Shown here in pieces: positions 1 to 59,634 of a DNA stretch of 59,634 nucleotides. Every line of letters starts with the position of its first letter. Positions within the stretch are counted from its first letter, which is position 1. Below the pieces are notes generated by a model, which was not told the origin of the DNA, did not search any database, and saw nothing but the letters and a program-made list of their open reading frames with translations. The position numbers were made by a program, and so were the translations under genes. The stretch lies in NCBI GenBank assembly GCA_964392625.1, contig CAYMQG010000045.1, positions 1 to 59,634 of the forward strand, in the 5' to 3' direction. Source of the stretch: an uncultured Gammaproteobacteria bacterium (GTDB taxonomy: Bacteria; Pseudomonadota; Gammaproteobacteria; Steroidobacterales; Foliamicaceae).

Positions 1-228
1 TCCCGGGAGGTGGATTTTCTCATCGACCGGGACGGGCAACTCACGCTGGCCGAATCGAAATGGAAGGAAATTCCCGTAGCGCGTGATTTCGATCAGGTTC
101 TGGCGGTGCAGTCGCTGTTGCCGCATGCATGCTTGCCGGCAATGGTGTTGTGCCGTGCGCCGCAAAGCCATCCGGTCAAGGACGGGGCGCTGGCTGTGAA
201 CGCCTACCGGCTCCGCGAACATATCTGA
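1..228 (+). CDS. 3' end of AAA+ ATPase / DUF4143-domain protein (partial, runs off window)
   Basis: Frame open from base 1: SREVDFLIDRDGQLTLAESKW resembles the EVDF...ExK C-terminal PD-(D/E)xK-like motif of DUF4143 proteins. Confidence 0.65.
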   Translation, partial: SREVDFLIDRDGQLTLAESKWKEIPVARDFDQVLAVQSLLPHACLPAMVLCRAPQSHPVKDGALAVNAYRLREHI

Positions 229-242
229 AACGCGGCGCAAAA

Positions 243-338
243 CGAATCCGGCCGCTGGCGCACCCTGGCTTCGCCCCCCCGCCGATCTCCTGATCGATGC
301 CCCCCGGAGCGCGTTTCGTCGCGCTAAAGCCGGATTCG
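243..338. other. Structured intergenic element between convergent genes (possible dksA terminator, ncRNA or MITE-like element)
   Basis: Perfect 10-bp inverted repeat CGAATCCGGC (243-252) / GCCGGATTCG (329-338) enclosing hairpins CGATC-tcct-GATCG (283-296) and AGCGCG-tttcgt-CGCGCT (308-325); TTTT follows on the minus strand. Confidence 0.45.
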
Positions 339-343
339 CGGGA

Positions 344-778
344 CTACCGGGTAGTGCGGTCGCGGTACTGGCGCTCGGCCATTTCGCGGTGCTGCTGGGC
401 TTCCACCGACAGCGTGGCCACAGGGCGGGCCTGCAGCCGCTCCAGGCCGATTTCCTCGCCTGTTTCCTCGCAATAGCCGTAGCTGCCGTCATTGATCCGC
501 TCCAGCGCGGCATTGATTTTCTTGAGCAGTTTGCGCTCCCGGTCGCGCGTCCTCAGTTCCAGGCCGAATTCCGATTCCTGGGTCGCACGGTCGCTCGGGT
601 CGGGGAAATTGCTGGCGTCGTCGCGCATGTGATGCACGGTGCGCTCCACCTCGCCCATCAATTCCGCCTTCCAGGCGAGCAGGATCCTGCGGAAATGCTC
701 CAGCTGGGAGTCATTCATGTACTTCTCACCCTTCTTCGGGCGATAAGGAGCTATGCCGTGTATGAGTTGGTCTTTCAT
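344..778 (-). CDS. dksA: RNA polymerase-binding transcription factor DksA
   Basis: YMNDSQLEHFRRIL, coiled-coil tip DPSDRA, RTRDRERKLLKKI, YGYCEETGEEIGLERLQARP; ATG at 778 preferred. Confidence 0.95.
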   Translation of the reverse strand: MKDQLIHGIAPYRPKKGEKYMNDSQLEHFRRILLAWKAELMGEVERTVHHMRDDASNFPDPSDRATQESEFGLELRTRDRERKLLKKINAALERINDGSYGYCEETGEEIGLERLQARPVATLSVEAQQHREMAERQYRDRTTR

Positions 779-797
779 GGTCTTGCAAGCGCGCGGC

Positions 798-803
798 ATT
801 ATA
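798..803 (-). promoter_or_regulatory. Putative sigma70 -10 box of dksA with GC-rich discriminator
   Basis: Perfect TATAAT on the minus strand followed by GCCGCGCGC; no clear -35. Confidence 0.5.
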
Positions 804-806
804 GCG

Positions 807-1202
807 TTATGCGGTCTCTTCGGCGCGGTCCTCGTCCAGCGGCGAATCGGGGTCCCATCCCGGCGAAAGGTGCTCTGCCGTCACCGTGGTATAGAGTCCG
901 CCTCGGACATTGAAGCGGGCCCTCAGGCGCATCTGGCGCGGCCGGGTCAGCGACACCAGCTCATCGAGGATCTCGTTCGTGACCGCCTCGTGGAACGCGC
1001 CGCGGTCGCGGAACGAGTTCAGATACAGTTTCAGCGACTTCAGCTCCACGCAAACGGCGTCCGGCACGTAGTCGATCACAAGCTCCGCGAAGTCCGGCTG
1101 GCCGGTCTTCGGGCACAGGCAGGTGAACTCGGGCGCGCGCACCCTGATGGTATAATTGCGGCCCGTGCGCGGGTTCGGGAAAGTCTCCAGGATGGGGTTC
1201 AT
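807..1202 (-). CDS. queF: NADPH-dependent 7-cyano-7-deazaguanine reductase (unimodular type I)
   Basis: [22 protein letters not shown] (catalytic Cys/Asp), QueF motif [14 protein letters not shown]. Confidence 0.95.
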
Positions 1203-1249
1203 GGCAGGGAAATTTACACCACTTGCCCCGCCCTTGAGAACCGCAGGCA

Positions 1250-6317
<5,068 letters not shown>

Positions 6318-6400
6318 GAAAGGCGCGGCCGCGGGCGTTGCGGCCGGCGATTCAAGCTGTCACACTACCCCTCGAAAGAAACCCCAAAGGGGCGTTTGAG

Positions 6401-7153
6401 GTGACGATTCTTCTTGGAGTGAATGTCGATCATGTGGCTACCTTGCGCCAGGCGCGGGGAACTACGTACCCCGATCCGGTCGAAGCCGCGCGGCAGGCGC
6501 TGGAAGCCGGCGCCGACTACATTACCGTGCACCTGCGCGAAGACAGGCGCCACATCCAGGACCGCGATGTCGAGCGTTTGATCGACTCGCCGGACGTGCG
6601 CGTGAACCTGGAGATGGCCGCCACCGAAGAAATGCTGGCGATCGCGGAGCGATGGCGCCCCGAGGATTGCTGCCTGGTGCCCGAGCGGCGCCAGGAACTC
6701 ACGACCGAGGGCGGACTGGACGTTTGCGGCCAGATCGAAACGATTGCCGGGGCTTGTGCGCGCCTGGCGGCCGCCGGCGTGCGGGTATCGCTGTTCGTCG
6801 ATCCGCACGAAGCGCAGTTGCGCGCAGCGGCCGAAGCGGGAGCGCCGGTGGTCGAGTTGCACACGGGCGTCTATGCGGACGCCCCGAACACCGCTACCCG
6901 GGCGGAAGAGTTGGCGCGAATTCGCCGCGCCGCAGCGGTCGCGGCGGGGCTGGGACTGGTGGTTAACGCCGGGCACGGCCTGCATTACGAAAACACCGCG
7001 GCGGTGGCGGCGATCGCGGAGATTGCCGAACTCAATATCGGTCATGCTATCGTTGCCCAGGCGATATTTGATGGTTTTCCCGGGGCCGTACGGCGAATGA
7101 AGGACCTTATGAGGGCGGCCCGCGGGCAGGAGCGGGCACGCGGGCGGCAATGA
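6401..7153 (+). CDS. pdxJ: Pyridoxine 5'-phosphate synthase
   Basis: [48 protein letters not shown]; GTG start at 6401. Confidence 0.97.
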
Positions 7154-7539
7154 TGATTTACGGAATCGGGACGGACCTGCTGCGGATCGATCGCGTCGAA
7201 CGCGTATACAGGCGGTTCGGCGACCGGTTCGCCCGCCGCGTGTTGATGGATTCCGAACAACGCGAATTCGCCGCCGCAAAGAGTCCCGCGCGGTTTCTGG
7301 CCATGAGGTTTGCCGCCAAGGAGGCGATCGTGAAGGCCCTGGGTACGGGGTTTCGCCACGGAATGTGGGTCCGCGACTCCGGAGTGAGGCATGATCGCCG
7401 GGGCCGCCCGGAAATCATTTTTTCGCCGCGCGGCAAGGCGGCCTGCGCCGCCGCCGGGGTCAGCGGCGGCTACCTGAGTTTGACTGATGAAGCCGGCCTG
7501 GTTGTGGCGACGGCGATACTGGTGTCGGGGGGCAGCTGA
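7150..7539 (+). CDS. acpS: Holo-ACP synthase
   Basis: GIGTD, RFAAKEAxxKALGTG; follows pdxJ with overlap. Confidence 0.95.
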
Positions 7540-8438
7540 TGAGCGCGAAACTGGTTCTGGATATTGAAACGGTGCCGGACGCCGAAATGGGGCGGGGGCT
7601 GTACGGGCTGGACGACCTGGACGAGGGCGAGGTGATGCGGGCCATGCTGCATCACTATCAGCAGCGCACGGGCCTGGAGTTCCTTCCTCCGATCCAGCAC
7701 AAGGTGGTGGCGATCGGTATCGTGCTTCGCAACGACGAAGGGGTGCGGCCGCTGGTGCTGGGTGACGAGGATGCCAAGGAATCCGAACTGATCATGCGTT
7801 TTTTCCGCGGACTCGGGCACTACGTACCCGATCTCGTTACCTGGAACGGGGCCGCTTTCGACCTTCCTGTGCTGAATTTCCGGGCCCTCCGCCACGAGAT
7901 ACAGTCCAAGGTCTACTGGGAAACCGGTTTGAACGACCGGGGCTTCCGCTTCAACAACTACCTGTCGCGTTTCCACTGGCGTCATACCGACCTGATGGAC
8001 GCGCTGTCCGGCTTTCAGGGCCGCGGGCGTCCCAGCCTGCGGGAAGCCTGCGCGTTGCTCGGCCTGCCCGGCAAGAACCTGATGGAAGGATCAAGCGTCA
8101 TGGACGCCTACCTCGAAGGGAGGATCGGCGACATTCGACGCTATTGCCTCGAGGACGCGCTGAACACCTACCTGGTGTCGATCCACTTCGACTACTTGCG
8201 CGGAAACCTGTCGCAGGACAGCCTGGACGACGAGTACGGACTGCTGATCGACGTGCTCAAGGCAAGCGGCGAGCAGCATCTTGAGGAGTTTGCCCGCAAG
8301 CTGGAGGCCGAACCCGAGGACGGGAAAGAGGACTCCGGCGCGGAATCCTCGGCGGAGGCGGGTTCGGAAGAAGAGCCTCCGGCGCCGGACCCCCAGCCCG
8401 AGGAAGCCCCCAGGGAAGAACAGGCGACCGTTCACTAG
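7539..8438 (+). CDS. PolB-like predicted 3'-5' exonuclease with acidic C-terminal tail
   Basis: LDIETVPD (ExoI), VTWNGAAFDLPVL (ExoII), HTDLMD, YCLED (ExoIII). Confidence 0.85.
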   Translation: MSAKLVLDIETVPDAEMGRGLYGLDDLDEGEVMRAMLHHYQQRTGLEFLPPIQHKVVAIGIVLRNDEGVRPLVLGDEDAKESELIMRFFRGLGHYVPDLVTWNGAAFDLPVLNFRALRHEIQSKVYWETGLNDRGFRFNNYLSRFHWRHTDLMDALSGFQGRGRPSLREACALLGLPGKNLMEGSSVMDAYLEGRIGDIRRYCLEDALNTYLVSIHFDYLRGNLSQDSLDDEYGLLIDVLKASGEQHLEEFARKLEAEPEDGKEDSGAESSAEAGSEEEPPAPDPQPEEAPREEQATVH

Positions 8439-8450
8439 TTCGCATGAACG

Positions 8451-8933
8451 ATGGCGGCTGAAGTCCTCGTCGAAATTTCGCGACAAACCCTGCAGCTTGT
8501 CGGGGGCGGCAAGGTTCAGGGTCGATGGCCCGTATCCACGTCCCGTTACGGCCCCGGTGAGCTGGCCGACAGCATGGGAACGCCCCGCGGCCGGCATCGT
8601 ATCCGGGCCTGTATAGGGGAAGGGCAGCCGCAGGGCGCGGTTTTCGTGAGCCGGCGCGCAACCGGCGAGATCTACTCCGAGGAGCTGGCCAGGCAATATC
8701 CCGAAAGGGACTGGGTGCTCAGTCGAATCCTGTGGCTTTGCGGCGAGCAGTCCGGGTACAACCGGCATGGGCGGGTGGACAGCATGCGCCGTTATATCTA
8801 CATACACGGCACGCCCGACTTGGAGCCCATGGGCGTGCCGCGCTCGCACGGCTGCGTGCGGATGCGCAACGCCGACGTCATCGCGCTGTTCGATCTCGTC
8901 GGCCCTGGTTGCCGGGTCGACATCAGGCCATAA
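8451..8933 (+). CDS. L,D-transpeptidase (YkuD family)
   Basis: WPVSTS, GTPRGRH, IYIHGT...SHGCVRM catalytic motif. Confidence 0.9.
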   Translation: MAAEVLVEISRQTLQLVGGGKVQGRWPVSTSRYGPGELADSMGTPRGRHRIRACIGEGQPQGAVFVSRRATGEIYSEELARQYPERDWVLSRILWLCGEQSGYNRHGRVDSMRRYIYIHGTPDLEPMGVPRSHGCVRMRNADVIALFDLVGPGCRVDIRP

Positions 8934-8944
8934 GGGAGCGGGAG

Positions 8945-9883
8945 TTGGGCCCCCTGATGATCGATCTTGAGGGCGTGGTCCTGGCAGCGGCGGAGGCGGA
9001 ACTGTTGCGCCACCCTGCGGTCGGCGGCGTCATCCTGTTCAGCCGCAACTACCGGTGTCCGGCGCAGGTACGCAGCCTCGTTAACGCCATTCGGTCCGCC
9101 GCAGGGCGTCCCCTGCTCGTCGCCATCGACCAGGAGGGTGGCCGAGTCCAGCGCATGCGATCAGGCTTCTCCGCCCTGCCGCCGGCCCGTGCTCTCGGCC
9201 AGGTCCACGATTCCGATCCCGGCCGGGCCAGGGAACTGGCCCGCGCCCGCGGCCGCCTGCTGGCGCTGGAACTGGATGCGGTGGGCATGGATTTCAGCTT
9301 TGCGCCGGTCGTGGACGTGGATTACGGCAGGAGCGACGTGATCGGCGACCGCGCCCTGCACGGCGATCCCGAAGTCGTGTCGGACCTCGGCGCGGCCTTT
9401 GTGCAGGGCGCTGCCTCCGCGGGCATGGCCTGCGTGGCCAAGCACTTTCCGGGCCATGGTTGGGTCGAGGCCGATTCCCACATGGAAATGCCGGTGGACG
9501 ATCGCGACTATCCGGCATTGTGTGCCGATCTCGTGCCCTTCGAGCGGCTGTTCGCCGCCGGCGCAGGCGCCGTCATGACCGCGCATGTGCAGTATCCCGC
9601 GGTGGACGAGCCCACGCCCTGCTATTCGCGCCGCTGGATGGGCGAGGAACTGCGCCAGCGCATGGGCTTTTCCGGGGCCATCTTTGCCGACGATCTTTCC
9701 ATGCACGGGGCGGGCCAGGCCGGCGATCTGGCACAGCGCGTCGAGGCCGCCCTCGAGGCCGGCTGCGACATGCTGCCGGTCTGCAACGATCCCGAGGGCG
9801 TGCGCGACCTCCTCAGTGACTGGCGCATCGCCGCCCGGCCTGATTCCGCGGTCCGCTTGGCCAACTTGCGTCGAGCCGTTTGA
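8945..9883 (+). CDS. nagZ: Beta-N-acetylhexosaminidase (GH3)
   Basis: GPLMID, GGVILFSRN, DQEGGRVQR, KHFPGHG...DSH, DDLSM; start TTG 8945 or ATG 8957. Confidence 0.95.
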   Translation: MGPLMIDLEGVVLAAAEAELLRHPAVGGVILFSRNYRCPAQVRSLVNAIRSAAGRPLLVAIDQEGGRVQRMRSGFSALPPARALGQVHDSDPGRARELARARGRLLALELDAVGMDFSFAPVVDVDYGRSDVIGDRALHGDPEVVSDLGAAFVQGAASAGMACVAKHFPGHGWVEADSHMEMPVDDRDYPALCADLVPFERLFAAGAGAVMTAHVQYPAVDEPTPCYSRRWMGEELRQRMGFSGAIFADDLSMHGAGQAGDLAQRVEAALEAGCDMLPVCNDPEGVRDLLSDWRIAARPDSAVRLANLRRAV

Positions 9884-10653
9884 TGGCGATTGAGGGACTG
9901 GCGCTGATTTCCGGTGCTCCGCCGGAGCGGCTGGGCATGGGTCAGCCCGAGAGACCGGCGCCGAACGGAAGTCGGCCCTATGGTCCGCCTTCCGCGCCGG
10001 TAGAGATTCGGAAGCTCGGCAGCGCTCCGGTCCTCTACCTGAACAGGCACGGCGCGAATTACGCGATTGCGCCTCATCGGATCAACTATCGCGCCAACCT
10101 CAAGGCCTTGGCCGAGGCGGGCGCCGCGAGCATTCTGGGCGTTCACTCGGTGGGCGGCATCGCCGCCGAGGCCGTGCCGGGAACCGTCGTCATACCCCAT
10201 GACCTGATCGACTACACGCACTCGCGCGAGACCAGCTTCGCGAAGGACGGCGCCGGCAAGAGCGCATTCGTCGAGTTCGCGAGCCCTTTCGACGCGGCGA
10301 TGCGCAGGGGGCTGGTCGAGGCCGCTGAAGGCACGGAGTGCCTTGTGCGTGGCGTCTACGGCGTAACGCAGGGTCCGCGGCTGGAAACCGCCGCCGAAGT
10401 CGACCGGCTGGAGCGTGACGGATGCACGCTGGTAGGCATGACCCTGATGCCGGAGGCGGTGCTGGCCCGCGAACTGGGCATTCCCTACGCTTCCCTGTCG
10501 CTGGTAAGCAACTATGCCGCCGGCCGCAACAAGAACGGTGAAACGAGAGGAATCATCGAGCAGCATGCCGCCTGGCTGGATACGGGGCTCGAGCGCGCAC
10601 GGGAATTGCTGGCTCGCTGGCTTGCCGCGTCGGACTTCCCGGCAGGGGACTAG
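9883..10653 (+). CDS. mtnP: S-methyl-5'-thioinosine/thioadenosine phosphorylase
   Basis: RHG...PHRINYRAN, SVGGI, QGPRLETAAE, VGMTxxPEAxLARE, NYAAG; position after nagZ. Confidence 0.85.
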   Translation: MAIEGLALISGAPPERLGMGQPERPAPNGSRPYGPPSAPVEIRKLGSAPVLYLNRHGANYAIAPHRINYRANLKALAEAGAASILGVHSVGGIAAEAVPGTVVIPHDLIDYTHSRETSFAKDGAGKSAFVEFASPFDAAMRRGLVEAAEGTECLVRGVYGVTQGPRLETAAEVDRLERDGCTLVGMTLMPEAVLARELGIPYASLSLVSNYAAGRNKNGETRGIIEQHAAWLDTGLERARELLARWLAASDFPAGD

Positions 10654-10666
10654 CGGCAGTCAGCCC

Positions 10667-11302
10667 TCAGTCGTCCGCTTCCGGGCGCGGGCGATAGCGG
10701 AACAGGCGCGCGATGGCTCCGAACCGGGGATGGTCGAAGTAGTGCACTTCCCCCAGCAGGAGACGGCGGCGCTCCCGGATCCGATACTCGCCGCCGCCCT
10801 CTTCAACCGCCGGCATCCGCAGGTCGAGCGTCAGATGCATGAACCGTTCTTCCTCCAGTGACGCCAGCCCGCTGAAGGGCAGCGCCCCGGCGGCAAGGGT
10901 GGACAGCCGCAACGGTATCGGTTCGCCGTTCCACTCCGCGGGCATCGCCCAGGCGAAATGCGCCAGTGGCCGGTACCCGGCGCTGCGGCGCATCGACACC
11001 CAGATGCCGTCGAGCGCGAATTGCGCGCGGGTCAGGGCCAGAATGCCGGGCGGCGGCTCAGGTGTCGCGGGACCCGAGTCCGGCAGTTCCAAAGGCGCGG
11101 GATAGACTTCGGGAGGCGGCAGGTCCGGCGACGTCTGCATGAGATCCTCGGTGGTTTCCTCCGCGTCCAGCTGCAGGAACACGATCATCTCCAGGGCGGT
11201 CCGGAAGTCGTCATCCTGCGCCTGCAAGGGTCCGGCTAGCAGGACGCACGCCATGAAGTGAATCAGGGCGGCGATCGGCGGGGCAGGGAATCTGTGCGGC
11301 AC
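10667..11302 (-). CDS. CsiV-like peptidoglycan-binding periplasmic protein
   Basis: Signal-like N-terminus, EMIVF, GYRPLAHFAW, RRRLLLGEVHYFDHPRFG; located after mfd; start uncertain (GTG 11302 or ATG 11254). Confidence 0.75.
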   Translation of the reverse strand: MPHRFPAPPIAALIHFMACVLLAGPLQAQDDDFRTALEMIVFLQLDAEETTEDLMQTSPDLPPPEVYPAPLELPDSGPATPEPPPGILALTRAQFALDGIWVSMRRSAGYRPLAHFAWAMPAEWNGEPIPLRLSTLAAGALPFSGLASLEEERFMHLTLDLRMPAVEEGGGEYRIRERRRLLLGEVHYFDHPRFGAIARLFRYRPRPEADD

Positions 11303-11309
11303 GAGGCCT

Positions 11310-14300
11310 CTAGTGTACGGTTTCGGATCGGCGGGCCTCTTCGAGCGATGCAAGGAGGCGCTCCACATACCGGAAGCGCTGCTCGGGCCGCGACAGGTCG
11401 GCCCGGAACCTGAGCGCGTCGTTGGGCCGCAAGGCGTATTCCTCCGGCTGACGCCGCACCAGTGCGGCGAGGTGCAGGGGGTCCACCGGCGTGTCGGTGT
11501 GGAACTCCGCCTCGCCGCCGCGGTCCGCCGCCTGCAACATTCGTATGCGCAGTTTCCGCATGCGCTGCTGAATCCGCGCCTGCCGGAACAGATTGAGGGC
11601 TTGTTCGGGCGCTGGGCCGAAGCGGTCCACCAGCTCGACCATGAGCCCGTTCAGGGTTGAGGCGTCCGCGGCGGTCGAAACGCGCTTGTACCAGCTCAGG
11701 CGCTGGTTGACGTCGGGCATGTAGTCCTCGGGAAGCAGGGCGCCCAGATTCAGATCGACGTCCGCGCGTGGCTGCGCCGCGACGCCCGGGCTATCGGCGG
11801 GAAGGTCGCGCAGATCCTGCACGGCGCGGCTCAGCATGTCGTTGTAGAGGCTGAACCCGATCTGCTGTATCTGCCCGGACTGTTCTTCGCCCAGCAGCTC
11901 CCCGGCCCCCCGGATCTCCAGGTCGTGGGTGGCGAGCAGGAACCCGGCGCCGAGTTCGCCGGCCGCCTGTATCGCTTCCAGGCGCTTGTGCGCATCGGCG
12001 GTCATCTCCTTTTCGTGCGGGCGGATCAGGTAGGCGTAGGCCTGGTGATGGGAGCGCCCGACCCGCCCGCGCAACTGGTGCAACTGGGCGAGTCCCAGCC
12101 GGTCCGCGCGGTTGATCAGCATGGTGTTGGCGTGGGGAATGTCCAGCCCGCTTTCGATGATGGTGGTGCACACCAGCACGTCGAAGCGGCGGTGGTAGAA
12201 GTCGGTCATGACGCGCTGCAGCTCCGCGTCCGGCAGTTGGCCGTGGGCCACTTCGAGCCGCACGTCGCCGAGCAGCGCCTGCAGTTCGCGCGCGATACGG
12301 TCGATGTCCCTGACCCGGTTGTGAACGAAGAAGACGGCGCCGCCGCGGCGCAGCTCCCGCCCGCAGGCCTCCCGGATCAGGCTGTTGCGCCAGGGCGTTA
12401 CAAAGGTCCTGACCGCCATGCGCGCCGGCGGCGGCGTGGTGATCAGCGACAGATCGCGCAGGCCGCCCAGGGACATGTTCAGCGTCCGGGGAATGGGAGT
12501 GGCGGTGAGCGTCAGGACGTGCAGGCCGGCCCGCAGGTTCTTGATGCGCTCCTTCTGGCGTACGCCGAAACGATGTTCCTCGTCGACCACCAGCAGGCCC
12601 GGTCGCTTGAAACGCACGCGGGGGTTCAGAAGGCCGTGGGAGCCGACGACGATATCCGCTTGTCCGTCGGCAATCCGCTCCCGCACCTCCTCGTTCCTGC
12701 GGCCGGCGCCGAAGCGGGTCAGCATTTCGACCCTCACGGGCCAATCGGCAAACCGGTCGCTGAATACGCGGTAATGCTGCTCGACCAGCAGCGTCGTGGG
12801 CGCCAGGACCGCCACCTGGTGGCCCTGGAATACGGCCGCGAAGGCTGCGCGCAGCGCCACCTCGGTCTTGCCGAAGCCCACGTCTCCGCAGATGAGCCGG
12901 TCCATCGGCCGGCCGGCGGCGAGGTCGTCGAGCACCTGCTCCACGGCGCGTTCCTGGTCGTGCGTCAGCCGGTAGGGGAAGCGGGCCGTGAATGCGCTCA
13001 TCTCCGTCGGCGGGGCCTCGATCGCGGGCATGGTCCGCGCGGCGCGCCGGGCCTGCAGTTGCAGCAGTTCGGCGGCCACGTCGCGCAACTGGCGTTCCGC
13101 GCGCCGCTTGATCCGGTCCCAGGCGTCCGAGCCCAGCCGGTGCAGCGGCGCGTGCTCGGGGCTTCCGCCGGTATAGCGGGTAATGAGTTGCATGTCGGAA
13201 ACCGGCACGTAGAGGCGGTCGTCGCCGGCGTACCTGACGCGCATGAACTCGGCCGGCGCGCCTCCCACGTCCATGTGCTGCAATCCTTCGTAGCGGCCGA
13301 TGCCGTGGTCTTCGTGCACCACGGGCGCGCCGGGGACAAGATCCGCCAGGCTTTGCAAAATGGCTTCCGGCGCCGGCTGGCCCCGCCGGCGGCGCCGTGT
13401 AAGCGGGCGTTGCCGGCCGAACAGTTCGCGCTCGGTAAGCACGGTCAGGTCATCGCCGAGAACGATGCCGTGATCCAGCGGGCTCTCGGCCAGGCACAAC
13501 GGCGCCGCGGACGCCAGGAAATCGCTCCAGGACGCGACGTCCTGCGCCCTGAGTTGCCTGCCGCGCAGCAACTCGCGAACCAGTTCGCGTTGACCGGCGG
13601 TTTCCGCGGCCAGCAGAATGCGCCGGCCGGGCGTTTGCGCGTAGGCCTCGAGCGAAGCGTGCTCGTCGTTGCGGGTGAGCGGCACCGCCGGCGCCGGCCG
13701 CGCCCTGATGGACTGCGAATTGGCCCGAACGGCCATGTCCGCCAGCGCTTCGGGGCGGCAATCGAAGCTGCGCCGGCCCGCGACGGCGGCCTTGTGCAGG
13801 TCCGGAGGCGCAAACAGTTCTTCCGGCGGCAGGCAGGGTTGTTCCAGGTCGCCGTCCCGCTGCCGATATCGGTCCGCAATGGCTTCCCACTCCGATTCCA
13901 GGGCGGTTACCGCACCCGGGAGGAGGACGACCGCGCTGTCGGACGGAAGGTAGTCCCAGAGGGTTTCGGTCCGCCCGAAGAACAGCGGCAGGTAGTTCTC
14001 CGCTCCCTGCGGCGCCATGCCCTCGCCCACCTTTCGGAAAACCTCCGCGCGCGCCGGGTTTTGCGGGAACCGCCGCCGGAATCGTTCGCGAAAGGCTTCG
14101 ATGCCGTCGGGGTCCAGCGGCAGTTCGCGCGCCGCCATCAGCCTGAACGAATCCAGTTCCCCGGTGCTGCGCTGCGAAGCGGGGCTGAACCGGCGGATGG
14201 ATTCGACTTCCCGGTCAAAGAACTCGATCCGGACCGGCGCCGGGGAGCCGCTGGGAAATATGTCCAGCAGTGCGCCGCGAACGGCATACTCTCCCGGCTC

Positions 14301-14825
14301 ATTGACCAGCGGCACGCGAAGATAGGCCGCTTCGTCGAGCCTTCTCCGCAGGTCGTCCGGATCCAGTTCCTGCCCGGTGCGGCAGCTGACCCCCAGCCAT
14401 TGGCGAAGCTGCGCGCGCGGCGGCAGGCGGTCCAGCAGCGTGGGCGCGGCGACGAACAGTGCACGCGCCGTTTGACGCGCGTCGCCGGTCAGCAGGCCGG
14501 ACAGCGTTTCCAGGCGCCGTGAGGTGATTTCGGGATGCGGGCTGAACAGGTCGTAGGGGAGCGTCTCCCGGTCGGGCAGCAAAGCCATGCCGTTGCCGCT
14601 TCCCCGGAACCACGCCACCTGCTGCATGAATTGCTCCACGCGTCCCGGCTCGGGCGTGACGACCAGGACGCACGGCGACTCGCGGGCGTCAATCAGGTGC
14701 GCGCAGACCAGCGGCGCCGCGCCCGCGCTGACGCCGTGCAGTTCGAGTTCGGCATCGCGCCCGTGTGGCCAGACAATCCGCCGGATTGCCGATGAAGCTT
14801 CGCCGGGCGCCTTTTCCTCTTCCAT
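11310..14825 (-). CDS. mfd: Transcription-repair coupling factor
   Basis: ETLPYD, VVHEDHGIGRY (RID), CGDVGFGKTEVA, DEEH, TATPIPRT, QLRGRVGRS, DLEIRGAG. Confidence 0.98.
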   Translation of the reverse strand: MEEEKAPGEASSAIRRIVWPHGRDAELELHGVSAGAAPLVCAHLIDARESPCVLVVTPEPGRVEQFMQQVAWFRGSGNGMALLPDRETLPYDLFSPHPEITSRRLETLSGLLTGDARQTARALFVAAPTLLDRLPPRAQLRQWLGVSCRTGQELDPDDLRRRLDEAAYLRVPLVNEPGEYAVRGALLDIFPSGSPAPVRIEFFDREVESIRRFSPASQRSTGELDSFRLMAARELPLDPDGIEAFRERFRRRFPQNPARAEVFRKVGEGMAPQGAENYLPLFFGRTETLWDYLPSDSAVVLLPGAVTALESEWEAIADRYRQRDGDLEQPCLPPEELFAPPDLHKAAVAGRRSFDCRPEALADMAVRANSQSIRARPAPAVPLTRNDEHASLEAYAQTPGRRILLAAETAGQRELVRELLRGRQLRAQDVASWSDFLASAAPLCLAESPLDHGIVLGDDLTVLTERELFGRQRPLTRRRRRGQPAPEAILQSLADLVPGAPVVHEDHGIGRYEGLQHMDVGGAPAEFMRVRYAGDDRLYVPVSDMQLITRYTGGSPEHAPLHRLGSDAWDRIKRRAERQLRDVAAELLQLQARRAARTMPAIEAPPTEMSAFTARFPYRLTHDQERAVEQVLDDLAAGRPMDRLICGDVGFGKTEVALRAAFAAVFQGHQVAVLAPTTLLVEQHYRVFSDRFADWPVRVEMLTRFGAGRRNEEVRERIADGQADIVVGSHGLLNPRVRFKRPGLLVVDEEHRFGVRQKERIKNLRAGLHVLTLTATPIPRTLNMSLGGLRDLSLITTPPPARMAVRTFVTPWRNSLIREACGRELRRGGAVFFVHNRVRDIDRIARELQALLGDVRLEVAHGQLPDAELQRVMTDFYHRRFDVLVCTTIIESGLDIPHANTMLINRADRLGLAQLHQLRGRVGRSHHQAYAYLIRPHEKEMTADAHKRLEAIQAAGELGAGFLLATHDLEIRGAGELLGEEQSGQIQQIGFSLYNDMLSRAVQDLRDLPADSPGVAAQPRADVDLNLGALLPEDYMPDVNQRLSWYKRVSTAADASTLNGLMVELVDRFGPAPEQALNLFRQARIQQRMRKLRIRMLQAADRGGEAEFHTDTPVDPLHLAALVRRQPEEYALRPNDALRFRADLSRPEQRFRYVERLLASLEEARRSETVH

Positions 14826-14878
14826 ACGGCGCGCATTATGAAGGCGAACGGCAGGCAGGTTCGTGGGACAATGGCGCG

Positions 14879-16123
14879 ATGATCCGGCCCCTAGCGCTTG
14901 CCATCGCCTGGCGATACCTGCGCGCGCCCACGCGCAACCGCTTCGTGTCCTTCATCGGCCTGGCTTCAGTCATCGGCCTGGCCCTCGGAGTGGCCTCGTT
15001 GATCGTCGTGATTGCGGTAATGGACGGCTTCTCCGCGGAATTGCGCGACCGGCTGCTCAGGTTTGACGCCCAGGTGAGCGTGGTCGCCGAGGACGGGCTG
15101 GGCGACTGGCGCGAAACCGCGGAAGAACTGGCGGCACTGCCCGGGGTCCGGCGGGTCGGTCCGGTGGTGGAGCTGGAAGCCCTGCTGGTGTCCAGGCGGC
15201 GCTATGCCGGCGTGCAGTTGCTGGGAATAGCCGCCGACCCCGCCATGCAGGCAGCGCCGTACGGCCGGTCCGTCATCGCCGGGTCCTTCGCCGATCTCCA
15301 CACCGGCGGCGGCGGGCTGGCAGTGGGACGCTACCTGGCGGACACGCTGGGCGTTCGCGTGGGCGACACCGTCCGGCTGCTGATCCCCCGGCCCAACGGC
15401 GCCGCTCCCAGCCTGCGCGACCTTCCGGTCAGCGCGGTTTTCCTCGCGGGCAACGCCGGTCCGGACAGCAGCCTGGCGCTGGCGGGCCTGGCGACCGTGT
15501 CCGAGCTCGCCGGCCTTGAAGGCCGGGTCAGCGCGCTGCAGGTCAGCGGCAGCGATCCCTATGAAACGCCGGCGGCAGTGGAAACCTGGGCGGCAGGTTC
15601 CGAACGGGTCCGCGCCGACGGTCTGACGACGCGTTCCTGGATGCAGCAGCATGAGGCCCTGTTCCGGACTGTCGAACTGGAACGCCTGGCCATGGGTGCG
15701 CTGTTGTTCACGATCGTCGCGGTGGCCGCGTTCAACATCGTTGCAACGCTGGTCATGTCGGTCAACGAGCGCCGCAGCGAAATCGCCATCCTGGCCACCC
15801 TCGGGGCCCGCACTCCCACCATCATGGCGGTTTTCTCGCTGCAGGGCCTGTTGGCGGGAATCGTCGGGGTGGGCCTGGGAGGAGCGCTGGGCGTCTGGCT
15901 GACGCTGAATATCGACGGCGCCATGCAGTTTTTCGAGAACCTGTTCGGGTTCGACTTCCTGCCGGCGGAGTCGTTCTACCTCACCGGAGTGCCTTCCGAA
16001 TTGACCGCGATGCTCGTCATTACGGTGACCGGGCTGGCGCTGCTGCTGTCGACGCTGGCGTCCTGGTACCCTTCGCGGCACGCTGCGCGGGTGGACCCGG
16101 CCAGCATCCTTCGCTACGAGTAG
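14879..16123 (+). CDS. Lipoprotein-releasing ABC transporter permease (LolC/E family)
   Basis: IAWRYLRA, GLALGVA..VMDGF, VAAFNIVATLVMSV, EIAILATLG, ends PASILRYE. Confidence 0.9.
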   Translation: MIRPLALAIAWRYLRAPTRNRFVSFIGLASVIGLALGVASLIVVIAVMDGFSAELRDRLLRFDAQVSVVAEDGLGDWRETAEELAALPGVRRVGPVVELEALLVSRRRYAGVQLLGIAADPAMQAAPYGRSVIAGSFADLHTGGGGLAVGRYLADTLGVRVGDTVRLLIPRPNGAAPSLRDLPVSAVFLAGNAGPDSSLALAGLATVSELAGLEGRVSALQVSGSDPYETPAAVETWAAGSERVRADGLTTRSWMQQHEALFRTVELERLAMGALLFTIVAVAAFNIVATLVMSVNERRSEIAILATLGARTPTIMAVFSLQGLLAGIVGVGLGGALGVWLTLNIDGAMQFFENLFGFDFLPAESFYLTGVPSELTAMLVITVTGLALLLSTLASWYPSRHAARVDPASILRYE

Positions 16124-16127
16124 TCCG

Positions 16128-17369
16128 GTGCGCGCGTTCGAACTGTGGATGGCGTCGGCGCAGCTCAGGGCGAGCCGCCGCGGCGGGTTCGTTTCACTGG
16201 TATCGATGCTCTCCATGCTGGGAGTCGCGACCGCGGTGGCCCTGCTGGTGGTCGTGCTGTCGGTCATGAACGGTTTCGACCAGGTCGTCCGCGAGCGAAT
16301 ACTGAACGTGCTGGCCCACGGCAGCTTTCACGGCCCCTCCGGAGAATTGAGCGAATGGCGCGAACTGCGCGACGCCGCCCTGAGCCACCCCGAGGTCGAG
16401 TCGGCGGCGCCGTATATCGACGGGCAGGGCGTGCTGAGCGCGCCGGATGCCGTTGCGGGCGTGCAACTGCTGGGCTTTGAACCGGGCGAGGCGGCCTTCC
16501 GGGCGCTGGACGGTCTCGCCCGCGATACGGGGCTTGAAACGCTGAGCGGCGGTTCCTGGGGGATAGTGCTGGGCAGCGAACTGGCGCGGCGCCTGGGTGT
16601 GGGCGATGGCGACGATGTGCTGCTGCAGGTGCCGCAGGGCTGGAGCACGCCGGCGGGAATCGCGCCGCGCATGCGGCGCCTTGAAGTGGCGGGCGTGTTT
16701 CACGCCGGAATGAATGACTTCGACCGCTCGCTTGCCTGGATGCATTACGACGATGCGCGCCGCCTTTTCGGTCTCGGCGACGACGCCAGCGGGTTGCGCG
16801 TGATGCTCAGGGACCCCTGGAGGGTGGAAGCGGTAATGCCCGAAATCGCGGGCGAAAGGGCCGGGAATCTGTTTGTTCGCTACTGGACCTGGGAACACGC
16901 CAGTTTTTTCTATTCCATCGCCATGACCAAGCGCATAACAATTATCATTCTGACGCTTCTTGCGGCGATCGCCGCTTTCAACATTGTCTCCAGCCTGGTC
17001 ATGATCGTGCGCGAGAAAACCCCGGAAATCGGCATTTTGAGGACGCTTGGGTCCACGCCCCGTTCGGTAATGGCTGTGTTCGCCGGGCACGGGGGTTTCG
17101 CGGGCCTGCTCGGAATTGCGCTCGGGCTCGCCGTGGGAATACCGCTGGCCGTGTGGGCCGGGCCGCTCACTTCGGCCGTCGAACAGTTCCTGCAAACCAG
17201 TATCCTCAGCCCGGGCTACAGCCTGGATGAAATGCCCAGCCGCATCCTGGTTCCCGAAGTCATCGCCGTGTGCGCGCTGGCGCTGCTGCTGTCCCTGATC
17301 GCAACCGTCTATCCGGCGCTGCGCGCCGCCCGCACGGACCCGGCCAGCGCCACCCGCCTGGACTCCTGA
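16128..17369 (+). CDS. Lipoprotein-releasing ABC transporter permease (LolC/E family), second paralog
   Basis: VLSVMNGF, AAFNIVSSLVMIVREK, ATVYPALRAARTDPA. Confidence 0.9.
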   Translation: MRAFELWMASAQLRASRRGGFVSLVSMLSMLGVATAVALLVVVLSVMNGFDQVVRERILNVLAHGSFHGPSGELSEWRELRDAALSHPEVESAAPYIDGQGVLSAPDAVAGVQLLGFEPGEAAFRALDGLARDTGLETLSGGSWGIVLGSELARRLGVGDGDDVLLQVPQGWSTPAGIAPRMRRLEVAGVFHAGMNDFDRSLAWMHYDDARRLFGLGDDASGLRVMLRDPWRVEAVMPEIAGERAGNLFVRYWTWEHASFFYSIAMTKRITIIILTLLAAIAAFNIVSSLVMIVREKTPEIGILRTLGSTPRSVMAVFAGHGGFAGLLGIALGLAVGIPLAVWAGPLTSAVEQFLQTSILSPGYSLDEMPSRILVPEVIAVCALALLLSLIATVYPALRAARTDPASATRLDS

Positions 17370-17370
17370 C

Positions 17371-18078
17371 GTGAACGAAACGAAGTCCGCCGCCCAGGCG
17401 CCGCCCTTGTCCTGCCACGGGCTGGTCAGGCACTTTCGCGAGCAGGGCCGGGTCCTTGAGGTGCTGCGCGGCGTGGACCTCAGCATTGCCTTCGGCGAGC
17501 GCATGGCGATAGTGGGCGCCTCGGGTTCGGGCAAGACGACGCTGCTTCAGCTGCTCGGCGGCCTGGACACGCCCACCCGCGGCTGGGTCGAACTCAACGG
17601 CAGGAATTTCAGCGCCATGCGCCCCGCGGAACGCGGAACCCGGCGAAATCGCCACATCGGCTTCGTCTACCAGTTTCATCACCTGCTGCCGGAGTTCAGC
17701 GCCGTGGAAAACGTCGCCATGCCGCTTTTGATCCGGCGGGCCGGCACCTCCGAAGCATTGGCGAATGCGCGCGAGTTGCTCGAGCAGGTCGGGCTGGGCG
17801 AGCGGCTGACGCATCGTCCGGCAAAACTCTCCGGGGGCGAGCGTCAGCGCGTGGCCGTGGCCCGGGCGCTGATAACGCAGCCATCGGTCGTGCTCGCCGA
17901 CGAACCGACCGGCAACCTGGACCCCGAATCCGGCGAACAGGTGTTCGAGCTCCTGCTCAGGCTGAATCGCGACACCGGGACCGCGCTGGTGGTCGTGACC
18001 CATGACTTCAAGCGCGCCCGGCGCATGGATCGGGTCCTCGCCCTGCGCGACGGCCGACTGGCCGAAGCGGGCAACTGA
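17371..18078 (+). CDS. lolD: Lipoprotein-releasing ABC transporter ATPase
   Basis: GASGSGKTT, LolD motif GFVYQFHHLL, LSGGERQR, LADEPTGNLD. Confidence 0.95.
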   Translation: MNETKSAAQAPPLSCHGLVRHFREQGRVLEVLRGVDLSIAFGERMAIVGASGSGKTTLLQLLGGLDTPTRGWVELNGRNFSAMRPAERGTRRNRHIGFVYQFHHLLPEFSAVENVAMPLLIRRAGTSEALANARELLEQVGLGERLTHRPAKLSGGERQRVAVARALITQPSVVLADEPTGNLDPESGEQVFELLLRLNRDTGTALVVVTHDFKRARRMDRVLALRDGRLAEAGN

Positions 18079-18103
18079 ACTCCTTTCCCGGTCCCGGTTG
18101 CTG

Positions 18104-20461
18104 ATGTTGCGGCTGGGAATGGCGTGGCTGGCCGGCGTCTGCCTGGCCTTCCTGGTCCTTCCGCCGCCGCCTGATTCCACCCTTTTCGCCGGCCTTTTGG
18201 CGGCTGCCGCGCTGTGCCTTTGGGCAATGCGGGCCCGGCTTGTCGGCGTTGTGCTGCTGGGCGCCGCCGTGGCCCTGGTGCTGGCCGAAACGCGCTTGCA
18301 GCATCGCATGCCGGACTCCGCCGGCCGGGTGGACCGGATCGTAACCGGCGTGATAGACGATTTTCCGAGCGCCGGCGACGGGACCTGCCGTTTCCGGATC
18401 CGGGCCGGAGATATCGCCGGCCGCGGCCCGCGGCCCGAGCGCATCCTGGTGACCTGGTACGAATGCCACGAGCCGCCCCGGGCCGGCGAAACCTGGCGCT
18501 TCAAGCTGCGCCTGCGCGCTCCCAGGGGACTGTTCAACCCGGGCGGTTTCGATTTCGAGCAGTGGGCGTTCCGCCAGAATCTGAGCGCAACGGGCTATGT
18601 GCGCGATGAACTGGCGCCGCAACGCCTGGCCGGCTGCGATGCGGGCCCGCGGCTGCTCTGCGCCCGGGCCGGCCTTGTGGAGCGGTTGCGGGCCTGGCTG
18701 GACGGCAATCCCGGACTGCCCTATGTCATCGCCCTGACGACCGGAGCGCGGCATTTGCTGGCCGATGGAGACTGGGAAGCCCTGCGACGGACGGGCACCG
18801 CGCACCTGTTTGCGATTTCGGGCCTGCACGTGGGCGTCGTGGCCTGGTTCGCCTGGCTGGTGGGTTCCGGCCTGGGCCGCATTGCCCAGCGCTTCTCCGG
18901 CAGGGTTTCGGCACGCCATGCCGCCTCCGGCATTTCGTTCCTGGCGGCCCTGAGCTATGCGGCACTGGCCGGATTTGCGGTTTCCACGCTGCGCAGCCTG
19001 GCGATGATTACGGCCGTCCTCGTGTTCGCCCAGGTGCGCCGGCACGGCGGATTCGGCGCCGCCCTGGGCGCCGCCCTGCTGGTGGTCCTCGTCCCGGACC
19101 CGTTTGCCGTGCTTTCGCCCGGGTTCTGGCTGAGCTTCGGCGCCGTAGCCCTCCTGGCTCTCAGCGTGCCTGGCCTGCGCGAACCGGCGTCCGGGCCCGG
19201 ACGGCGCGGCACTTCAACCGCATCCTTCCGGGTACGCCGGCTGGCCGTGGCCCAGTGGCGCATTTCCCTGGGACTGGCGCCGCTGGTTCTGGTTTTCTTC
19301 GGCGAGGTTTCGGTCATCGGGGCGGCAGTCAACCTCATCGCAATTCCGCTCTTTTCCCTGCTGATCGTTCCGGGGCTGCTGGCGGCCCTGCTATTGACCG
19401 TCGTCTGGCCTGCCGGGGGCGTATTCCTGCTGCACAACGGCGCCGGCCTTCTCGCCGCCGTGATGTCGATGCTGTCGCAGTTCGCCGTTCTCGATATGGC
19501 CGCATGGGCGCCGCCGGATTTCGGCTTCCTGCCAGCCATCCTGGCCGTTGCCGGCGTAATCTGGCTGCTGGCGCCCAGGCCGGCGCCGGCACGCTGGGCC
19601 GCGCCACTGCTGCTTGTCCCGGCGCTACTGGGGCTGGACCGGAGTCCCGACCAGAACGAATTCGCGGTCACCGTGCTCGATGTCGGCCAGGGGCTGGCAG
19701 TACTGGTGCAGGCGCCGGAATACAACCTGCTTTACGACGCCGGCCCCCGGTACTCCTCCAGCGACGCCGGCGACAGCGTGGTTCTGCCCGCCATACGCTC
19801 GCTGGGCGTGCGGCGTTTGCATGCGCTTGTGGTCTCGCATGGCGACAATGATCACGCGGGCGGAGCGGCGAGCGTCCTGGGCGCCCATCCGGAAGCGGAG
19901 CTGATCGCTCCGGCCCTCTATGGCCTTGAACCGGAGCGCTACCGGCGCTGCGTTACCGGAGAGCAATGGGCGGCCGGCAGGGTGCGGTTCAGGGCCCTGA
20001 ACCCGGAACCGGGCGCGGGATCGCGCGGGAACGACGATTCCTGCGTCCTGGTCGTGGAGGCGCCGGGCGTGCGGGTGCTGTTGCCGGGCGACCTGGAGTC
20101 TTCCGGCGAGTCCCGATTGGCGGGGCGGGCCCTTGACGGGCCGTTCGACCTGGTTCTTTCTCCCCATCACGGCAGTGCCAGCTCCTCTTCGCGCCGGTTC
20201 GTGCGGGCGGTGCGCCCGCGCCTGGTGGCGCATTCCACCGGATTCTTCAACCGGTGGGGATTCCCAAGAGATACGGTAGTCGCGCGTTGGGCCCGGCAAG
20301 GCGCCCGGCAGTGGGACACGGGTGCGAGCGGCGCGTTGCGGTTCGAATCGATCGGTGGGCGTCCGCTGGAGCTTGCGACGGAATGGCGCCGCGACCGGGC
20401 GCGGCTCTGGACCTATCCGCCGCCCGCGGAAAGTGATTCGCATTCCCCCGGCGCCGGGTAA
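18104..20461 (+). CDS. comEC: DNA uptake competence protein ComEC/Rec2
   Basis: NPGGFDF, HLFAISGLHVG, FWLSF, LDVGQG, SHGDNDHAGG metallo-beta-lactamase motif, HHGS. Confidence 0.93.
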   Translation: MLRLGMAWLAGVCLAFLVLPPPPDSTLFAGLLAAAALCLWAMRARLVGVVLLGAAVALVLAETRLQHRMPDSAGRVDRIVTGVIDDFPSAGDGTCRFRIRAGDIAGRGPRPERILVTWYECHEPPRAGETWRFKLRLRAPRGLFNPGGFDFEQWAFRQNLSATGYVRDELAPQRLAGCDAGPRLLCARAGLVERLRAWLDGNPGLPYVIALTTGARHLLADGDWEALRRTGTAHLFAISGLHVGVVAWFAWLVGSGLGRIAQRFSGRVSARHAASGISFLAALSYAALAGFAVSTLRSLAMITAVLVFAQVRRHGGFGAALGAALLVVLVPDPFAVLSPGFWLSFGAVALLALSVPGLREPASGPGRRGTSTASFRVRRLAVAQWRISLGLAPLVLVFFGEVSVIGAAVNLIAIPLFSLLIVPGLLAALLLTVVWPAGGVFLLHNGAGLLAAVMSMLSQFAVLDMAAWAPPDFGFLPAILAVAGVIWLLAPRPAPARWAAPLLLVPALLGLDRSPDQNEFAVTVLDVGQGLAVLVQAPEYNLLYDAGPRYSSSDAGDSVVLPAIRSLGVRRLHALVVSHGDNDHAGGAASVLGAHPEAELIAPALYGLEPERYRRCVTGEQWAAGRVRFRALNPEPGAGSRGNDDSCVLVVEAPGVRVLLPGDLESSGESRLAGRALDGPFDLVLSPHHGSASSSSRRFVRAVRPRLVAHSTGFFNRWGFPRDTVVARWARQGARQWDTGASGALRFESIGGRPLELATEWRRDRARLWTYPPPAESDSHSPGAG

Positions 20462-20470
20462 ACTCGAAGC

Positions 20471-22225
20471 ATGCAGCCCGAAACTCCGATGAGACGCCTT
20501 GGAGAACTGGCCGTGCCGCACTGGCGCGGCTTCGTAATTGCGGTCCTCGCCATGGCGGTGTTCGCGCTGACGGAGATCGGGTTCGCGGTTGCCGTCGAAA
20601 GGCTGACGGGACTGCTGGTCAACGAGGGCGGGCCCTGGGCGCGATGGTTGCCGGTCGGCGTGCTTGGCCTGTTCCTGGTTCGCGGCGTTTCCGGGTTCGT
20701 TTCGGCCCACCAGCTCGGAAGAATAGGCCGTTCGGTGGTTGGGCAGCTCAGGGTAATGCTGTTCGAGCGGTTTCTGCACATGCCGGTGCGGGCCGTGGAA
20801 AAGCGACCGCGCGCGCAATTGCTGTCGCGCATGCTGTACGACGCCGAGCAGGTGGCGGACGCGGCCTCGACGGTCGTCACCACCATCGTGCGCGACAGCC
20901 TTACGGTGCTCGGGCTGGTCGCCTACATGGTCTATGCCAGCGCCGGACTTTCCGCGGTAGTGCTCGTCGTGGCGCCCCTGATCGCATTGACGGCGCGGGT
21001 ACTGTCCCGGCACTTCCGCCGCTACAGCAGCCGGATCCAGGAAAACATGGGCGAGGTCTCGCGGATCACCGACGAGGCCTTGCGCGGGCTCCGCATCATC
21101 AAGGTGTTCGGGGGCGCGCGGCGCGAAAGCGAACGCTTCGCCCGCGCCAACGAGGGCAACAAGAGGCTGCATCTCAAGCTGATCATGGCGCGCGCCGCCG
21201 GCGACGGCGTCACCATGCTGCTCGCCGCCGTGGGCGTTGCCTCGGTAGCCTGGTTCGTCGCCCAGTATTCCGTCACCGACGGGCTCGAGGTGGAGAAATT
21301 CACCGGCTTCATGGCCGCCATGCTGTTGCTGATGACGCCGCTGAAGCACCTCACCAACGTAAATGCCTCCCTGCAGCGGGGGCTGGCGGCCGCCGAATCG
21401 GTATTCGGCCTGCTGGACGACGAGGTGGAATCCGATGCCGCCGAGTCGCTGTCCGTGCCGACCGGAGAGCGTGCCCGGGGCGAGCTGGAATTCGTCGGCG
21501 TGTCGTTTTCCTATGAGCGCGAGGGTGCCGCGGCCTTGCGTGATGTAACGCTCGGTATCGAGCCCGGCGAGACGGTGGCGATCGTGGGACGATCGGGCAG
21601 CGGCAAGTCCACGCTGGTCAGCCTGATTCCGCGCTTCTTCGAACCGGACGCCGGAGAACTGCGGCTGGACGGGCGCGCCCTGAGCGACTGGCGGTTGCCG
21701 GCCCTGCGCGCGCAGATCGCGCTGGTGACGCAGGACGTCATGCTTTTCAACGACACGCTGGCCAACAACATCGCCTATGGCTCGCTGTCCGGCGCCGATG
21801 CCGGCGCGGTGGAGGCCGCGGCCCGGGCCGCCCACGTCATGGAATTCGTGGAATCCCGGCGCGACGGCCTGGACGCGCTGGTGGGCGAAGGGGGCCTGAG
21901 CCTGTCCGGCGGAGAGAGGCAGCGCGTGGCGATTGCCCGGGCCCTGCTGAAGGACGCGCCGGTCCTGATCCTCGACGAGGCCACTTCGGCGCTGGACAGC
22001 CGCTCCGAGCGCCACGTGCAGGAAGCTCTCGATCGGCTGATGCGCGGCCGCACCACGCTGGTCATCGCCCATCGGCTCAGCACCGTGGAACACGCGGACC
22101 GCATCGTGGTCCTGGAGCGGGGCCGCATCGTGGAAGTGGGGCCGCATGCCGAACTGCTTGCCAGGGGCGGACACTACGCCAGCCTGCACCGGCTGCAATT
22201 CCGAAACAGCGGGAATGCCGGCTGA
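20471..22225 (+). CDS. msbA: Lipid A export ABC transporter
   Basis: TM domain plus GRSGSGKST, LSGGERQR, LDEATSALD; upstream of lpxK. Confidence 0.93.
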   Translation: MQPETPMRRLGELAVPHWRGFVIAVLAMAVFALTEIGFAVAVERLTGLLVNEGGPWARWLPVGVLGLFLVRGVSGFVSAHQLGRIGRSVVGQLRVMLFERFLHMPVRAVEKRPRAQLLSRMLYDAEQVADAASTVVTTIVRDSLTVLGLVAYMVYASAGLSAVVLVVAPLIALTARVLSRHFRRYSSRIQENMGEVSRITDEALRGLRIIKVFGGARRESERFARANEGNKRLHLKLIMARAAGDGVTMLLAAVGVASVAWFVAQYSVTDGLEVEKFTGFMAAMLLLMTPLKHLTNVNASLQRGLAAAESVFGLLDDEVESDAAESLSVPTGERARGELEFVGVSFSYEREGAAALRDVTLGIEPGETVAIVGRSGSGKSTLVSLIPRFFEPDAGELRLDGRALSDWRLPALRAQIALVTQDVMLFNDTLANNIAYGSLSGADAGAVEAAARAAHVMEFVESRRDGLDALVGEGGLSLSGGERQRVAIARALLKDAPVLILDEATSALDSRSERHVQEALDRLMRGRTTLVIAHRLSTVEHADRIVVLERGRIVEVGPHAELLARGGHYASLHRLQFRNSGNAG

Positions 22226-23204
22226 CGCGGCACCAGCGGCATGGGCGCGTCGCGGCTGGCTCAGCGCCTTGCTCCGCCCGGCGGCCGGCCTGTTCGCCGC
22301 CGCCGCCGCCATTCGCCGGACCGCCTACCGCAGGGGTTGGGTGCGTTCGTTCCCGGCCGGCGCGCCGGTGGTGATCGTGGGCAATATCACCGTGGGCGGA
22401 ACCGGCAAGACCCCGATTACCGGCTGGCTGGCACAGTCGCTGGCAAGGGCAGGCCGAAGGCCGGCCATCGTAAGCCGCGGCTACGGGGGACGCAGGCAGA
22501 GCTCTCCGGTGCGCGTCACGCCGCTTTCCGATGCCGCCGCGGTCGGCGATGAGCCGGTCATGCTGGCCAGGCAGGCCGAATGCCCGGTTTGGGTCTGCAT
22601 AGACCGGGCGAGCGCCGCGCGCCGGGCGGCGGAAGAAGGCGCGGAGATCGTGCTGTCGGACGACGGACTGCAGCACTACCGCATGGCGCGGGACCTGGAG
22701 ATTTGCGTCGTCGACGGCCACCGTGGCCTGGGGAACGGTCTTCGGCTCCCGGCCGGTCCGTTGCGCGAATCCTCGCGGCGTCTGAGGGAAGTGGATGAAG
22801 TGCTGGTCCAGGGCATGGAAAGCGAGTTTCCCGGACTCAAGTTCGAGTTGCGGATTGACCGCGCGGTGCGGCTGGACGGCGAACGCGAGCGGCCGTTGAC
22901 GGAGTTCGCCGGCCGGCGGGTCCTGGCGCTGGCGGGGGTCGGGGCCCCGCATCGCTTTCATGCGGCGCTGAGGGCCCACGGTCTCGAAGTGGAGCCGGTA
23001 CGGGCGCCGGACCACGGCCGGGTTTCCCTGGGAGCGCTGCTGAAGCGCGGTTTGCCGGTGATCATGACGGCCAAGGACGCCGTAAAGTACCCGGACCCCG
23101 GGGGTGGGGACCTGTGGTGGACTCCGGCAAAGGTTTACATGCCCGAAATCGCCCGCGAGAAAATCCTCCGCCGGGTCCTCGCGTTGCTTGACACGACACC
23201 ATGA
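22215..23204 (+). CDS. lpxK: Tetraacyldisaccharide 4'-kinase
   Basis: VGNITVGGTGKTP, SRGYGG, GDEP, DDGLQH, LPAGPLRE, MTAKDAVK. Confidence 0.96.
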   Translation: MPADAAPAAWARRGWLSALLRPAAGLFAAAAAIRRTAYRRGWVRSFPAGAPVVIVGNITVGGTGKTPITGWLAQSLARAGRRPAIVSRGYGGRRQSSPVRVTPLSDAAAVGDEPVMLARQAECPVWVCIDRASAARRAAEEGAEIVLSDDGLQHYRMARDLEICVVDGHRGLGNGLRLPAGPLRESSRRLREVDEVLVQGMESEFPGLKFELRIDRAVRLDGERERPLTEFAGRRVLALAGVGAPHRFHAALRAHGLEVEPVRAPDHGRVSLGALLKRGLPVIMTAKDAVKYPDPGGGDLWWTPAKVYMPEIAREKILRRVLALLDTTP

Positions 23205-23938
23205 CCGCCGCCTTTCATATCGTCATCCCAGCGCGATACGCGTCCAGCCGATTGCCCGGCAAGCCACTGACGCCGCTGGCGGGGCGGCCCCTGGTGGAGC
23301 ATGTGTGGCGCCGGGCAGGCGAGGGCGGGGCGAAAACCGTCGTTGTCGCCACCGACGACGAGCGCGTGGCCTCCTGCGTGGAGGGCTTCGGCGGCCGGGC
23401 CTGTCTGACCCGTGCCGATCACGCCTCGGGGTCGGACCGGGTGGCGGAGGTGGCCGAACAGCTTCGGTTCGGACCGCAAGATGTGGTCGTCAACCTCCAG
23501 GGCGATGCGCCGCTGGTCGATCCGGCGCATATTCGCGCCGTGGCCGCCAGAGCGCATCGCGACGATCTCGCCACGCTGGCTTCCCCGCTGCCGGACCCGG
23601 CCGAAGCCGCCAACCCCAACGTGGTCAAGGTTGTGCTGGACGCGTCCGGAAGGGCCCTGTACTTCAGCCGCGCACCGATTCCGGCCAGCCATCCGGCCAG
23701 GGCCGGGCGGCCCCGCTACCTTCGCCATACCGGTCTGTACGCTTACCGTGTCGACGTTCTCAGGCGCCTGACGCGTGAGCCGGCCTGCGAGCCGGAATTG
23801 AGCGAGGGGCTGGAGCAGCTTCGGGCCCTGTGGCTGGGCATGAGCATAGGCGTGGAAGTCGTGGATCCGCCACCGGGTCCGGAAGTGGACACTCCCGAAG
23901 ATGTGCGCCGGGTGGAGCGGTTCCTGCGCTCCGTATAA
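23201..23938 (+). CDS. kdsB: CMP-KDO synthetase
   Basis: IPARYASSRLPGKPL, NLQGD, ALYFSRAPIP, LEQLRALW, VDTPED. Confidence 0.96.
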   Translation: MTAAFHIVIPARYASSRLPGKPLTPLAGRPLVEHVWRRAGEGGAKTVVVATDDERVASCVEGFGGRACLTRADHASGSDRVAEVAEQLRFGPQDVVVNLQGDAPLVDPAHIRAVAARAHRDDLATLASPLPDPAEAANPNVVKVVLDASGRALYFSRAPIPASHPARAGRPRYLRHTGLYAYRVDVLRRLTREPACEPELSEGLEQLRALWLGMSIGVEVVDPPPGPEVDTPEDVRRVERFLRSV

Positions 23939-23975
23939 TATTTTCCCCGCCGTCAACTACCGAACGAGGGATTCC

Positions 23976-24611
23976 ATGAGCGTTCAAGCTTTGCGCAAAG
24001 AAACCGAGGCCATGCCGGGAGCCCGGCCTTCAGCAGCCGGCGGGCCGCCGCCCGGAGTAATGGGTGGTCCTCCGCCGAAGGCGTGGACCGGCGTCGACAC
24101 CGGCGTCGAGGGCCGCGAGGAGGAATTCGGCAAATCGGTGGCGGTGGTGCTCAAGACCCTCAAGAACACGAAGCCCTATCCGCACGAGATCAACGACGCG
24201 CTGATCAAGGCCCGGCTTCAGGCGATGCAGTTCGCCAAGGACCACGACCTGATGGACGAATACGTGGCCCACGACATCAAGACGATGAAGCCGCTGACCA
24301 ATCTCATGAAAGGATTGATGAAGAAGACCGGGCAAGGCGAGATTGCCCTGATCGGCATCTTTGACCGCACGGCCTGCCACTACCAGTTGTGCCTGGAAAC
24401 CGAGTCGAGCCCCGGAATGCGCCGCTGGCGTTCACCTTTCGCCCGCGTGCTTGCCGCGTCTCACAGAATCGGACAGTTTGACCTGACCGAGGAGTGGATT
24501 CACGAGAACTGGACCCGGCCGCGCCTGCTCGGATATGCCGAAGCCATAGGCGTGGAGATGCGCGTTTCGCACTGGCAGCCCGACGGCTGGCTGACCGCCG
24601 AAGTCGACTGA
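23976..24611 (+). CDS. Hypothetical protein (211 aa)
   Basis: GAGGG RBS before ATG 23976, TATAAT at 23934-23939, strong GC3 codon bias, fills the kdsB-rne gap; family not recognised. Confidence 0.75.
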   Translation: MSVQALRKETEAMPGARPSAAGGPPPGVMGGPPPKAWTGVDTGVEGREEEFGKSVAVVLKTLKNTKPYPHEINDALIKARLQAMQFAKDHDLMDEYVAHDIKTMKPLTNLMKGLMKKTGQGEIALIGIFDRTACHYQLCLETESSPGMRRWRSPFARVLAASHRIGQFDLTEEWIHENWTRPRLLGYAEAIGVEMRVSHWQPDGWLTAEVD

Positions 24612-24619
24612 CCGCCTGA

Positions 24620-26599
24620 TCAGGAGGGCGGCGGGGCGTCCGCAGCCGGCCTTCTGCGCCGCCTGCGCCGCCTGCGTCGCGGGGGCTGGCCGCCAGCCGC
24701 TTCGCCGTCCTTTTTCGCGGCAGCCGGCGTGGGCTGGGCTTTTGCCTTGCGATCTCCCTTTTTTTGCTTCTGCTGGCCTTTCGCCCTGGAGTCGCTTTTT
24801 CTTCTTCCCCTGCCACCGCCCTGGCCCTTCGATGGATGCCTGGAACGCGTCTTTTTGGCGGGTTGAGTCTTCTGTTTCCTCTTCCTGGCGTCCGCTTTTT
24901 TCTTCTTCTTGTCCAGCCCGAAGAGCCGTGCGAAAAATCCCGCCTTCGGCTTCTTCTTGCGGCTTTGCTTCCCGGCGGCCTTGGCCTTGCGCTTGGGTGG
25001 CGCGGTGTCCGGCAGCGTTCGTTCCACCGCCGGCTTTTCCGGCGGTTTGGGGCTGCCGGGCGAAAGCAGGGCCGGCTGTGGCGCGGTCACCGTCGCCATC
25101 TCGTAACTCGGCTTGTCTTCGTCCTCGTCCTTGTCCCGAACCCGGCGCAACTCGAATTCCGGCGTCTCCATGGCCGAGTTGGCCACCAGCACGACGCTGG
25201 CCTTGAACACGTCCTCGATCTGCGAAAGCACGGCCCGCTTTTCGTTGAGCAGGAAATTCGCGACAGCCAGCGGTAACTCGGCAACCACTTTGGAAGTGCG
25301 TTCCTTGCCTGCTTCCTCGCTGATCATCCGCAGGACGTGCAGTCCAAGCGATTCCACACCGCGGATTCGCCCGGTGCCGCCGCACCGCGGGCAGGTTTCG
25401 TGGGTCGCGTCGACCAGCGAGGTGCGCAGGCGCTGACGCGACATTTCCAGGATGCCGAAGCGCGAAATCTGCCCGATCTGGATCCTCGCCGGCTCGTTTC
25501 GGGTTGCCTGGCGGAGCCGTTCCTCCACCTGCCGGTTGGCGCCGGACGAACGCATGTCGATGAAGTCGATCATTATGAGGCCCGACAGGTCGCGAATGCG
25601 GCACTGCCGGGCGATCTGGTCCGCGGCCTCCAGGTTGGTCTGCAGCGCGGTCTGTTCGATATCTTCGGCGGACGTGGCGCGGGCGGAGTTGACGTCGACG
25701 CAGATGCCCGCCTCCGGCTGGTCGATGATGATCTGGCCGCCGGAAGGCAGGTTGACCCGGCGCCGGTACGCCGAGTCGATCTGGCTTTCGATCTGATAGC
25801 GGTTGTACAGGGGGCCATCGCCTTCATGGCGCCGCAGCCGGTTCAGGAAGTGCGGCATGGTGTGTTTCATGAAGCTGCGAATGCTCTCGTAGGCCTCGTC
25901 GTCGTCCACCACGACCTCGCCGATCGAGTCGGACAGGTAGTCGCGCACCGCCCGCAGGATCACGCTGGATTCCTGCACCACCAGGAACGGGCCGTCGCGA
26001 TCCAGCACGGCCAGCTTGATGGCTTCCCATATTCGCAACTGGTTATCGAGGTCCCACTGCAGTTCCTCGGTACTGCGATCGTGCCCCTGGGTGCGGATGA
26101 TTACGCTCATGCCCTTGGGGATATTGAGCTTTCCGAGCCTTTGCTGCACGGCCTGACGGTCCTCGCCGCGCACCTGGCGGGAAACGCCGCCGCCGCGCGG
26201 ATTATTGGCGTTCAGTACCAGGTAGCGTCCGGCCAGTGAAACCAGGGTGCTCAGGGCCGCGCCCTTGTTGTCCCGTTCGTCTTTCTCCACCTGAACCACC
26301 AGCTGCTGGCCTTCTTTCACCAGCTCGGCGATATTCAGCGGCTTCCCGGCTTCCGGAGTCTTGACGAAGTACTCGCGGGATATGTCCTCCAGGGGGAGGA
26401 ATCCATGGCGCTCCGCGCCGAAATCCACAAAGGCAGCCTCGAGGCTGGGCTCTACGCGCGCGATGCGCCCCTTGTAGATGTTTCCCCTCTTTTCTTCCTT
26501 TTCCCTGTGTTCAATGGCAAGGTCATAGAGTTCCTGCCCATCGACCAAAGCAACGCGCACCTCTTCGTGCTGGGTGGCGTTTACAAGCATTCTTTTCAT
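24620..26599 (-). CDS. rne: Ribonuclease E (short, 659 aa)
   Basis: MKRMLVNATQ, S1 domain, DVNSARAT, IDFIDM, Zn-link CPRCGGTG, amphipathic GFFARLFG, Arg/Lys-rich tail. Confidence 0.95.
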   Translation of the reverse strand: MKRMLVNATQHEEVRVALVDGQELYDLAIEHREKEEKRGNIYKGRIARVEPSLEAAFVDFGAERHGFLPLEDISREYFVKTPEAGKPLNIAELVKEGQQLVVQVEKDERDNKGAALSTLVSLAGRYLVLNANNPRGGGVSRQVRGEDRQAVQQRLGKLNIPKGMSVIIRTQGHDRSTEELQWDLDNQLRIWEAIKLAVLDRDGPFLVVQESSVILRAVRDYLSDSIGEVVVDDDEAYESIRSFMKHTMPHFLNRLRRHEGDGPLYNRYQIESQIDSAYRRRVNLPSGGQIIIDQPEAGICVDVNSARATSAEDIEQTALQTNLEAADQIARQCRIRDLSGLIMIDFIDMRSSGANRQVEERLRQATRNEPARIQIGQISRFGILEMSRQRLRTSLVDATHETCPRCGGTGRIRGVESLGLHVLRMISEEAGKERTSKVVAELPLAVANFLLNEKRAVLSQIEDVFKASVVLVANSAMETPEFELRRVRDKDEDEDKPSYEMATVTAPQPALLSPGSPKPPEKPAVERTLPDTAPPKRKAKAAGKQSRKKKPKAGFFARLFGLDKKKKKADARKRKQKTQPAKKTRSRHPSKGQGGGRGRRKSDSRAKGQQKQKKGDRKAKAQPTPAAAKKDGEAAGGQPPRRRRRRRRRRPAADAPPPS

Positions 26600-26850
26600 T
26601 GTGGATCTCGTCCGAGTTCGGGCGGAGCCATGCCGCAGCCGCGCCCGGCGTCCGCCCCTGGCGGCGCCGGCAGCTGTACATCAGGAGGTCGTTCATCGGG
26701 AAAACGTCAGTTGCACGTTCGGGTCCTTGAAGTTCATCCGGAAAGACCGGCGTTCCTCCGCCGCAATTGGAAACAGGTCCGGCAGGACACTCCTGCCGCT
26801 TGCGCAAACTCATGCGCGGGCGCTTTGGCGCAGCGCCGACGCATAATAAT
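26600..26850 (-). promoter_or_regulatory. Probable long structured 5' leader of rne
   Basis: Part of the 348-bp rne/rluC divergent spacer; hairpin CCGGCG-t-CCGCC-cct-GGCGG-CGCCGG (26645-26670); AT-rich -10-like patch at about 26842-26851. Confidence 0.45.
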
Positions 26851-26947
26851 AGCACGCGCTGCCAGCCTGGGCCTTATGCACTGCGGAGGGGCGCGCGGCG
26901 CGTGGGCGGCGCGCGGGCGAAGACCCTGGGAGCATTGCCATTTTCCG

Positions 26948-27892
26948 ATGAGAGACAACGTGCTTATCGTTTCCGGGGACGATGCCGGAAGGCGCCTGGA
27001 CAACTTTCTGGCGGGCCGCCTCAAGCGCATGCGGCTGGCGCGCGTGCATCGCATGATCCGGCGGGGCGAGGTGCGGGTGAACCGGGGCCGGAAGTCCTCC
27101 GGCCATCGTCTGCGCGCCGGTGATGAGGTTCGGTTGCCGCCGTTTCTTCAGCGGCGGCCCCCGTCGCCGGTGGCGTCGCGGGCGCGCTGGATAGAACGAC
27201 ACCTGTTGTACGAGGACGAGGGTCTGCTGGTTCTCGACAAACCGGCCGGGCTGGCCGTGCACGCAGGCGGTTCCGTCAGCCTGGGGGCCGTGGAATTGCT
27301 CCGCGCCGCCCGACCCCGCGAGGGCTTTCTGCAACTGGCGCATCGCCTGGACCGGGCCACCAGCGGCTGCCTGCTGCTGGCCAGGAAGCCCCGAGCCTTG
27401 CAGGCGCTGCACAGGGCCTTTCGGGAGAATGAGGTCCGGAAGACCTATATCGCCCTGCTGGCCGGGCGCCTCAAGGGCAGGGAACGCCGGGTCGACCTGC
27501 CCCTGGACCGATCGCGCAGCTCGGGTTCCGAACGGCGGGTCCGGGCGGGTTCGGGCCTGCCGGCGCAGACCCGCTTCATGCCCCGCCAGGGCTGGCGGGA
27601 GGCCACGCTGGTCCGGGCCGTACCGATTACCGGCCGCACCCACCAGATTCGCGTTCACGCGGCCGCGATCGGCCACCCGGTGCTCGGCGACGACCGCTAC
27701 GGGCAGGCGCGGAGCGGGCCGGACCAGGCAATCGGGCTGAAGCGGCTTTTTCTGCACGCATCCGCATTGGAGTTGCGTCATCCGCTGACCTCGCGGGCAC
27801 TGCGCCTGCATGCGCCCATGCCGGAGGAACTGCGCGCCGTCCTGGCGCGCCTCGGCGCCCCCGAGTTTGGCGCTCCGGCCCGAAAAACATAA
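26948..27892 (+). CDS. rluC: 23S rRNA pseudouridine synthase RluC
   Basis: S4 domain RLDNFL..IRRGEVRVN, KPAGLAVH, HRLDRATSG, TGRTHQIRVH; divergent from rne. Confidence 0.93.
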   Translation: MRDNVLIVSGDDAGRRLDNFLAGRLKRMRLARVHRMIRRGEVRVNRGRKSSGHRLRAGDEVRLPPFLQRRPPSPVASRARWIERHLLYEDEGLLVLDKPAGLAVHAGGSVSLGAVELLRAARPREGFLQLAHRLDRATSGCLLLARKPRALQALHRAFRENEVRKTYIALLAGRLKGRERRVDLPLDRSRSSGSERRVRAGSGLPAQTRFMPRQGWREATLVRAVPITGRTHQIRVHAAAIGHPVLGDDRYGQARSGPDQAIGLKRLFLHASALELRHPLTSRALRLHAPMPEELRAVLARLGAPEFGAPARKT

Positions 27893-27904
27893 AATGCCCC
27901 GCTT

Positions 27905-28591
27905 TTGGAATCTGCGTTGGAAATAAAGCAATTTCTCTGCCTGGCGCGCTACGAGGCCGGAGGCGGCTTCCGGGTGGCCGCGATGCATTTCGATGGCGAA
28001 ATGCTGGGTTCGTGGGCCCGTCTTCATGGCAGGGGGAAGGGGGGAGCGTTGCCGCTCAACGCCGTGCGTTACCGCAACAAGTCCCCGGCCCGCCCGCTGG
28101 ATGTTTTCGTGGCGCCTGTCGAGGCCGCTACGCCAAAGCCTCCGCAGAACGAGAATCTTCTTGTCGCCGAGCGTCCCCGCTGGCGCAAGGTCGGAACCTA
28201 CCCCCGCGAGCTCCTGGGCGACCTGTGCTCGTCACCGCTGGAGCTGTGGTCGGACAAGACCTCGACCAAGGCCGGTTCCTACGACCGGGTGCTGGCGCCG
28301 GAGGCCATGGAGCTGGATTCGTCGCTGATGCTGATTGAACTCGACCGCTACATCGTGGACGTGACGCGCCGTCCGGTCTCCGACGAGCACGTTGTGCGGG
28401 TGCGCTTCAACCACCTGGAGCGCGAGTATCGGCTACTGTTGTGCGAAGACGTGATGCGCAGGCGTTACGCGCGCTATTCGGTCGGCGAGTATGAAATCGA
28501 GCGCCCGACCGCGGCGTGCATCACGCTCGGCCCGCCGGGCAAGCAGGGACGCATCAAGCGGATCGCCGCGCTGATACCGCTGGAAGACTAG
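27905..28591 (+). CDS. Divergent dual-OB-domain-like hypothetical protein
   Basis: Pattern FLCLA..G.RVA / W.R / PLDV..P / QNEN / W.KVG / LW / DRV / SSLMLI / RVRF...EY.L / ITLG.P..KRIAALI resembles the dual OB-containing family as I recall it; TTG start uncertain. Confidence 0.6.
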   Translation: MESALEIKQFLCLARYEAGGGFRVAAMHFDGEMLGSWARLHGRGKGGALPLNAVRYRNKSPARPLDVFVAPVEAATPKPPQNENLLVAERPRWRKVGTYPRELLGDLCSSPLELWSDKTSTKAGSYDRVLAPEAMELDSSLMLIELDRYIVDVTRRPVSDEHVVRVRFNHLEREYRLLLCEDVMRRRYARYSVGEYEIERPTAACITLGPPGKQGRIKRIAALIPLED

Positions 28592-29376
28592 AAGAAGAAA
28601 AAGCGCCGCCGCCGCTGCTCGTCATCGACCTGCTCGCCCGGAAAGTTCGTGGCGAGCATCTGCTCGGCGTCCGTCGCCAGCTCGTCCAGCCCGATCCTCC
28701 GGTACGCCTTTACCAGGATCTTGAGCGAACCGGCGATCTCGGGCGAGCCATGGTAGTTGTCGATGGCGAACCGGGCCCGGTTCGCAGCCGCGATCCAGGC
28801 GCCCCGGCGGAAGTAATAGTCCGCGACATGGTTCTCGTAGCGGGCCATGCGGTTACGCAGGTACACCATGCGCCGCCGGGCGTCCGCGGCATACTCGCTG
28901 TCGGGATATCGCGTCGCCAATTGCGTAAAGGCGTCGAACGATTCGCCGGCGGTCAGAACGGGACGCCGGGAGTAGTCGATCCGGAACAGGCGGCCGAATC
29001 GTCCCGGCTGGCGCGCAAACAGGGCCAGGCCGCGCATGTAGATGGCGTAATCGACGTTCGGATGGCGCGGGTTCTCGCGCTCGAACTCTCGCGCCGCCTC
29101 CACCGCGCTGTCCTGGTCGTTCAGCCGATAGTGGCAGTAGATGATCTCCAGTTGAGCCTGGCGGGTTTGCGGATTGAACGGAAAGCGCGCCTTTAGCGTG
29201 CCGAGGAAACGCAGGGCCTTGCGGAAGTCGCCGCCTTCAAGCGCGGCATGCCCGCGTTCGTACAGCACGTTGGCCGCCGACAGTTCGTCGCGCTCGTCGC
29301 CCCGGCCGCAACCGGCCAGCGCCGCGCAGGCCGCCGCCACCAGCAGAATCCCGGCGAGGTTGCGAGTTGAGATCAT
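28588..29376 (-). CDS. bamD: Outer membrane protein assembly lipoprotein BamD
   Basis: Lipobox LAGC, TPR repeats, HPNVDYAIYMRGL, YPDSEYAADA, GAWIAAANRA; divergent from rluD. Confidence 0.95.
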   Translation of the reverse strand: MISTRNLAGILLVAAACAALAGCGRGDERDELSAANVLYERGHAALEGGDFRKALRFLGTLKARFPFNPQTRQAQLEIIYCHYRLNDQDSAVEAAREFERENPRHPNVDYAIYMRGLALFARQPGRFGRLFRIDYSRRPVLTAGESFDAFTQLATRYPDSEYAADARRRMVYLRNRMARYENHVADYYFRRGAWIAAANRARFAIDNYHGSPEIAGSLKILVKAYRRIGLDELATDAEQMLATNFPGEQVDDEQRRRRFFFF

Positions 29377-29491
29377 TTCGATACGCAAGAATGTTCTCGC
29401 TGCGAACAGGCGTGCAGTATAACGAGCGCCCCGGCAGCATGTCAGCCCCGCCCTTTTTCTGCGAAGATGCGGGGATGAGGGCGGTGGTTCG

Positions 29492-30430
29492 ATGAAACGT
29501 CTGGTGGAGGAACGGGTCGTGATCCCCGACAGTCTCGCGGGGCGGCGGCTGGATGCGGCGCTGGCGAAGCTGCTGCCGGATTATTCGCGCAGCCTGATCA
29601 AGACCTGGATAGAGCGCGGGCAGATCACGGAAGAAAGCGGCGGCCCGCTGAGGCCCCGGTCCTTGGTGCAGGCTGGCCAGCAATACGCGATTTGCGGGGA
29701 ACTGGCGGCGGCGGGAGCCGTGGAGCCGGAACCCGTGGAATTTGAAGTAGTCCATGCCGACGGGGACCTGATCGTGGTGAACAAGCCCGCCGGCCTGGTC
29801 GTGCATCCGGGCGCCGGGAATCCCCGCGGCACGCTGCAGAACGGTCTGCTGCATCGTTTCCCTGAACTTGAGGCTGTGCCGCGTTTCGGGCTGGTGCACC
29901 GGCTGGACGCGGGCACTACCGGACTGCTGCTGGTGGCCCGCACGGCCGCCGCCCACCAGCGGCTTACGCGGGACCTGCAGGGCAGGCGGATCCGCCGCGA
30001 GTACCGCGCGGTGACCAAGGGCTGCCCGGTGGCGGGCGGGACCATTGAGCAGCCGCTGGGACGCCATCCCCGTGACCGGCTGCGGATGGCCGTTCGTCCG
30101 GGTGGGCGCAAAGCCGTTACCCACTATCGCGTTCTTGAACGGTTCCGAGCGAATGCGCTTGTCGCGGTCCGTCTGGAGACGGGGCGCACGCACCAGATAC
30201 GCGTGCACCTGGCTCACGCCGGGTATCCGCTTGTGGGGGACTCGCTGTATTCGAGGGGCAGTAACGGCTTCGGCCGTCCGGCGCTGCATGCCGGCCGGAT
30301 TGGGGCCAGGCATCCCGCAACGGACCGGGAACGCAACTTCGAAGCTCCGTTGCCGGCGGACATGCGCGGTCTGCTGACGCGCCTCGCCGGGGAGGAGCGC
30401 GGCTGGGACGGTTTTTCGTGGAGCGGTTGA
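29492..30430 (+). CDS. rluD: 23S rRNA pseudouridine synthase RluD
   Basis: RLDAALAKLLPDYSRS, NKPAGLVVHPGAG, VHRLD, LETGRTHQIRVH. Confidence 0.95.
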   Translation: MKRLVEERVVIPDSLAGRRLDAALAKLLPDYSRSLIKTWIERGQITEESGGPLRPRSLVQAGQQYAICGELAAAGAVEPEPVEFEVVHADGDLIVVNKPAGLVVHPGAGNPRGTLQNGLLHRFPELEAVPRFGLVHRLDAGTTGLLLVARTAAAHQRLTRDLQGRRIRREYRAVTKGCPVAGGTIEQPLGRHPRDRLRMAVRPGGRKAVTHYRVLERFRANALVAVRLETGRTHQIRVHLAHAGYPLVGDSLYSRGSNGFGRPALHAGRIGARHPATDRERNFEAPLPADMRGLLTRLAGEERGWDGFSWSG

Positions 30431-31101
30431 TTCGCCCCGATTGGCCCGCGCCCGGGCCGGTTCGCGCCGCCAGTACCCTTCGCGGCCTCAATCCCGGCGA
30501 GGCGTGGCGGCTGCTGGCGATCCCGGGCGAACCGCGCTGGCTCTCGCAGATGCACGGCAGCGACGTCGTTTGCGCCGACGAGGATTGGTCCGAAGTCGAG
30601 GCCGATGGCTGCGTGTCGTTTACCGTGGGACGTGCGTGCATGCTGCGTACCGCCGACTGCCTCCCGATCCTTTTGTGCGACTCCGCCGGAAGCCGCGTCG
30701 GAGCGGCCCACGCCGGCTGGCGCGGCCTGGCTTCGGGCGTCATCGAGGCGACCGTCGACGCGTTGTGCGCGGGCGGCGCCAGGCCGATCCATCCGCCGGA
30801 ACTGCTGGCATGGATCGGCCCCGGCATCGGCGGCCGATCGTACGAGGTGGGCGCCGATGTCTTTTGGGCGATTTCCACCAGCACTCCGGATTCGGCGCAG
30901 TTCTTTAAGCGAAGGGACAGCGCACACTGGCTCCTCGACCTGGCCGGGCTTGCGCGGCATCAGTTGCGAAGGCTCGGAATCACCGAGGTTTACGGCGCCC
31001 GCTGGTGTACGTTCTCGGACCCTGGCCGCTTTCATTCCTATCGTCGGGACGGCGGCCCGGCGCGCCACGCTTCCTTTATCTGGCTGGCCCCGCACGGTTG
31101 A
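30418..31101 (+). CDS. pgeF: Peptidoglycan editing factor / purine nucleoside phosphorylase PgeF (YfiH)
   Basis: PDWPAP, QMHG, TADCLPIL, AAHAGWRG, IGPGIG, SYRRDG; rluD-pgeF-clpB order. Confidence 0.9.
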   Translation: MERLIRPDWPAPGPVRAASTLRGLNPGEAWRLLAIPGEPRWLSQMHGSDVVCADEDWSEVEADGCVSFTVGRACMLRTADCLPILLCDSAGSRVGAAHAGWRGLASGVIEATVDALCAGGARPIHPPELLAWIGPGIGGRSYEVGADVFWAISTSTPDSAQFFKRRDSAHWLLDLAGLARHQLRRLGITEVYGARWCTFSDPGRFHSYRRDGGPARHASFIWLAPHG

Positions 31102-31124
31102 ATTCGCGTCGCCGGACGCTATAT
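31098..31124 (+). promoter_or_regulatory. Putative RpoH (sigma32)-type promoter of clpB
   Basis: TTGAA-N15-GCTATAT immediately upstream of a heat-shock gene. Confidence 0.45.
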
Positions 31125-31131
31125 CCCGGTC

Positions 31132-33723
31132 ATGGATCAATTCACCAATCGCGTGCGGGAAGCGTTGTCCGAGGCTCGGGCGGCCGCCGTGGATGCCGAC
31201 CACCAGTTTCTGGAGCCGCTGCATCTGCTGCGGGCGCTGCTGGAGCAGGACGGGGGCGCCGTCCTGCCGCTGCTGCGCCAGGCGGGCGCCGACACCGGAA
31301 AACTCCAGGCCGCTCTTGCCGAAGCGCTTGAGCGCATGCCGAGCGTCCAGGGTCAGGAGGGCGATCTGCACGCTTCGGCGGCGCTCGCGCGGGTGCTCAA
31401 CCTGGCCGGCAAGCTGGCGCGCCAGCACGGCGACACGCTGGTCAGCAGCGAGATCCTGCTGCTTGCGGCGGCAGGCGACAAAGGCGAGCACGCGCGCCTG
31501 ATGAAGGACGCCGGCGTGGAGCTGGCGCGACTGGAGGCGGCCATCGACCAGGTCCGCGGCGGCGAAACCGTCGACGAAGCGGGCGCGGAGGAACTGCGGG
31601 GCGCGCTGGAGAAGTACGCGATCGACCTGACCCGCAGCGCCGAGGAAGGCAAGCTCGACCCCATCATCGGCCGCGACGAGGACATTCGCCGCACCATGCA
31701 CATCCTGCAGCGGCGCACCAAGAACAATCCGGTGCTGATCGGCGAGCCGGGTGTCGGCAAGACCGCCGTGGTCGAAGGGCTGGCGCAGCGCATCGCCAAC
31801 CGGGAGGTGCCCGAGGGGCTCAGGAACAAGCGCCTGCTGGCCCTGGATCTCGGCGCGATGATCGCGGGCGCCAAGTACCGCGGCGAGTTCGAGGAGCGGT
31901 TGAAGGCGGTTCTGAAGGAACTGGCGAAGCAGGAAGGCCGGATCATCCTGTTCATCGACGAGCTGCATACGCTGGTAGGCGCCGGAAAGGCCGAGGGCGC
32001 GATGGACGCCGGCAACATGCTCAAGCCCGCCCTGGCGCGCGGCGAATTGCATTGCGTGGGCGCCACCACCCTCGACGAGTACCGCAGGAACCTGGAGAAG
32101 GACGGCGCGCTGGAGCGGCGTTTTCAGAAGGTGCTGATCGACGAGCCCAGCGTCGAGGACACGATCGCCATCCTGCGCGGCCTGAAAGAGCGTTACGAAG
32201 TGCATCATGGCGTCACGATCTCGGACGCTGCAATAGTTGCGGCATCGACGCTTTCGCAGCGTTACGTCACCGATCGCAAGCTGCCGGACAAGGCCATCGA
32301 CCTTGTCGACGAGGCCGCGGCCCGCATTCGCCTGCAGATGGACTCCAAGCCGGAAGCCATCGACCGGCTGGAACGGCGGCTGATCCAGCTGAAGATCGAA
32401 CGCGAGGCCCTGAGCAAGGACGACGACGAGGGCGCGCGACAGCGGCTGGCGGATCTCGATGCCGAGATAGCCGAGCGGGAAGGGCAACACGCCGAATTGT
32501 CGGAGACCTGGAAGACGGAAAAGGCCCGGACCCAGGAAGCCGCCGGGCTCAAGGAGCAACTGGAACAGGCCCGCGTGGCGCTGGAGAAGGCCGGACGCGG
32601 GCAGGACCTGCAGCGCATGTCCGAGCTTCAGTACGGCGTTATCCCGGACCTGGAACGGAAGCTTGAGGACTCGCAGGAGAAGGAGTCGGAACACGCCGCG
32701 GACGCGATGCTCTCCAGCCGGGTCGGAGAAGCCGACATCGCCGCCGTCGTGGCCCGCGCCACGGGCATTCCGGTCGCCCGCATGCTGACCGGCGAGCGCG
32801 AGCGGCTCAACCGCATGGAGGAGGAGCTGCACCGCCGCCTGATCGGCCAGGACGAGGCGGTGCATGCGGTGTCCCGGGCGATCCGCCGCTCCCGCGCCGG
32901 GCTTGCCGACCCGGACCGGCCCACCGGCTCATTCCTGTTCCTGGGTCCCACCGGCGTGGGCAAGACCGAGTTGTGCAAGGCCCTGGCGGAGTTCCTTTTC
33001 GACAGCGAGGCCGCGATGGTGCGGGTCGACATGTCGGAGTACATGGAAAGGCACGCCGTGTCCCGGCTGGTGGGCGCCCCTCCGGGCTACGTGGGCTACG
33101 ACGAGGGCGGCCAGCTCACCGAGGCCGTCCGCCGCCGCCCGTATTCCGTCGTGCTTCTGGACGAACTGGAAAAGGCCCATCCGGACGCGCTCAATATCCT
33201 GCTGCAATTGCTGGACGAGGGGCGTCTGACCGACGGCCAGGGCCGAACGGTGGACTTCCGCAATACCGTCGTGATCATGACCTCGAATCTGGCCTCCGAC
33301 CAGATTCGTTCGCTGGCCGGTTCCGGGCACGAGGAGATCAGAAAAGCCGTGATGGACTCGTTGCGTTCGCACTTTCGGCCGGAGTTCCTCAACCGTATCG
33401 ATGACATCGTCGTATTCAAGCCGCTGGCGCGCGACGAGATTCGCGCGATCGTGGATCTGCAGCTCGATCGCCTTGCGGCTCGGCTCAGGGAGCAGGACCT
33501 GGGGCTGGAAGTGGGGGATGCCGTGCGCTTGCGGCTGTCCAATCTCGGCTACGATCCGGCTTACGGCGCCCGGCCGCTGAAACGGGTAATTCGCGACTAC
33601 GTGGAGAACCCTCTGGCGGAGTGGCTGCTGTCGGCGGACGCCAGGCCGGGCGAGACGCTGGAAGTGGCCGAAAAGGACGGCGAAACCGTCATTTCCGTGC
33701 GCGATCGCCCCAAAGCCGCGTAA
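31132..33723 (+). CDS. clpB: ATP-dependent chaperone ClpB
   Basis: Two AAA modules ([16 protein letters not shown]), [11 protein letters not shown], coiled-coil M domain, GAPPGYVGY. Confidence 0.98.
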
Positions 33724-33736
33724 GATTCGGCCCTCG

Positions 33737-36502
33737 ATGCAACATTTGACAAAGACGTTCGCGCTGCTGCTGCTCGCGCTGCCGGCAGGCGCCCTTGCGG
33801 ACGAGGATCCACTGGGCATTTCCGCCGGCGAGGGCGGGTTCGAATATGTCACGAGCGTGGAAGGCATTCACGAGTACTCGCTGCCCAACGGCTTGCAGGT
33901 GTTGCTGTTTCCCGACAGCGCGCAGGCGCGCGTGACCGTCAACGTCACGTACCGCGTCGGCTCCATGCATGAGAACTACGGCGAAACCGGGATGGCGCAC
34001 CTGCTGGAGCACCTGCTGTTCAAGGGCACGCCGGACAATCCCGACATACCCAAGATCTTCAACGAGCGCGGCATGGGTTTCAACGGCACGACCTGGCTTG
34101 ATCGGACCAATTACTTCGAGAGTTTCGAACCCACCGACGACAACCTGGAGTGGGCCTTGCGCATGGAAGCCGACCGCATGGTCAATTCCTTCATCGCCTA
34201 CGAAGACCTGCAATCCGAGTTCTCCGTGGTGCGCAACGAGATGGAGAGGGGCGAGAACAGCCCGTCCCGAATGCTGGACCAGCGGGTCCGGGCGGCGGCC
34301 TTCGAATGGCACAACTACGGGAACTCGACGATCGGCGCGCGCTCCGACGTCGAGGGCGTGGACATCGGCCGCCTGCAGGCCTTCTACCGCACTTACTACC
34401 AGCCCGACAACGCCACGCTCATCGTGGCCGGGGACTTCGATCCGGGGGAGGCGGCCGCGATCATCGCCGAATCGTTCGGCTCGATTCCGTCGCCCGAGCG
34501 CGAGCTGCCTCGCATCTATACTGTGGAGCCGGTGCAGGACGGCGAGCGCATGGTGACCTTGCGGCGCGTCGGAGAGCAGAGCCGGGTCATGGCCGCGTAT
34601 CACATTCCGGCCGGGGCCACGAAGGAGAACACGGCCCTGGATGCGGTATCGCGGATCCTGGCCGATGCCAGCCGCGGGCGGTTGTACCGCAAGATGATCG
34701 AGCCGGGAATCGCCGCCGGCGCGAGCGCACGCGCGGATGCATTCGCCTTTCCGGGGCTGTTCACACTGAACGCTACCGTTCCCGTGGACGGCGACACGCA
34801 GGAGGTGCTTGACGCCCTGCTGAACGTCGCCGAGGGCATTGCCGCGGAGCCGATCACCGGGGAGGAACTCGAGTGGGCGCGGCTCGCCATGGTCTCCAAT
34901 TACGACAACGCGATAAAAAGCGTCGGCTCCCTGGCGCGCATACTTTCCGAAAGCATCGCCGCGGGCGACTGGCGATACATATTTCTTTACAAGGACCAGT
35001 TGGACGCGCTGTCCGTCGAAGACCTGAACGCGGCCGCGGCGAAGCACTTCAAGCGCAGCAACCGCACCGCCGGCATGTTCATCCCCACCGAGAACCCGGA
35101 CCGGGCCACGGTGGCATCCCGGGGCGACCAGAATGAAGACCTTGCGGCCCTGGCGGGGCGGCAGTCGGTAAGCGCGGGCGAGGAATTCGTTCCCACGCCG
35201 GAGAATATCGCGGCCCGCACGGTCAGGCAGCAACTGGCCGGCGGCGGCTCGCTGTGGGCGATCGAGAAGAAGTCGCGCGGCGACCGGATCATTGTCTCGC
35301 TGAACCTGTTCTTCGGTAACGAAGAGAGCCTGGCCGGCAAGCACGGTTTGGCCGGATACGCCGCCGGACAGCTTCAGCGCGGCACGACGCGCTACACGCG
35401 CGACGAGTTGGCCACCGAATGGAACCGTTTGAAGAGCGACCTCAACCTCAGGGGCGGAGGACAGAGAATCAACGCCTCGCTGCAGACGGACGAGGCCAAT
35501 TTCGATGAAGCGCTGGCCCTGATGGCGCATGTGCTGCGCGAGCCGGTCTTCGATCCCGATCAGCTGGAGGAAGCGAAACGCTCGGCGCTGGCGAGCATTG
35601 CGGGGGCCCGCGGTCAGCCGCAGAGTGTCGTTTCCGTTGCCCTGTCCAAGGCGCTGAGTCCATACGGACCGGATCACTTTCGTTATGCCATGGACCTGGA
35701 CGAGCAGGAGGAGATGATCCGGAACATGGACCGGGACGCGCTGGCCGAATTCTGGAATGCCCACGTCGGATTCAGGGGAGCGATCGCACTTGCCGTGGGC
35801 AATTTCGATACCGCGGCGCTGGCCGCGCGCCTGAATGAACTGTTCGGCGATTGGGAGGCGGCCGTCGATTATGTGCCGGCGCCAAACCGTCACCATCCGG
35901 TGCAGGCGCGGGAGGAATGGCTGGATACGCCCGACAAGGCCAACGGGATCATGGTCGCGGCGCTGCCGATTCCTCTCAACGTTCGCGATACCGATTACGC
36001 GTCTCTGTTCATCGGCACGCGCATCTTCGGCGGCGGGGGCTTGAGCAACCGCCTGATTGATCGCCTGCGCCAGAAAGAGGGCTGGTCCTACGGCGCGGGC
36101 GGCGGCATGAACGCGGCGGAGCGGGAAGGCGACGACAGCGGGGCGCTGTTTGTTCAGGCCATCGCGGCCCCGGAGAACCTCTCGAAGGTCCGGGGCGGGG
36201 CGCTGGAAGAATTGCAACGCGTGATTGACGATGGTTTCACGGCCGAGGAGCTTCAGGACGCCGTGGACGGCGCCATTTCGGGGGACCTGAACTCCTGGTC
36301 CAGCGACGCGGCCCTGACCGGCATACTCAGTTCCGGCGCGGAACACGGTCTCGATGCGCTGTGGTACGGGGCGTTGCACGCGCAGTACAGGGCGCTGACG
36401 ATCGAGGACGTCAACGAAGTCTTCCGCAAGTACTACAAGGCCGATGACCTGGTGATCTTCATCGGCGGCGACAAGGCCAAGGCGGAAGACGCCGAATCGT
36501 AA
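33737..36502 (+). CDS. Secreted M16 family zinc peptidase (PqqL/pitrilysin-like)
   Basis: Signal peptide, inverted zinc motif HLLEH, NGTTWLDRTNY, YYQPDNA, LRQKEGWSYG. Confidence 0.92.
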   Translation: MQHLTKTFALLLLALPAGALADEDPLGISAGEGGFEYVTSVEGIHEYSLPNGLQVLLFPDSAQARVTVNVTYRVGSMHENYGETGMAHLLEHLLFKGTPDNPDIPKIFNERGMGFNGTTWLDRTNYFESFEPTDDNLEWALRMEADRMVNSFIAYEDLQSEFSVVRNEMERGENSPSRMLDQRVRAAAFEWHNYGNSTIGARSDVEGVDIGRLQAFYRTYYQPDNATLIVAGDFDPGEAAAIIAESFGSIPSPERELPRIYTVEPVQDGERMVTLRRVGEQSRVMAAYHIPAGATKENTALDAVSRILADASRGRLYRKMIEPGIAAGASARADAFAFPGLFTLNATVPVDGDTQEVLDALLNVAEGIAAEPITGEELEWARLAMVSNYDNAIKSVGSLARILSESIAAGDWRYIFLYKDQLDALSVEDLNAAAAKHFKRSNRTAGMFIPTENPDRATVASRGDQNEDLAALAGRQSVSAGEEFVPTPENIAARTVRQQLAGGGSLWAIEKKSRGDRIIVSLNLFFGNEESLAGKHGLAGYAAGQLQRGTTRYTRDELATEWNRLKSDLNLRGGGQRINASLQTDEANFDEALALMAHVLREPVFDPDQLEEAKRSALASIAGARGQPQSVVSVALSKALSPYGPDHFRYAMDLDEQEEMIRNMDRDALAEFWNAHVGFRGAIALAVGNFDTAALAARLNELFGDWEAAVDYVPAPNRHHPVQAREEWLDTPDKANGIMVAALPIPLNVRDTDYASLFIGTRIFGGGGLSNRLIDRLRQKEGWSYGAGGGMNAAEREGDDSGALFVQAIAAPENLSKVRGGALEELQRVIDDGFTAEELQDAVDGAISGDLNSWSSDAALTGILSSGAEHGLDALWYGALHAQYRALTIEDVNEVFRKYYKADDLVIFIGGDKAKAEDAES

Positions 36503-36547
36503 CCGGGGGAGGGCGTCCCGCCCTCCGGGAAGGCGAGACGCCTTCCC
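36503..36547 (+). repeat. Palindromic repeat copy A (double hairpin, intergenic)
   Basis: GGAGGGCG-tcc-CGCCCTCC (36508-36526) plus GGGAAGGCG-aga-CGCCTTCCC (36527-36547) between convergent stop codons. Confidence 0.85.
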
Positions 36548-36551
36548 TCCT

Positions 36552-37388
36552 CTAGGAGGTGTTCAGTTGCGCGATGCCGTGCCCGGTGCGTGTGCGGCGT
36601 GTGCGCCGGGTCTCCCGGCGGATCGCGAGATTGGCTGCTCGCGCCCGGGAATCCACGTAGCCGCGGGGATGGTCCAGGTGCAGGCAGGTGACCCGGTGGC
36701 GAATGCGCTTGCCGCGGATTCCGGCGTTTTCCAGACGCTCGCCCAGTTCCCGGTCTTCTCCACCGTAGCCCATCCGCTCGTCGAAACCGTTCGCCGCAAG
36801 AATGTCGGCCTTCCAGCCCGACGCGTTGTGACCGTTCCAGCCCGCGGTGGCCGGGGACATGCGGTCCAGCACCGCGCCGAAGCCGCTTCCGGCAGTGAGT
36901 TTGAGAAGCTTGTAGGTCTGCGGCATGCCGTGGCTGCGCAGCCATGAGGCGGAGAAACAGCGTCCCGCCGCGATGTCTTCCGCCCGGATGTTGTGCGACA
37001 GTCCCAGCGGCAACCTGAGCAGGCCGCCCGAGAGGAAACGCCGCGGCGCGGCCAGGTCGAGATGCCGGGCCACGAATTCCGGCTGCGGGATGCAGTCCCC
37101 GTCGGTAAAGATCAGGTAATCGCCACGCGCCCTGGCGATGGCCTTGTTCAGGATCCGGCACTTGCGGAAGCCGCGATCCTCCTGCCGGACGTGCTCGATC
37201 TCAAGTCCGGCGCCGCTGCGGGCATTGCGGATGACTTCGGCCGTGTCCTCGCCGGAGCCGTCGTCGGCCACGACGATTTCGAATTCCCGGTGGGTCTGAT
37301 GGGCGAAGCCGCAAAGTGTCTTTTCCAGCCACTCGGGCTGCCGGTAGGTGCTGAAAATGACCGTTACGTCACACGGACGTCCGCTCAT
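36552..37388 (-). CDS. Glycosyltransferase family 2
   Basis: STY, VVADDGS, NKAI, FTDGDC (DxD), NGFDERM.YGGED. Confidence 0.9.
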   Translation of the reverse strand: MSGRPCDVTVIFSTYRQPEWLEKTLCGFAHQTHREFEIVVADDGSGEDTAEVIRNARSGAGLEIEHVRQEDRGFRKCRILNKAIARARGDYLIFTDGDCIPQPEFVARHLDLAAPRRFLSGGLLRLPLGLSHNIRAEDIAAGRCFSASWLRSHGMPQTYKLLKLTAGSGFGAVLDRMSPATAGWNGHNASGWKADILAANGFDERMGYGGEDRELGERLENAGIRGKRIRHRVTCLHLDHPRGYVDSRARAANLAIRRETRRTRRTRTGHGIAQLNTS

Positions 37389-38050
37389 GCTTTACCCTGG
37401 CGCTCCGCCCCGTCGTCTCCATCGACGCGGGGAAGATCGTGCGGGTCCGGGACCACGACGCCCACCGAAACGACAAGCTTGATCGCGTCCTCCACGCTCA
37501 TGTCCAGTTCAATCAGGTCCTTCCGCGGGGCGACAACCAGGAACCCGGAAGTCGGGTTCGGCGTGGTGGGCACGAAGACGCACACGGAGTCCGGTGTGTG
37601 TTCGGCAAGCTGGCCCACCGTGCTGGACGTTTGAAAGGCGATGCAGTAGATGCCCTTGCGCGGGTATTCGATCAGCAGCACCCTGCTGAACGAGCCGCGC
37701 TTGCCGCTCAGGACCATCTCCAGAAAGCCCTTGGCGGCCGTGTAAATCGTCCTCACCAGCGGAATCCGGCGCAGGACCGCTTCCCAGAAGCCGATGATGC
37801 GCTTGCCGAACACGTTGGCCGCCACCAGTCCGGTGACGAACAGCAGCACCAGGCTGAGCACCACGCCCAGCCCGGGAATCGGGAACCCGAGGAGCGCTTC
37901 GGGCCGATAGGGTTCCGGAATCAGCCTCAGCGTCTGGTCGGCCAGGTCGATGAGCAGCTGCAGCACCAGTACCGTTATGCCGACGGGGACCCAGACCAGC
38001 ATCCCCGCCACCAGCACGCGCCTCAGGCGTGGCCACCAGCTCCTAAGCAT
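37385..38050 (-). CDS. DUF502 membrane protein
   Basis: Two TM segments, RIPLVRTIY, IEYPRKG, FVPTTPNPTSGF. Confidence 0.9.
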   Translation of the reverse strand: MLRSWWPRLRRVLVAGMLVWVPVGITVLVLQLLIDLADQTLRLIPEPYRPEALLGFPIPGLGVVLSLVLLFVTGLVAANVFGKRIIGFWEAVLRRIPLVRTIYTAAKGFLEMVLSGKRGSFSRVLLIEYPRKGIYCIAFQTSSTVGQLAEHTPDSVCVFVPTTPNPTSGFLVVAPRKDLIELDMSVEDAIKLVVSVGVVVPDPHDLPRVDGDDGAERQGKA

Positions 38051-38075
38051 TGCTGACGGGGCTGTCAGGCATGGC

Positions 38076-38405
38076 TCATGCGGCTGCTGCGTCGGATGCG
38101 GGGCTCGCGCCGGAGTCCTTGCCCGAGGAAGAGTCCGACTTGTCCTTGCCGCCGGTTTCGGATGCCGACTTGCCGGCGCCGTTTTCCGCGTCCTTTCCCG
38201 CGCCGTCGGGCTTGTCCCGCCCGCTGTTCTTGAAGTCGGTCTCGTACCAGCCGCTTCCCTTCAGCCGGAAATGCGGCGCCGACACGAGCTTCTTCAGACC
38301 CGGCCGCTCGCATTCGGGGCAATCGCTCAGGGGCGGATCGCTCATCTTCTGCAGCGCGTCCAGCCGGTACCCGCACTCGCGGCATTGGTATTCGTAGATG
38401 GGCAT
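38076..38405 (-). CDS. FmdB family zinc-ribbon protein
   Basis: MPIYEYQCRECG...CPEC...FRLKGSGWYETDFK. Confidence 0.92.
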   Translation of the reverse strand: MPIYEYQCRECGYRLDALQKMSDPPLSDCPECERPGLKKLVSAPHFRLKGSGWYETDFKNSGRDKPDGAGKDAENGAGKSASETGGKDKSDSSSGKDSGASPASDAAAA

Positions 38406-38440
38406 GGGAGCAGGAAACGAGCCTTGGGGCGGCGGCTAGT

Positions 38441-40204
38441 TTATAACGGACGCAAACCGAGTTCCCGCAGTTGCCCGGTTTCCACGGCGGCGGGCGCATC
38501 GGTAAGGGGGCAGGCGCCGGACTGCGTCTTGGGAAAGGCGATCACTTCGCGTATCGATTCGGCCTCGGCCATGAGCATGACCCAGCGGTCCAGCCCGAAG
38601 GCGATGCCGCCATGCGGTGGGACGCCGAAGTCCAGCGCCTTGAGGAAGAACCCGAACTGCCGGTCGGCTTCATCCGCCGAAAGCCCCAGCAGCTCGAACA
38701 CGGCGGCCTGCATGTCGCGCTGGTGTATGCGGATCGAGCCGCCGCCGATCTCGTGGCCGTTCAGGACCAGGTCGTAGGCGCGGGACGAGGCTTGCGCGGG
38801 CCTGTCCAGGAGCTCCTCCGGGGCCGTTACGCCGGGAGCGGTAAAGGGGTGATGGAGCGCTTTCCAGCGCTTTTCGTCTTCATCGAACTCGAATCCCGGG
38901 AATTCCATGATCCACACCGGCGCCCAGCCGCCGGCGATCAGGCCCCGTTCCCGCCCGAGACGGTCGCGCAGGGCCGACAGCGTGCGGTTGACGATCGCCG
39001 TCGCACCCGCTCCGAACAGCAGGAGATCTCCCTCGGCCGGGGCGGTCTTCTCGGTCAGCGCCGCTATTTCCTCATCAGCCAGGAACTTGAGCACCGGCGA
39101 CTGCATTCCGTCCCGGCCACGGGCCGGTTCGGCCACCTTGATCCAGGCCATGCCCTTTGCACCCATCGCCTGCACGAATCCGGTCAGTTCGTCGAGTTCG
39201 CGGCGGGTCAGTTCGGCTCCGCCAGGGATCTTCAGCGCCGCCACGCGACAGGCGGGGTCCCGGGCCGGGGCGGAGAAAACCTTGAACTCCGCATCCTTCA
39301 GGACTTCGCTCAGTTCGACCAGTTCCAGTGGATTGCGCAGGTCGGGCGCATCGCTGGCGAACCGCCGCATCGCCTCGGCGTAGGTCATGCGCGGAAACGG
39401 ATCCGGCAGTTCCACGTCCAGCACTCCGGCGAACACCTCGCGCACGAGGGTCTCCATCAGTCCGGTCACTTCCTCTTCGTCCACGAACGACAACTCCACG
39501 TCGAGCTGGGTAAATTCCGGCTGGCGGTCGGAGCGCAGGTCCTCGTCGCGGAAGCAGCGCACGATCTGGTAGTAGCGGTCCAGTCCCGACATCATCAGCA
39601 ATTGCTTGAACAGCTGCGGGGACTGGGGCAGGGCGTAGAAGCGACCCGGCCGGTTGCGCGCCGGAGAAAGAAAGTCGCGGGCGCCTTCGGGCGTGGCGCG
39701 GGTAAGCATGGGCGTTTCCACGTCGACGAAGCCGCGTTGGTCCAGGAACGCGCGTATCGCGGCGAAAACCCTGTGGCGCAGACGCAGCCGGTCAAGCATT
39801 TCCGGCCGCCTGAGGTCAAGGTAGCGGTACTTCAGCCGCAACTCCTCGCTGGCGCCCTCGCCGTGGTGGAAAGGCAGGTCCCGCGCTTCCGAAATAATCT
39901 CCAGGTCTTCCGCCACCAGCTCGACTTCTCCCGTATTCAGGTCGGGGTTGGCGGTGCCTTCGGGGCGAATCCGCAGGGCGCCGCGGGCCCTGAGCACGAA
40001 CTCGGCGCGCGCCGCCTCGGCAATGGCGAAAACGTCCGCCTGGTCGGGGTTGCACACCAGTTGCAGAATGCCCTCCCGGTCGCGCAGGTCAATGAAGATC
40101 ACGCCGCCGTGATCGCGCAGCCCGTTGACCCAGCCGCACACCTCGACCTGCTGCCCGGCGTGCCCGGCGCGCAGTTCACCGCAGTAGTGAGATCGCATGT
40201 TCAT
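38441..40204 (-). CDS. aspS: Aspartate--tRNA ligase, probably non-discriminating (Asp/Asn)
   Basis: RDHGGVIFIDLRD, TPEGARDF, LPQSPQLFKQ, FRDEDLR, GGGSIRIH, PPHGGIAFGLDR. Confidence 0.97.
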   Translation of the reverse strand: MNMRSHYCGELRAGHAGQQVEVCGWVNGLRDHGGVIFIDLRDREGILQLVCNPDQADVFAIAEAARAEFVLRARGALRIRPEGTANPDLNTGEVELVAEDLEIISEARDLPFHHGEGASEELRLKYRYLDLRRPEMLDRLRLRHRVFAAIRAFLDQRGFVDVETPMLTRATPEGARDFLSPARNRPGRFYALPQSPQLFKQLLMMSGLDRYYQIVRCFRDEDLRSDRQPEFTQLDVELSFVDEEEVTGLMETLVREVFAGVLDVELPDPFPRMTYAEAMRRFASDAPDLRNPLELVELSEVLKDAEFKVFSAPARDPACRVAALKIPGGAELTRRELDELTGFVQAMGAKGMAWIKVAEPARGRDGMQSPVLKFLADEEIAALTEKTAPAEGDLLLFGAGATAIVNRTLSALRDRLGRERGLIAGGWAPVWIMEFPGFEFDEDEKRWKALHHPFTAPGVTAPEELLDRPAQASSRAYDLVLNGHEIGGGSIRIHQRDMQAAVFELLGLSADEADRQFGFFLKALDFGVPPHGGIAFGLDRWVMLMAEAESIREVIAFPKTQSGACPLTDAPAAVETGQLRELGLRPL

Positions 40205-40226
40205 TGAATGTGCAAGCGCCCCCGGA

Positions 40227-40246
40227 CTGCCGCCGGGCGGCGGCAG
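40227..40246. terminator. GC-rich hairpin between the membrane-protein gene and aspS
   Basis: CTGCCGCC-gggc-GGCGGCAG; no U-tract, so role uncertain. Confidence 0.3.
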
Positions 40247-40270
40247 AGATGGGTTGGGTCCTGAATTCGC

Positions 40271-41218
40271 CTAATTCGCGCTGAGTTCCTGCTGCATCTC
40301 AGCCATGCGCTCGCGCTCCTTCTTGCCTGCCGGCATCCCCAGGCACAGCCCCACGACCAGCAGCGATGCGACGGCCACGGCGAGAACCTGCCAGCCGTAC
40401 TGCTCCAGGTTGACAAAGAAATCGTCCACCCAACCCCATCGTCCCACGAATTCATACGCGTTCCAGCTGATGATCGCGGTGGCGATCGAATACCGTAAGG
40501 CCGTGGCCACGCGCTTGAACCGCAGCAGCCGCCGCAACAGATAGATGGCCCAGACCGCGTTCAGCGCGGCGATTCCGTAAGTGACCGGATGACGCTCGCC
40601 GAGCACGTTCTCGTCATAGATCAGCAGCAGGAACAGGTAGAAGAACCAGATCAGGTAGATGGTTTCCAGCGCGGTGATCGCGGCGAAATTACGCTTGTGG
40701 CCTTCGGTGGGCTTGCCGGTTCCCATACCCAGCCAGCGCTGGCACCAGCGGAAGAAGTTGCAGCGGGTCTCGCGGTTGAACAGGAAGTAGACAAGGGTGG
40801 CGAGCATCACGCCCAGCGAGGACATCATGACCAGGTACTCCGGGTTGGTGGCCACCTCTCCGGCCTCGTCCAGGAGGGGCGCCACGCCCAGCCAGCGCGC
40901 GTAATAGACGAAAGAGAATTCCACCCACCCCGTCCACAGCAGCCAGGCGGCGAAATAGCCCAGCCAGGTGCCGCTGACTTCGCTGTCCTGGCGCATCCCG
41001 TACCAGAGCAGAACGGCCCCCACCAGCCCCATGACGCCGGCAAAGTAGTACATGCCGGGCTCGCCCATGGATTCCTCCATCTGGATCATCACCGAATGGC
41101 CGAGCCCCTGGGATATGAAGAACACCGCAAACGGGAACAGCCCGATGAACGGAGGGCGCGCGAACGCCCAGATCAGCCAGCTTCCAGCACTCGATTTTTC
41201 GGTGTTCTGCGTGTTCAT
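40271..41218 (-). CDS. Polytopic membrane protein of unknown function
   Basis: About 7-8 hydrophobic segments, normal codon bias; motifs LGH, WTGWVEF, ETIY. Confidence 0.8.
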   Translation of the reverse strand: MNTQNTEKSSAGSWLIWAFARPPFIGLFPFAVFFISQGLGHSVMIQMEESMGEPGMYYFAGVMGLVGAVLLWYGMRQDSEVSGTWLGYFAAWLLWTGWVEFSFVYYARWLGVAPLLDEAGEVATNPEYLVMMSSLGVMLATLVYFLFNRETRCNFFRWCQRWLGMGTGKPTEGHKRNFAAITALETIYLIWFFYLFLLLIYDENVLGERHPVTYGIAALNAVWAIYLLRRLLRFKRVATALRYSIATAIISWNAYEFVGRWGWVDDFFVNLEQYGWQVLAVAVASLLVVGLCLGMPAGKKERERMAEMQQELSAN

Positions 41219-41307
41219 TATCCGGCCACCGGCAAGCTGTCGGAAAAACCTATACTATAACCGTTCGAACCGAAAACTCGCCTTGAATCGGGGCCGGAGA
41301 AGCGCAC

Positions 41308-41769
41308 GTGGTGAAGATCGAAAACCTCAGGGAATGGGAGGGCCGCGAGCTCACTCCGTCGGCCTGGTTTGACGTGGATCAGGCCCGGATCGACTCCTTT
41401 GCGGACTGCACTGTGGATCATCAGTTCATTCACGTCGATCCCGAACGCGTGGCGCGCGAAACCCCTTTCGGGTCCACCATCGCGCACGGCTTTTTGACGC
41501 TGGCGCTTTCGGTGCACCTCGAGTCCCCCGAAATGTCGGAAATCGAGGGCATCGGCTTCGTCGTCAACTATGGCCTGGACAAGCTGCGGTTCATCAACCC
41601 GGTCCCGGTGAATTCGCGCGTTCGGGTTCACTCCACGCTTACCGAGGTCCGGGAACGGGGTCCGGGCCGCATGGTCATCCGGCTTGAGAAATCGATGGAA
41701 ATCGAGGGCCAGGAAAAGCCTGCCTGGGTAGCGCAACAGCTCTTCATGCTGATATCGCAGGACTCCTGA
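41308..41769 (+). CDS. MaoC family dehydratase
   Basis: FADCTVDHQFIHVDPE, TIAHGFLTL, NYGLDKLRF..PV. Confidence 0.92.
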   Translation: MVKIENLREWEGRELTPSAWFDVDQARIDSFADCTVDHQFIHVDPERVARETPFGSTIAHGFLTLALSVHLESPEMSEIEGIGFVVNYGLDKLRFINPVPVNSRVRVHSTLTEVRERGPGRMVIRLEKSMEIEGQEKPAWVAQQLFMLISQDS

Positions 41770-41779
41770 TCCCAGCCGC

Positions 41780-42547
41780 GTGGACGAACTGTTCAACCTG
41801 GAGGGCCGCACGGCGCTGATCACCGGCTCCACGCGGGGCATAGGCAAGGCCATCGCCACGCGGATGGCGGAGCACGGGGCACGCGTAACCGCGTCCAGCC
41901 GCAAGGCGGATGCCTGCGAGCAGACCGCCGAGGAACTGAACCTGCGGTTCGGCAAGGGAACGGCCATTTCCGCGCCCTGCAACGTCTACCACAAGGACCA
42001 GGTGGAGGACCTCGTGGCGCGCACCCGCGCGGCTTTCGGCGCCATCGACATCCTGGTCTCCAATGTGGGCGTGAACCCGCACTTCGGCCCCCTGCTCGAT
42101 ACGTCCGACAGCGCCCTGGAGCGGATCTGGCGCTGCAACGTCACGGCCAGCCTATGGCTGAGTCAGCTGGTCGTTCCGGACATGCAAAACCTGGGACACG
42201 GCCGGATCGTGCTGATTTCCTCGTACGTGGGCCAGACGGCGCACGGCAAGATCGGCGCCTACGGCATGTCCAAGGCCGCGGAGATCCAGATGGCGCGCAA
42301 CCTGGCGCTGGAGTACGGCCGCGACGGCATTACCGCCAACGCGATCTGCCCGGGATTGATCAAGACCGATTTCTCGCGCGCCCTCTGGAGCGATGCCGAG
42401 GCCCTGGAGGGCTTTCTGGACACGACCGCGCTCGGACGGATGGGCGCTCCGGATGAAGTGGCCGGGCTGGTCGTGTTTCTTGCCTCGCCCGCGGGCGCCT
42501 ACGTGACCGGCCAGGCGCTGCTGGTGGACGGCGGCGTCCACGTCTGA
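41780..42547 (+). CDS. Short-chain dehydrogenase/reductase (DHRS4-like)
   Basis: TGSTRGIG, YGMSK (YxxxK), PGLIKTDFSRALW. Confidence 0.92.
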   Translation: MDELFNLEGRTALITGSTRGIGKAIATRMAEHGARVTASSRKADACEQTAEELNLRFGKGTAISAPCNVYHKDQVEDLVARTRAAFGAIDILVSNVGVNPHFGPLLDTSDSALERIWRCNVTASLWLSQLVVPDMQNLGHGRIVLISSYVGQTAHGKIGAYGMSKAAEIQMARNLALEYGRDGITANAICPGLIKTDFSRALWSDAEALEGFLDTTALGRMGAPDEVAGLVVFLASPAGAYVTGQALLVDGGVHV

Positions 42548-42583
42548 TCGCCTTGTACGGGCAACAGGGAGTATCCGTCACGC

Positions 42584-43567
42584 ATGCGCGCGCTGATCTG
42601 CAACGGCTATGCCGAGCGGCCGGAGCTTTCCCTGGGCGAAGCGCCCGCGCCGTCTCCGGACGAGGGTGAAGTGCTGGTGGACGTGCGCGCCGCCGGTCTC
42701 AATTTCTTCGATCTGCTGATGGTCCAGGGCCGCTATCAGCGGCGACCCGAAGTGCCCTTTACGCCGGGCGGCGAGGCGGCCGGCGTGGTTGCGGCGCTGG
42801 GCGAAGGCGTCGAAGGCCTGGCCCTGGGGGACCGGGTCGCCGTGCATGGCCGATCGATGTTCGCCGAACGGGCGGTCGCGCCCCGTCATCACGTTGCGCG
42901 CCTGCCCGCCAACATGAGTTTCGCCCAGGGCGCGGGGTTCTGCATTACCTACGGTACCTGCTACCACGCGTATAAGCAGGTCGCGAAGCTCAAGGCCGGC
43001 GAGACCGTCCTGGTGCTGGGCGCCGGTGGGGGCGTCGGAATGGCGGCGGTGGCGCTGGCGCGCGCCATGGGCGCGCATGTGATAGCGGCCGCGGGCAGCG
43101 CGGACAAGCTGGAACTGGCGCGTGCAATGGGCGCAAACGAATGTATCGACTACACGGGGGACGATTTTCGCGCCCGGCTCAAACGGCAGGCCGGCGGGCG
43201 CGTCGACGTGGTGGTCGATCCCGTGGGCGGTTCGTATTCCGAATCCGCCTACCGGGCCTGCGCGCCGGGCGGACGTTTCCTGGTGGTGGGTTTCGCGGCG
43301 GGCGAGATCCCGCGGCTTCCGCTCAATCTGGTCCTGCTGAAGACCGCGGCGGTGCTGGGCGTGCTGTGGGGCCCGTGGACGGACCGCCAACCCGGCGCCG
43401 CCTGCGAAAACCTTGAAGAACTGTCGGAACTGGCGGCAAGGGGCGCGATAGGCTGCCCCGTCGAGCGCCAGTTGCCGCTGGAGGAATACATGCTGGCCTT
43501 CGAGGCTTTCGCCAACCGGCAGGTCAGCGGCAAGTGGGTTCTGGACATGCAGGGAGGCGGATCATGA
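42584..43567 (+). CDS. NADPH:quinone oxidoreductase family (MDR) protein
   Basis: GLNFFD, PFTPGGE, VLGAGGGVG, DPVGG, VGFAAGEIP. Confidence 0.9.
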   Translation: MRALICNGYAERPELSLGEAPAPSPDEGEVLVDVRAAGLNFFDLLMVQGRYQRRPEVPFTPGGEAAGVVAALGEGVEGLALGDRVAVHGRSMFAERAVAPRHHVARLPANMSFAQGAGFCITYGTCYHAYKQVAKLKAGETVLVLGAGGGVGMAAVALARAMGAHVIAAAGSADKLELARAMGANECIDYTGDDFRARLKRQAGGRVDVVVDPVGGSYSESAYRACAPGGRFLVVGFAAGEIPRLPLNLVLLKTAAVLGVLWGPWTDRQPGAACENLEELSELAARGAIGCPVERQLPLEEYMLAFEAFANRQVSGKWVLDMQGGGS

Positions 43568-45663
43568 CGGCGCACGTGAGCGATCGCGGCCCTGTCCGGC
43601 TGATCGAAATGAATTCCCCGCCCGTCAACGCTCTCGGAGCAAAGCTGCGGGAGCCGCTCATGGACGCGATCCGGGCCGCTTCCGGGGACGAGTCGGTCGA
43701 CGCCGTACTGTTGTCGAGCGGTTTGAAGACATGGTGCGCCGGCGCCGCCAGCAAGGAGTTCGGCCTGTCCGAACTGCCCGCGCCCGAGGCTTCTCTTAAC
43801 GCCATATGCGACGCGCTGGACGAGTGTTCCAAACCGGTCATCGCGGTGGTGGACGGAGTCGCGTACGGCGGCGGGCTGGAGCTTGTACTGGCCTGCGACT
43901 ACCGGGCCGTTTCGCCACGCGCCCGCCTTGCCTTTCCCGAAGTCAATATCGGGCTGCTGCCGGGGGCCGGCGGCACCCAGCGGACTCCACGGCTGGTCGG
44001 CGTGGAACAGGCCCTGCGGATGTGCCTGGACGGCAAACCGGTAAACGCCCGCAAGGCCCTGGAAATGGGCCTGGCCGACCGGTTGCTTGAAGACGAACTG
44101 ATCGAAGGTGCCTGCGCCTTTGCACGGGAATTGCTGTCCGCCGGGGCGCCTGTGCGAAAGATTTCCTCGGGGCCTGGAAAGCTTCCGCGGCCGGGAGAGG
44201 CGGCCGAGGTCTTCGCCGGGGCCCGGCAACTGATCGCCCGCAGGATGCGCGGACGCGACTCGCCCGAGCTGATCGTGCAATGTATCGAGCAGGCCGTGGC
44301 CTGGCGCGACGATTTTCGCGCCGGCCTGGCCGAGGAGCGGCGCCGGTTCGTCAGTTGCCTTAAGAATCCGCAGAGCAGGGCGCTTTCGCACGTGTTCTTC
44401 GCCGAACGCGCCGCGGCCAGGGGCGCCGGTGGAGCCGCCGCGCGCGCCGTCGAGCGCGCCGCGGTGATCGGCTGCGGGACCATGGGCGGCGGCATCGCCA
44501 TGAATTTCGCGATCGCCGGCATTCCGGTAACGGTGCTGGAAACCGGTCAGGAAGCGCTCGAGCGGGGAATGAGCGTGGTGCGCAGGAACTTCGAGCGTTC
44601 GGAGAAGAGCGGTCGGCTGCCTTCGGGCGGCGCCGAGCGCTGCCTGGGGCTGATCACGCCCACTACCGACTACGACGCTCTTGCCCGGGCGGACTTTGCG
44701 GTAGAGGCTGTCTACGAGAACCTGGATCTGAAAACGCGGATTTTCGCCCGGCTGGACCGCACCCTGGGCAGCGACGCGATCATAGCCAGCAACACCTCGT
44801 ACCTGGACATCGACCGGATGGCCGAAGCAACCGCCCGACCCGGGCAGGTGCTGGGCATGCATTTCTTCAGCCCCGCCAACATCATGCGCCTGGTGGAAGT
44901 CATCGAGGGCCGGCACAGTTCGGCGGAGGCTGTCGCGACCGCGTTTTCGCTTGCATCGCGCATGAAGAAGATTCCCGTGTGGTCGGCCAACAGCAACGGA
45001 TTCATCGGTAACCGCATGTTGTCGGGATACATGTTCGAGGCCTTTGAGTTGCTGTTCGAGGGTACGCCGCCGGAGTCGGTCGACGCGGCCCTGCGGGACT
45101 TCGGGCTTCCCATGGGACCTTTCCAGATGGCCGACCTGGTGGGCCTGGACCTGGGTTGGCGGGCCCGGGAGCTGGCCGGCAAGCCGCTTGAGGAGCGAAA
45201 GCCGGGCGAGCGCCTGGGCGATGCCCTTTGCGAGCGCGACCGCTTCGGGCAGAAGAACGGCCGCGGCATCTACAACTACAGTCCCGGCAGCCGGGTTCCG
45301 GAACCCGATTCCGCGGTCGCCGGCCTGATCGGGGAACTGGCGGAAGAGCTGGGCTACGAACGTGGACCGCCCGCGGGCGGCGAAGAGATCGTCAAGCGAT
45401 GCATGTACCCGCTCGTGAACGTCGGTTCGGCGCTGCTTGCGGAGGGCGTGGCCAGGGCGGCTTCGGACATCGATGTCGTCTATGTCTACGGTTACGGCTT
45501 TCCGGCCTGGCGCGGCGGCCCCATGCACTACGCCGAGCAGCAGGGCCTGGACGCCGTGCTGGAGGACATTCGCGGGTTTCACGAGCGGTTCGGCGCGCGC
45601 TGGACGCCGGCGCAAAAGCTGGTTGAAGCGGCCGCCGCCGGCCGGGGATTCGGCGACGGGTAG
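43564..45663 (+). CDS. Bifunctional enoyl-CoA hydratase / 3-hydroxyacyl-CoA dehydrogenase
   Basis: PPVNAL, GGGLE, PEVNIGLLPGAGG; GCGTMGGG, EAVYE, SNTS, GMHFFSPAN, GFIGNRM. Confidence 0.93.
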   Translation: MTAHVSDRGPVRLIEMNSPPVNALGAKLREPLMDAIRAASGDESVDAVLLSSGLKTWCAGAASKEFGLSELPAPEASLNAICDALDECSKPVIAVVDGVAYGGGLELVLACDYRAVSPRARLAFPEVNIGLLPGAGGTQRTPRLVGVEQALRMCLDGKPVNARKALEMGLADRLLEDELIEGACAFARELLSAGAPVRKISSGPGKLPRPGEAAEVFAGARQLIARRMRGRDSPELIVQCIEQAVAWRDDFRAGLAEERRRFVSCLKNPQSRALSHVFFAERAAARGAGGAAARAVERAAVIGCGTMGGGIAMNFAIAGIPVTVLETGQEALERGMSVVRRNFERSEKSGRLPSGGAERCLGLITPTTDYDALARADFAVEAVYENLDLKTRIFARLDRTLGSDAIIASNTSYLDIDRMAEATARPGQVLGMHFFSPANIMRLVEVIEGRHSSAEAVATAFSLASRMKKIPVWSANSNGFIGNRMLSGYMFEAFELLFEGTPPESVDAALRDFGLPMGPFQMADLVGLDLGWRARELAGKPLEERKPGERLGDALCERDRFGQKNGRGIYNYSPGSRVPEPDSAVAGLIGELAEELGYERGPPAGGEEIVKRCMYPLVNVGSALLAEGVARAASDIDVVYVYGYGFPAWRGGPMHYAEQQGLDAVLEDIRGFHERFGARWTPAQKLVEAAAAGRGFGDG

Positions 45664-45666
45664 CGC

Positions 45667-48300
45667 ATGACAGCCGGCGCACGGCCGTTGGCGGGGCATA
45701 CGCCGATGATGCAGCAGTATCTGCGCATCAAGGCGCAGCACCCGGACGCCCTGCTGTTCTACCGCATGGGCGATTTCTACGAGATGTTTTTCGGCGACGC
45801 CGAGCGTGCGGCCGTGCTGCTGGACATCGTTCTGACCACTCGCGGCCAGTCGAACGGCGAAGCGATTCCGATGGCCGGCGTGCCGGCGCATTCGGCCGAT
45901 TCGTACATCGCCCGGCTGGCGCAAATGGGTGAATCCATAGCCATTTGCGAGCAGATCGGCCGCCCGACGCCTTCCGGCGGTCCAGTAAAGCGCGAGGTCG
46001 TGCGGCTGGTGACTCCCGGTACGCTGACCGAGGAAGCGCTGCTCGACAGCGGGTCCGAGAACCTGGTGGCCGCCCTGTACGAGAAGGATGGCGGTTACGG
46101 TCTGGCCTGGATGGAACTGAGTTCCGGCAGCTTTTCGGTCACGGAATGCGATGGCCTGGAGGAACTTGAGGGCGAGCTGCAACGATTGCGGCCCGCCGAA
46201 CTGCTGGTCGGCGAGGGGGCGCGGCTGCCGGAGGCGCTGGCCGGACGGCCGGCGGTCCATGAACGGAGAAACTGGCAGTTCAGTACCGCTTCGGCGCGGC
46301 GTTCTCTTCAGGACCAGTTCCGGGTGCATAACCTCGACGGTTTCGGCGTGGAGGACATGGACCGGGGAATCGCCGCCGCCGGATGCCTGCTGGACTACGT
46401 CAGGGACACGCAGCGCGGCGCCTTGCCTCACGTGCGCGAGCTCACCGTGGAGAGGCCGGGCGACGCGCTGTTGATGGACGCCGCCACGCGGCGCAACCTC
46501 GAACTGGACCTTTCGCTTTCCGGGCGGGACGAATACACGCTGGCCGGCGTGGTCGACCGTTGCGTAACCCCGATGGGCAGCCGGCTCCTTCGGCGCTGGA
46601 TCCACCGCCCGCTGCGTTCCCACGACGTCTTGCGGTTCAGGTATCAGGCCCTGGACGAATTGCGCGGCGGGCAGGAGGGGTGGCGGGAGTCCATCCGGGA
46701 AGTCGGCGATCTCGAGCGGGTGCTCGCGCGCCTGGCCATTCGCACGGCCCGTCCGCGCGACCTGGAGCAGCTCCGGTCCGCCCTGAAGTCCGCGCCGGCG
46801 ATGCGCGAGCGGCTCGCGACCCTGGACGCACCGCTCCTGCAATCCCTGGCGGAGCGCATGGAAACACCGCCGGAAGGATTGCGTCTGCTGGCGGAAGCGC
46901 TGGTCGAGCATCCCGCGCCCAGGATCCGCGACGGCGAGGTGATCGCCGCCGGATACAGCGCGGAGCTGGATGAGTTGCGCGAAGTCAGCAGCAATGCCGA
47001 CGCCGCCCTGCAGGACCTTGAGAAGGAGGAACGCGAGAGCAGCGGCATCGCCAACCTGAAGCTGGGCTACAACCGGGTTCACGGCTACTACATCGAGCTT
47101 CGACGCAGCCAGGCGGAGGAAGCGCCGGAGCACTACATTCGCCGCCAGACCCTGAAGCACTCCGAGCGTTACATCACGCCGGAACTCAAGCGCTTCGAGC
47201 ACCGGGTCCTGGGCGCGCGCGAACGCGCCCAGGAACTGGAGGTGAGGCTGTACGAGGAGTTGCTGGAAAAATTGTCCCGCTGGCTGGCGGTCTGGCAGGA
47301 CCTGGCGGCCGCCGTCGCCGAAACGGACGTGCTGGTCAACCTGGCCGCCCGCTCGCTGGAACTGGGCTATGCGAGGCCGGAACTCACCGATCGTCCGGGG
47401 ATCCGGCTCAAGTCCAGCCGCCACCCGGTGGTCGAGCGCGCGCTGGATTCCGAGTTCATCGCCAACGACCTGGCGCTGGGCGACGACACCCGCATGCTGA
47501 TCGTGACGGGCCCCAATATGGGCGGCAAGTCCACCTACATGCGCCAGGTCGCGCTGATCGTGATCCTTGCGCACATCGGCAGCTTCGTCCCCGCGGCCGA
47601 GGCCGAGATCGGGCCGCTGGACCGCATATTCACGCGTATCGGCGCCGGCGACGACCTGGCCGGCGGACGCTCGACCTTCATGGTGGAAATGACGGAAACG
47701 GCCAGCATTCTGCACAATGCCACCGGACAGAGCCTGGTGCTGATGGACGAGGTGGGCCGCGGAACCAGCACCTACGACGGGCTTTCGCTGGCCTGGGCGG
47801 CGGCCGGCCATATCTCCGAGCACCTGCGCTGCTTCACGCTGTTCGCCACCCACTACTTCGAATTGACCGCGCTGGCGGAAACCGCGCCGGCCTGCGCAAA
47901 CGTCCATCTGGACGCCGTCGAGCACGCCGGAACGCTGGTGTTCCTGTATTCCGTGCGCGACGGCCCGGCCGATCGCAGCTATGGGCTCCAGGTAGCGGCA
48001 TTGGCCGGTGTCCCGAGGCAGGTCATTGCGTCAGCAAGGCGGATGCTGGAGGAACTCGAGCAGCGTTCCGGCCGGCTGATCGAGCGTGGGCAGGCGCAAT
48101 TGCCGCTCACGCTCCCCGGGCGGGAGGGCGTCCCGCCCTCCGCGAAGGCGGGGCGCCTTCGCGCCCAGGAATTTCATTCGAGGGCCGAGCAATTGCTGGC
48201 GGGGGTGGATCCCGAACAGCTCAGTCCGCGCGAGGCGCTGGATCTGCTGTTCGAACTGAAAGGAGGAAGCGGGGGAGAAAATGAGCGAGCGGGAGATTAG
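45667..48300 (+). CDS. mutS: DNA mismatch repair protein MutS
   Basis: [55 protein letters not shown]. Confidence 0.98.
48115..48169 (+). repeat. Palindromic repeat copy B (cruciform, in frame within mutS)
   Basis: CCCGGGCG-GGAGGGCG-tcc-CGCCCTCC-GCGAAGGCG-ggg-CGCCTTCGC-GCCCAGG; encodes [18 protein letters not shown]. Confidence 0.85.
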
Positions 48301-48784
48301 CCGTCTTGTACGTGAACTGGGCGCCCTGTTACTGGACCGGGGCGAGACGCTGGCGCTGGCCGAATCCTGCACCGGCGGCTGGGTGGGGCAGGAGATTACC
48401 GGGCTTCCGGGAAGTTCCGGCTGGTTTGACGCCGGATTCGTGACCTATTCCAACGACGCCAAGAAGCGATTGCTGGGAGTCAGCCCGCAGACACTGGAAG
48501 AATTCGGCGCCGTCAGCGCCGAGACGGCGGTGGAAATGGCCTCCGGCGCGCTCGAGCGGGGGCAGACGGACTGGAGCCTGGCGGTGACCGGCATCGCCGG
48601 GCCCTCCGGCGGCACTCCGCTGCGCCCTACGGGCACGGTGCTTTTCGCCTGGGCGGGCCGCAATGGGCTTCGGGAGGCGGAAGCCATGCGCTTTGACGGC
48701 GACCGCCGCGCCGTGCGCATGCAATCGGTGGCGCATGCGCTGGAAGGACTGCTGAAACGCGTCAACGGGACGGCTGAGGGTTGA
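48281..48784 (+). CDS. cinA: CinA C-terminal domain protein / NMN amidohydrolase (PncC)
   Basis: AESCTGG, GSS, TYSN..K, GAVS, TGIAGP; upstream of recA. Confidence 0.9.
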
Positions 48785-48840
48785 TGCGAAAGGGCTTTTT
48801 TCGGCGATTTCGGGTCCGCCTGCCAATAACCCGCTCAAGC

Positions 48841-48868
48841 CGGAGAATTGACGCCGTGCAATTCGCCG
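48841..48868. promoter_or_regulatory. Operator-like inverted repeat in the recA promoter region
   Basis: CGG-a-GAATTG-N8-CAATTC-g-CCG overlapping TTGACG; TGG-AATAAT lies downstream. Confidence 0.4.
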
Positions 48869-48920
48869 CGGCTATGGAATAATCTCGGTACCGGGACCTG
48901 AGCGGGAGCACTTGAGCACA

Positions 48921-49941
<1,021 letters not shown>

Positions 49942-49949
<8 letters not shown>

Positions 49950-50391
49950 ACGTTCCGCCCTGGACGCAGCCCTGAACCTGCTGGCCCGGCGTGAACATTC
50001 CTTACGGGAATTGCGAACCAAGCTCTCTTCACGAGGCTACGAGGCGGGCGAAATCGGCAGGACGCTGGACCGGCTCGCCGGGCGCGATCTGGTCAGCGAC
50101 GAACGTTTCGCCGAGGCTTTTCTGCGTTCCCGCCTGGAGCGCGGGCAGGGGCCTCTCAGGATACGCGCGCAACTGAGGGAGCGGGGCGTGGGTGCGCCGC
50201 TGATCGACGCGGTCCTGAAAGAAGCGGAAGTCGACTGGGACCGGTGCGCGGCAACGGCGCGAAGCCGGCGCTTCGGCGAGGGGCCGCCCGGCGACCGTGA
50301 GGAAATGGCGCGGCAGGCGAGATTCCTGCGCGGCCGCGGGTTTTCGGAGGGACAGGTGGTGCGCGCCGTGCTGCGCGAAGACGCGCGATGA
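49942..50391 (+). CDS. recX: RecA regulator RecX
   Basis: [30 protein letters not shown]; follows recA. Confidence 0.93.
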
Positions 50392-53018
50392 AAACGGCCG
50401 AGATACGCTCCTCCTTCGTGGAGTTCTTTGCCGGGCGCGACCACCGGCATCTGCCCGGCTCGCCGCTGGTTCCGCGCAACGACCCCACGCTTCTGTTCAC
50501 CAACTCCGGGATGGTGCAGTTCAAGGACATCTTCCTTGGCCGCGAGCAACCGCCGCACCCGCGGGCCGTGACCGTGCAGCGCTGCCTGAGGGCTGGCGGC
50601 AAGCACAACGACCTGGAGAACGTGGGCTACACCGCCCGCCATCATACGTTCTTCGAGATGCTGGGCAATTTCAGCTTCGGCGACTATTTCAAGCGGGAGG
50701 CCGTTCGCCTGGCCTGGGATTTCGTGACCCGCGACCTGGGCCTGCCGCCCGAAAAGCTCCTCGTCACCATCTACGAGGACGACGACGAGGCGGAGCAATG
50801 CTGGCGGGAGGAGGCCGGTATCGAGGAATCGCGGATCATCCGGCTGGGCGGTTCCGGCAACTTCTGGTCGATGGGCGATACCGGCCCCTGCGGCCCCTGC
50901 TCTGAGATCTTCTACGACCACGGCCCGGACGTGGCTGGCGGCCCGCCGGGCAGCGCCGAGGAGGAAGGCGACCGCTTCGTGGAGATCTGGAACCTCGTGT
51001 TCATGCAGTACGACCGCGACGCCGAAGGCAATCTCACCGACCTGCCGAAGCCTTCCGTGGACACCGGCATGGGCCTGGAGCGCACGGCCGCGGTGTTGCA
51101 GGGCGTCAGCAGCAACTACGAAATCGACCTGTTCCGCGATCTCATCTCGGCCGCCGGCGAAATCACCGCTACGGGCGACCTCGGGTCCGACTCGCTGAAG
51201 GTCATCGCCGATCATTCTCGCGCGGCGGCCTTCCTCGTAAGCGACGGCGTTTTTCCGTCCAACGAGGGACGGGGCTACGTGCTGCGCCGCATCATTCGGC
51301 GCGCGCTGCGCCACGGCCACGATCTCGGCGTCAACGATGCCTTCCTCTACCGGATGGTTGGGCCCATTGAAGACGCGATGGGCGCGGCCTTTCCGGAACT
51401 GGGGGAATCGCGCGAGCTGGCCGAGCGGGTGCTGCGTGCCGAGGAAGAGCGGTTCGCGGCGACCCTGGAGCAGGGCATGCGCTACCTGAACCGGACTCTG
51501 GAGGACGTGCGCGACGGGGTGATTCCGGGCGAGAAGGCTTTCGTCCTGTACGACACCTATGGTTTCCCCGTGGACCTCACCGCCGATATTGCGCGCGGCC
51601 GCGGGCTCTCCGTGGACATGCCGGGTTACGATGCCGCGATGGCCCGGCAGCGAGAGCGGTCCCGCAAGTCTTCCGGCATGAGCGTGCAGCAAGACAATTC
51701 GCCCGGGGGCGAGGGCGTTCCGCCCTCGACTATTACCGCGAGCGAGTTTACGGGGTATGAGCGCCTGCAGAACCCCGCGCGCGTGATCGGAATCCGCAGC
51801 GGCGGCGAGGCGGCGGAGCAGGCGGAGCAGGGCGAAACGGCCGAAGTGGTGCTGGACCGCACGCCGTTCTACGCCGAAAGCGGCGGGCAGGTGGGTGACA
51901 CCGGCATTCTGGCCGGCGACGGACTGCGCTTCGAGGTCCGGGACACGCAGCAAACATCGGCCGGACGCGCACACATCGGCGTGCTGGCCGACGGAACCCT
52001 GCGCGTGGGCGACGAGGTGACCGCCACGGTGGACGCCGGGCGGCGCCGGGCCGTCGTTCTGAACCATTCGGCCACGCACCTGATGAACGCGGCGCTGCGC
52101 AAAGTTCTGGGGAAGCACGTGGCGCAGAAGGGCTCGCTGGTGGCGCCGGACCGCCTGCGGTTCGATTTTTCGCATTTCGAGGCGGTATCGCCGGAAGACC
52201 TCGAGCGCATCGAGGACGAAGTCAACGAGCAGATTCGCGCCAACCGGGCCGCGGAGACCAGCGAGATGGCGCTGGACGAGGCCATCGACGCGGGTGCCCT
52301 GTCCATGGCGGGCGAAGACTATGCGGAGAAGGTCCGGGTGCTGAAGCTGGGCGATTACTCGATGGAACTGTGCGGCGGCACGCACGTGCGGCGGACCGGC
52401 GACATCGGACTGTTCGCCATCGTCTCGGAATCCTCCGTCGCCGCCGGCGTGCGCCGCATCGAGGCGCTCACCGGGGCGGGGGCCTTCGAGTGGGTGCGGA
52501 ACCTGCGTCACCGAATGGGCCGTCTCGCGGGACTGCTCAAGGGCGGCGCCGACGATTCGGAAGAAAAACTCAAGGCGCTGATGAAACGCGCCAGGGAAGT
52601 GGAAAAGAACCTTGCGCAGGCGCGTGCGCGCCTGGCCGAGGGCGGCGGCGCGGCAGCCGTGCCGGTCACGCAAATTGCCGGCATCAATCTCGTGGCCATG
52701 CAACTCGATGGCGACGCCGATATGGACACGATGCGCGGCGCGGTCGACCGCTACAGGGATCGATACGAGCCGGCGGTGGTGGTTCTCGGCGCGCGCGACG
52801 GCGGCAAGGCCCGGATCGTGGCCGGCGTGAGCAAGGGCGTCCAGAAAAGCGTTCCCGCGCGCGATCTGGCGCGGGCGGTCGCGGAACAGCTGGGCGGCAA
52901 GGGAGGCGGCCGGGCCGACTTTGCGCAAGGGGGCGGGCCCGACGGGAAGGAACTCGAGCGGGCGCTCGAACGCGTTCGCGGCTGGCTGGCGGAGCGCCTC
53001 GGGGAAACCTCCGGCTAA
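50388..53018 (+). CDS. alaS: Alanine--tRNA ligase
   Basis: DPTLLFTNSGM, RHHTFFEMLGNFSFGDYFK, DTGMGLER, editing motifs NHSATH and ELCGGTH, GGKGGG. Confidence 0.98.
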   Translation: MKTAEIRSSFVEFFAGRDHRHLPGSPLVPRNDPTLLFTNSGMVQFKDIFLGREQPPHPRAVTVQRCLRAGGKHNDLENVGYTARHHTFFEMLGNFSFGDYFKREAVRLAWDFVTRDLGLPPEKLLVTIYEDDDEAEQCWREEAGIEESRIIRLGGSGNFWSMGDTGPCGPCSEIFYDHGPDVAGGPPGSAEEEGDRFVEIWNLVFMQYDRDAEGNLTDLPKPSVDTGMGLERTAAVLQGVSSNYEIDLFRDLISAAGEITATGDLGSDSLKVIADHSRAAAFLVSDGVFPSNEGRGYVLRRIIRRALRHGHDLGVNDAFLYRMVGPIEDAMGAAFPELGESRELAERVLRAEEERFAATLEQGMRYLNRTLEDVRDGVIPGEKAFVLYDTYGFPVDLTADIARGRGLSVDMPGYDAAMARQRERSRKSSGMSVQQDNSPGGEGVPPSTITASEFTGYERLQNPARVIGIRSGGEAAEQAEQGETAEVVLDRTPFYAESGGQVGDTGILAGDGLRFEVRDTQQTSAGRAHIGVLADGTLRVGDEVTATVDAGRRRAVVLNHSATHLMNAALRKVLGKHVAQKGSLVAPDRLRFDFSHFEAVSPEDLERIEDEVNEQIRANRAAETSEMALDEAIDAGALSMAGEDYAEKVRVLKLGDYSMELCGGTHVRRTGDIGLFAIVSESSVAAGVRRIEALTGAGAFEWVRNLRHRMGRLAGLLKGGADDSEEKLKALMKRAREVEKNLAQARARLAEGGGAAAVPVTQIAGINLVAMQLDGDADMDTMRGAVDRYRDRYEPAVVVLGARDGGKARIVAGVSKGVQKSVPARDLARAVAEQLGGKGGGRADFAQGGGPDGKELERALERVRGWLAERLGETSG
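51702..51728 (+). repeat. Palindromic repeat copy C (single hairpin, in frame within alaS)
   Basis: CCCGGGGG-CGAGGGCG-ttc-CGCCCTCG; encodes PGGEGVPPS. Confidence 0.75.
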
Positions 53019-53074
53019 CGCCCGCCGGCCTTCCGCGCAATACAATTGGGCCGTTTCGGCCCGGACTGAATGAC

Positions 53075-54217
53075 ATGAGCCTGCTGCGGGACCAGCCCAG
53101 TTTCACGCTGGGCGTCGAAGAGGAATATCTCCTGGTGGATGCGGAAACACTCGAGTTGGCGGTGGATCCGCCGGCCGGTTTCATGCCCGCCTGCCAGGAA
53201 CAGGTCACGGGACAGGTCGTCAACGAACTCATGCGGGCGCAGGTGGAAACCGCCACCAAGGTCTGCGCCGACGTGGCCGAGGTGCGCCGGGAACTGACCC
53301 GGCAGCGGCGCGAGATCAACGCGGTGGCCGAGCAGTTCGGAATGCGGATCATAGCCGCGTCCACGCATCCCTCGGCGCTGTGGCGCGACCAGAAGCAGAC
53401 CCCGTCGCAGCGCTATGTGACGCTGCAGGAGGAAATGCAGGCTACCGCCAGACGCATGCTGATTTGCGGCATGCACGTGCACGTCGGCATCGAGGACAAG
53501 GACCTGCGCGTGGACCTGATGAACCAGTTCCGCTATTTCCTGCCGCATTTGCTTGCACTCAGCAGTTCCTCGCCGTTCTGGGAGGGTGACGATACCGGCC
53601 TGAGCAGCTTTCGGCTGACCATTTTCTCCGGTTTGCCGCGCACCGGCCTGCCGGAGGAGTTCAACGGCTGGAGTGACTACGAGCGCCACATCGAGACCCT
53701 GGTGCAGGCCAATGTCATCGAGGATTCCTCGATGATCTGGTGGGACGTGCGGCCCAGCGCCCGCTTTCCCACGCTGGAGACGCGCATTTTCGACCTCTGC
53801 ACTTTCGTGGAGGACACGGTGTGCATGACGGCCTTCACCGTCTGCCTGGTCCGCATGCTTTGGCGCCTGCGGATCAGCAACAGCCGCTGGCGCAGCTACA
53901 ACCTGCTTCTGATTGAGGAGAATCGCTGGCGGGCCATGCGTTACGGGCCCACCGACAGTCTGCTGGACTTCGGCAAGGGCACGATGGTGCCGTTCGCGGA
54001 GTTGCTGGACGAGCTGATCACGATGATTCGCCAGGACGCGGAGTTCTTTGATTGCAAGGAGGAAATCGAACACGCGCGCACGATTCTCGAGCGCGGCACC
54101 AGCGCCAGCCTGCAGCTGGCCGCGTATCGCCGGGCCCTGGATGAAGGCGCAACCGAACAGGAAGCCCTGCGCGAGGTCGTCCGCTTCCTGGTCCAAGCCA
54201 CAATGGATGGCTGCTGA
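53075..54217 (+). CDS. Carboxylate-amine ligase / glutamate--cysteine ligase 2 (YbdK family)
   Basis: FTLGVEEE, GMHVHVG, SSPFW, WWDVRP, TLETRI, ENRWRA.RYG; TACAAT at 53041-53046. Confidence 0.92.
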   Translation: MSLLRDQPSFTLGVEEEYLLVDAETLELAVDPPAGFMPACQEQVTGQVVNELMRAQVETATKVCADVAEVRRELTRQRREINAVAEQFGMRIIAASTHPSALWRDQKQTPSQRYVTLQEEMQATARRMLICGMHVHVGIEDKDLRVDLMNQFRYFLPHLLALSSSSPFWEGDDTGLSSFRLTIFSGLPRTGLPEEFNGWSDYERHIETLVQANVIEDSSMIWWDVRPSARFPTLETRIFDLCTFVEDTVCMTAFTVCLVRMLWRLRISNSRWRSYNLLLIEENRWRAMRYGPTDSLLDFGKGTMVPFAELLDELITMIRQDAEFFDCKEEIEHARTILERGTSASLQLAAYRRALDEGATEQEALREVVRFLVQATMDGC

Positions 54218-55196
54218 CGCCGCAACTTACCCGGCGGCCTGCCGGGTTTCGGTGGCGCCCATGATGCAGCGCACCGACCGTCATTGCCGCTATTTCCACC
54301 GGCTGCTGGCGCCGGGCGTCGGCCTGTACACGGAAATGGTCCACGCGCAGGCCGTCATCCACTCCACCGACGGTCGCTTCCTGAGCCATCATCCCGCCGA
54401 GCGTCCCCTGGCTCTGCAGCTCGGAGGCAGCGAACCCGAAGTGCTCGCCGCGGCCGCCGGGCTCGCGGCCGAAGCCGGATTCGACGAGATCAACCTGAAC
54501 GTGGGCTGCCCGAGTTCACGCGTCAAGGCCGGCCGCTTCGGCGCCTGCCTGATGCATGAACCGGAACGCGTGGCCGATTGCGTGCGCGCGATGCGCAGGC
54601 GGGCCGGGGGCCGACCCGTCACGGTCAAGACCCGCATCGGGACCAATCACCGCCAGGAGTTTTCGCATCTCGCGGCCTTTGCGCGGGCGACGCGCGACGC
54701 GGGAGTCGCTGCCCTGATCGTGCACGCCCGCATCGCCGTGCTCGAGGGTCTGTCCCCGAAGGAGAACCGCAACGTTCCGCCGCTGCGTTACGAATTCGTT
54801 TACCGGCTGAAGCAGGCCATGCCGGACCTGCCCATCGTCATCAACGGCGGCATATGCGCCAACAGCGAGATTGCGTCGCACCTGAAACAGGTGGACGGCG
54901 TGATGCTGGGCCGCGCGGCCTATTCCAATCCCTGGCTGCTCACTGCGCTGCCGGGCGCATCGCGGCAGCCCCGGACCCGCGCCCAGGTGGTTGAGGCCAT
55001 GGTGGAGTACGCCCGGCGCGCGGAGCAGAGCGGAGCGAGGCTCGGCGCAATCACTCGGCACATGGCGGGTTTGTATTCGGGCAGACCCGGCGCCGGAGCC
55101 TGGCGGCGGGCGCTGGCGCGGCATGTATCGGCGCCCGCGAGCGAAGCACGCGTTCTGCTTGACTGCGTTCCCGATCGTCTGCGTTACGCCGCCTGA
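54207..55196 (+). CDS. dusA: tRNA dihydrouridine synthase A
   Basis: VAPMM..TDRHCRYFHR, LQLGGS, NLNVGCPS, VKTRIG, GLSPKENR..PPL, INGG, GRAAY. Confidence 0.93.
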   Translation: MAADAATYPAACRVSVAPMMQRTDRHCRYFHRLLAPGVGLYTEMVHAQAVIHSTDGRFLSHHPAERPLALQLGGSEPEVLAAAAGLAAEAGFDEINLNVGCPSSRVKAGRFGACLMHEPERVADCVRAMRRRAGGRPVTVKTRIGTNHRQEFSHLAAFARATRDAGVAALIVHARIAVLEGLSPKENRNVPPLRYEFVYRLKQAMPDLPIVINGGICANSEIASHLKQVDGVMLGRAAYSNPWLLTALPGASRQPRTRAQVVEAMVEYARRAEQSGARLGAITRHMAGLYSGRPGAGAWRRALARHVSAPASEARVLLDCVPDRLRYAA

Positions 55197-55232
55197 GGCG
55201 GCCGGGAGGGCGGGACGCCCTCCTAGCCCAGG
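55192..55232 (-). repeat. Palindromic repeat copy D (inverted orientation, between convergent dusA and pckG)
   Basis: Minus strand CCTGGGCTA-GGAGGGCG-tcc-CGCCCTCC-CGGCCGCCTCAGG; overlaps both stop codons. Confidence 0.8.
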
Positions 55233-56965
55233 GCGGCGGCTACGCGGGCGTGCTCGGAGGTGAGTTCGGACGGGACGCGGTCGCCGTATTTCGCCAGGTA
55301 CTCGGCGATGCTCCGCATTTCCTCGCGCCAGCCTGCCGTATCGACGTCGAGCAGACCTTCCATGGCCTCGGGAGCGATATCGAGGCCCCGAAGGTTCAGG
55401 TCCCCGGGCCGCGGCAGATTGCCCACCGGCGTCTCGCGCGCGTCGGCGCGTCCCTTGCGCCGGTCGAGAATCCACTGGAGCACACGCAGGTTTTCGCCGA
55501 ATCCGGGCCAGAGGTACTCGCCCGCCTCGTCCTGCCGGAACCAGTTGACGTGATAGATCCCGGGAAGCCTTTCGCTGCGGCCGCCGAAACTCAGCCAGTG
55601 CTTCCAGTAGTCGGCGAAGTTGTAGCCGCAGAACGGCTTCATCGCCATGGGGTCGCGCCGTAGTCCGTTGCCGGAGTCGCTGGATGCCGCCGTGGATTCC
55701 GAAGCCATCGCGGCGCCCATCAGCACGCCGTGGCGCCAGTCGCGCGCCTCCATGACCAGCGGCGCCAGCCGCGCGCGGCGCCCGCCGAAGATCAGCGCGG
55801 AAATGGGTACGCCCGCCTCGTGTTCGGCCATGGGCGAATAGCTGGGGTTGCACCGCGCCGACACGGTGAAGCGGGAATTGGGATGCGCGGCCTTTTCGCC
55901 GCTCTTGAACGGCTCGCCCTTCCAGTTCACCGCCGGGACGCCGAACTTGCGGCCTTCCCACCACGGTTCCCTGTCGCTGCTCAGCCCCACATTGGTGAAA
56001 ATCGCGTCACGCTGGAGCATTTCGAAGGCGTTGTGATTGGTGTCGCGGTTGGTGCCCGGCACGACGCCGAAATAGCCGGCTTCCGGGTTGATGGCGCGCA
56101 TCACGCCGTCGTCGTCGAGATGCAGCCAGGCAATGTCGTCGCCGACCGTGCGCACCTTCCAGCCCGCAAGCGCGTCGGGAGGGATCAGCATCGCCAGGTT
56201 GGTCTTGCCGCAGGCGGACGGAAATGCGGCCGCCAGGTAATGCTTCTCGCCCGCCGGGTTCTCGATCTCCACAATGAGCATGTGCTCCGCCAGCCAGCCT
56301 TCCCGGCGCGCCTGCCAGCTTGCGATGCGCAGGGCGTGACATTTCTTGCCCAGCAGCGCATTGCCGCCATAGCCGGAACCGTAGCTTCGGATGCTGAGTT
56401 CCTCAGGGAAATGCATGATGTAGCGCCGCTCGGGATCGAGTTCGCCGATCGAGTGCATCCCCTTCACGAATTCGCCCTCGCGCTCGATTCGCTCGAGCGC
56501 CTGCGCACCCATGCGTGTCATCAGGTACATGTTCACCGCAACGTAGGCGCTGTCGGTCACCTCGATCCCGCAACGCGCATACGGAGAACCGAGTGGCCCC
56601 ATGCAGTACGGAACCACGTACATCACACGCCCCCGCATGCAGCCCTCGAACAGACCGTCCAGCAGCCGATGCGCCTCGTCCGGGGCCATCCAGTTGTTGT
56701 TGGGGCCCGCGTCCTCGCTATCCGCGGTGCATATGAACGTGAGGTTCTCCACCCGGGCCACGTCGGAAGGATCGGAGCGGTGCAGGTAGCAATCCTCGAA
56801 CTGCCCGTCGTTTATGGGAATCAGCCCGCCGTCGCCCACCAGTTCCGCTACGAGGGCGTCGTATTCCTCCCGGGAGCCGTCGCACCAGTGGACGCGGTCG
56901 GGCCGCGTAAGGCGAGCAACCTCCTCCACCCACTGACGGGCGCTGGAAGCAGTATTGGGAATCAC
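55223..56965 (-). CDS. pckG: GTP-dependent phosphoenolpyruvate carboxykinase
   Basis: WCDGS, SDVARVE, GSGYGGNALLGKKC, AFPSACGKTNLAM, VGDDIAW, NPEAG, HPNSRF, WPGFGEN. Confidence 0.96.
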   Translation of the reverse strand: MIPNTASSARQWVEEVARLTRPDRVHWCDGSREEYDALVAELVGDGGLIPINDGQFEDCYLHRSDPSDVARVENLTFICTADSEDAGPNNNWMAPDEAHRLLDGLFEGCMRGRVMYVVPYCMGPLGSPYARCGIEVTDSAYVAVNMYLMTRMGAQALERIEREGEFVKGMHSIGELDPERRYIMHFPEELSIRSYGSGYGGNALLGKKCHALRIASWQARREGWLAEHMLIVEIENPAGEKHYLAAAFPSACGKTNLAMLIPPDALAGWKVRTVGDDIAWLHLDDDGVMRAINPEAGYFGVVPGTNRDTNHNAFEMLQRDAIFTNVGLSSDREPWWEGRKFGVPAVNWKGEPFKSGEKAAHPNSRFTVSARCNPSYSPMAEHEAGVPISALIFGGRRARLAPLVMEARDWRHGVLMGAAMASESTAASSDSGNGLRRDPMAMKPFCGYNFADYWKHWLSFGGRSERLPGIYHVNWFRQDEAGEYLWPGFGENLRVLQWILDRRKGRADARETPVGNLPRPGDLNLRGLDIAPEAMEGLLDVDTAGWREEMRSIAEYLAKYGDRVPSELTSEHARVAAALG

Positions 56966-57094
56966 TCCGGTTATGTAACCGTTCGGCGCGTGAAGTGCGC
57001 AAGAATATACGATTTACGCCTCCGGGTGGGCGCCTATGGCGATAATGACCGCCTGTCGTAAAGTGTCCGCCGCCGCCGGGACAGTGCCGATATC

Positions 57095-58450
57095 GTGAAG
57101 AACGCGTTGTATTTTTGCTCCGAATGCGGGGCGGAGAGCCTCAAGTGGCAGGGGCAATGCGGCGCCTGCGGCGCGTGGAACACGCTGCGCGAGGCGCCCG
57201 CCGCACCCGCACGCTCAGGCGGAAAGGCCCACAAGCCCGCCGCTGCCGAAGTGATGCGATTGAACGAAGTGGCCGCGCAGCCCGATCAGCGCATGCCCAC
57301 GGGTCTCGCCGAGTTCGACCGGGTCCTTGGCGGCGGCCTGGTGAAGGGCTCGGTCGTGCTGCTCGGCGGCGATCCCGGGATCGGCAAGTCCACCATTCTC
57401 CTGCAGGTCGCGGGCGGCAATCCGGCAAGCGCGCAGACGCTGTACGTAAGCGGCGAGGAGTCCCTGGAGCAACTGTCCCTGCGCTCGCGGCGCCTCGGCC
57501 TTGCCGAGGCCGGCGTGCGCGCCGTCGCAGAGACTTCACTGGATGCCGTGCTTGCGGCGGTCGAGGCGGAGCGGCCCGCCTGGCTGATCGTCGATTCGGT
57601 GCAGACGCTCAGCCTGAACGACGTCAGTTCCGCTCCCGGCTCCGCCGTGCAGCTGCGCGAATGCACGGCGGCCCTGGTGCGGCTGGCCAAGACCCGCGGA
57701 ATCGCGGTCACCCTGGTGGGACACGTCACCAAGGAGGGCCAGATCGCCGGGCCGCGCATGCTCGAGCACATGGTGGACGTGGTGCTGTATTTCGAGAGCG
57801 AATCCGGCAGCAGGTTTCGGGTGCTGCGCTCGGTCAAGAACCGTTTCGGCGCGGTCAACGAACTGGGCGTGTTCGTCATGGATTCCGCGGGACTGAAGCA
57901 GGTCCGAAATCCGTCGGCGATCTTTCTCACCGGCCGTCAGTCCGGAGCGCCCGGCAGCGCCGTCACGGCCTGCCATGAGGGCAGCCGGCCGATGCTGCTG
58001 GAAGTCCAGGCGCTGGTATCCGATGCCGGCGCCGGCATGGCCCGCCGGGTCAGCCCCGGCATGGACCACAACCGCCTCGCCATGCTGATGGCGGTGCTCG
58101 CGCGCCATTCCGGCGTGGCGGCCTACGAGCGCGACGTATTCGTGAATTTCGTGGGCGGTCTGCGGATCGGCGAAACGGCGGCGGACCTGGCGGTTGCCGC
58201 GGCGATATGGTCCAGCGTTCGCGACCGGCCATTGCCTGACGGATTGGTCCTATTCGGCGAACTGGGGCTGTCGGGCGAAGTCCGGCCTGCGCCGTACGGG
58301 GAAGAACGCCTGCGTGAAGCAGCCAAGCTGGGATTCAAGCGGGCCCTGATTCCTTCGGCCAACCGACCGCGCAAGCCAATAAAAGGCATGAAAGTTACAG
58401 CCGTCAATCGGCTCGGCGAGGCGCTGGACGTTCTCGGCCGTTCGTCGTGA
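57095..58450 (+). CDS. radA: DNA repair protein RadA/Sms
   Basis: C4 zinc finger CSEC..CGAC, GDPGIGKST, KNRFG, Lon-like C-terminal domain. Confidence 0.97.
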   Translation: MKNALYFCSECGAESLKWQGQCGACGAWNTLREAPAAPARSGGKAHKPAAAEVMRLNEVAAQPDQRMPTGLAEFDRVLGGGLVKGSVVLLGGDPGIGKSTILLQVAGGNPASAQTLYVSGEESLEQLSLRSRRLGLAEAGVRAVAETSLDAVLAAVEAERPAWLIVDSVQTLSLNDVSSAPGSAVQLRECTAALVRLAKTRGIAVTLVGHVTKEGQIAGPRMLEHMVDVVLYFESESGSRFRVLRSVKNRFGAVNELGVFVMDSAGLKQVRNPSAIFLTGRQSGAPGSAVTACHEGSRPMLLEVQALVSDAGAGMARRVSPGMDHNRLAMLMAVLARHSGVAAYERDVFVNFVGGLRIGETAADLAVAAAIWSSVRDRPLPDGLVLFGELGLSGEVRPAPYGEERLREAAKLGFKRALIPSANRPRKPIKGMKVTAVNRLGEALDVLGRSS

Positions 58451-58478
58451 CCGGTTGCGACGCCGTCGCGGACCGCTG

Positions 58479-59387
58479 ATGGACTGGCTCGAGGATTTCA
58501 TTGCAAGGCACGAGCTGCCGTCGGGTTATGCCGAGGCCGTCGGCAGGGTCGTTGTTCCGCTTGCAGAGCGTCTCCACGACTCTCATCGGCTCAAGGGACA
58601 GCCGCTGATTGTGGGCATCAGCGGGCCGCAGGGTTCGGGCAAGACTACTCTGGCGTTGATTCTGGGTGACTGGCTGAAGCGGGAGCTGGGTCTTTCCATG
58701 GCGTGTCTGTCGCTGGATGGGTTGTACCTGCGCAAGGCCCGGCGATGGGAATTGTCCCGAAAGGTGCACCCGCTGCTGGTAACGCGCGGTGTTCCGGGCA
58801 CTCATGACGTTGCGCGGGCGGAGGATCTGCTCGAATCGCTGATCGACGCGGATCATGAACGGACCGTTGCCTTGCCGGTCTTCGACAAGGCGCTCGATGA
58901 TCGTGCGCCCGCCAGCCAATGGCCGACGGTCGCCGCGCCGGTTGACATCGTCCTGTTCGAGGGCTGGTGCGTGGGCGCGCGGCCGCAACTGCCGGGGGCG
59001 CTCGACGAACCCGTGAACGCGCTGGAAGCTGAAAGGGACCGCTCGGGACGTTGGCGTCGATACGTCAACGAACGCCTGGGAACCGATTACGCCAGCCTGT
59101 TCCGGCACCTCGACCTGCTGGTCATGCTGCGCGTCCCGAACTTCGAAAAAGTCGTCGAATGGCGCCGGCTGCAGGAAGAGAAGCTCCGTCAGCGCCTTCG
59201 CGACCGGCCTCGCACCGGGGCAAAGCCGCCGGGAATGTCAGACGAGGAGATTGCGCATTTCGTCCGGCATTACGAGCGGCTGACCCGCCATATGCTGAAA
59301 ACCATGCCGGGTTATGCGGATGCGGTGATCGACGTCGACGAGAACCACCGCATGACCGGCATCGGCTGGCCGGAACGGTCACCGTAG
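58479..59387 (+). CDS. P-loop kinase, D-glycerate 3-kinase-like
   Basis: GISGPQGSGKTT, SLDGLY, TRGVPGTHD, FDKALDDR, FEGWCVG, WRRLQE, YERLT. Confidence 0.85.
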   Translation: MDWLEDFIARHELPSGYAEAVGRVVVPLAERLHDSHRLKGQPLIVGISGPQGSGKTTLALILGDWLKRELGLSMACLSLDGLYLRKARRWELSRKVHPLLVTRGVPGTHDVARAEDLLESLIDADHERTVALPVFDKALDDRAPASQWPTVAAPVDIVLFEGWCVGARPQLPGALDEPVNALEAERDRSGRWRRYVNERLGTDYASLFRHLDLLVMLRVPNFEKVVEWRRLQEEKLRQRLRDRPRTGAKPPGMSDEEIAHFVRHYERLTRHMLKTMPGYADAVIDVDENHRMTGIGWPERSP

Positions 59388-59397
59388 CAGGACAGTG

Positions 59398-59413
59398 CGG
59401 GTCGGATGACCCG
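59398..59413. terminator. Small hairpin between convergent genes
   Basis: CGGGTC-ggat-GACCCG; no U-tract. Confidence 0.3.
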
Positions 59414-59417
59414 GGGG

Positions 59418-59634
59418 CTAGTGCGCGGGATCGTCCATACGCAGCTCGGCCAGCGGATCGTCGCCGACTATGTGGTAGACCTTCCTGATGGATTCATCGT
59501 TGTCATAGGTCCAGACGACCATATCGGCCAGATCCGCTCGCGTGACCGGACCTGTAGGCTCCGGCTCCAGACTCAGCTTGATAATTCCCGATCTTGGATT
59601 GGAGGTCAGTTGCGCGGGACGGATGATGGTGTAA
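59418..59634 (-). CDS. 3' end of NAD(P)H-binding atypical SDR (partial, not in the ORF track)
   Basis: Hand translation YTIIRPAQLTSNPRSG...GPVTRADLADMVV...PAH* resembles the YTIIRP / RAD(V/L)A pattern of NAD(P)-binding atypical SDRs. Confidence 0.7.
   Translation of the reverse strand, partial: YTIIRPAQLTSNPRSGIIKLSLEPEPTGPVTRADLADMVVWTYDNDESIRKVYHIVGDDPLAELRMDDPAH

Follow-up and report, generated by a model that had tools for sequence, protein, structure and literature searches.

The closest described relatives of the hairpins reported here are the REP, BIME, and REPIN elements of Enterobacteria, Pseudomonas, and Stenotrophomonas, together with their REP-associated tyrosine transposase (RAYT, or TnpA-REP), which make up the group 2 and 3 REPtrons. 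Those systems and the present one have several features in common: an HUH/Y1 RAYT in single copy with REPs at its flanks; palindromes that are short and G+C-rich, number tens to hundreds, lie mostly downstream of genes, and form inverted doublets; and the vertical inheritance of one locus with repeated RAYT loss. The nearest form is the REP of S. maltophilia, given in the part of its description drawn on here (PMC8266576) as a perfect palindrome of 8 bp around a 3-nt loop, the tag lying immediately 5′. Published work treats the GTAG/GTGG tag as defining REPs, whereas the tag found in this study is C-Y-G-G-G-A-G, of which only the last two bases, AG, match the cleavage-essential positions given in that same part of the S. 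maltophilia work. A further difference is that the RAYT frame carries an N-terminal extension containing REPs.

Intragenic REPs in repair and tRNA-synthetase genes have already been published by Di Nocera, De Gregorio and Rocco (2013, PMC3733652). As far as the quoted portions of that paper go, such copies, single or dimeric, are contained entirely within known genes, encode approximately 10-30 residues, and often reside in DNA replication/repair proteins and tRNA synthetases, all of which holds for the copies described below, albeit in another organism and with another tag class; neutral insertion in flexible linkers is what its authors propose. The Rickettsia palindromic elements (RPE; CGTC-tagged REPs) are likewise short palindromes that interrupt conserved proteins in frame and do not destroy them. 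RPE-type repeats are characterised in the same portions by a CGTC end and no dedicated transposase, whereas CGTC is internal here, at the stem-loop junction (91/104 units), and a RAYT is present, which places the units outside the CGTC class.

The DNA analysed (59,634 nucleotides from an uncultured gammaproteobacterium, hereafter the window) contains hairpins that are best explained, with a probability of about 0.9, as a genus-specific REP family mobilised by a RAYT encoded on contig C103, a few copies of which lie in frame in genes and drift neutrally. An earlier sequence-only reading had proposed a lineage-specific, non-autonomous mobile palindrome, likened to the REP/REPIN elements mobilised by RAYTs, with no cognate transposase in the window and occupying convergent spacers and some in-frame positions, and this much stands; its selected peptides, four copies, and variable loops were not supported.

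Repeat units in the window and the genome

The motif GAGGGCG-N3-CGCCCTC was matched four times in the window (36509, 48124, 51711, and 55206) against 0.00 expected from 100 shuffles, and GAAGGCG-N3-CGCCTTC twice (36529 and 48144) against a shuffle expectation of 0.01. The CC(C/T)GGG-like 5′ flank was seen at all four sites, as had been claimed, and the same flank columns are 81-94% conserved genome-wide. A PWM scan resolved six repeat units in four clusters, the supposed additional "second hairpin" being in fact a second, inverted unit of the same repeat. The units and their neighbouring genes are as follows.

33737..36502, + strand: M16 family peptidase gene, left of copy 1 (Pfam Peptidase_M16 and Peptidase_M16_C)
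36497..36529, + strand: REP unit, first half of the inverted doublet of copy 1, in the spacer where the M16 peptidase and GT2 genes converge (PWM 20.3 bits; exact hairpin at 36509)
36525..36557, - strand: REP unit of the GAAGGCG subfamily, inverted, second half of the copy 1 doublet (PWM 28.2 bits; hairpin at 36529)
36552..37388, - strand: family-2 glycosyltransferase gene, right of copy 1 (Pfam Glycos_transf_2)
45667..48300, + strand: mutS, host of an in-frame doublet (Pfam MutS_I to MutS_V; genus alignment)
48112..48144, + strand: REP unit in frame within mutS (PWM 35.3 bits; encodes ...PGREGVPPS...)
48140..48172, - strand: REP unit of the GAAGGCG subfamily, inverted, in frame within mutS (PWM 27.5 bits; hairpin at 48144; translation)
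50388..53018, + strand: alaS, alanyl-tRNA synthetase, host of a single in-frame unit (Pfam tRNA-synt_2c, tRNA_SAD, and DHHA1; genus alignment)
51699..51731, + strand: single REP unit in frame within alaS (PWM 32.5 bits; encodes SPGGEGVPPS in a hypervariable linker)
54048..55196, + strand: tRNA dihydrouridine synthase gene, left of copy 4 (Pfam Dus)
55202..55234, - strand: single REP unit (copy 4) in the spacer where dus and the GTP-dependent PEPCK gene converge (PWM 24.1 bits)
55223..56965, - strand: GTP-dependent PEP carboxykinase gene, right of copy 4 (Pfam PEPCK_N and PEPCK_GTP)

Each unit spans approximately 27-33 nt and consists of the 5′ tag C-C-Y-G-G-G-A-G followed by an 8-bp G+C-rich stem and a T-C-Y loop, occurring singly or in tail-to-tail inverted doublets of about 60 nt (REPIN/BIME-like). 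Once oriented by their flank, the units have a TCC loop in 62/104 cases and TCT in 32/104; the reported loop variation was an artefact that arose because some copies had been read on the opposite strand. Compensatory change in the stem, by comparison, was borne out. At pair 14-26, 80 units have G:C and 16 have A:T (Fisher p 4e-13); covariation at pair 16-24 gave p 8e-10, and at the closing pair 34 units have G:C and 24 have C:G. Over the 34/104 units compared at locus level, both-sided changes were counted in 25 cells against 6.3 ± 1.9 in shuffles, none of the 500 shuffles reaching 25. As single-stranded DNA, each unit is predicted to form a stem of 8 bp closed by a 3-nt loop, the copy 1 doublet two adjacent hairpins (-22.6 kcal/mol, z -3.85), and the mutS doublet an outer stem with two hairpins (-25.5 kcal/mol).

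The family was found to extend far beyond the four copies first supposed, with 43 exact motif copies in the genome and, at a PWM threshold of 14 bits, 104 units grouped into 76 clusters as against none in the reversed-genome control. Chance or codon-driven palindromes were rejected, the reversed and swapped-arm controls yielding 0 exact matches and 5-6 at one mismatch compared with 43 and 64. Single units account for 55 of the 76 clusters, and 13 of the 16 doublets are in "+-" orientation, with none in "-+". By a crude, purpose-built codon-score gene caller, 57 clusters are intergenic, 18 overlap called genes, and 1 lies at a contig end. The caller, together with spanning-ORF scoring, replaced local 150-nt codon scores, which had missed MutS and AlaRS on account of their low-scoring linkers. 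The intergenic clusters divide into 30 unidirectional, 21 convergent, and 6 divergent, for which the respective shares of spacer bases are 54%, 13%, and 32% (chi-square p 1.4e-7), in keeping with the proposed occupancy of convergent spacers. Six of the 18 gene-overlapping clusters were accepted as clearly internal and about six are no more than 21 nt from a stop; the remainder are near 5′ ends, where start calls are unreliable. The exact motif is present in 17/21 congeners (0-546 copies) and in 0/20 other families of the order, which agrees with the suggested lineage specificity. The genus is probably Candidatus Foliamicus; a paper search for "Foliamicus" returned nothing.

A single RAYT and the 5′ tag of the units

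A Y1/HUH transposase flanked by copies had been suggested as the enzyme to look for, and one was located outside the window: the Y1_Tnp profile (PF01797) has a single match in the genome, on contig C103 (36.1 bits against a cut-off of 23), amid REP arrays on both sides of the gene. The enzyme scored 99.6 bits against the NCBIfam equivalog NF047646, "REP-associated tyrosine transposase" (cut-off 80), and among PDB entries its sole relative is E. coli TnpArep (4er8, E 2.9e-10); their alignment covers the HUH motif (H-V-H) and the Y-I-x-x-N-P-V-K motif (here Y-I-H-Q-N-P-V-K). A RAYT was found in 5/22 genomes, with one match per genome. Each of the five lies immediately downstream of one and the same SNF-type transporter gene, between REP arrays that give 5-19 PWM hits per locus at a threshold of 14 bits. 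The transporter and rplQ are the ORFs next to the RAYT, and no large accessory ORF accompanies them; the locus is thus single-copy and stable, without tnpB pairing, and shares with REPtrons the HUH/Y1 enzyme, the flanking REPs, and the many short, mostly extragenic G+C-rich palindromes with inverted pairs. In two genomes (G012 and G001), the RAYT-flanking REPs show a compensatory change at the innermost stem pair, an apparent co-variation of enzyme and repeat that was counted towards the RAYT explanation.

None of the other 12 of the 17 congeners carrying the exact motif has a detectable RAYT, the single-contig genomes G006, G008, G011, and G021 also being without one. Therefore, either most REP populations persist without the enzyme or the draft genomes failed to assemble it.

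By analogy with the TnpA-REP of E. coli and Stenotrophomonas, the RAYT would bind the folded single-stranded REP hairpin, take the 5′ tag as a guide to cut nearby, and rejoin the DNA such that copies spread; catalysis by the C103 enzyme, the guiding role of the tag, and single-strand targeting are all inferred from this likeness. Copies survive mostly in spacers downstream of genes, above all convergent ones, and units landing in frame in flexible linkers of essential proteins may survive as well because most are stop-free in six frames. Within a gene, an insert would be constrained only in keeping the reading frame and would otherwise drift neutrally.

GGAG adjoins the stem in 54/104 units, while only 5/104 have GT[AG]G in the 5′ flank, in which respect the family departs from the canonical GTAG/GTGG REPtron. 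Around the loci of 55 relatives of this RAYT, GGAG was the commonest tetranucleotide 1 nt from the hairpin (141/812 instances, the next having 26), GTAG appearing twice. Relatives in other phyla are flanked by hairpins that share the tag and differ in their stems; the RAYTs of Latescibacterota, at 60-65% identity, have a nearly identical hairpin, a likeness that suggests transfer between phyla. A literature search for "REP-associated tyrosine" with GGAG returned GGAG only as a tetranucleotide count. It is tentatively proposed, as a possibility that we would not favour at present, that GGAG-tagged (C-Y-G-G-G-A-G, not GTAG) REPs constitute an undescribed cross-phylum class tied to one RAYT clade, found in Ca. 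Foliamicus, Latescibacterota, Acidobacteriota, Verrucomicrobiota, and Chloroflexota. With the TAG of the classical tag lost, most units (78/104) lack stop codons in all six frames, which may be why this class sits in frame in essential genes and in the N-terminal frame of the RAYT itself, an open frame with a long N-terminal extension containing REP units; such a 5′ coding hairpin could conceivably allow RAYT self-regulation.

Filled sites, in-frame copies, and rival explanations

The site of the copy 1 doublet is filled in the genome under study (G000) and empty in G003, G013, G007, and G006 by alignment, and in G005, G014, and G016. At the empty sites of these seven relatives the two genes share overlapping CTAG stops, and by this comparison copy 1 is a lineage-specific insertion. 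The filled/empty comparison at copy 1 does not read as a clean cut-and-paste: there are extra non-repeat bases on either side, and neither a target motif nor a clean insertion boundary could be read from the alignment. The orthologous spacer of copy 4 contains intact doublets in G013, G021, and G011, decayed remnants in G014, G005, G016, and G007, and deletions in G003 and G006.

In-frame palindromes within conserved proteins, already noticed in the sequence-only reading, were confirmed by Pfam in six hosts: MutS, AlaRS, ValRS, DnaX, YchF, and a GldG-like protein. The mutS doublet lies beyond domain V, which ends at residue 798, and gives an insert at about residues 815-835; an orthologous unit is present in 8/22 congeners. 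On a tree of two gene fragments obtained by quick search, one gain suffices for the insert common to these 8 species. The alaS unit, at about residues 437-448, has a counterpart at the same site in 6/22 congeners, in a linker variable in length and sequence across the genus. No deficit in pairing quality was detected for intragenic units relative to the others in G000 (9 vs 95, Mann-Whitney p 0.56), hairpin decay within genes being visible only in the comparison of orthologues.

That the in-frame copies were domesticated, with REP peptides (PG-x-EGVPPS and similar) selected as functional loops in MutS, AlaRS, and others, would accord with a frame kept through all indels in 10 genomes (G000 having a deletion of 24 nt, for instance, and G013 an additional unit), with retention of the MutS insert since the common ancestor of 8-10 species, with the recurrence of the same two reading frames across hosts, and with the excess of replication/repair genes among REP hosts in the excerpted text of PMC3733652. 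Selection on the host protein, however, is enough to account for frame maintenance, 12/22 congeners have MutS without the insert, and the AlaRS unit sits in its variable linker. In the MutS insert (6 genomes, 82 nt), codon positions 1+2 have a nucleotide diversity of 0.195 and position 3 one of 0.146, against 0.012 and 0.152 in the flanking gene. The insert is therefore, on this sequence comparison, drifting at the neutral rate at all codon positions, its peptide differing freely between species, and is a tolerated passenger rather than a functionally domesticated one. With positions 1+2 diverging at synonymous speed and hairpins decaying in relatives, domestication in the sense of a selected peptide is quite improbable. 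The insert history by orthologues (one gain, 8-10 species) and the rate test for neutral drift are what is added beyond the portions of PMC3733652 used here.

Less probable again is that the hairpins are host regulatory elements, such as terminators or mRNA-stabilising stem-loops, kept by selection and not spread by transposition. The hairpins are stable, 51/57 intergenic clusters lie in convergent or unidirectional spacers, and secondary roles of this kind are described for published REPs in the cited part of PMC3733652; such a role may exist at some sites here too. An intrinsic terminator, a G+C-rich hairpin with a T-run, was nevertheless rejected, T being found 3′ of the stem in only 9-16/104 units across the four columns that follow it. 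A terminator would have no need for a strand-specific conserved 5′ tag, and copies within genes, numbers ranging from 0 to 546 among congeners, arrays accumulating around the RAYT, and filled versus empty sites among sister species all speak against the idea. Scarcely credible is an origin of the units as remnants or MITE-like derivatives of another IS with terminal inverted repeats, the RAYT being incidental. Doublets with inverted ends (CCTGGGAG...CTCCCAGG) do resemble short terminal inverted repeats, but the units, mostly single and 27-33 nt long (about 60 nt as doublets), fall short of a MITE (70-300 bp with terminal inverted repeats and a target-site duplication), and no duplication is visible at the filled copy 1 site. 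The RAYT is moreover flanked by units in 5/5 genomes, and its relatives in other phyla have hairpins of the same tag and different stems alongside.

Significance of the REP-RAYT system

Spread of a REP family by its RAYT would furnish a complete, datable REP-RAYT system for an uncultured, genome-reduced gammaproteobacterial genus, with a record spanning the birth of copy 1, the long persistence of the MutS and AlaRS inserts, and decay once the RAYT was lost. The rate test marks in-frame REPs in essential proteins as neutral passengers and not new functional modules, and in annotation REPs would account for conserved proteins that carry lineage-specific insertions of 10-30 residues or C-terminal tails. 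A tag other than GTAG, common to related RAYTs of several phyla, may in turn serve as a natural variant for the "guide tetranucleotide" model of cleavage-site choice.

The hairpin family and its unit

The hairpins of the window are a lineage-specific variant of the well-known REP-RAYT system, RAYT being the REP-associated tyrosine transposase. The sequence GAGGGCG-N3-CGCCCTC was confirmed at 36509, 48124, 51711 and 55206, these four matches comparing with none expected from 100 shuffles, and the variant hairpin GAAGGCG-N3-CGCCTTC lies at 36529 and 48144. The CC(C/T)GGG-like sequence that the sequence-only reading had placed 5' of every copy was also seen at all four sites on reading. Judged by their gene neighbours, two of the sites are convergent spacers and two are intragenic (inside mutS and alaS):

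33737-36502, + strand, M16 peptidase gene, convergent with the GT2 glycosyltransferase gene
36552-37388, - strand, GT2 glycosyltransferase gene, convergent with the M16 peptidase gene
45667-48300, + strand, mutS, with a hairpin site inside the gene
50388-53018, + strand, alaS, with a hairpin site inside the gene
54048-55196, + strand, dus, convergent with the GTP-dependent PEPCK gene
55223-56965, - strand, GTP-dependent PEPCK gene, convergent with dus

On the strand opposite mutS and the gene upstream of it, a 1558-residue open frame (43249-47925, - strand) was rejected as a high-G+C artefact and no gene, its codon score being -0.02 as against 0.42 for mutS.

The source genome (G000), of which the window is contig C45, is a 2.34-Mb draft of 113 contigs with 65% G+C and 79% completeness. 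It holds 43 exact copies of the hairpin and 64 when one mismatch is allowed, compared with 5-6 for two composition-matched control palindromes. A 33-nt weight matrix, built over three iterations and applied at a threshold of at least 14 bits, returned 105 matches against none in the reversed genome used as control, and once one overlap was removed, 104 units remained, grouped into 76 clusters of which 55 are singles, 16 are pairs, 3 are triples and 2 are quadruples; further copies elsewhere in the genome, for which a search had been proposed, are thus plentiful. In the consensus unit, C-C-Y-G-G-G-A-G-S leads into a stem whose first arm is G-A-G-G-G-C-G; the loop is T-C-Y, and the second arm closes the stem. 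Pairs are arranged as '+-' in 13 of 16 cases and as '-+' in none of the 16. The reported second hairpin is real, being an inverted REP unit rather than a separate hairpin, and usually belonging to a subfamily with A:T in place of G:C at stem pair 3; the loops described as variable proved to be a single conserved loop read from either strand.

Since repeat copies share ancestry, the covariation counts reflect a stem kept by amplified subfamilies, not independent events: at pair 14-26, 80 of the 104 units have G:C, 16 have A:T and 8 are unpaired (Fisher p 4e-13); pair 16-24 alternates between A:T, T:A and C:G (p 8e-10); and at the closing pair 34 units have G:C and 24 have C:G. In the 34 of 104 units used for the shuffling comparison, 95.2% of cells were paired (84.6 +/- 1.1 in shuffles) and 25 cells carried both-sided changes (6.3 +/- 1.9 in shuffles), neither value being reached in any of 500 shuffles, while slid controls all came down to 46-56% paired; the compensatory stem changes noticed from sequence alone are therefore upheld. 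Folded computationally as single-stranded DNA, the units form an 8-bp stem with a 3-nt loop, and the mutS doublet gains an extra outer stem joining its two tags.

Recognition by RAYTs of a hairpin with a 5' GTAG is shown in PMC8266576, where cleavage depends on the final two bases of the tag, and in PMC4690160 GTAG or GTGG is termed invariant and defining. Here, however, GT[AG]G was found in only 5/104 units, the tag being C-Y-G-G-G-A-G, with GGAG adjoining the stem in 54/104. At the loci of 55 RAYT relatives from several phyla, the tetranucleotide lying one base away from a perfect hairpin was GGAG far more often than any other (141 of 812 strand instances, the runner-up reaching 26); 44 of the 55 have two or more hairpins with a GGA[GAC] tag, and 0/55 have two with a GTAG tag. 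The literature search found no publication naming the C-Y-G-G-G-A-G/GGAG tag and none on the genus.

The transposase and its history in the genus

The Pfam family Y1_Tnp has one match in the whole of G000, on contig C103. The encoded RAYT (226-232 residues) carries the motifs H-V-H-V-L and Y-I-H-Q-N-P-V-K and scores 99.6 bits against the NCBIfam equivalog 'REP-associated tyrosine transposase' (cut-off 80), compared with only 21 bits against the IS200 model; its sole PDB relative is E. coli TnpArep (4er8). The C103 RAYT has three units on its upstream side and a tandem array of four on its downstream side, and is the Y1/HUH transposase flanked by copies whose search had been advised. A further unit falls within the open frame itself, towards the 5' end (locus L001, 1193-1220 within 1138-1818). 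The RAYT frame begins at a conserved M-x-N-x-E motif, upstream of at least one in-frame REP unit, the stretch encoding GEGGTPSLPG in G000 and comprising six to seven tandem units in the congener G012; no ATG, GTG or TTG lies between the unit and the conserved core in G000. The same arrangement was seen in one Latescibacterota relative and not in two others.

The nearest named RAYT records are those of Candidatus Foliamicus, at 70-77% identity, which makes Candidatus Foliamicus the probable genus. Latescibacterota RAYTs (L146-L149) are 60-65% identical and flanked by nearly the same tagged hairpin, differing by the innermost pair and with a loop of ATCCT or TCC. This likeness, much closer than expected across phyla, suggests that the REPtron (the RAYT with its flanking REPs) may have been transferred horizontally.

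Of the 21 other species in the genus, 17 carry the exact hairpin, with copy numbers running from 1 to 546; the 546 belong to G002, and G020 has 362. None occurs in 20 genomes representing 20 other families of the order. Searches by protein and by Pfam family recovered a single-copy RAYT in five of the 22 genomes (G000, G001, G002, G012 and G020); in each of the five it has REP arrays on its flanks and immediately follows the same SNF-type transporter gene. Single-copy, housekeeping-like behaviour of RAYTs is described in PMC5581495. The innermost stem pair of the flanking units shows a compensatory change in G012 and G001. Fourteen of the 16 RAYT-less genomes with the transporter gene are without any unit inside its 1.5-kb flanks, the remaining two having one 12.6-bit remnant and one unit 1.4 kb off, respectively. 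The gene rplQ lies upstream of the transporter gene in G002, G009, G015, G018 and G004 (L211, L214, L217-L219); in G000 it lies past the RAYT in convergent orientation (L199, C103:4863-8741), and the transporter-RAYT segment there has REP arrays on either side, an arrangement which suggests a possible inversion between the arrays.

A quick two-gene tree, built from MutS and AlaRS fragments with insert columns left out, sets 15 species with 10-546 copies apart from a basal group of 7 that have no RAYT and 0-3 copies. RAYT presence and absence requires three changes on this tree, a pattern that fits one gain and several losses, and some of the absences in draft genomes could be assembly gaps.

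Insertion into spacers and genes

The spacer of copy 1 holds a doublet in G000 (36497-36557), whereas the peptidase and GT2 genes abut in the sister species G003 and in G013, G007 and G006, and the spacer is empty in G005, G014 and G016 too; elsewhere, different REP pairs (G001, G002, G020, G008) or a single unit (G021) occupy it. At the empty site the two stop codons overlap in the palindrome CTAG (L251, L249, L239, L245). Most simply, the G000 doublet would be a recent insertion in a RAYT-keeping lineage. The junction contains extra bases, and no clean target was readable against the empty-site relatives. With the insertion, as compared over 36495-36565, the last two peptidase residues are altered and GT2 gains three residues. 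The spacer of copy 4 (55202-55234) holds intact doublets in G013, G021 and G011 and decayed remnants in G014, G005, G016 and G007, and has suffered deletions in G003 and G006.

By a crude codon-score caller (1942 genes, 89.7% coding in G000), 57 clusters fall between genes, in spacers that are unidirectional for 30, convergent for 21 and divergent for 6; 18 overlap called genes and 1 lies at a contig end. Spacer bases being 54% unidirectional, 13% convergent and 32% divergent (chi-square p 1.4e-7), the proposed preference for convergent spacers holds, with 21/57 clusters against 13% of bases. As about 90% of the genome is coding and most clusters are intergenic, genes are strongly, though incompletely, avoided or purged.

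Six gene-overlapping clusters lie clearly within genes, coding scores being good to either side and Pfam confirming the hosts, namely DnaX (tau), MutS, AlaRS, YchF, a GldG-like ABC auxiliary protein and ValRS, bearing out the suggested addition of peptides to conserved proteins; about six more lie at most 21 nt from a stop codon, and the others are near 5' ends, where start calls are uncertain. Units are stop-free in every frame in 78/104 cases. Such in-frame copies resemble the Rickettsia palindromic elements (RPE) and the intragenic REPs of several species in PMC3733652, where many hosts are replication or repair genes or tRNA synthetases, the peptide encoded by a REP dimer has 20-30 residues, and insertions in flexible linkers are judged likely to be neutral. 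One of the clusters close to a stop codon is a REP doublet that codes for the final ~20 residues of peptidyl-tRNA hydrolase (L140 1592-1652, contig C52), past the Pfam domain end (residue 224 of 254) and just upstream of ychF, which has its own in-frame doublet (L140 992-1080).

The MutS insert (48112-48172) lies past domain V, within the linker that leads to the C-terminal region. Twelve of the 22 genomes are without it (G018 and G004 having a few extra residues there), eight have a unit cluster and G021 and G011 a remnant, which amounts to one gain on the two-gene tree; later changes all preserve the frame, among them the loss of 24 nt in G000 and the additional near-consensus unit of G013. 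The latter (L091 1813-1845, 39.8 bits) adjoins the old decayed cluster in a genome with no detectable RAYT, and may have arisen either by a second insertion or by conversion into a REP site already there. Comparison of the six genomes whose inserts are colinear gave diversities of 0.195 (codon positions 1+2) and 0.146 (position 3) for the 82-nt insert, against 0.012 and 0.152 for the 600 nt upstream, and the hairpin stems gain mismatches in relatives. The insert thus drifts at about the synonymous rate, and the reading frame alone is under selection; the claimed domestication falls on these figures. The AlaRS unit (51699-51731) occupies the same site in 6/22 genomes, in a linker varying in length and sequence in all species. 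AlaRS of G016 and G005 (L122, L123) has no REP and a linker like that of the distant G017 and G008, unlike that of close relatives, possibly through allelic replacement by recombination.

Of the earlier interpretation, the REP/REPIN family, its RAYT and the RPE-like in-frame copies stand, and domestication does not. The finding adds a lineage variant to a well-known system, for which intragenic copies in other species are already described in PMC3733652.
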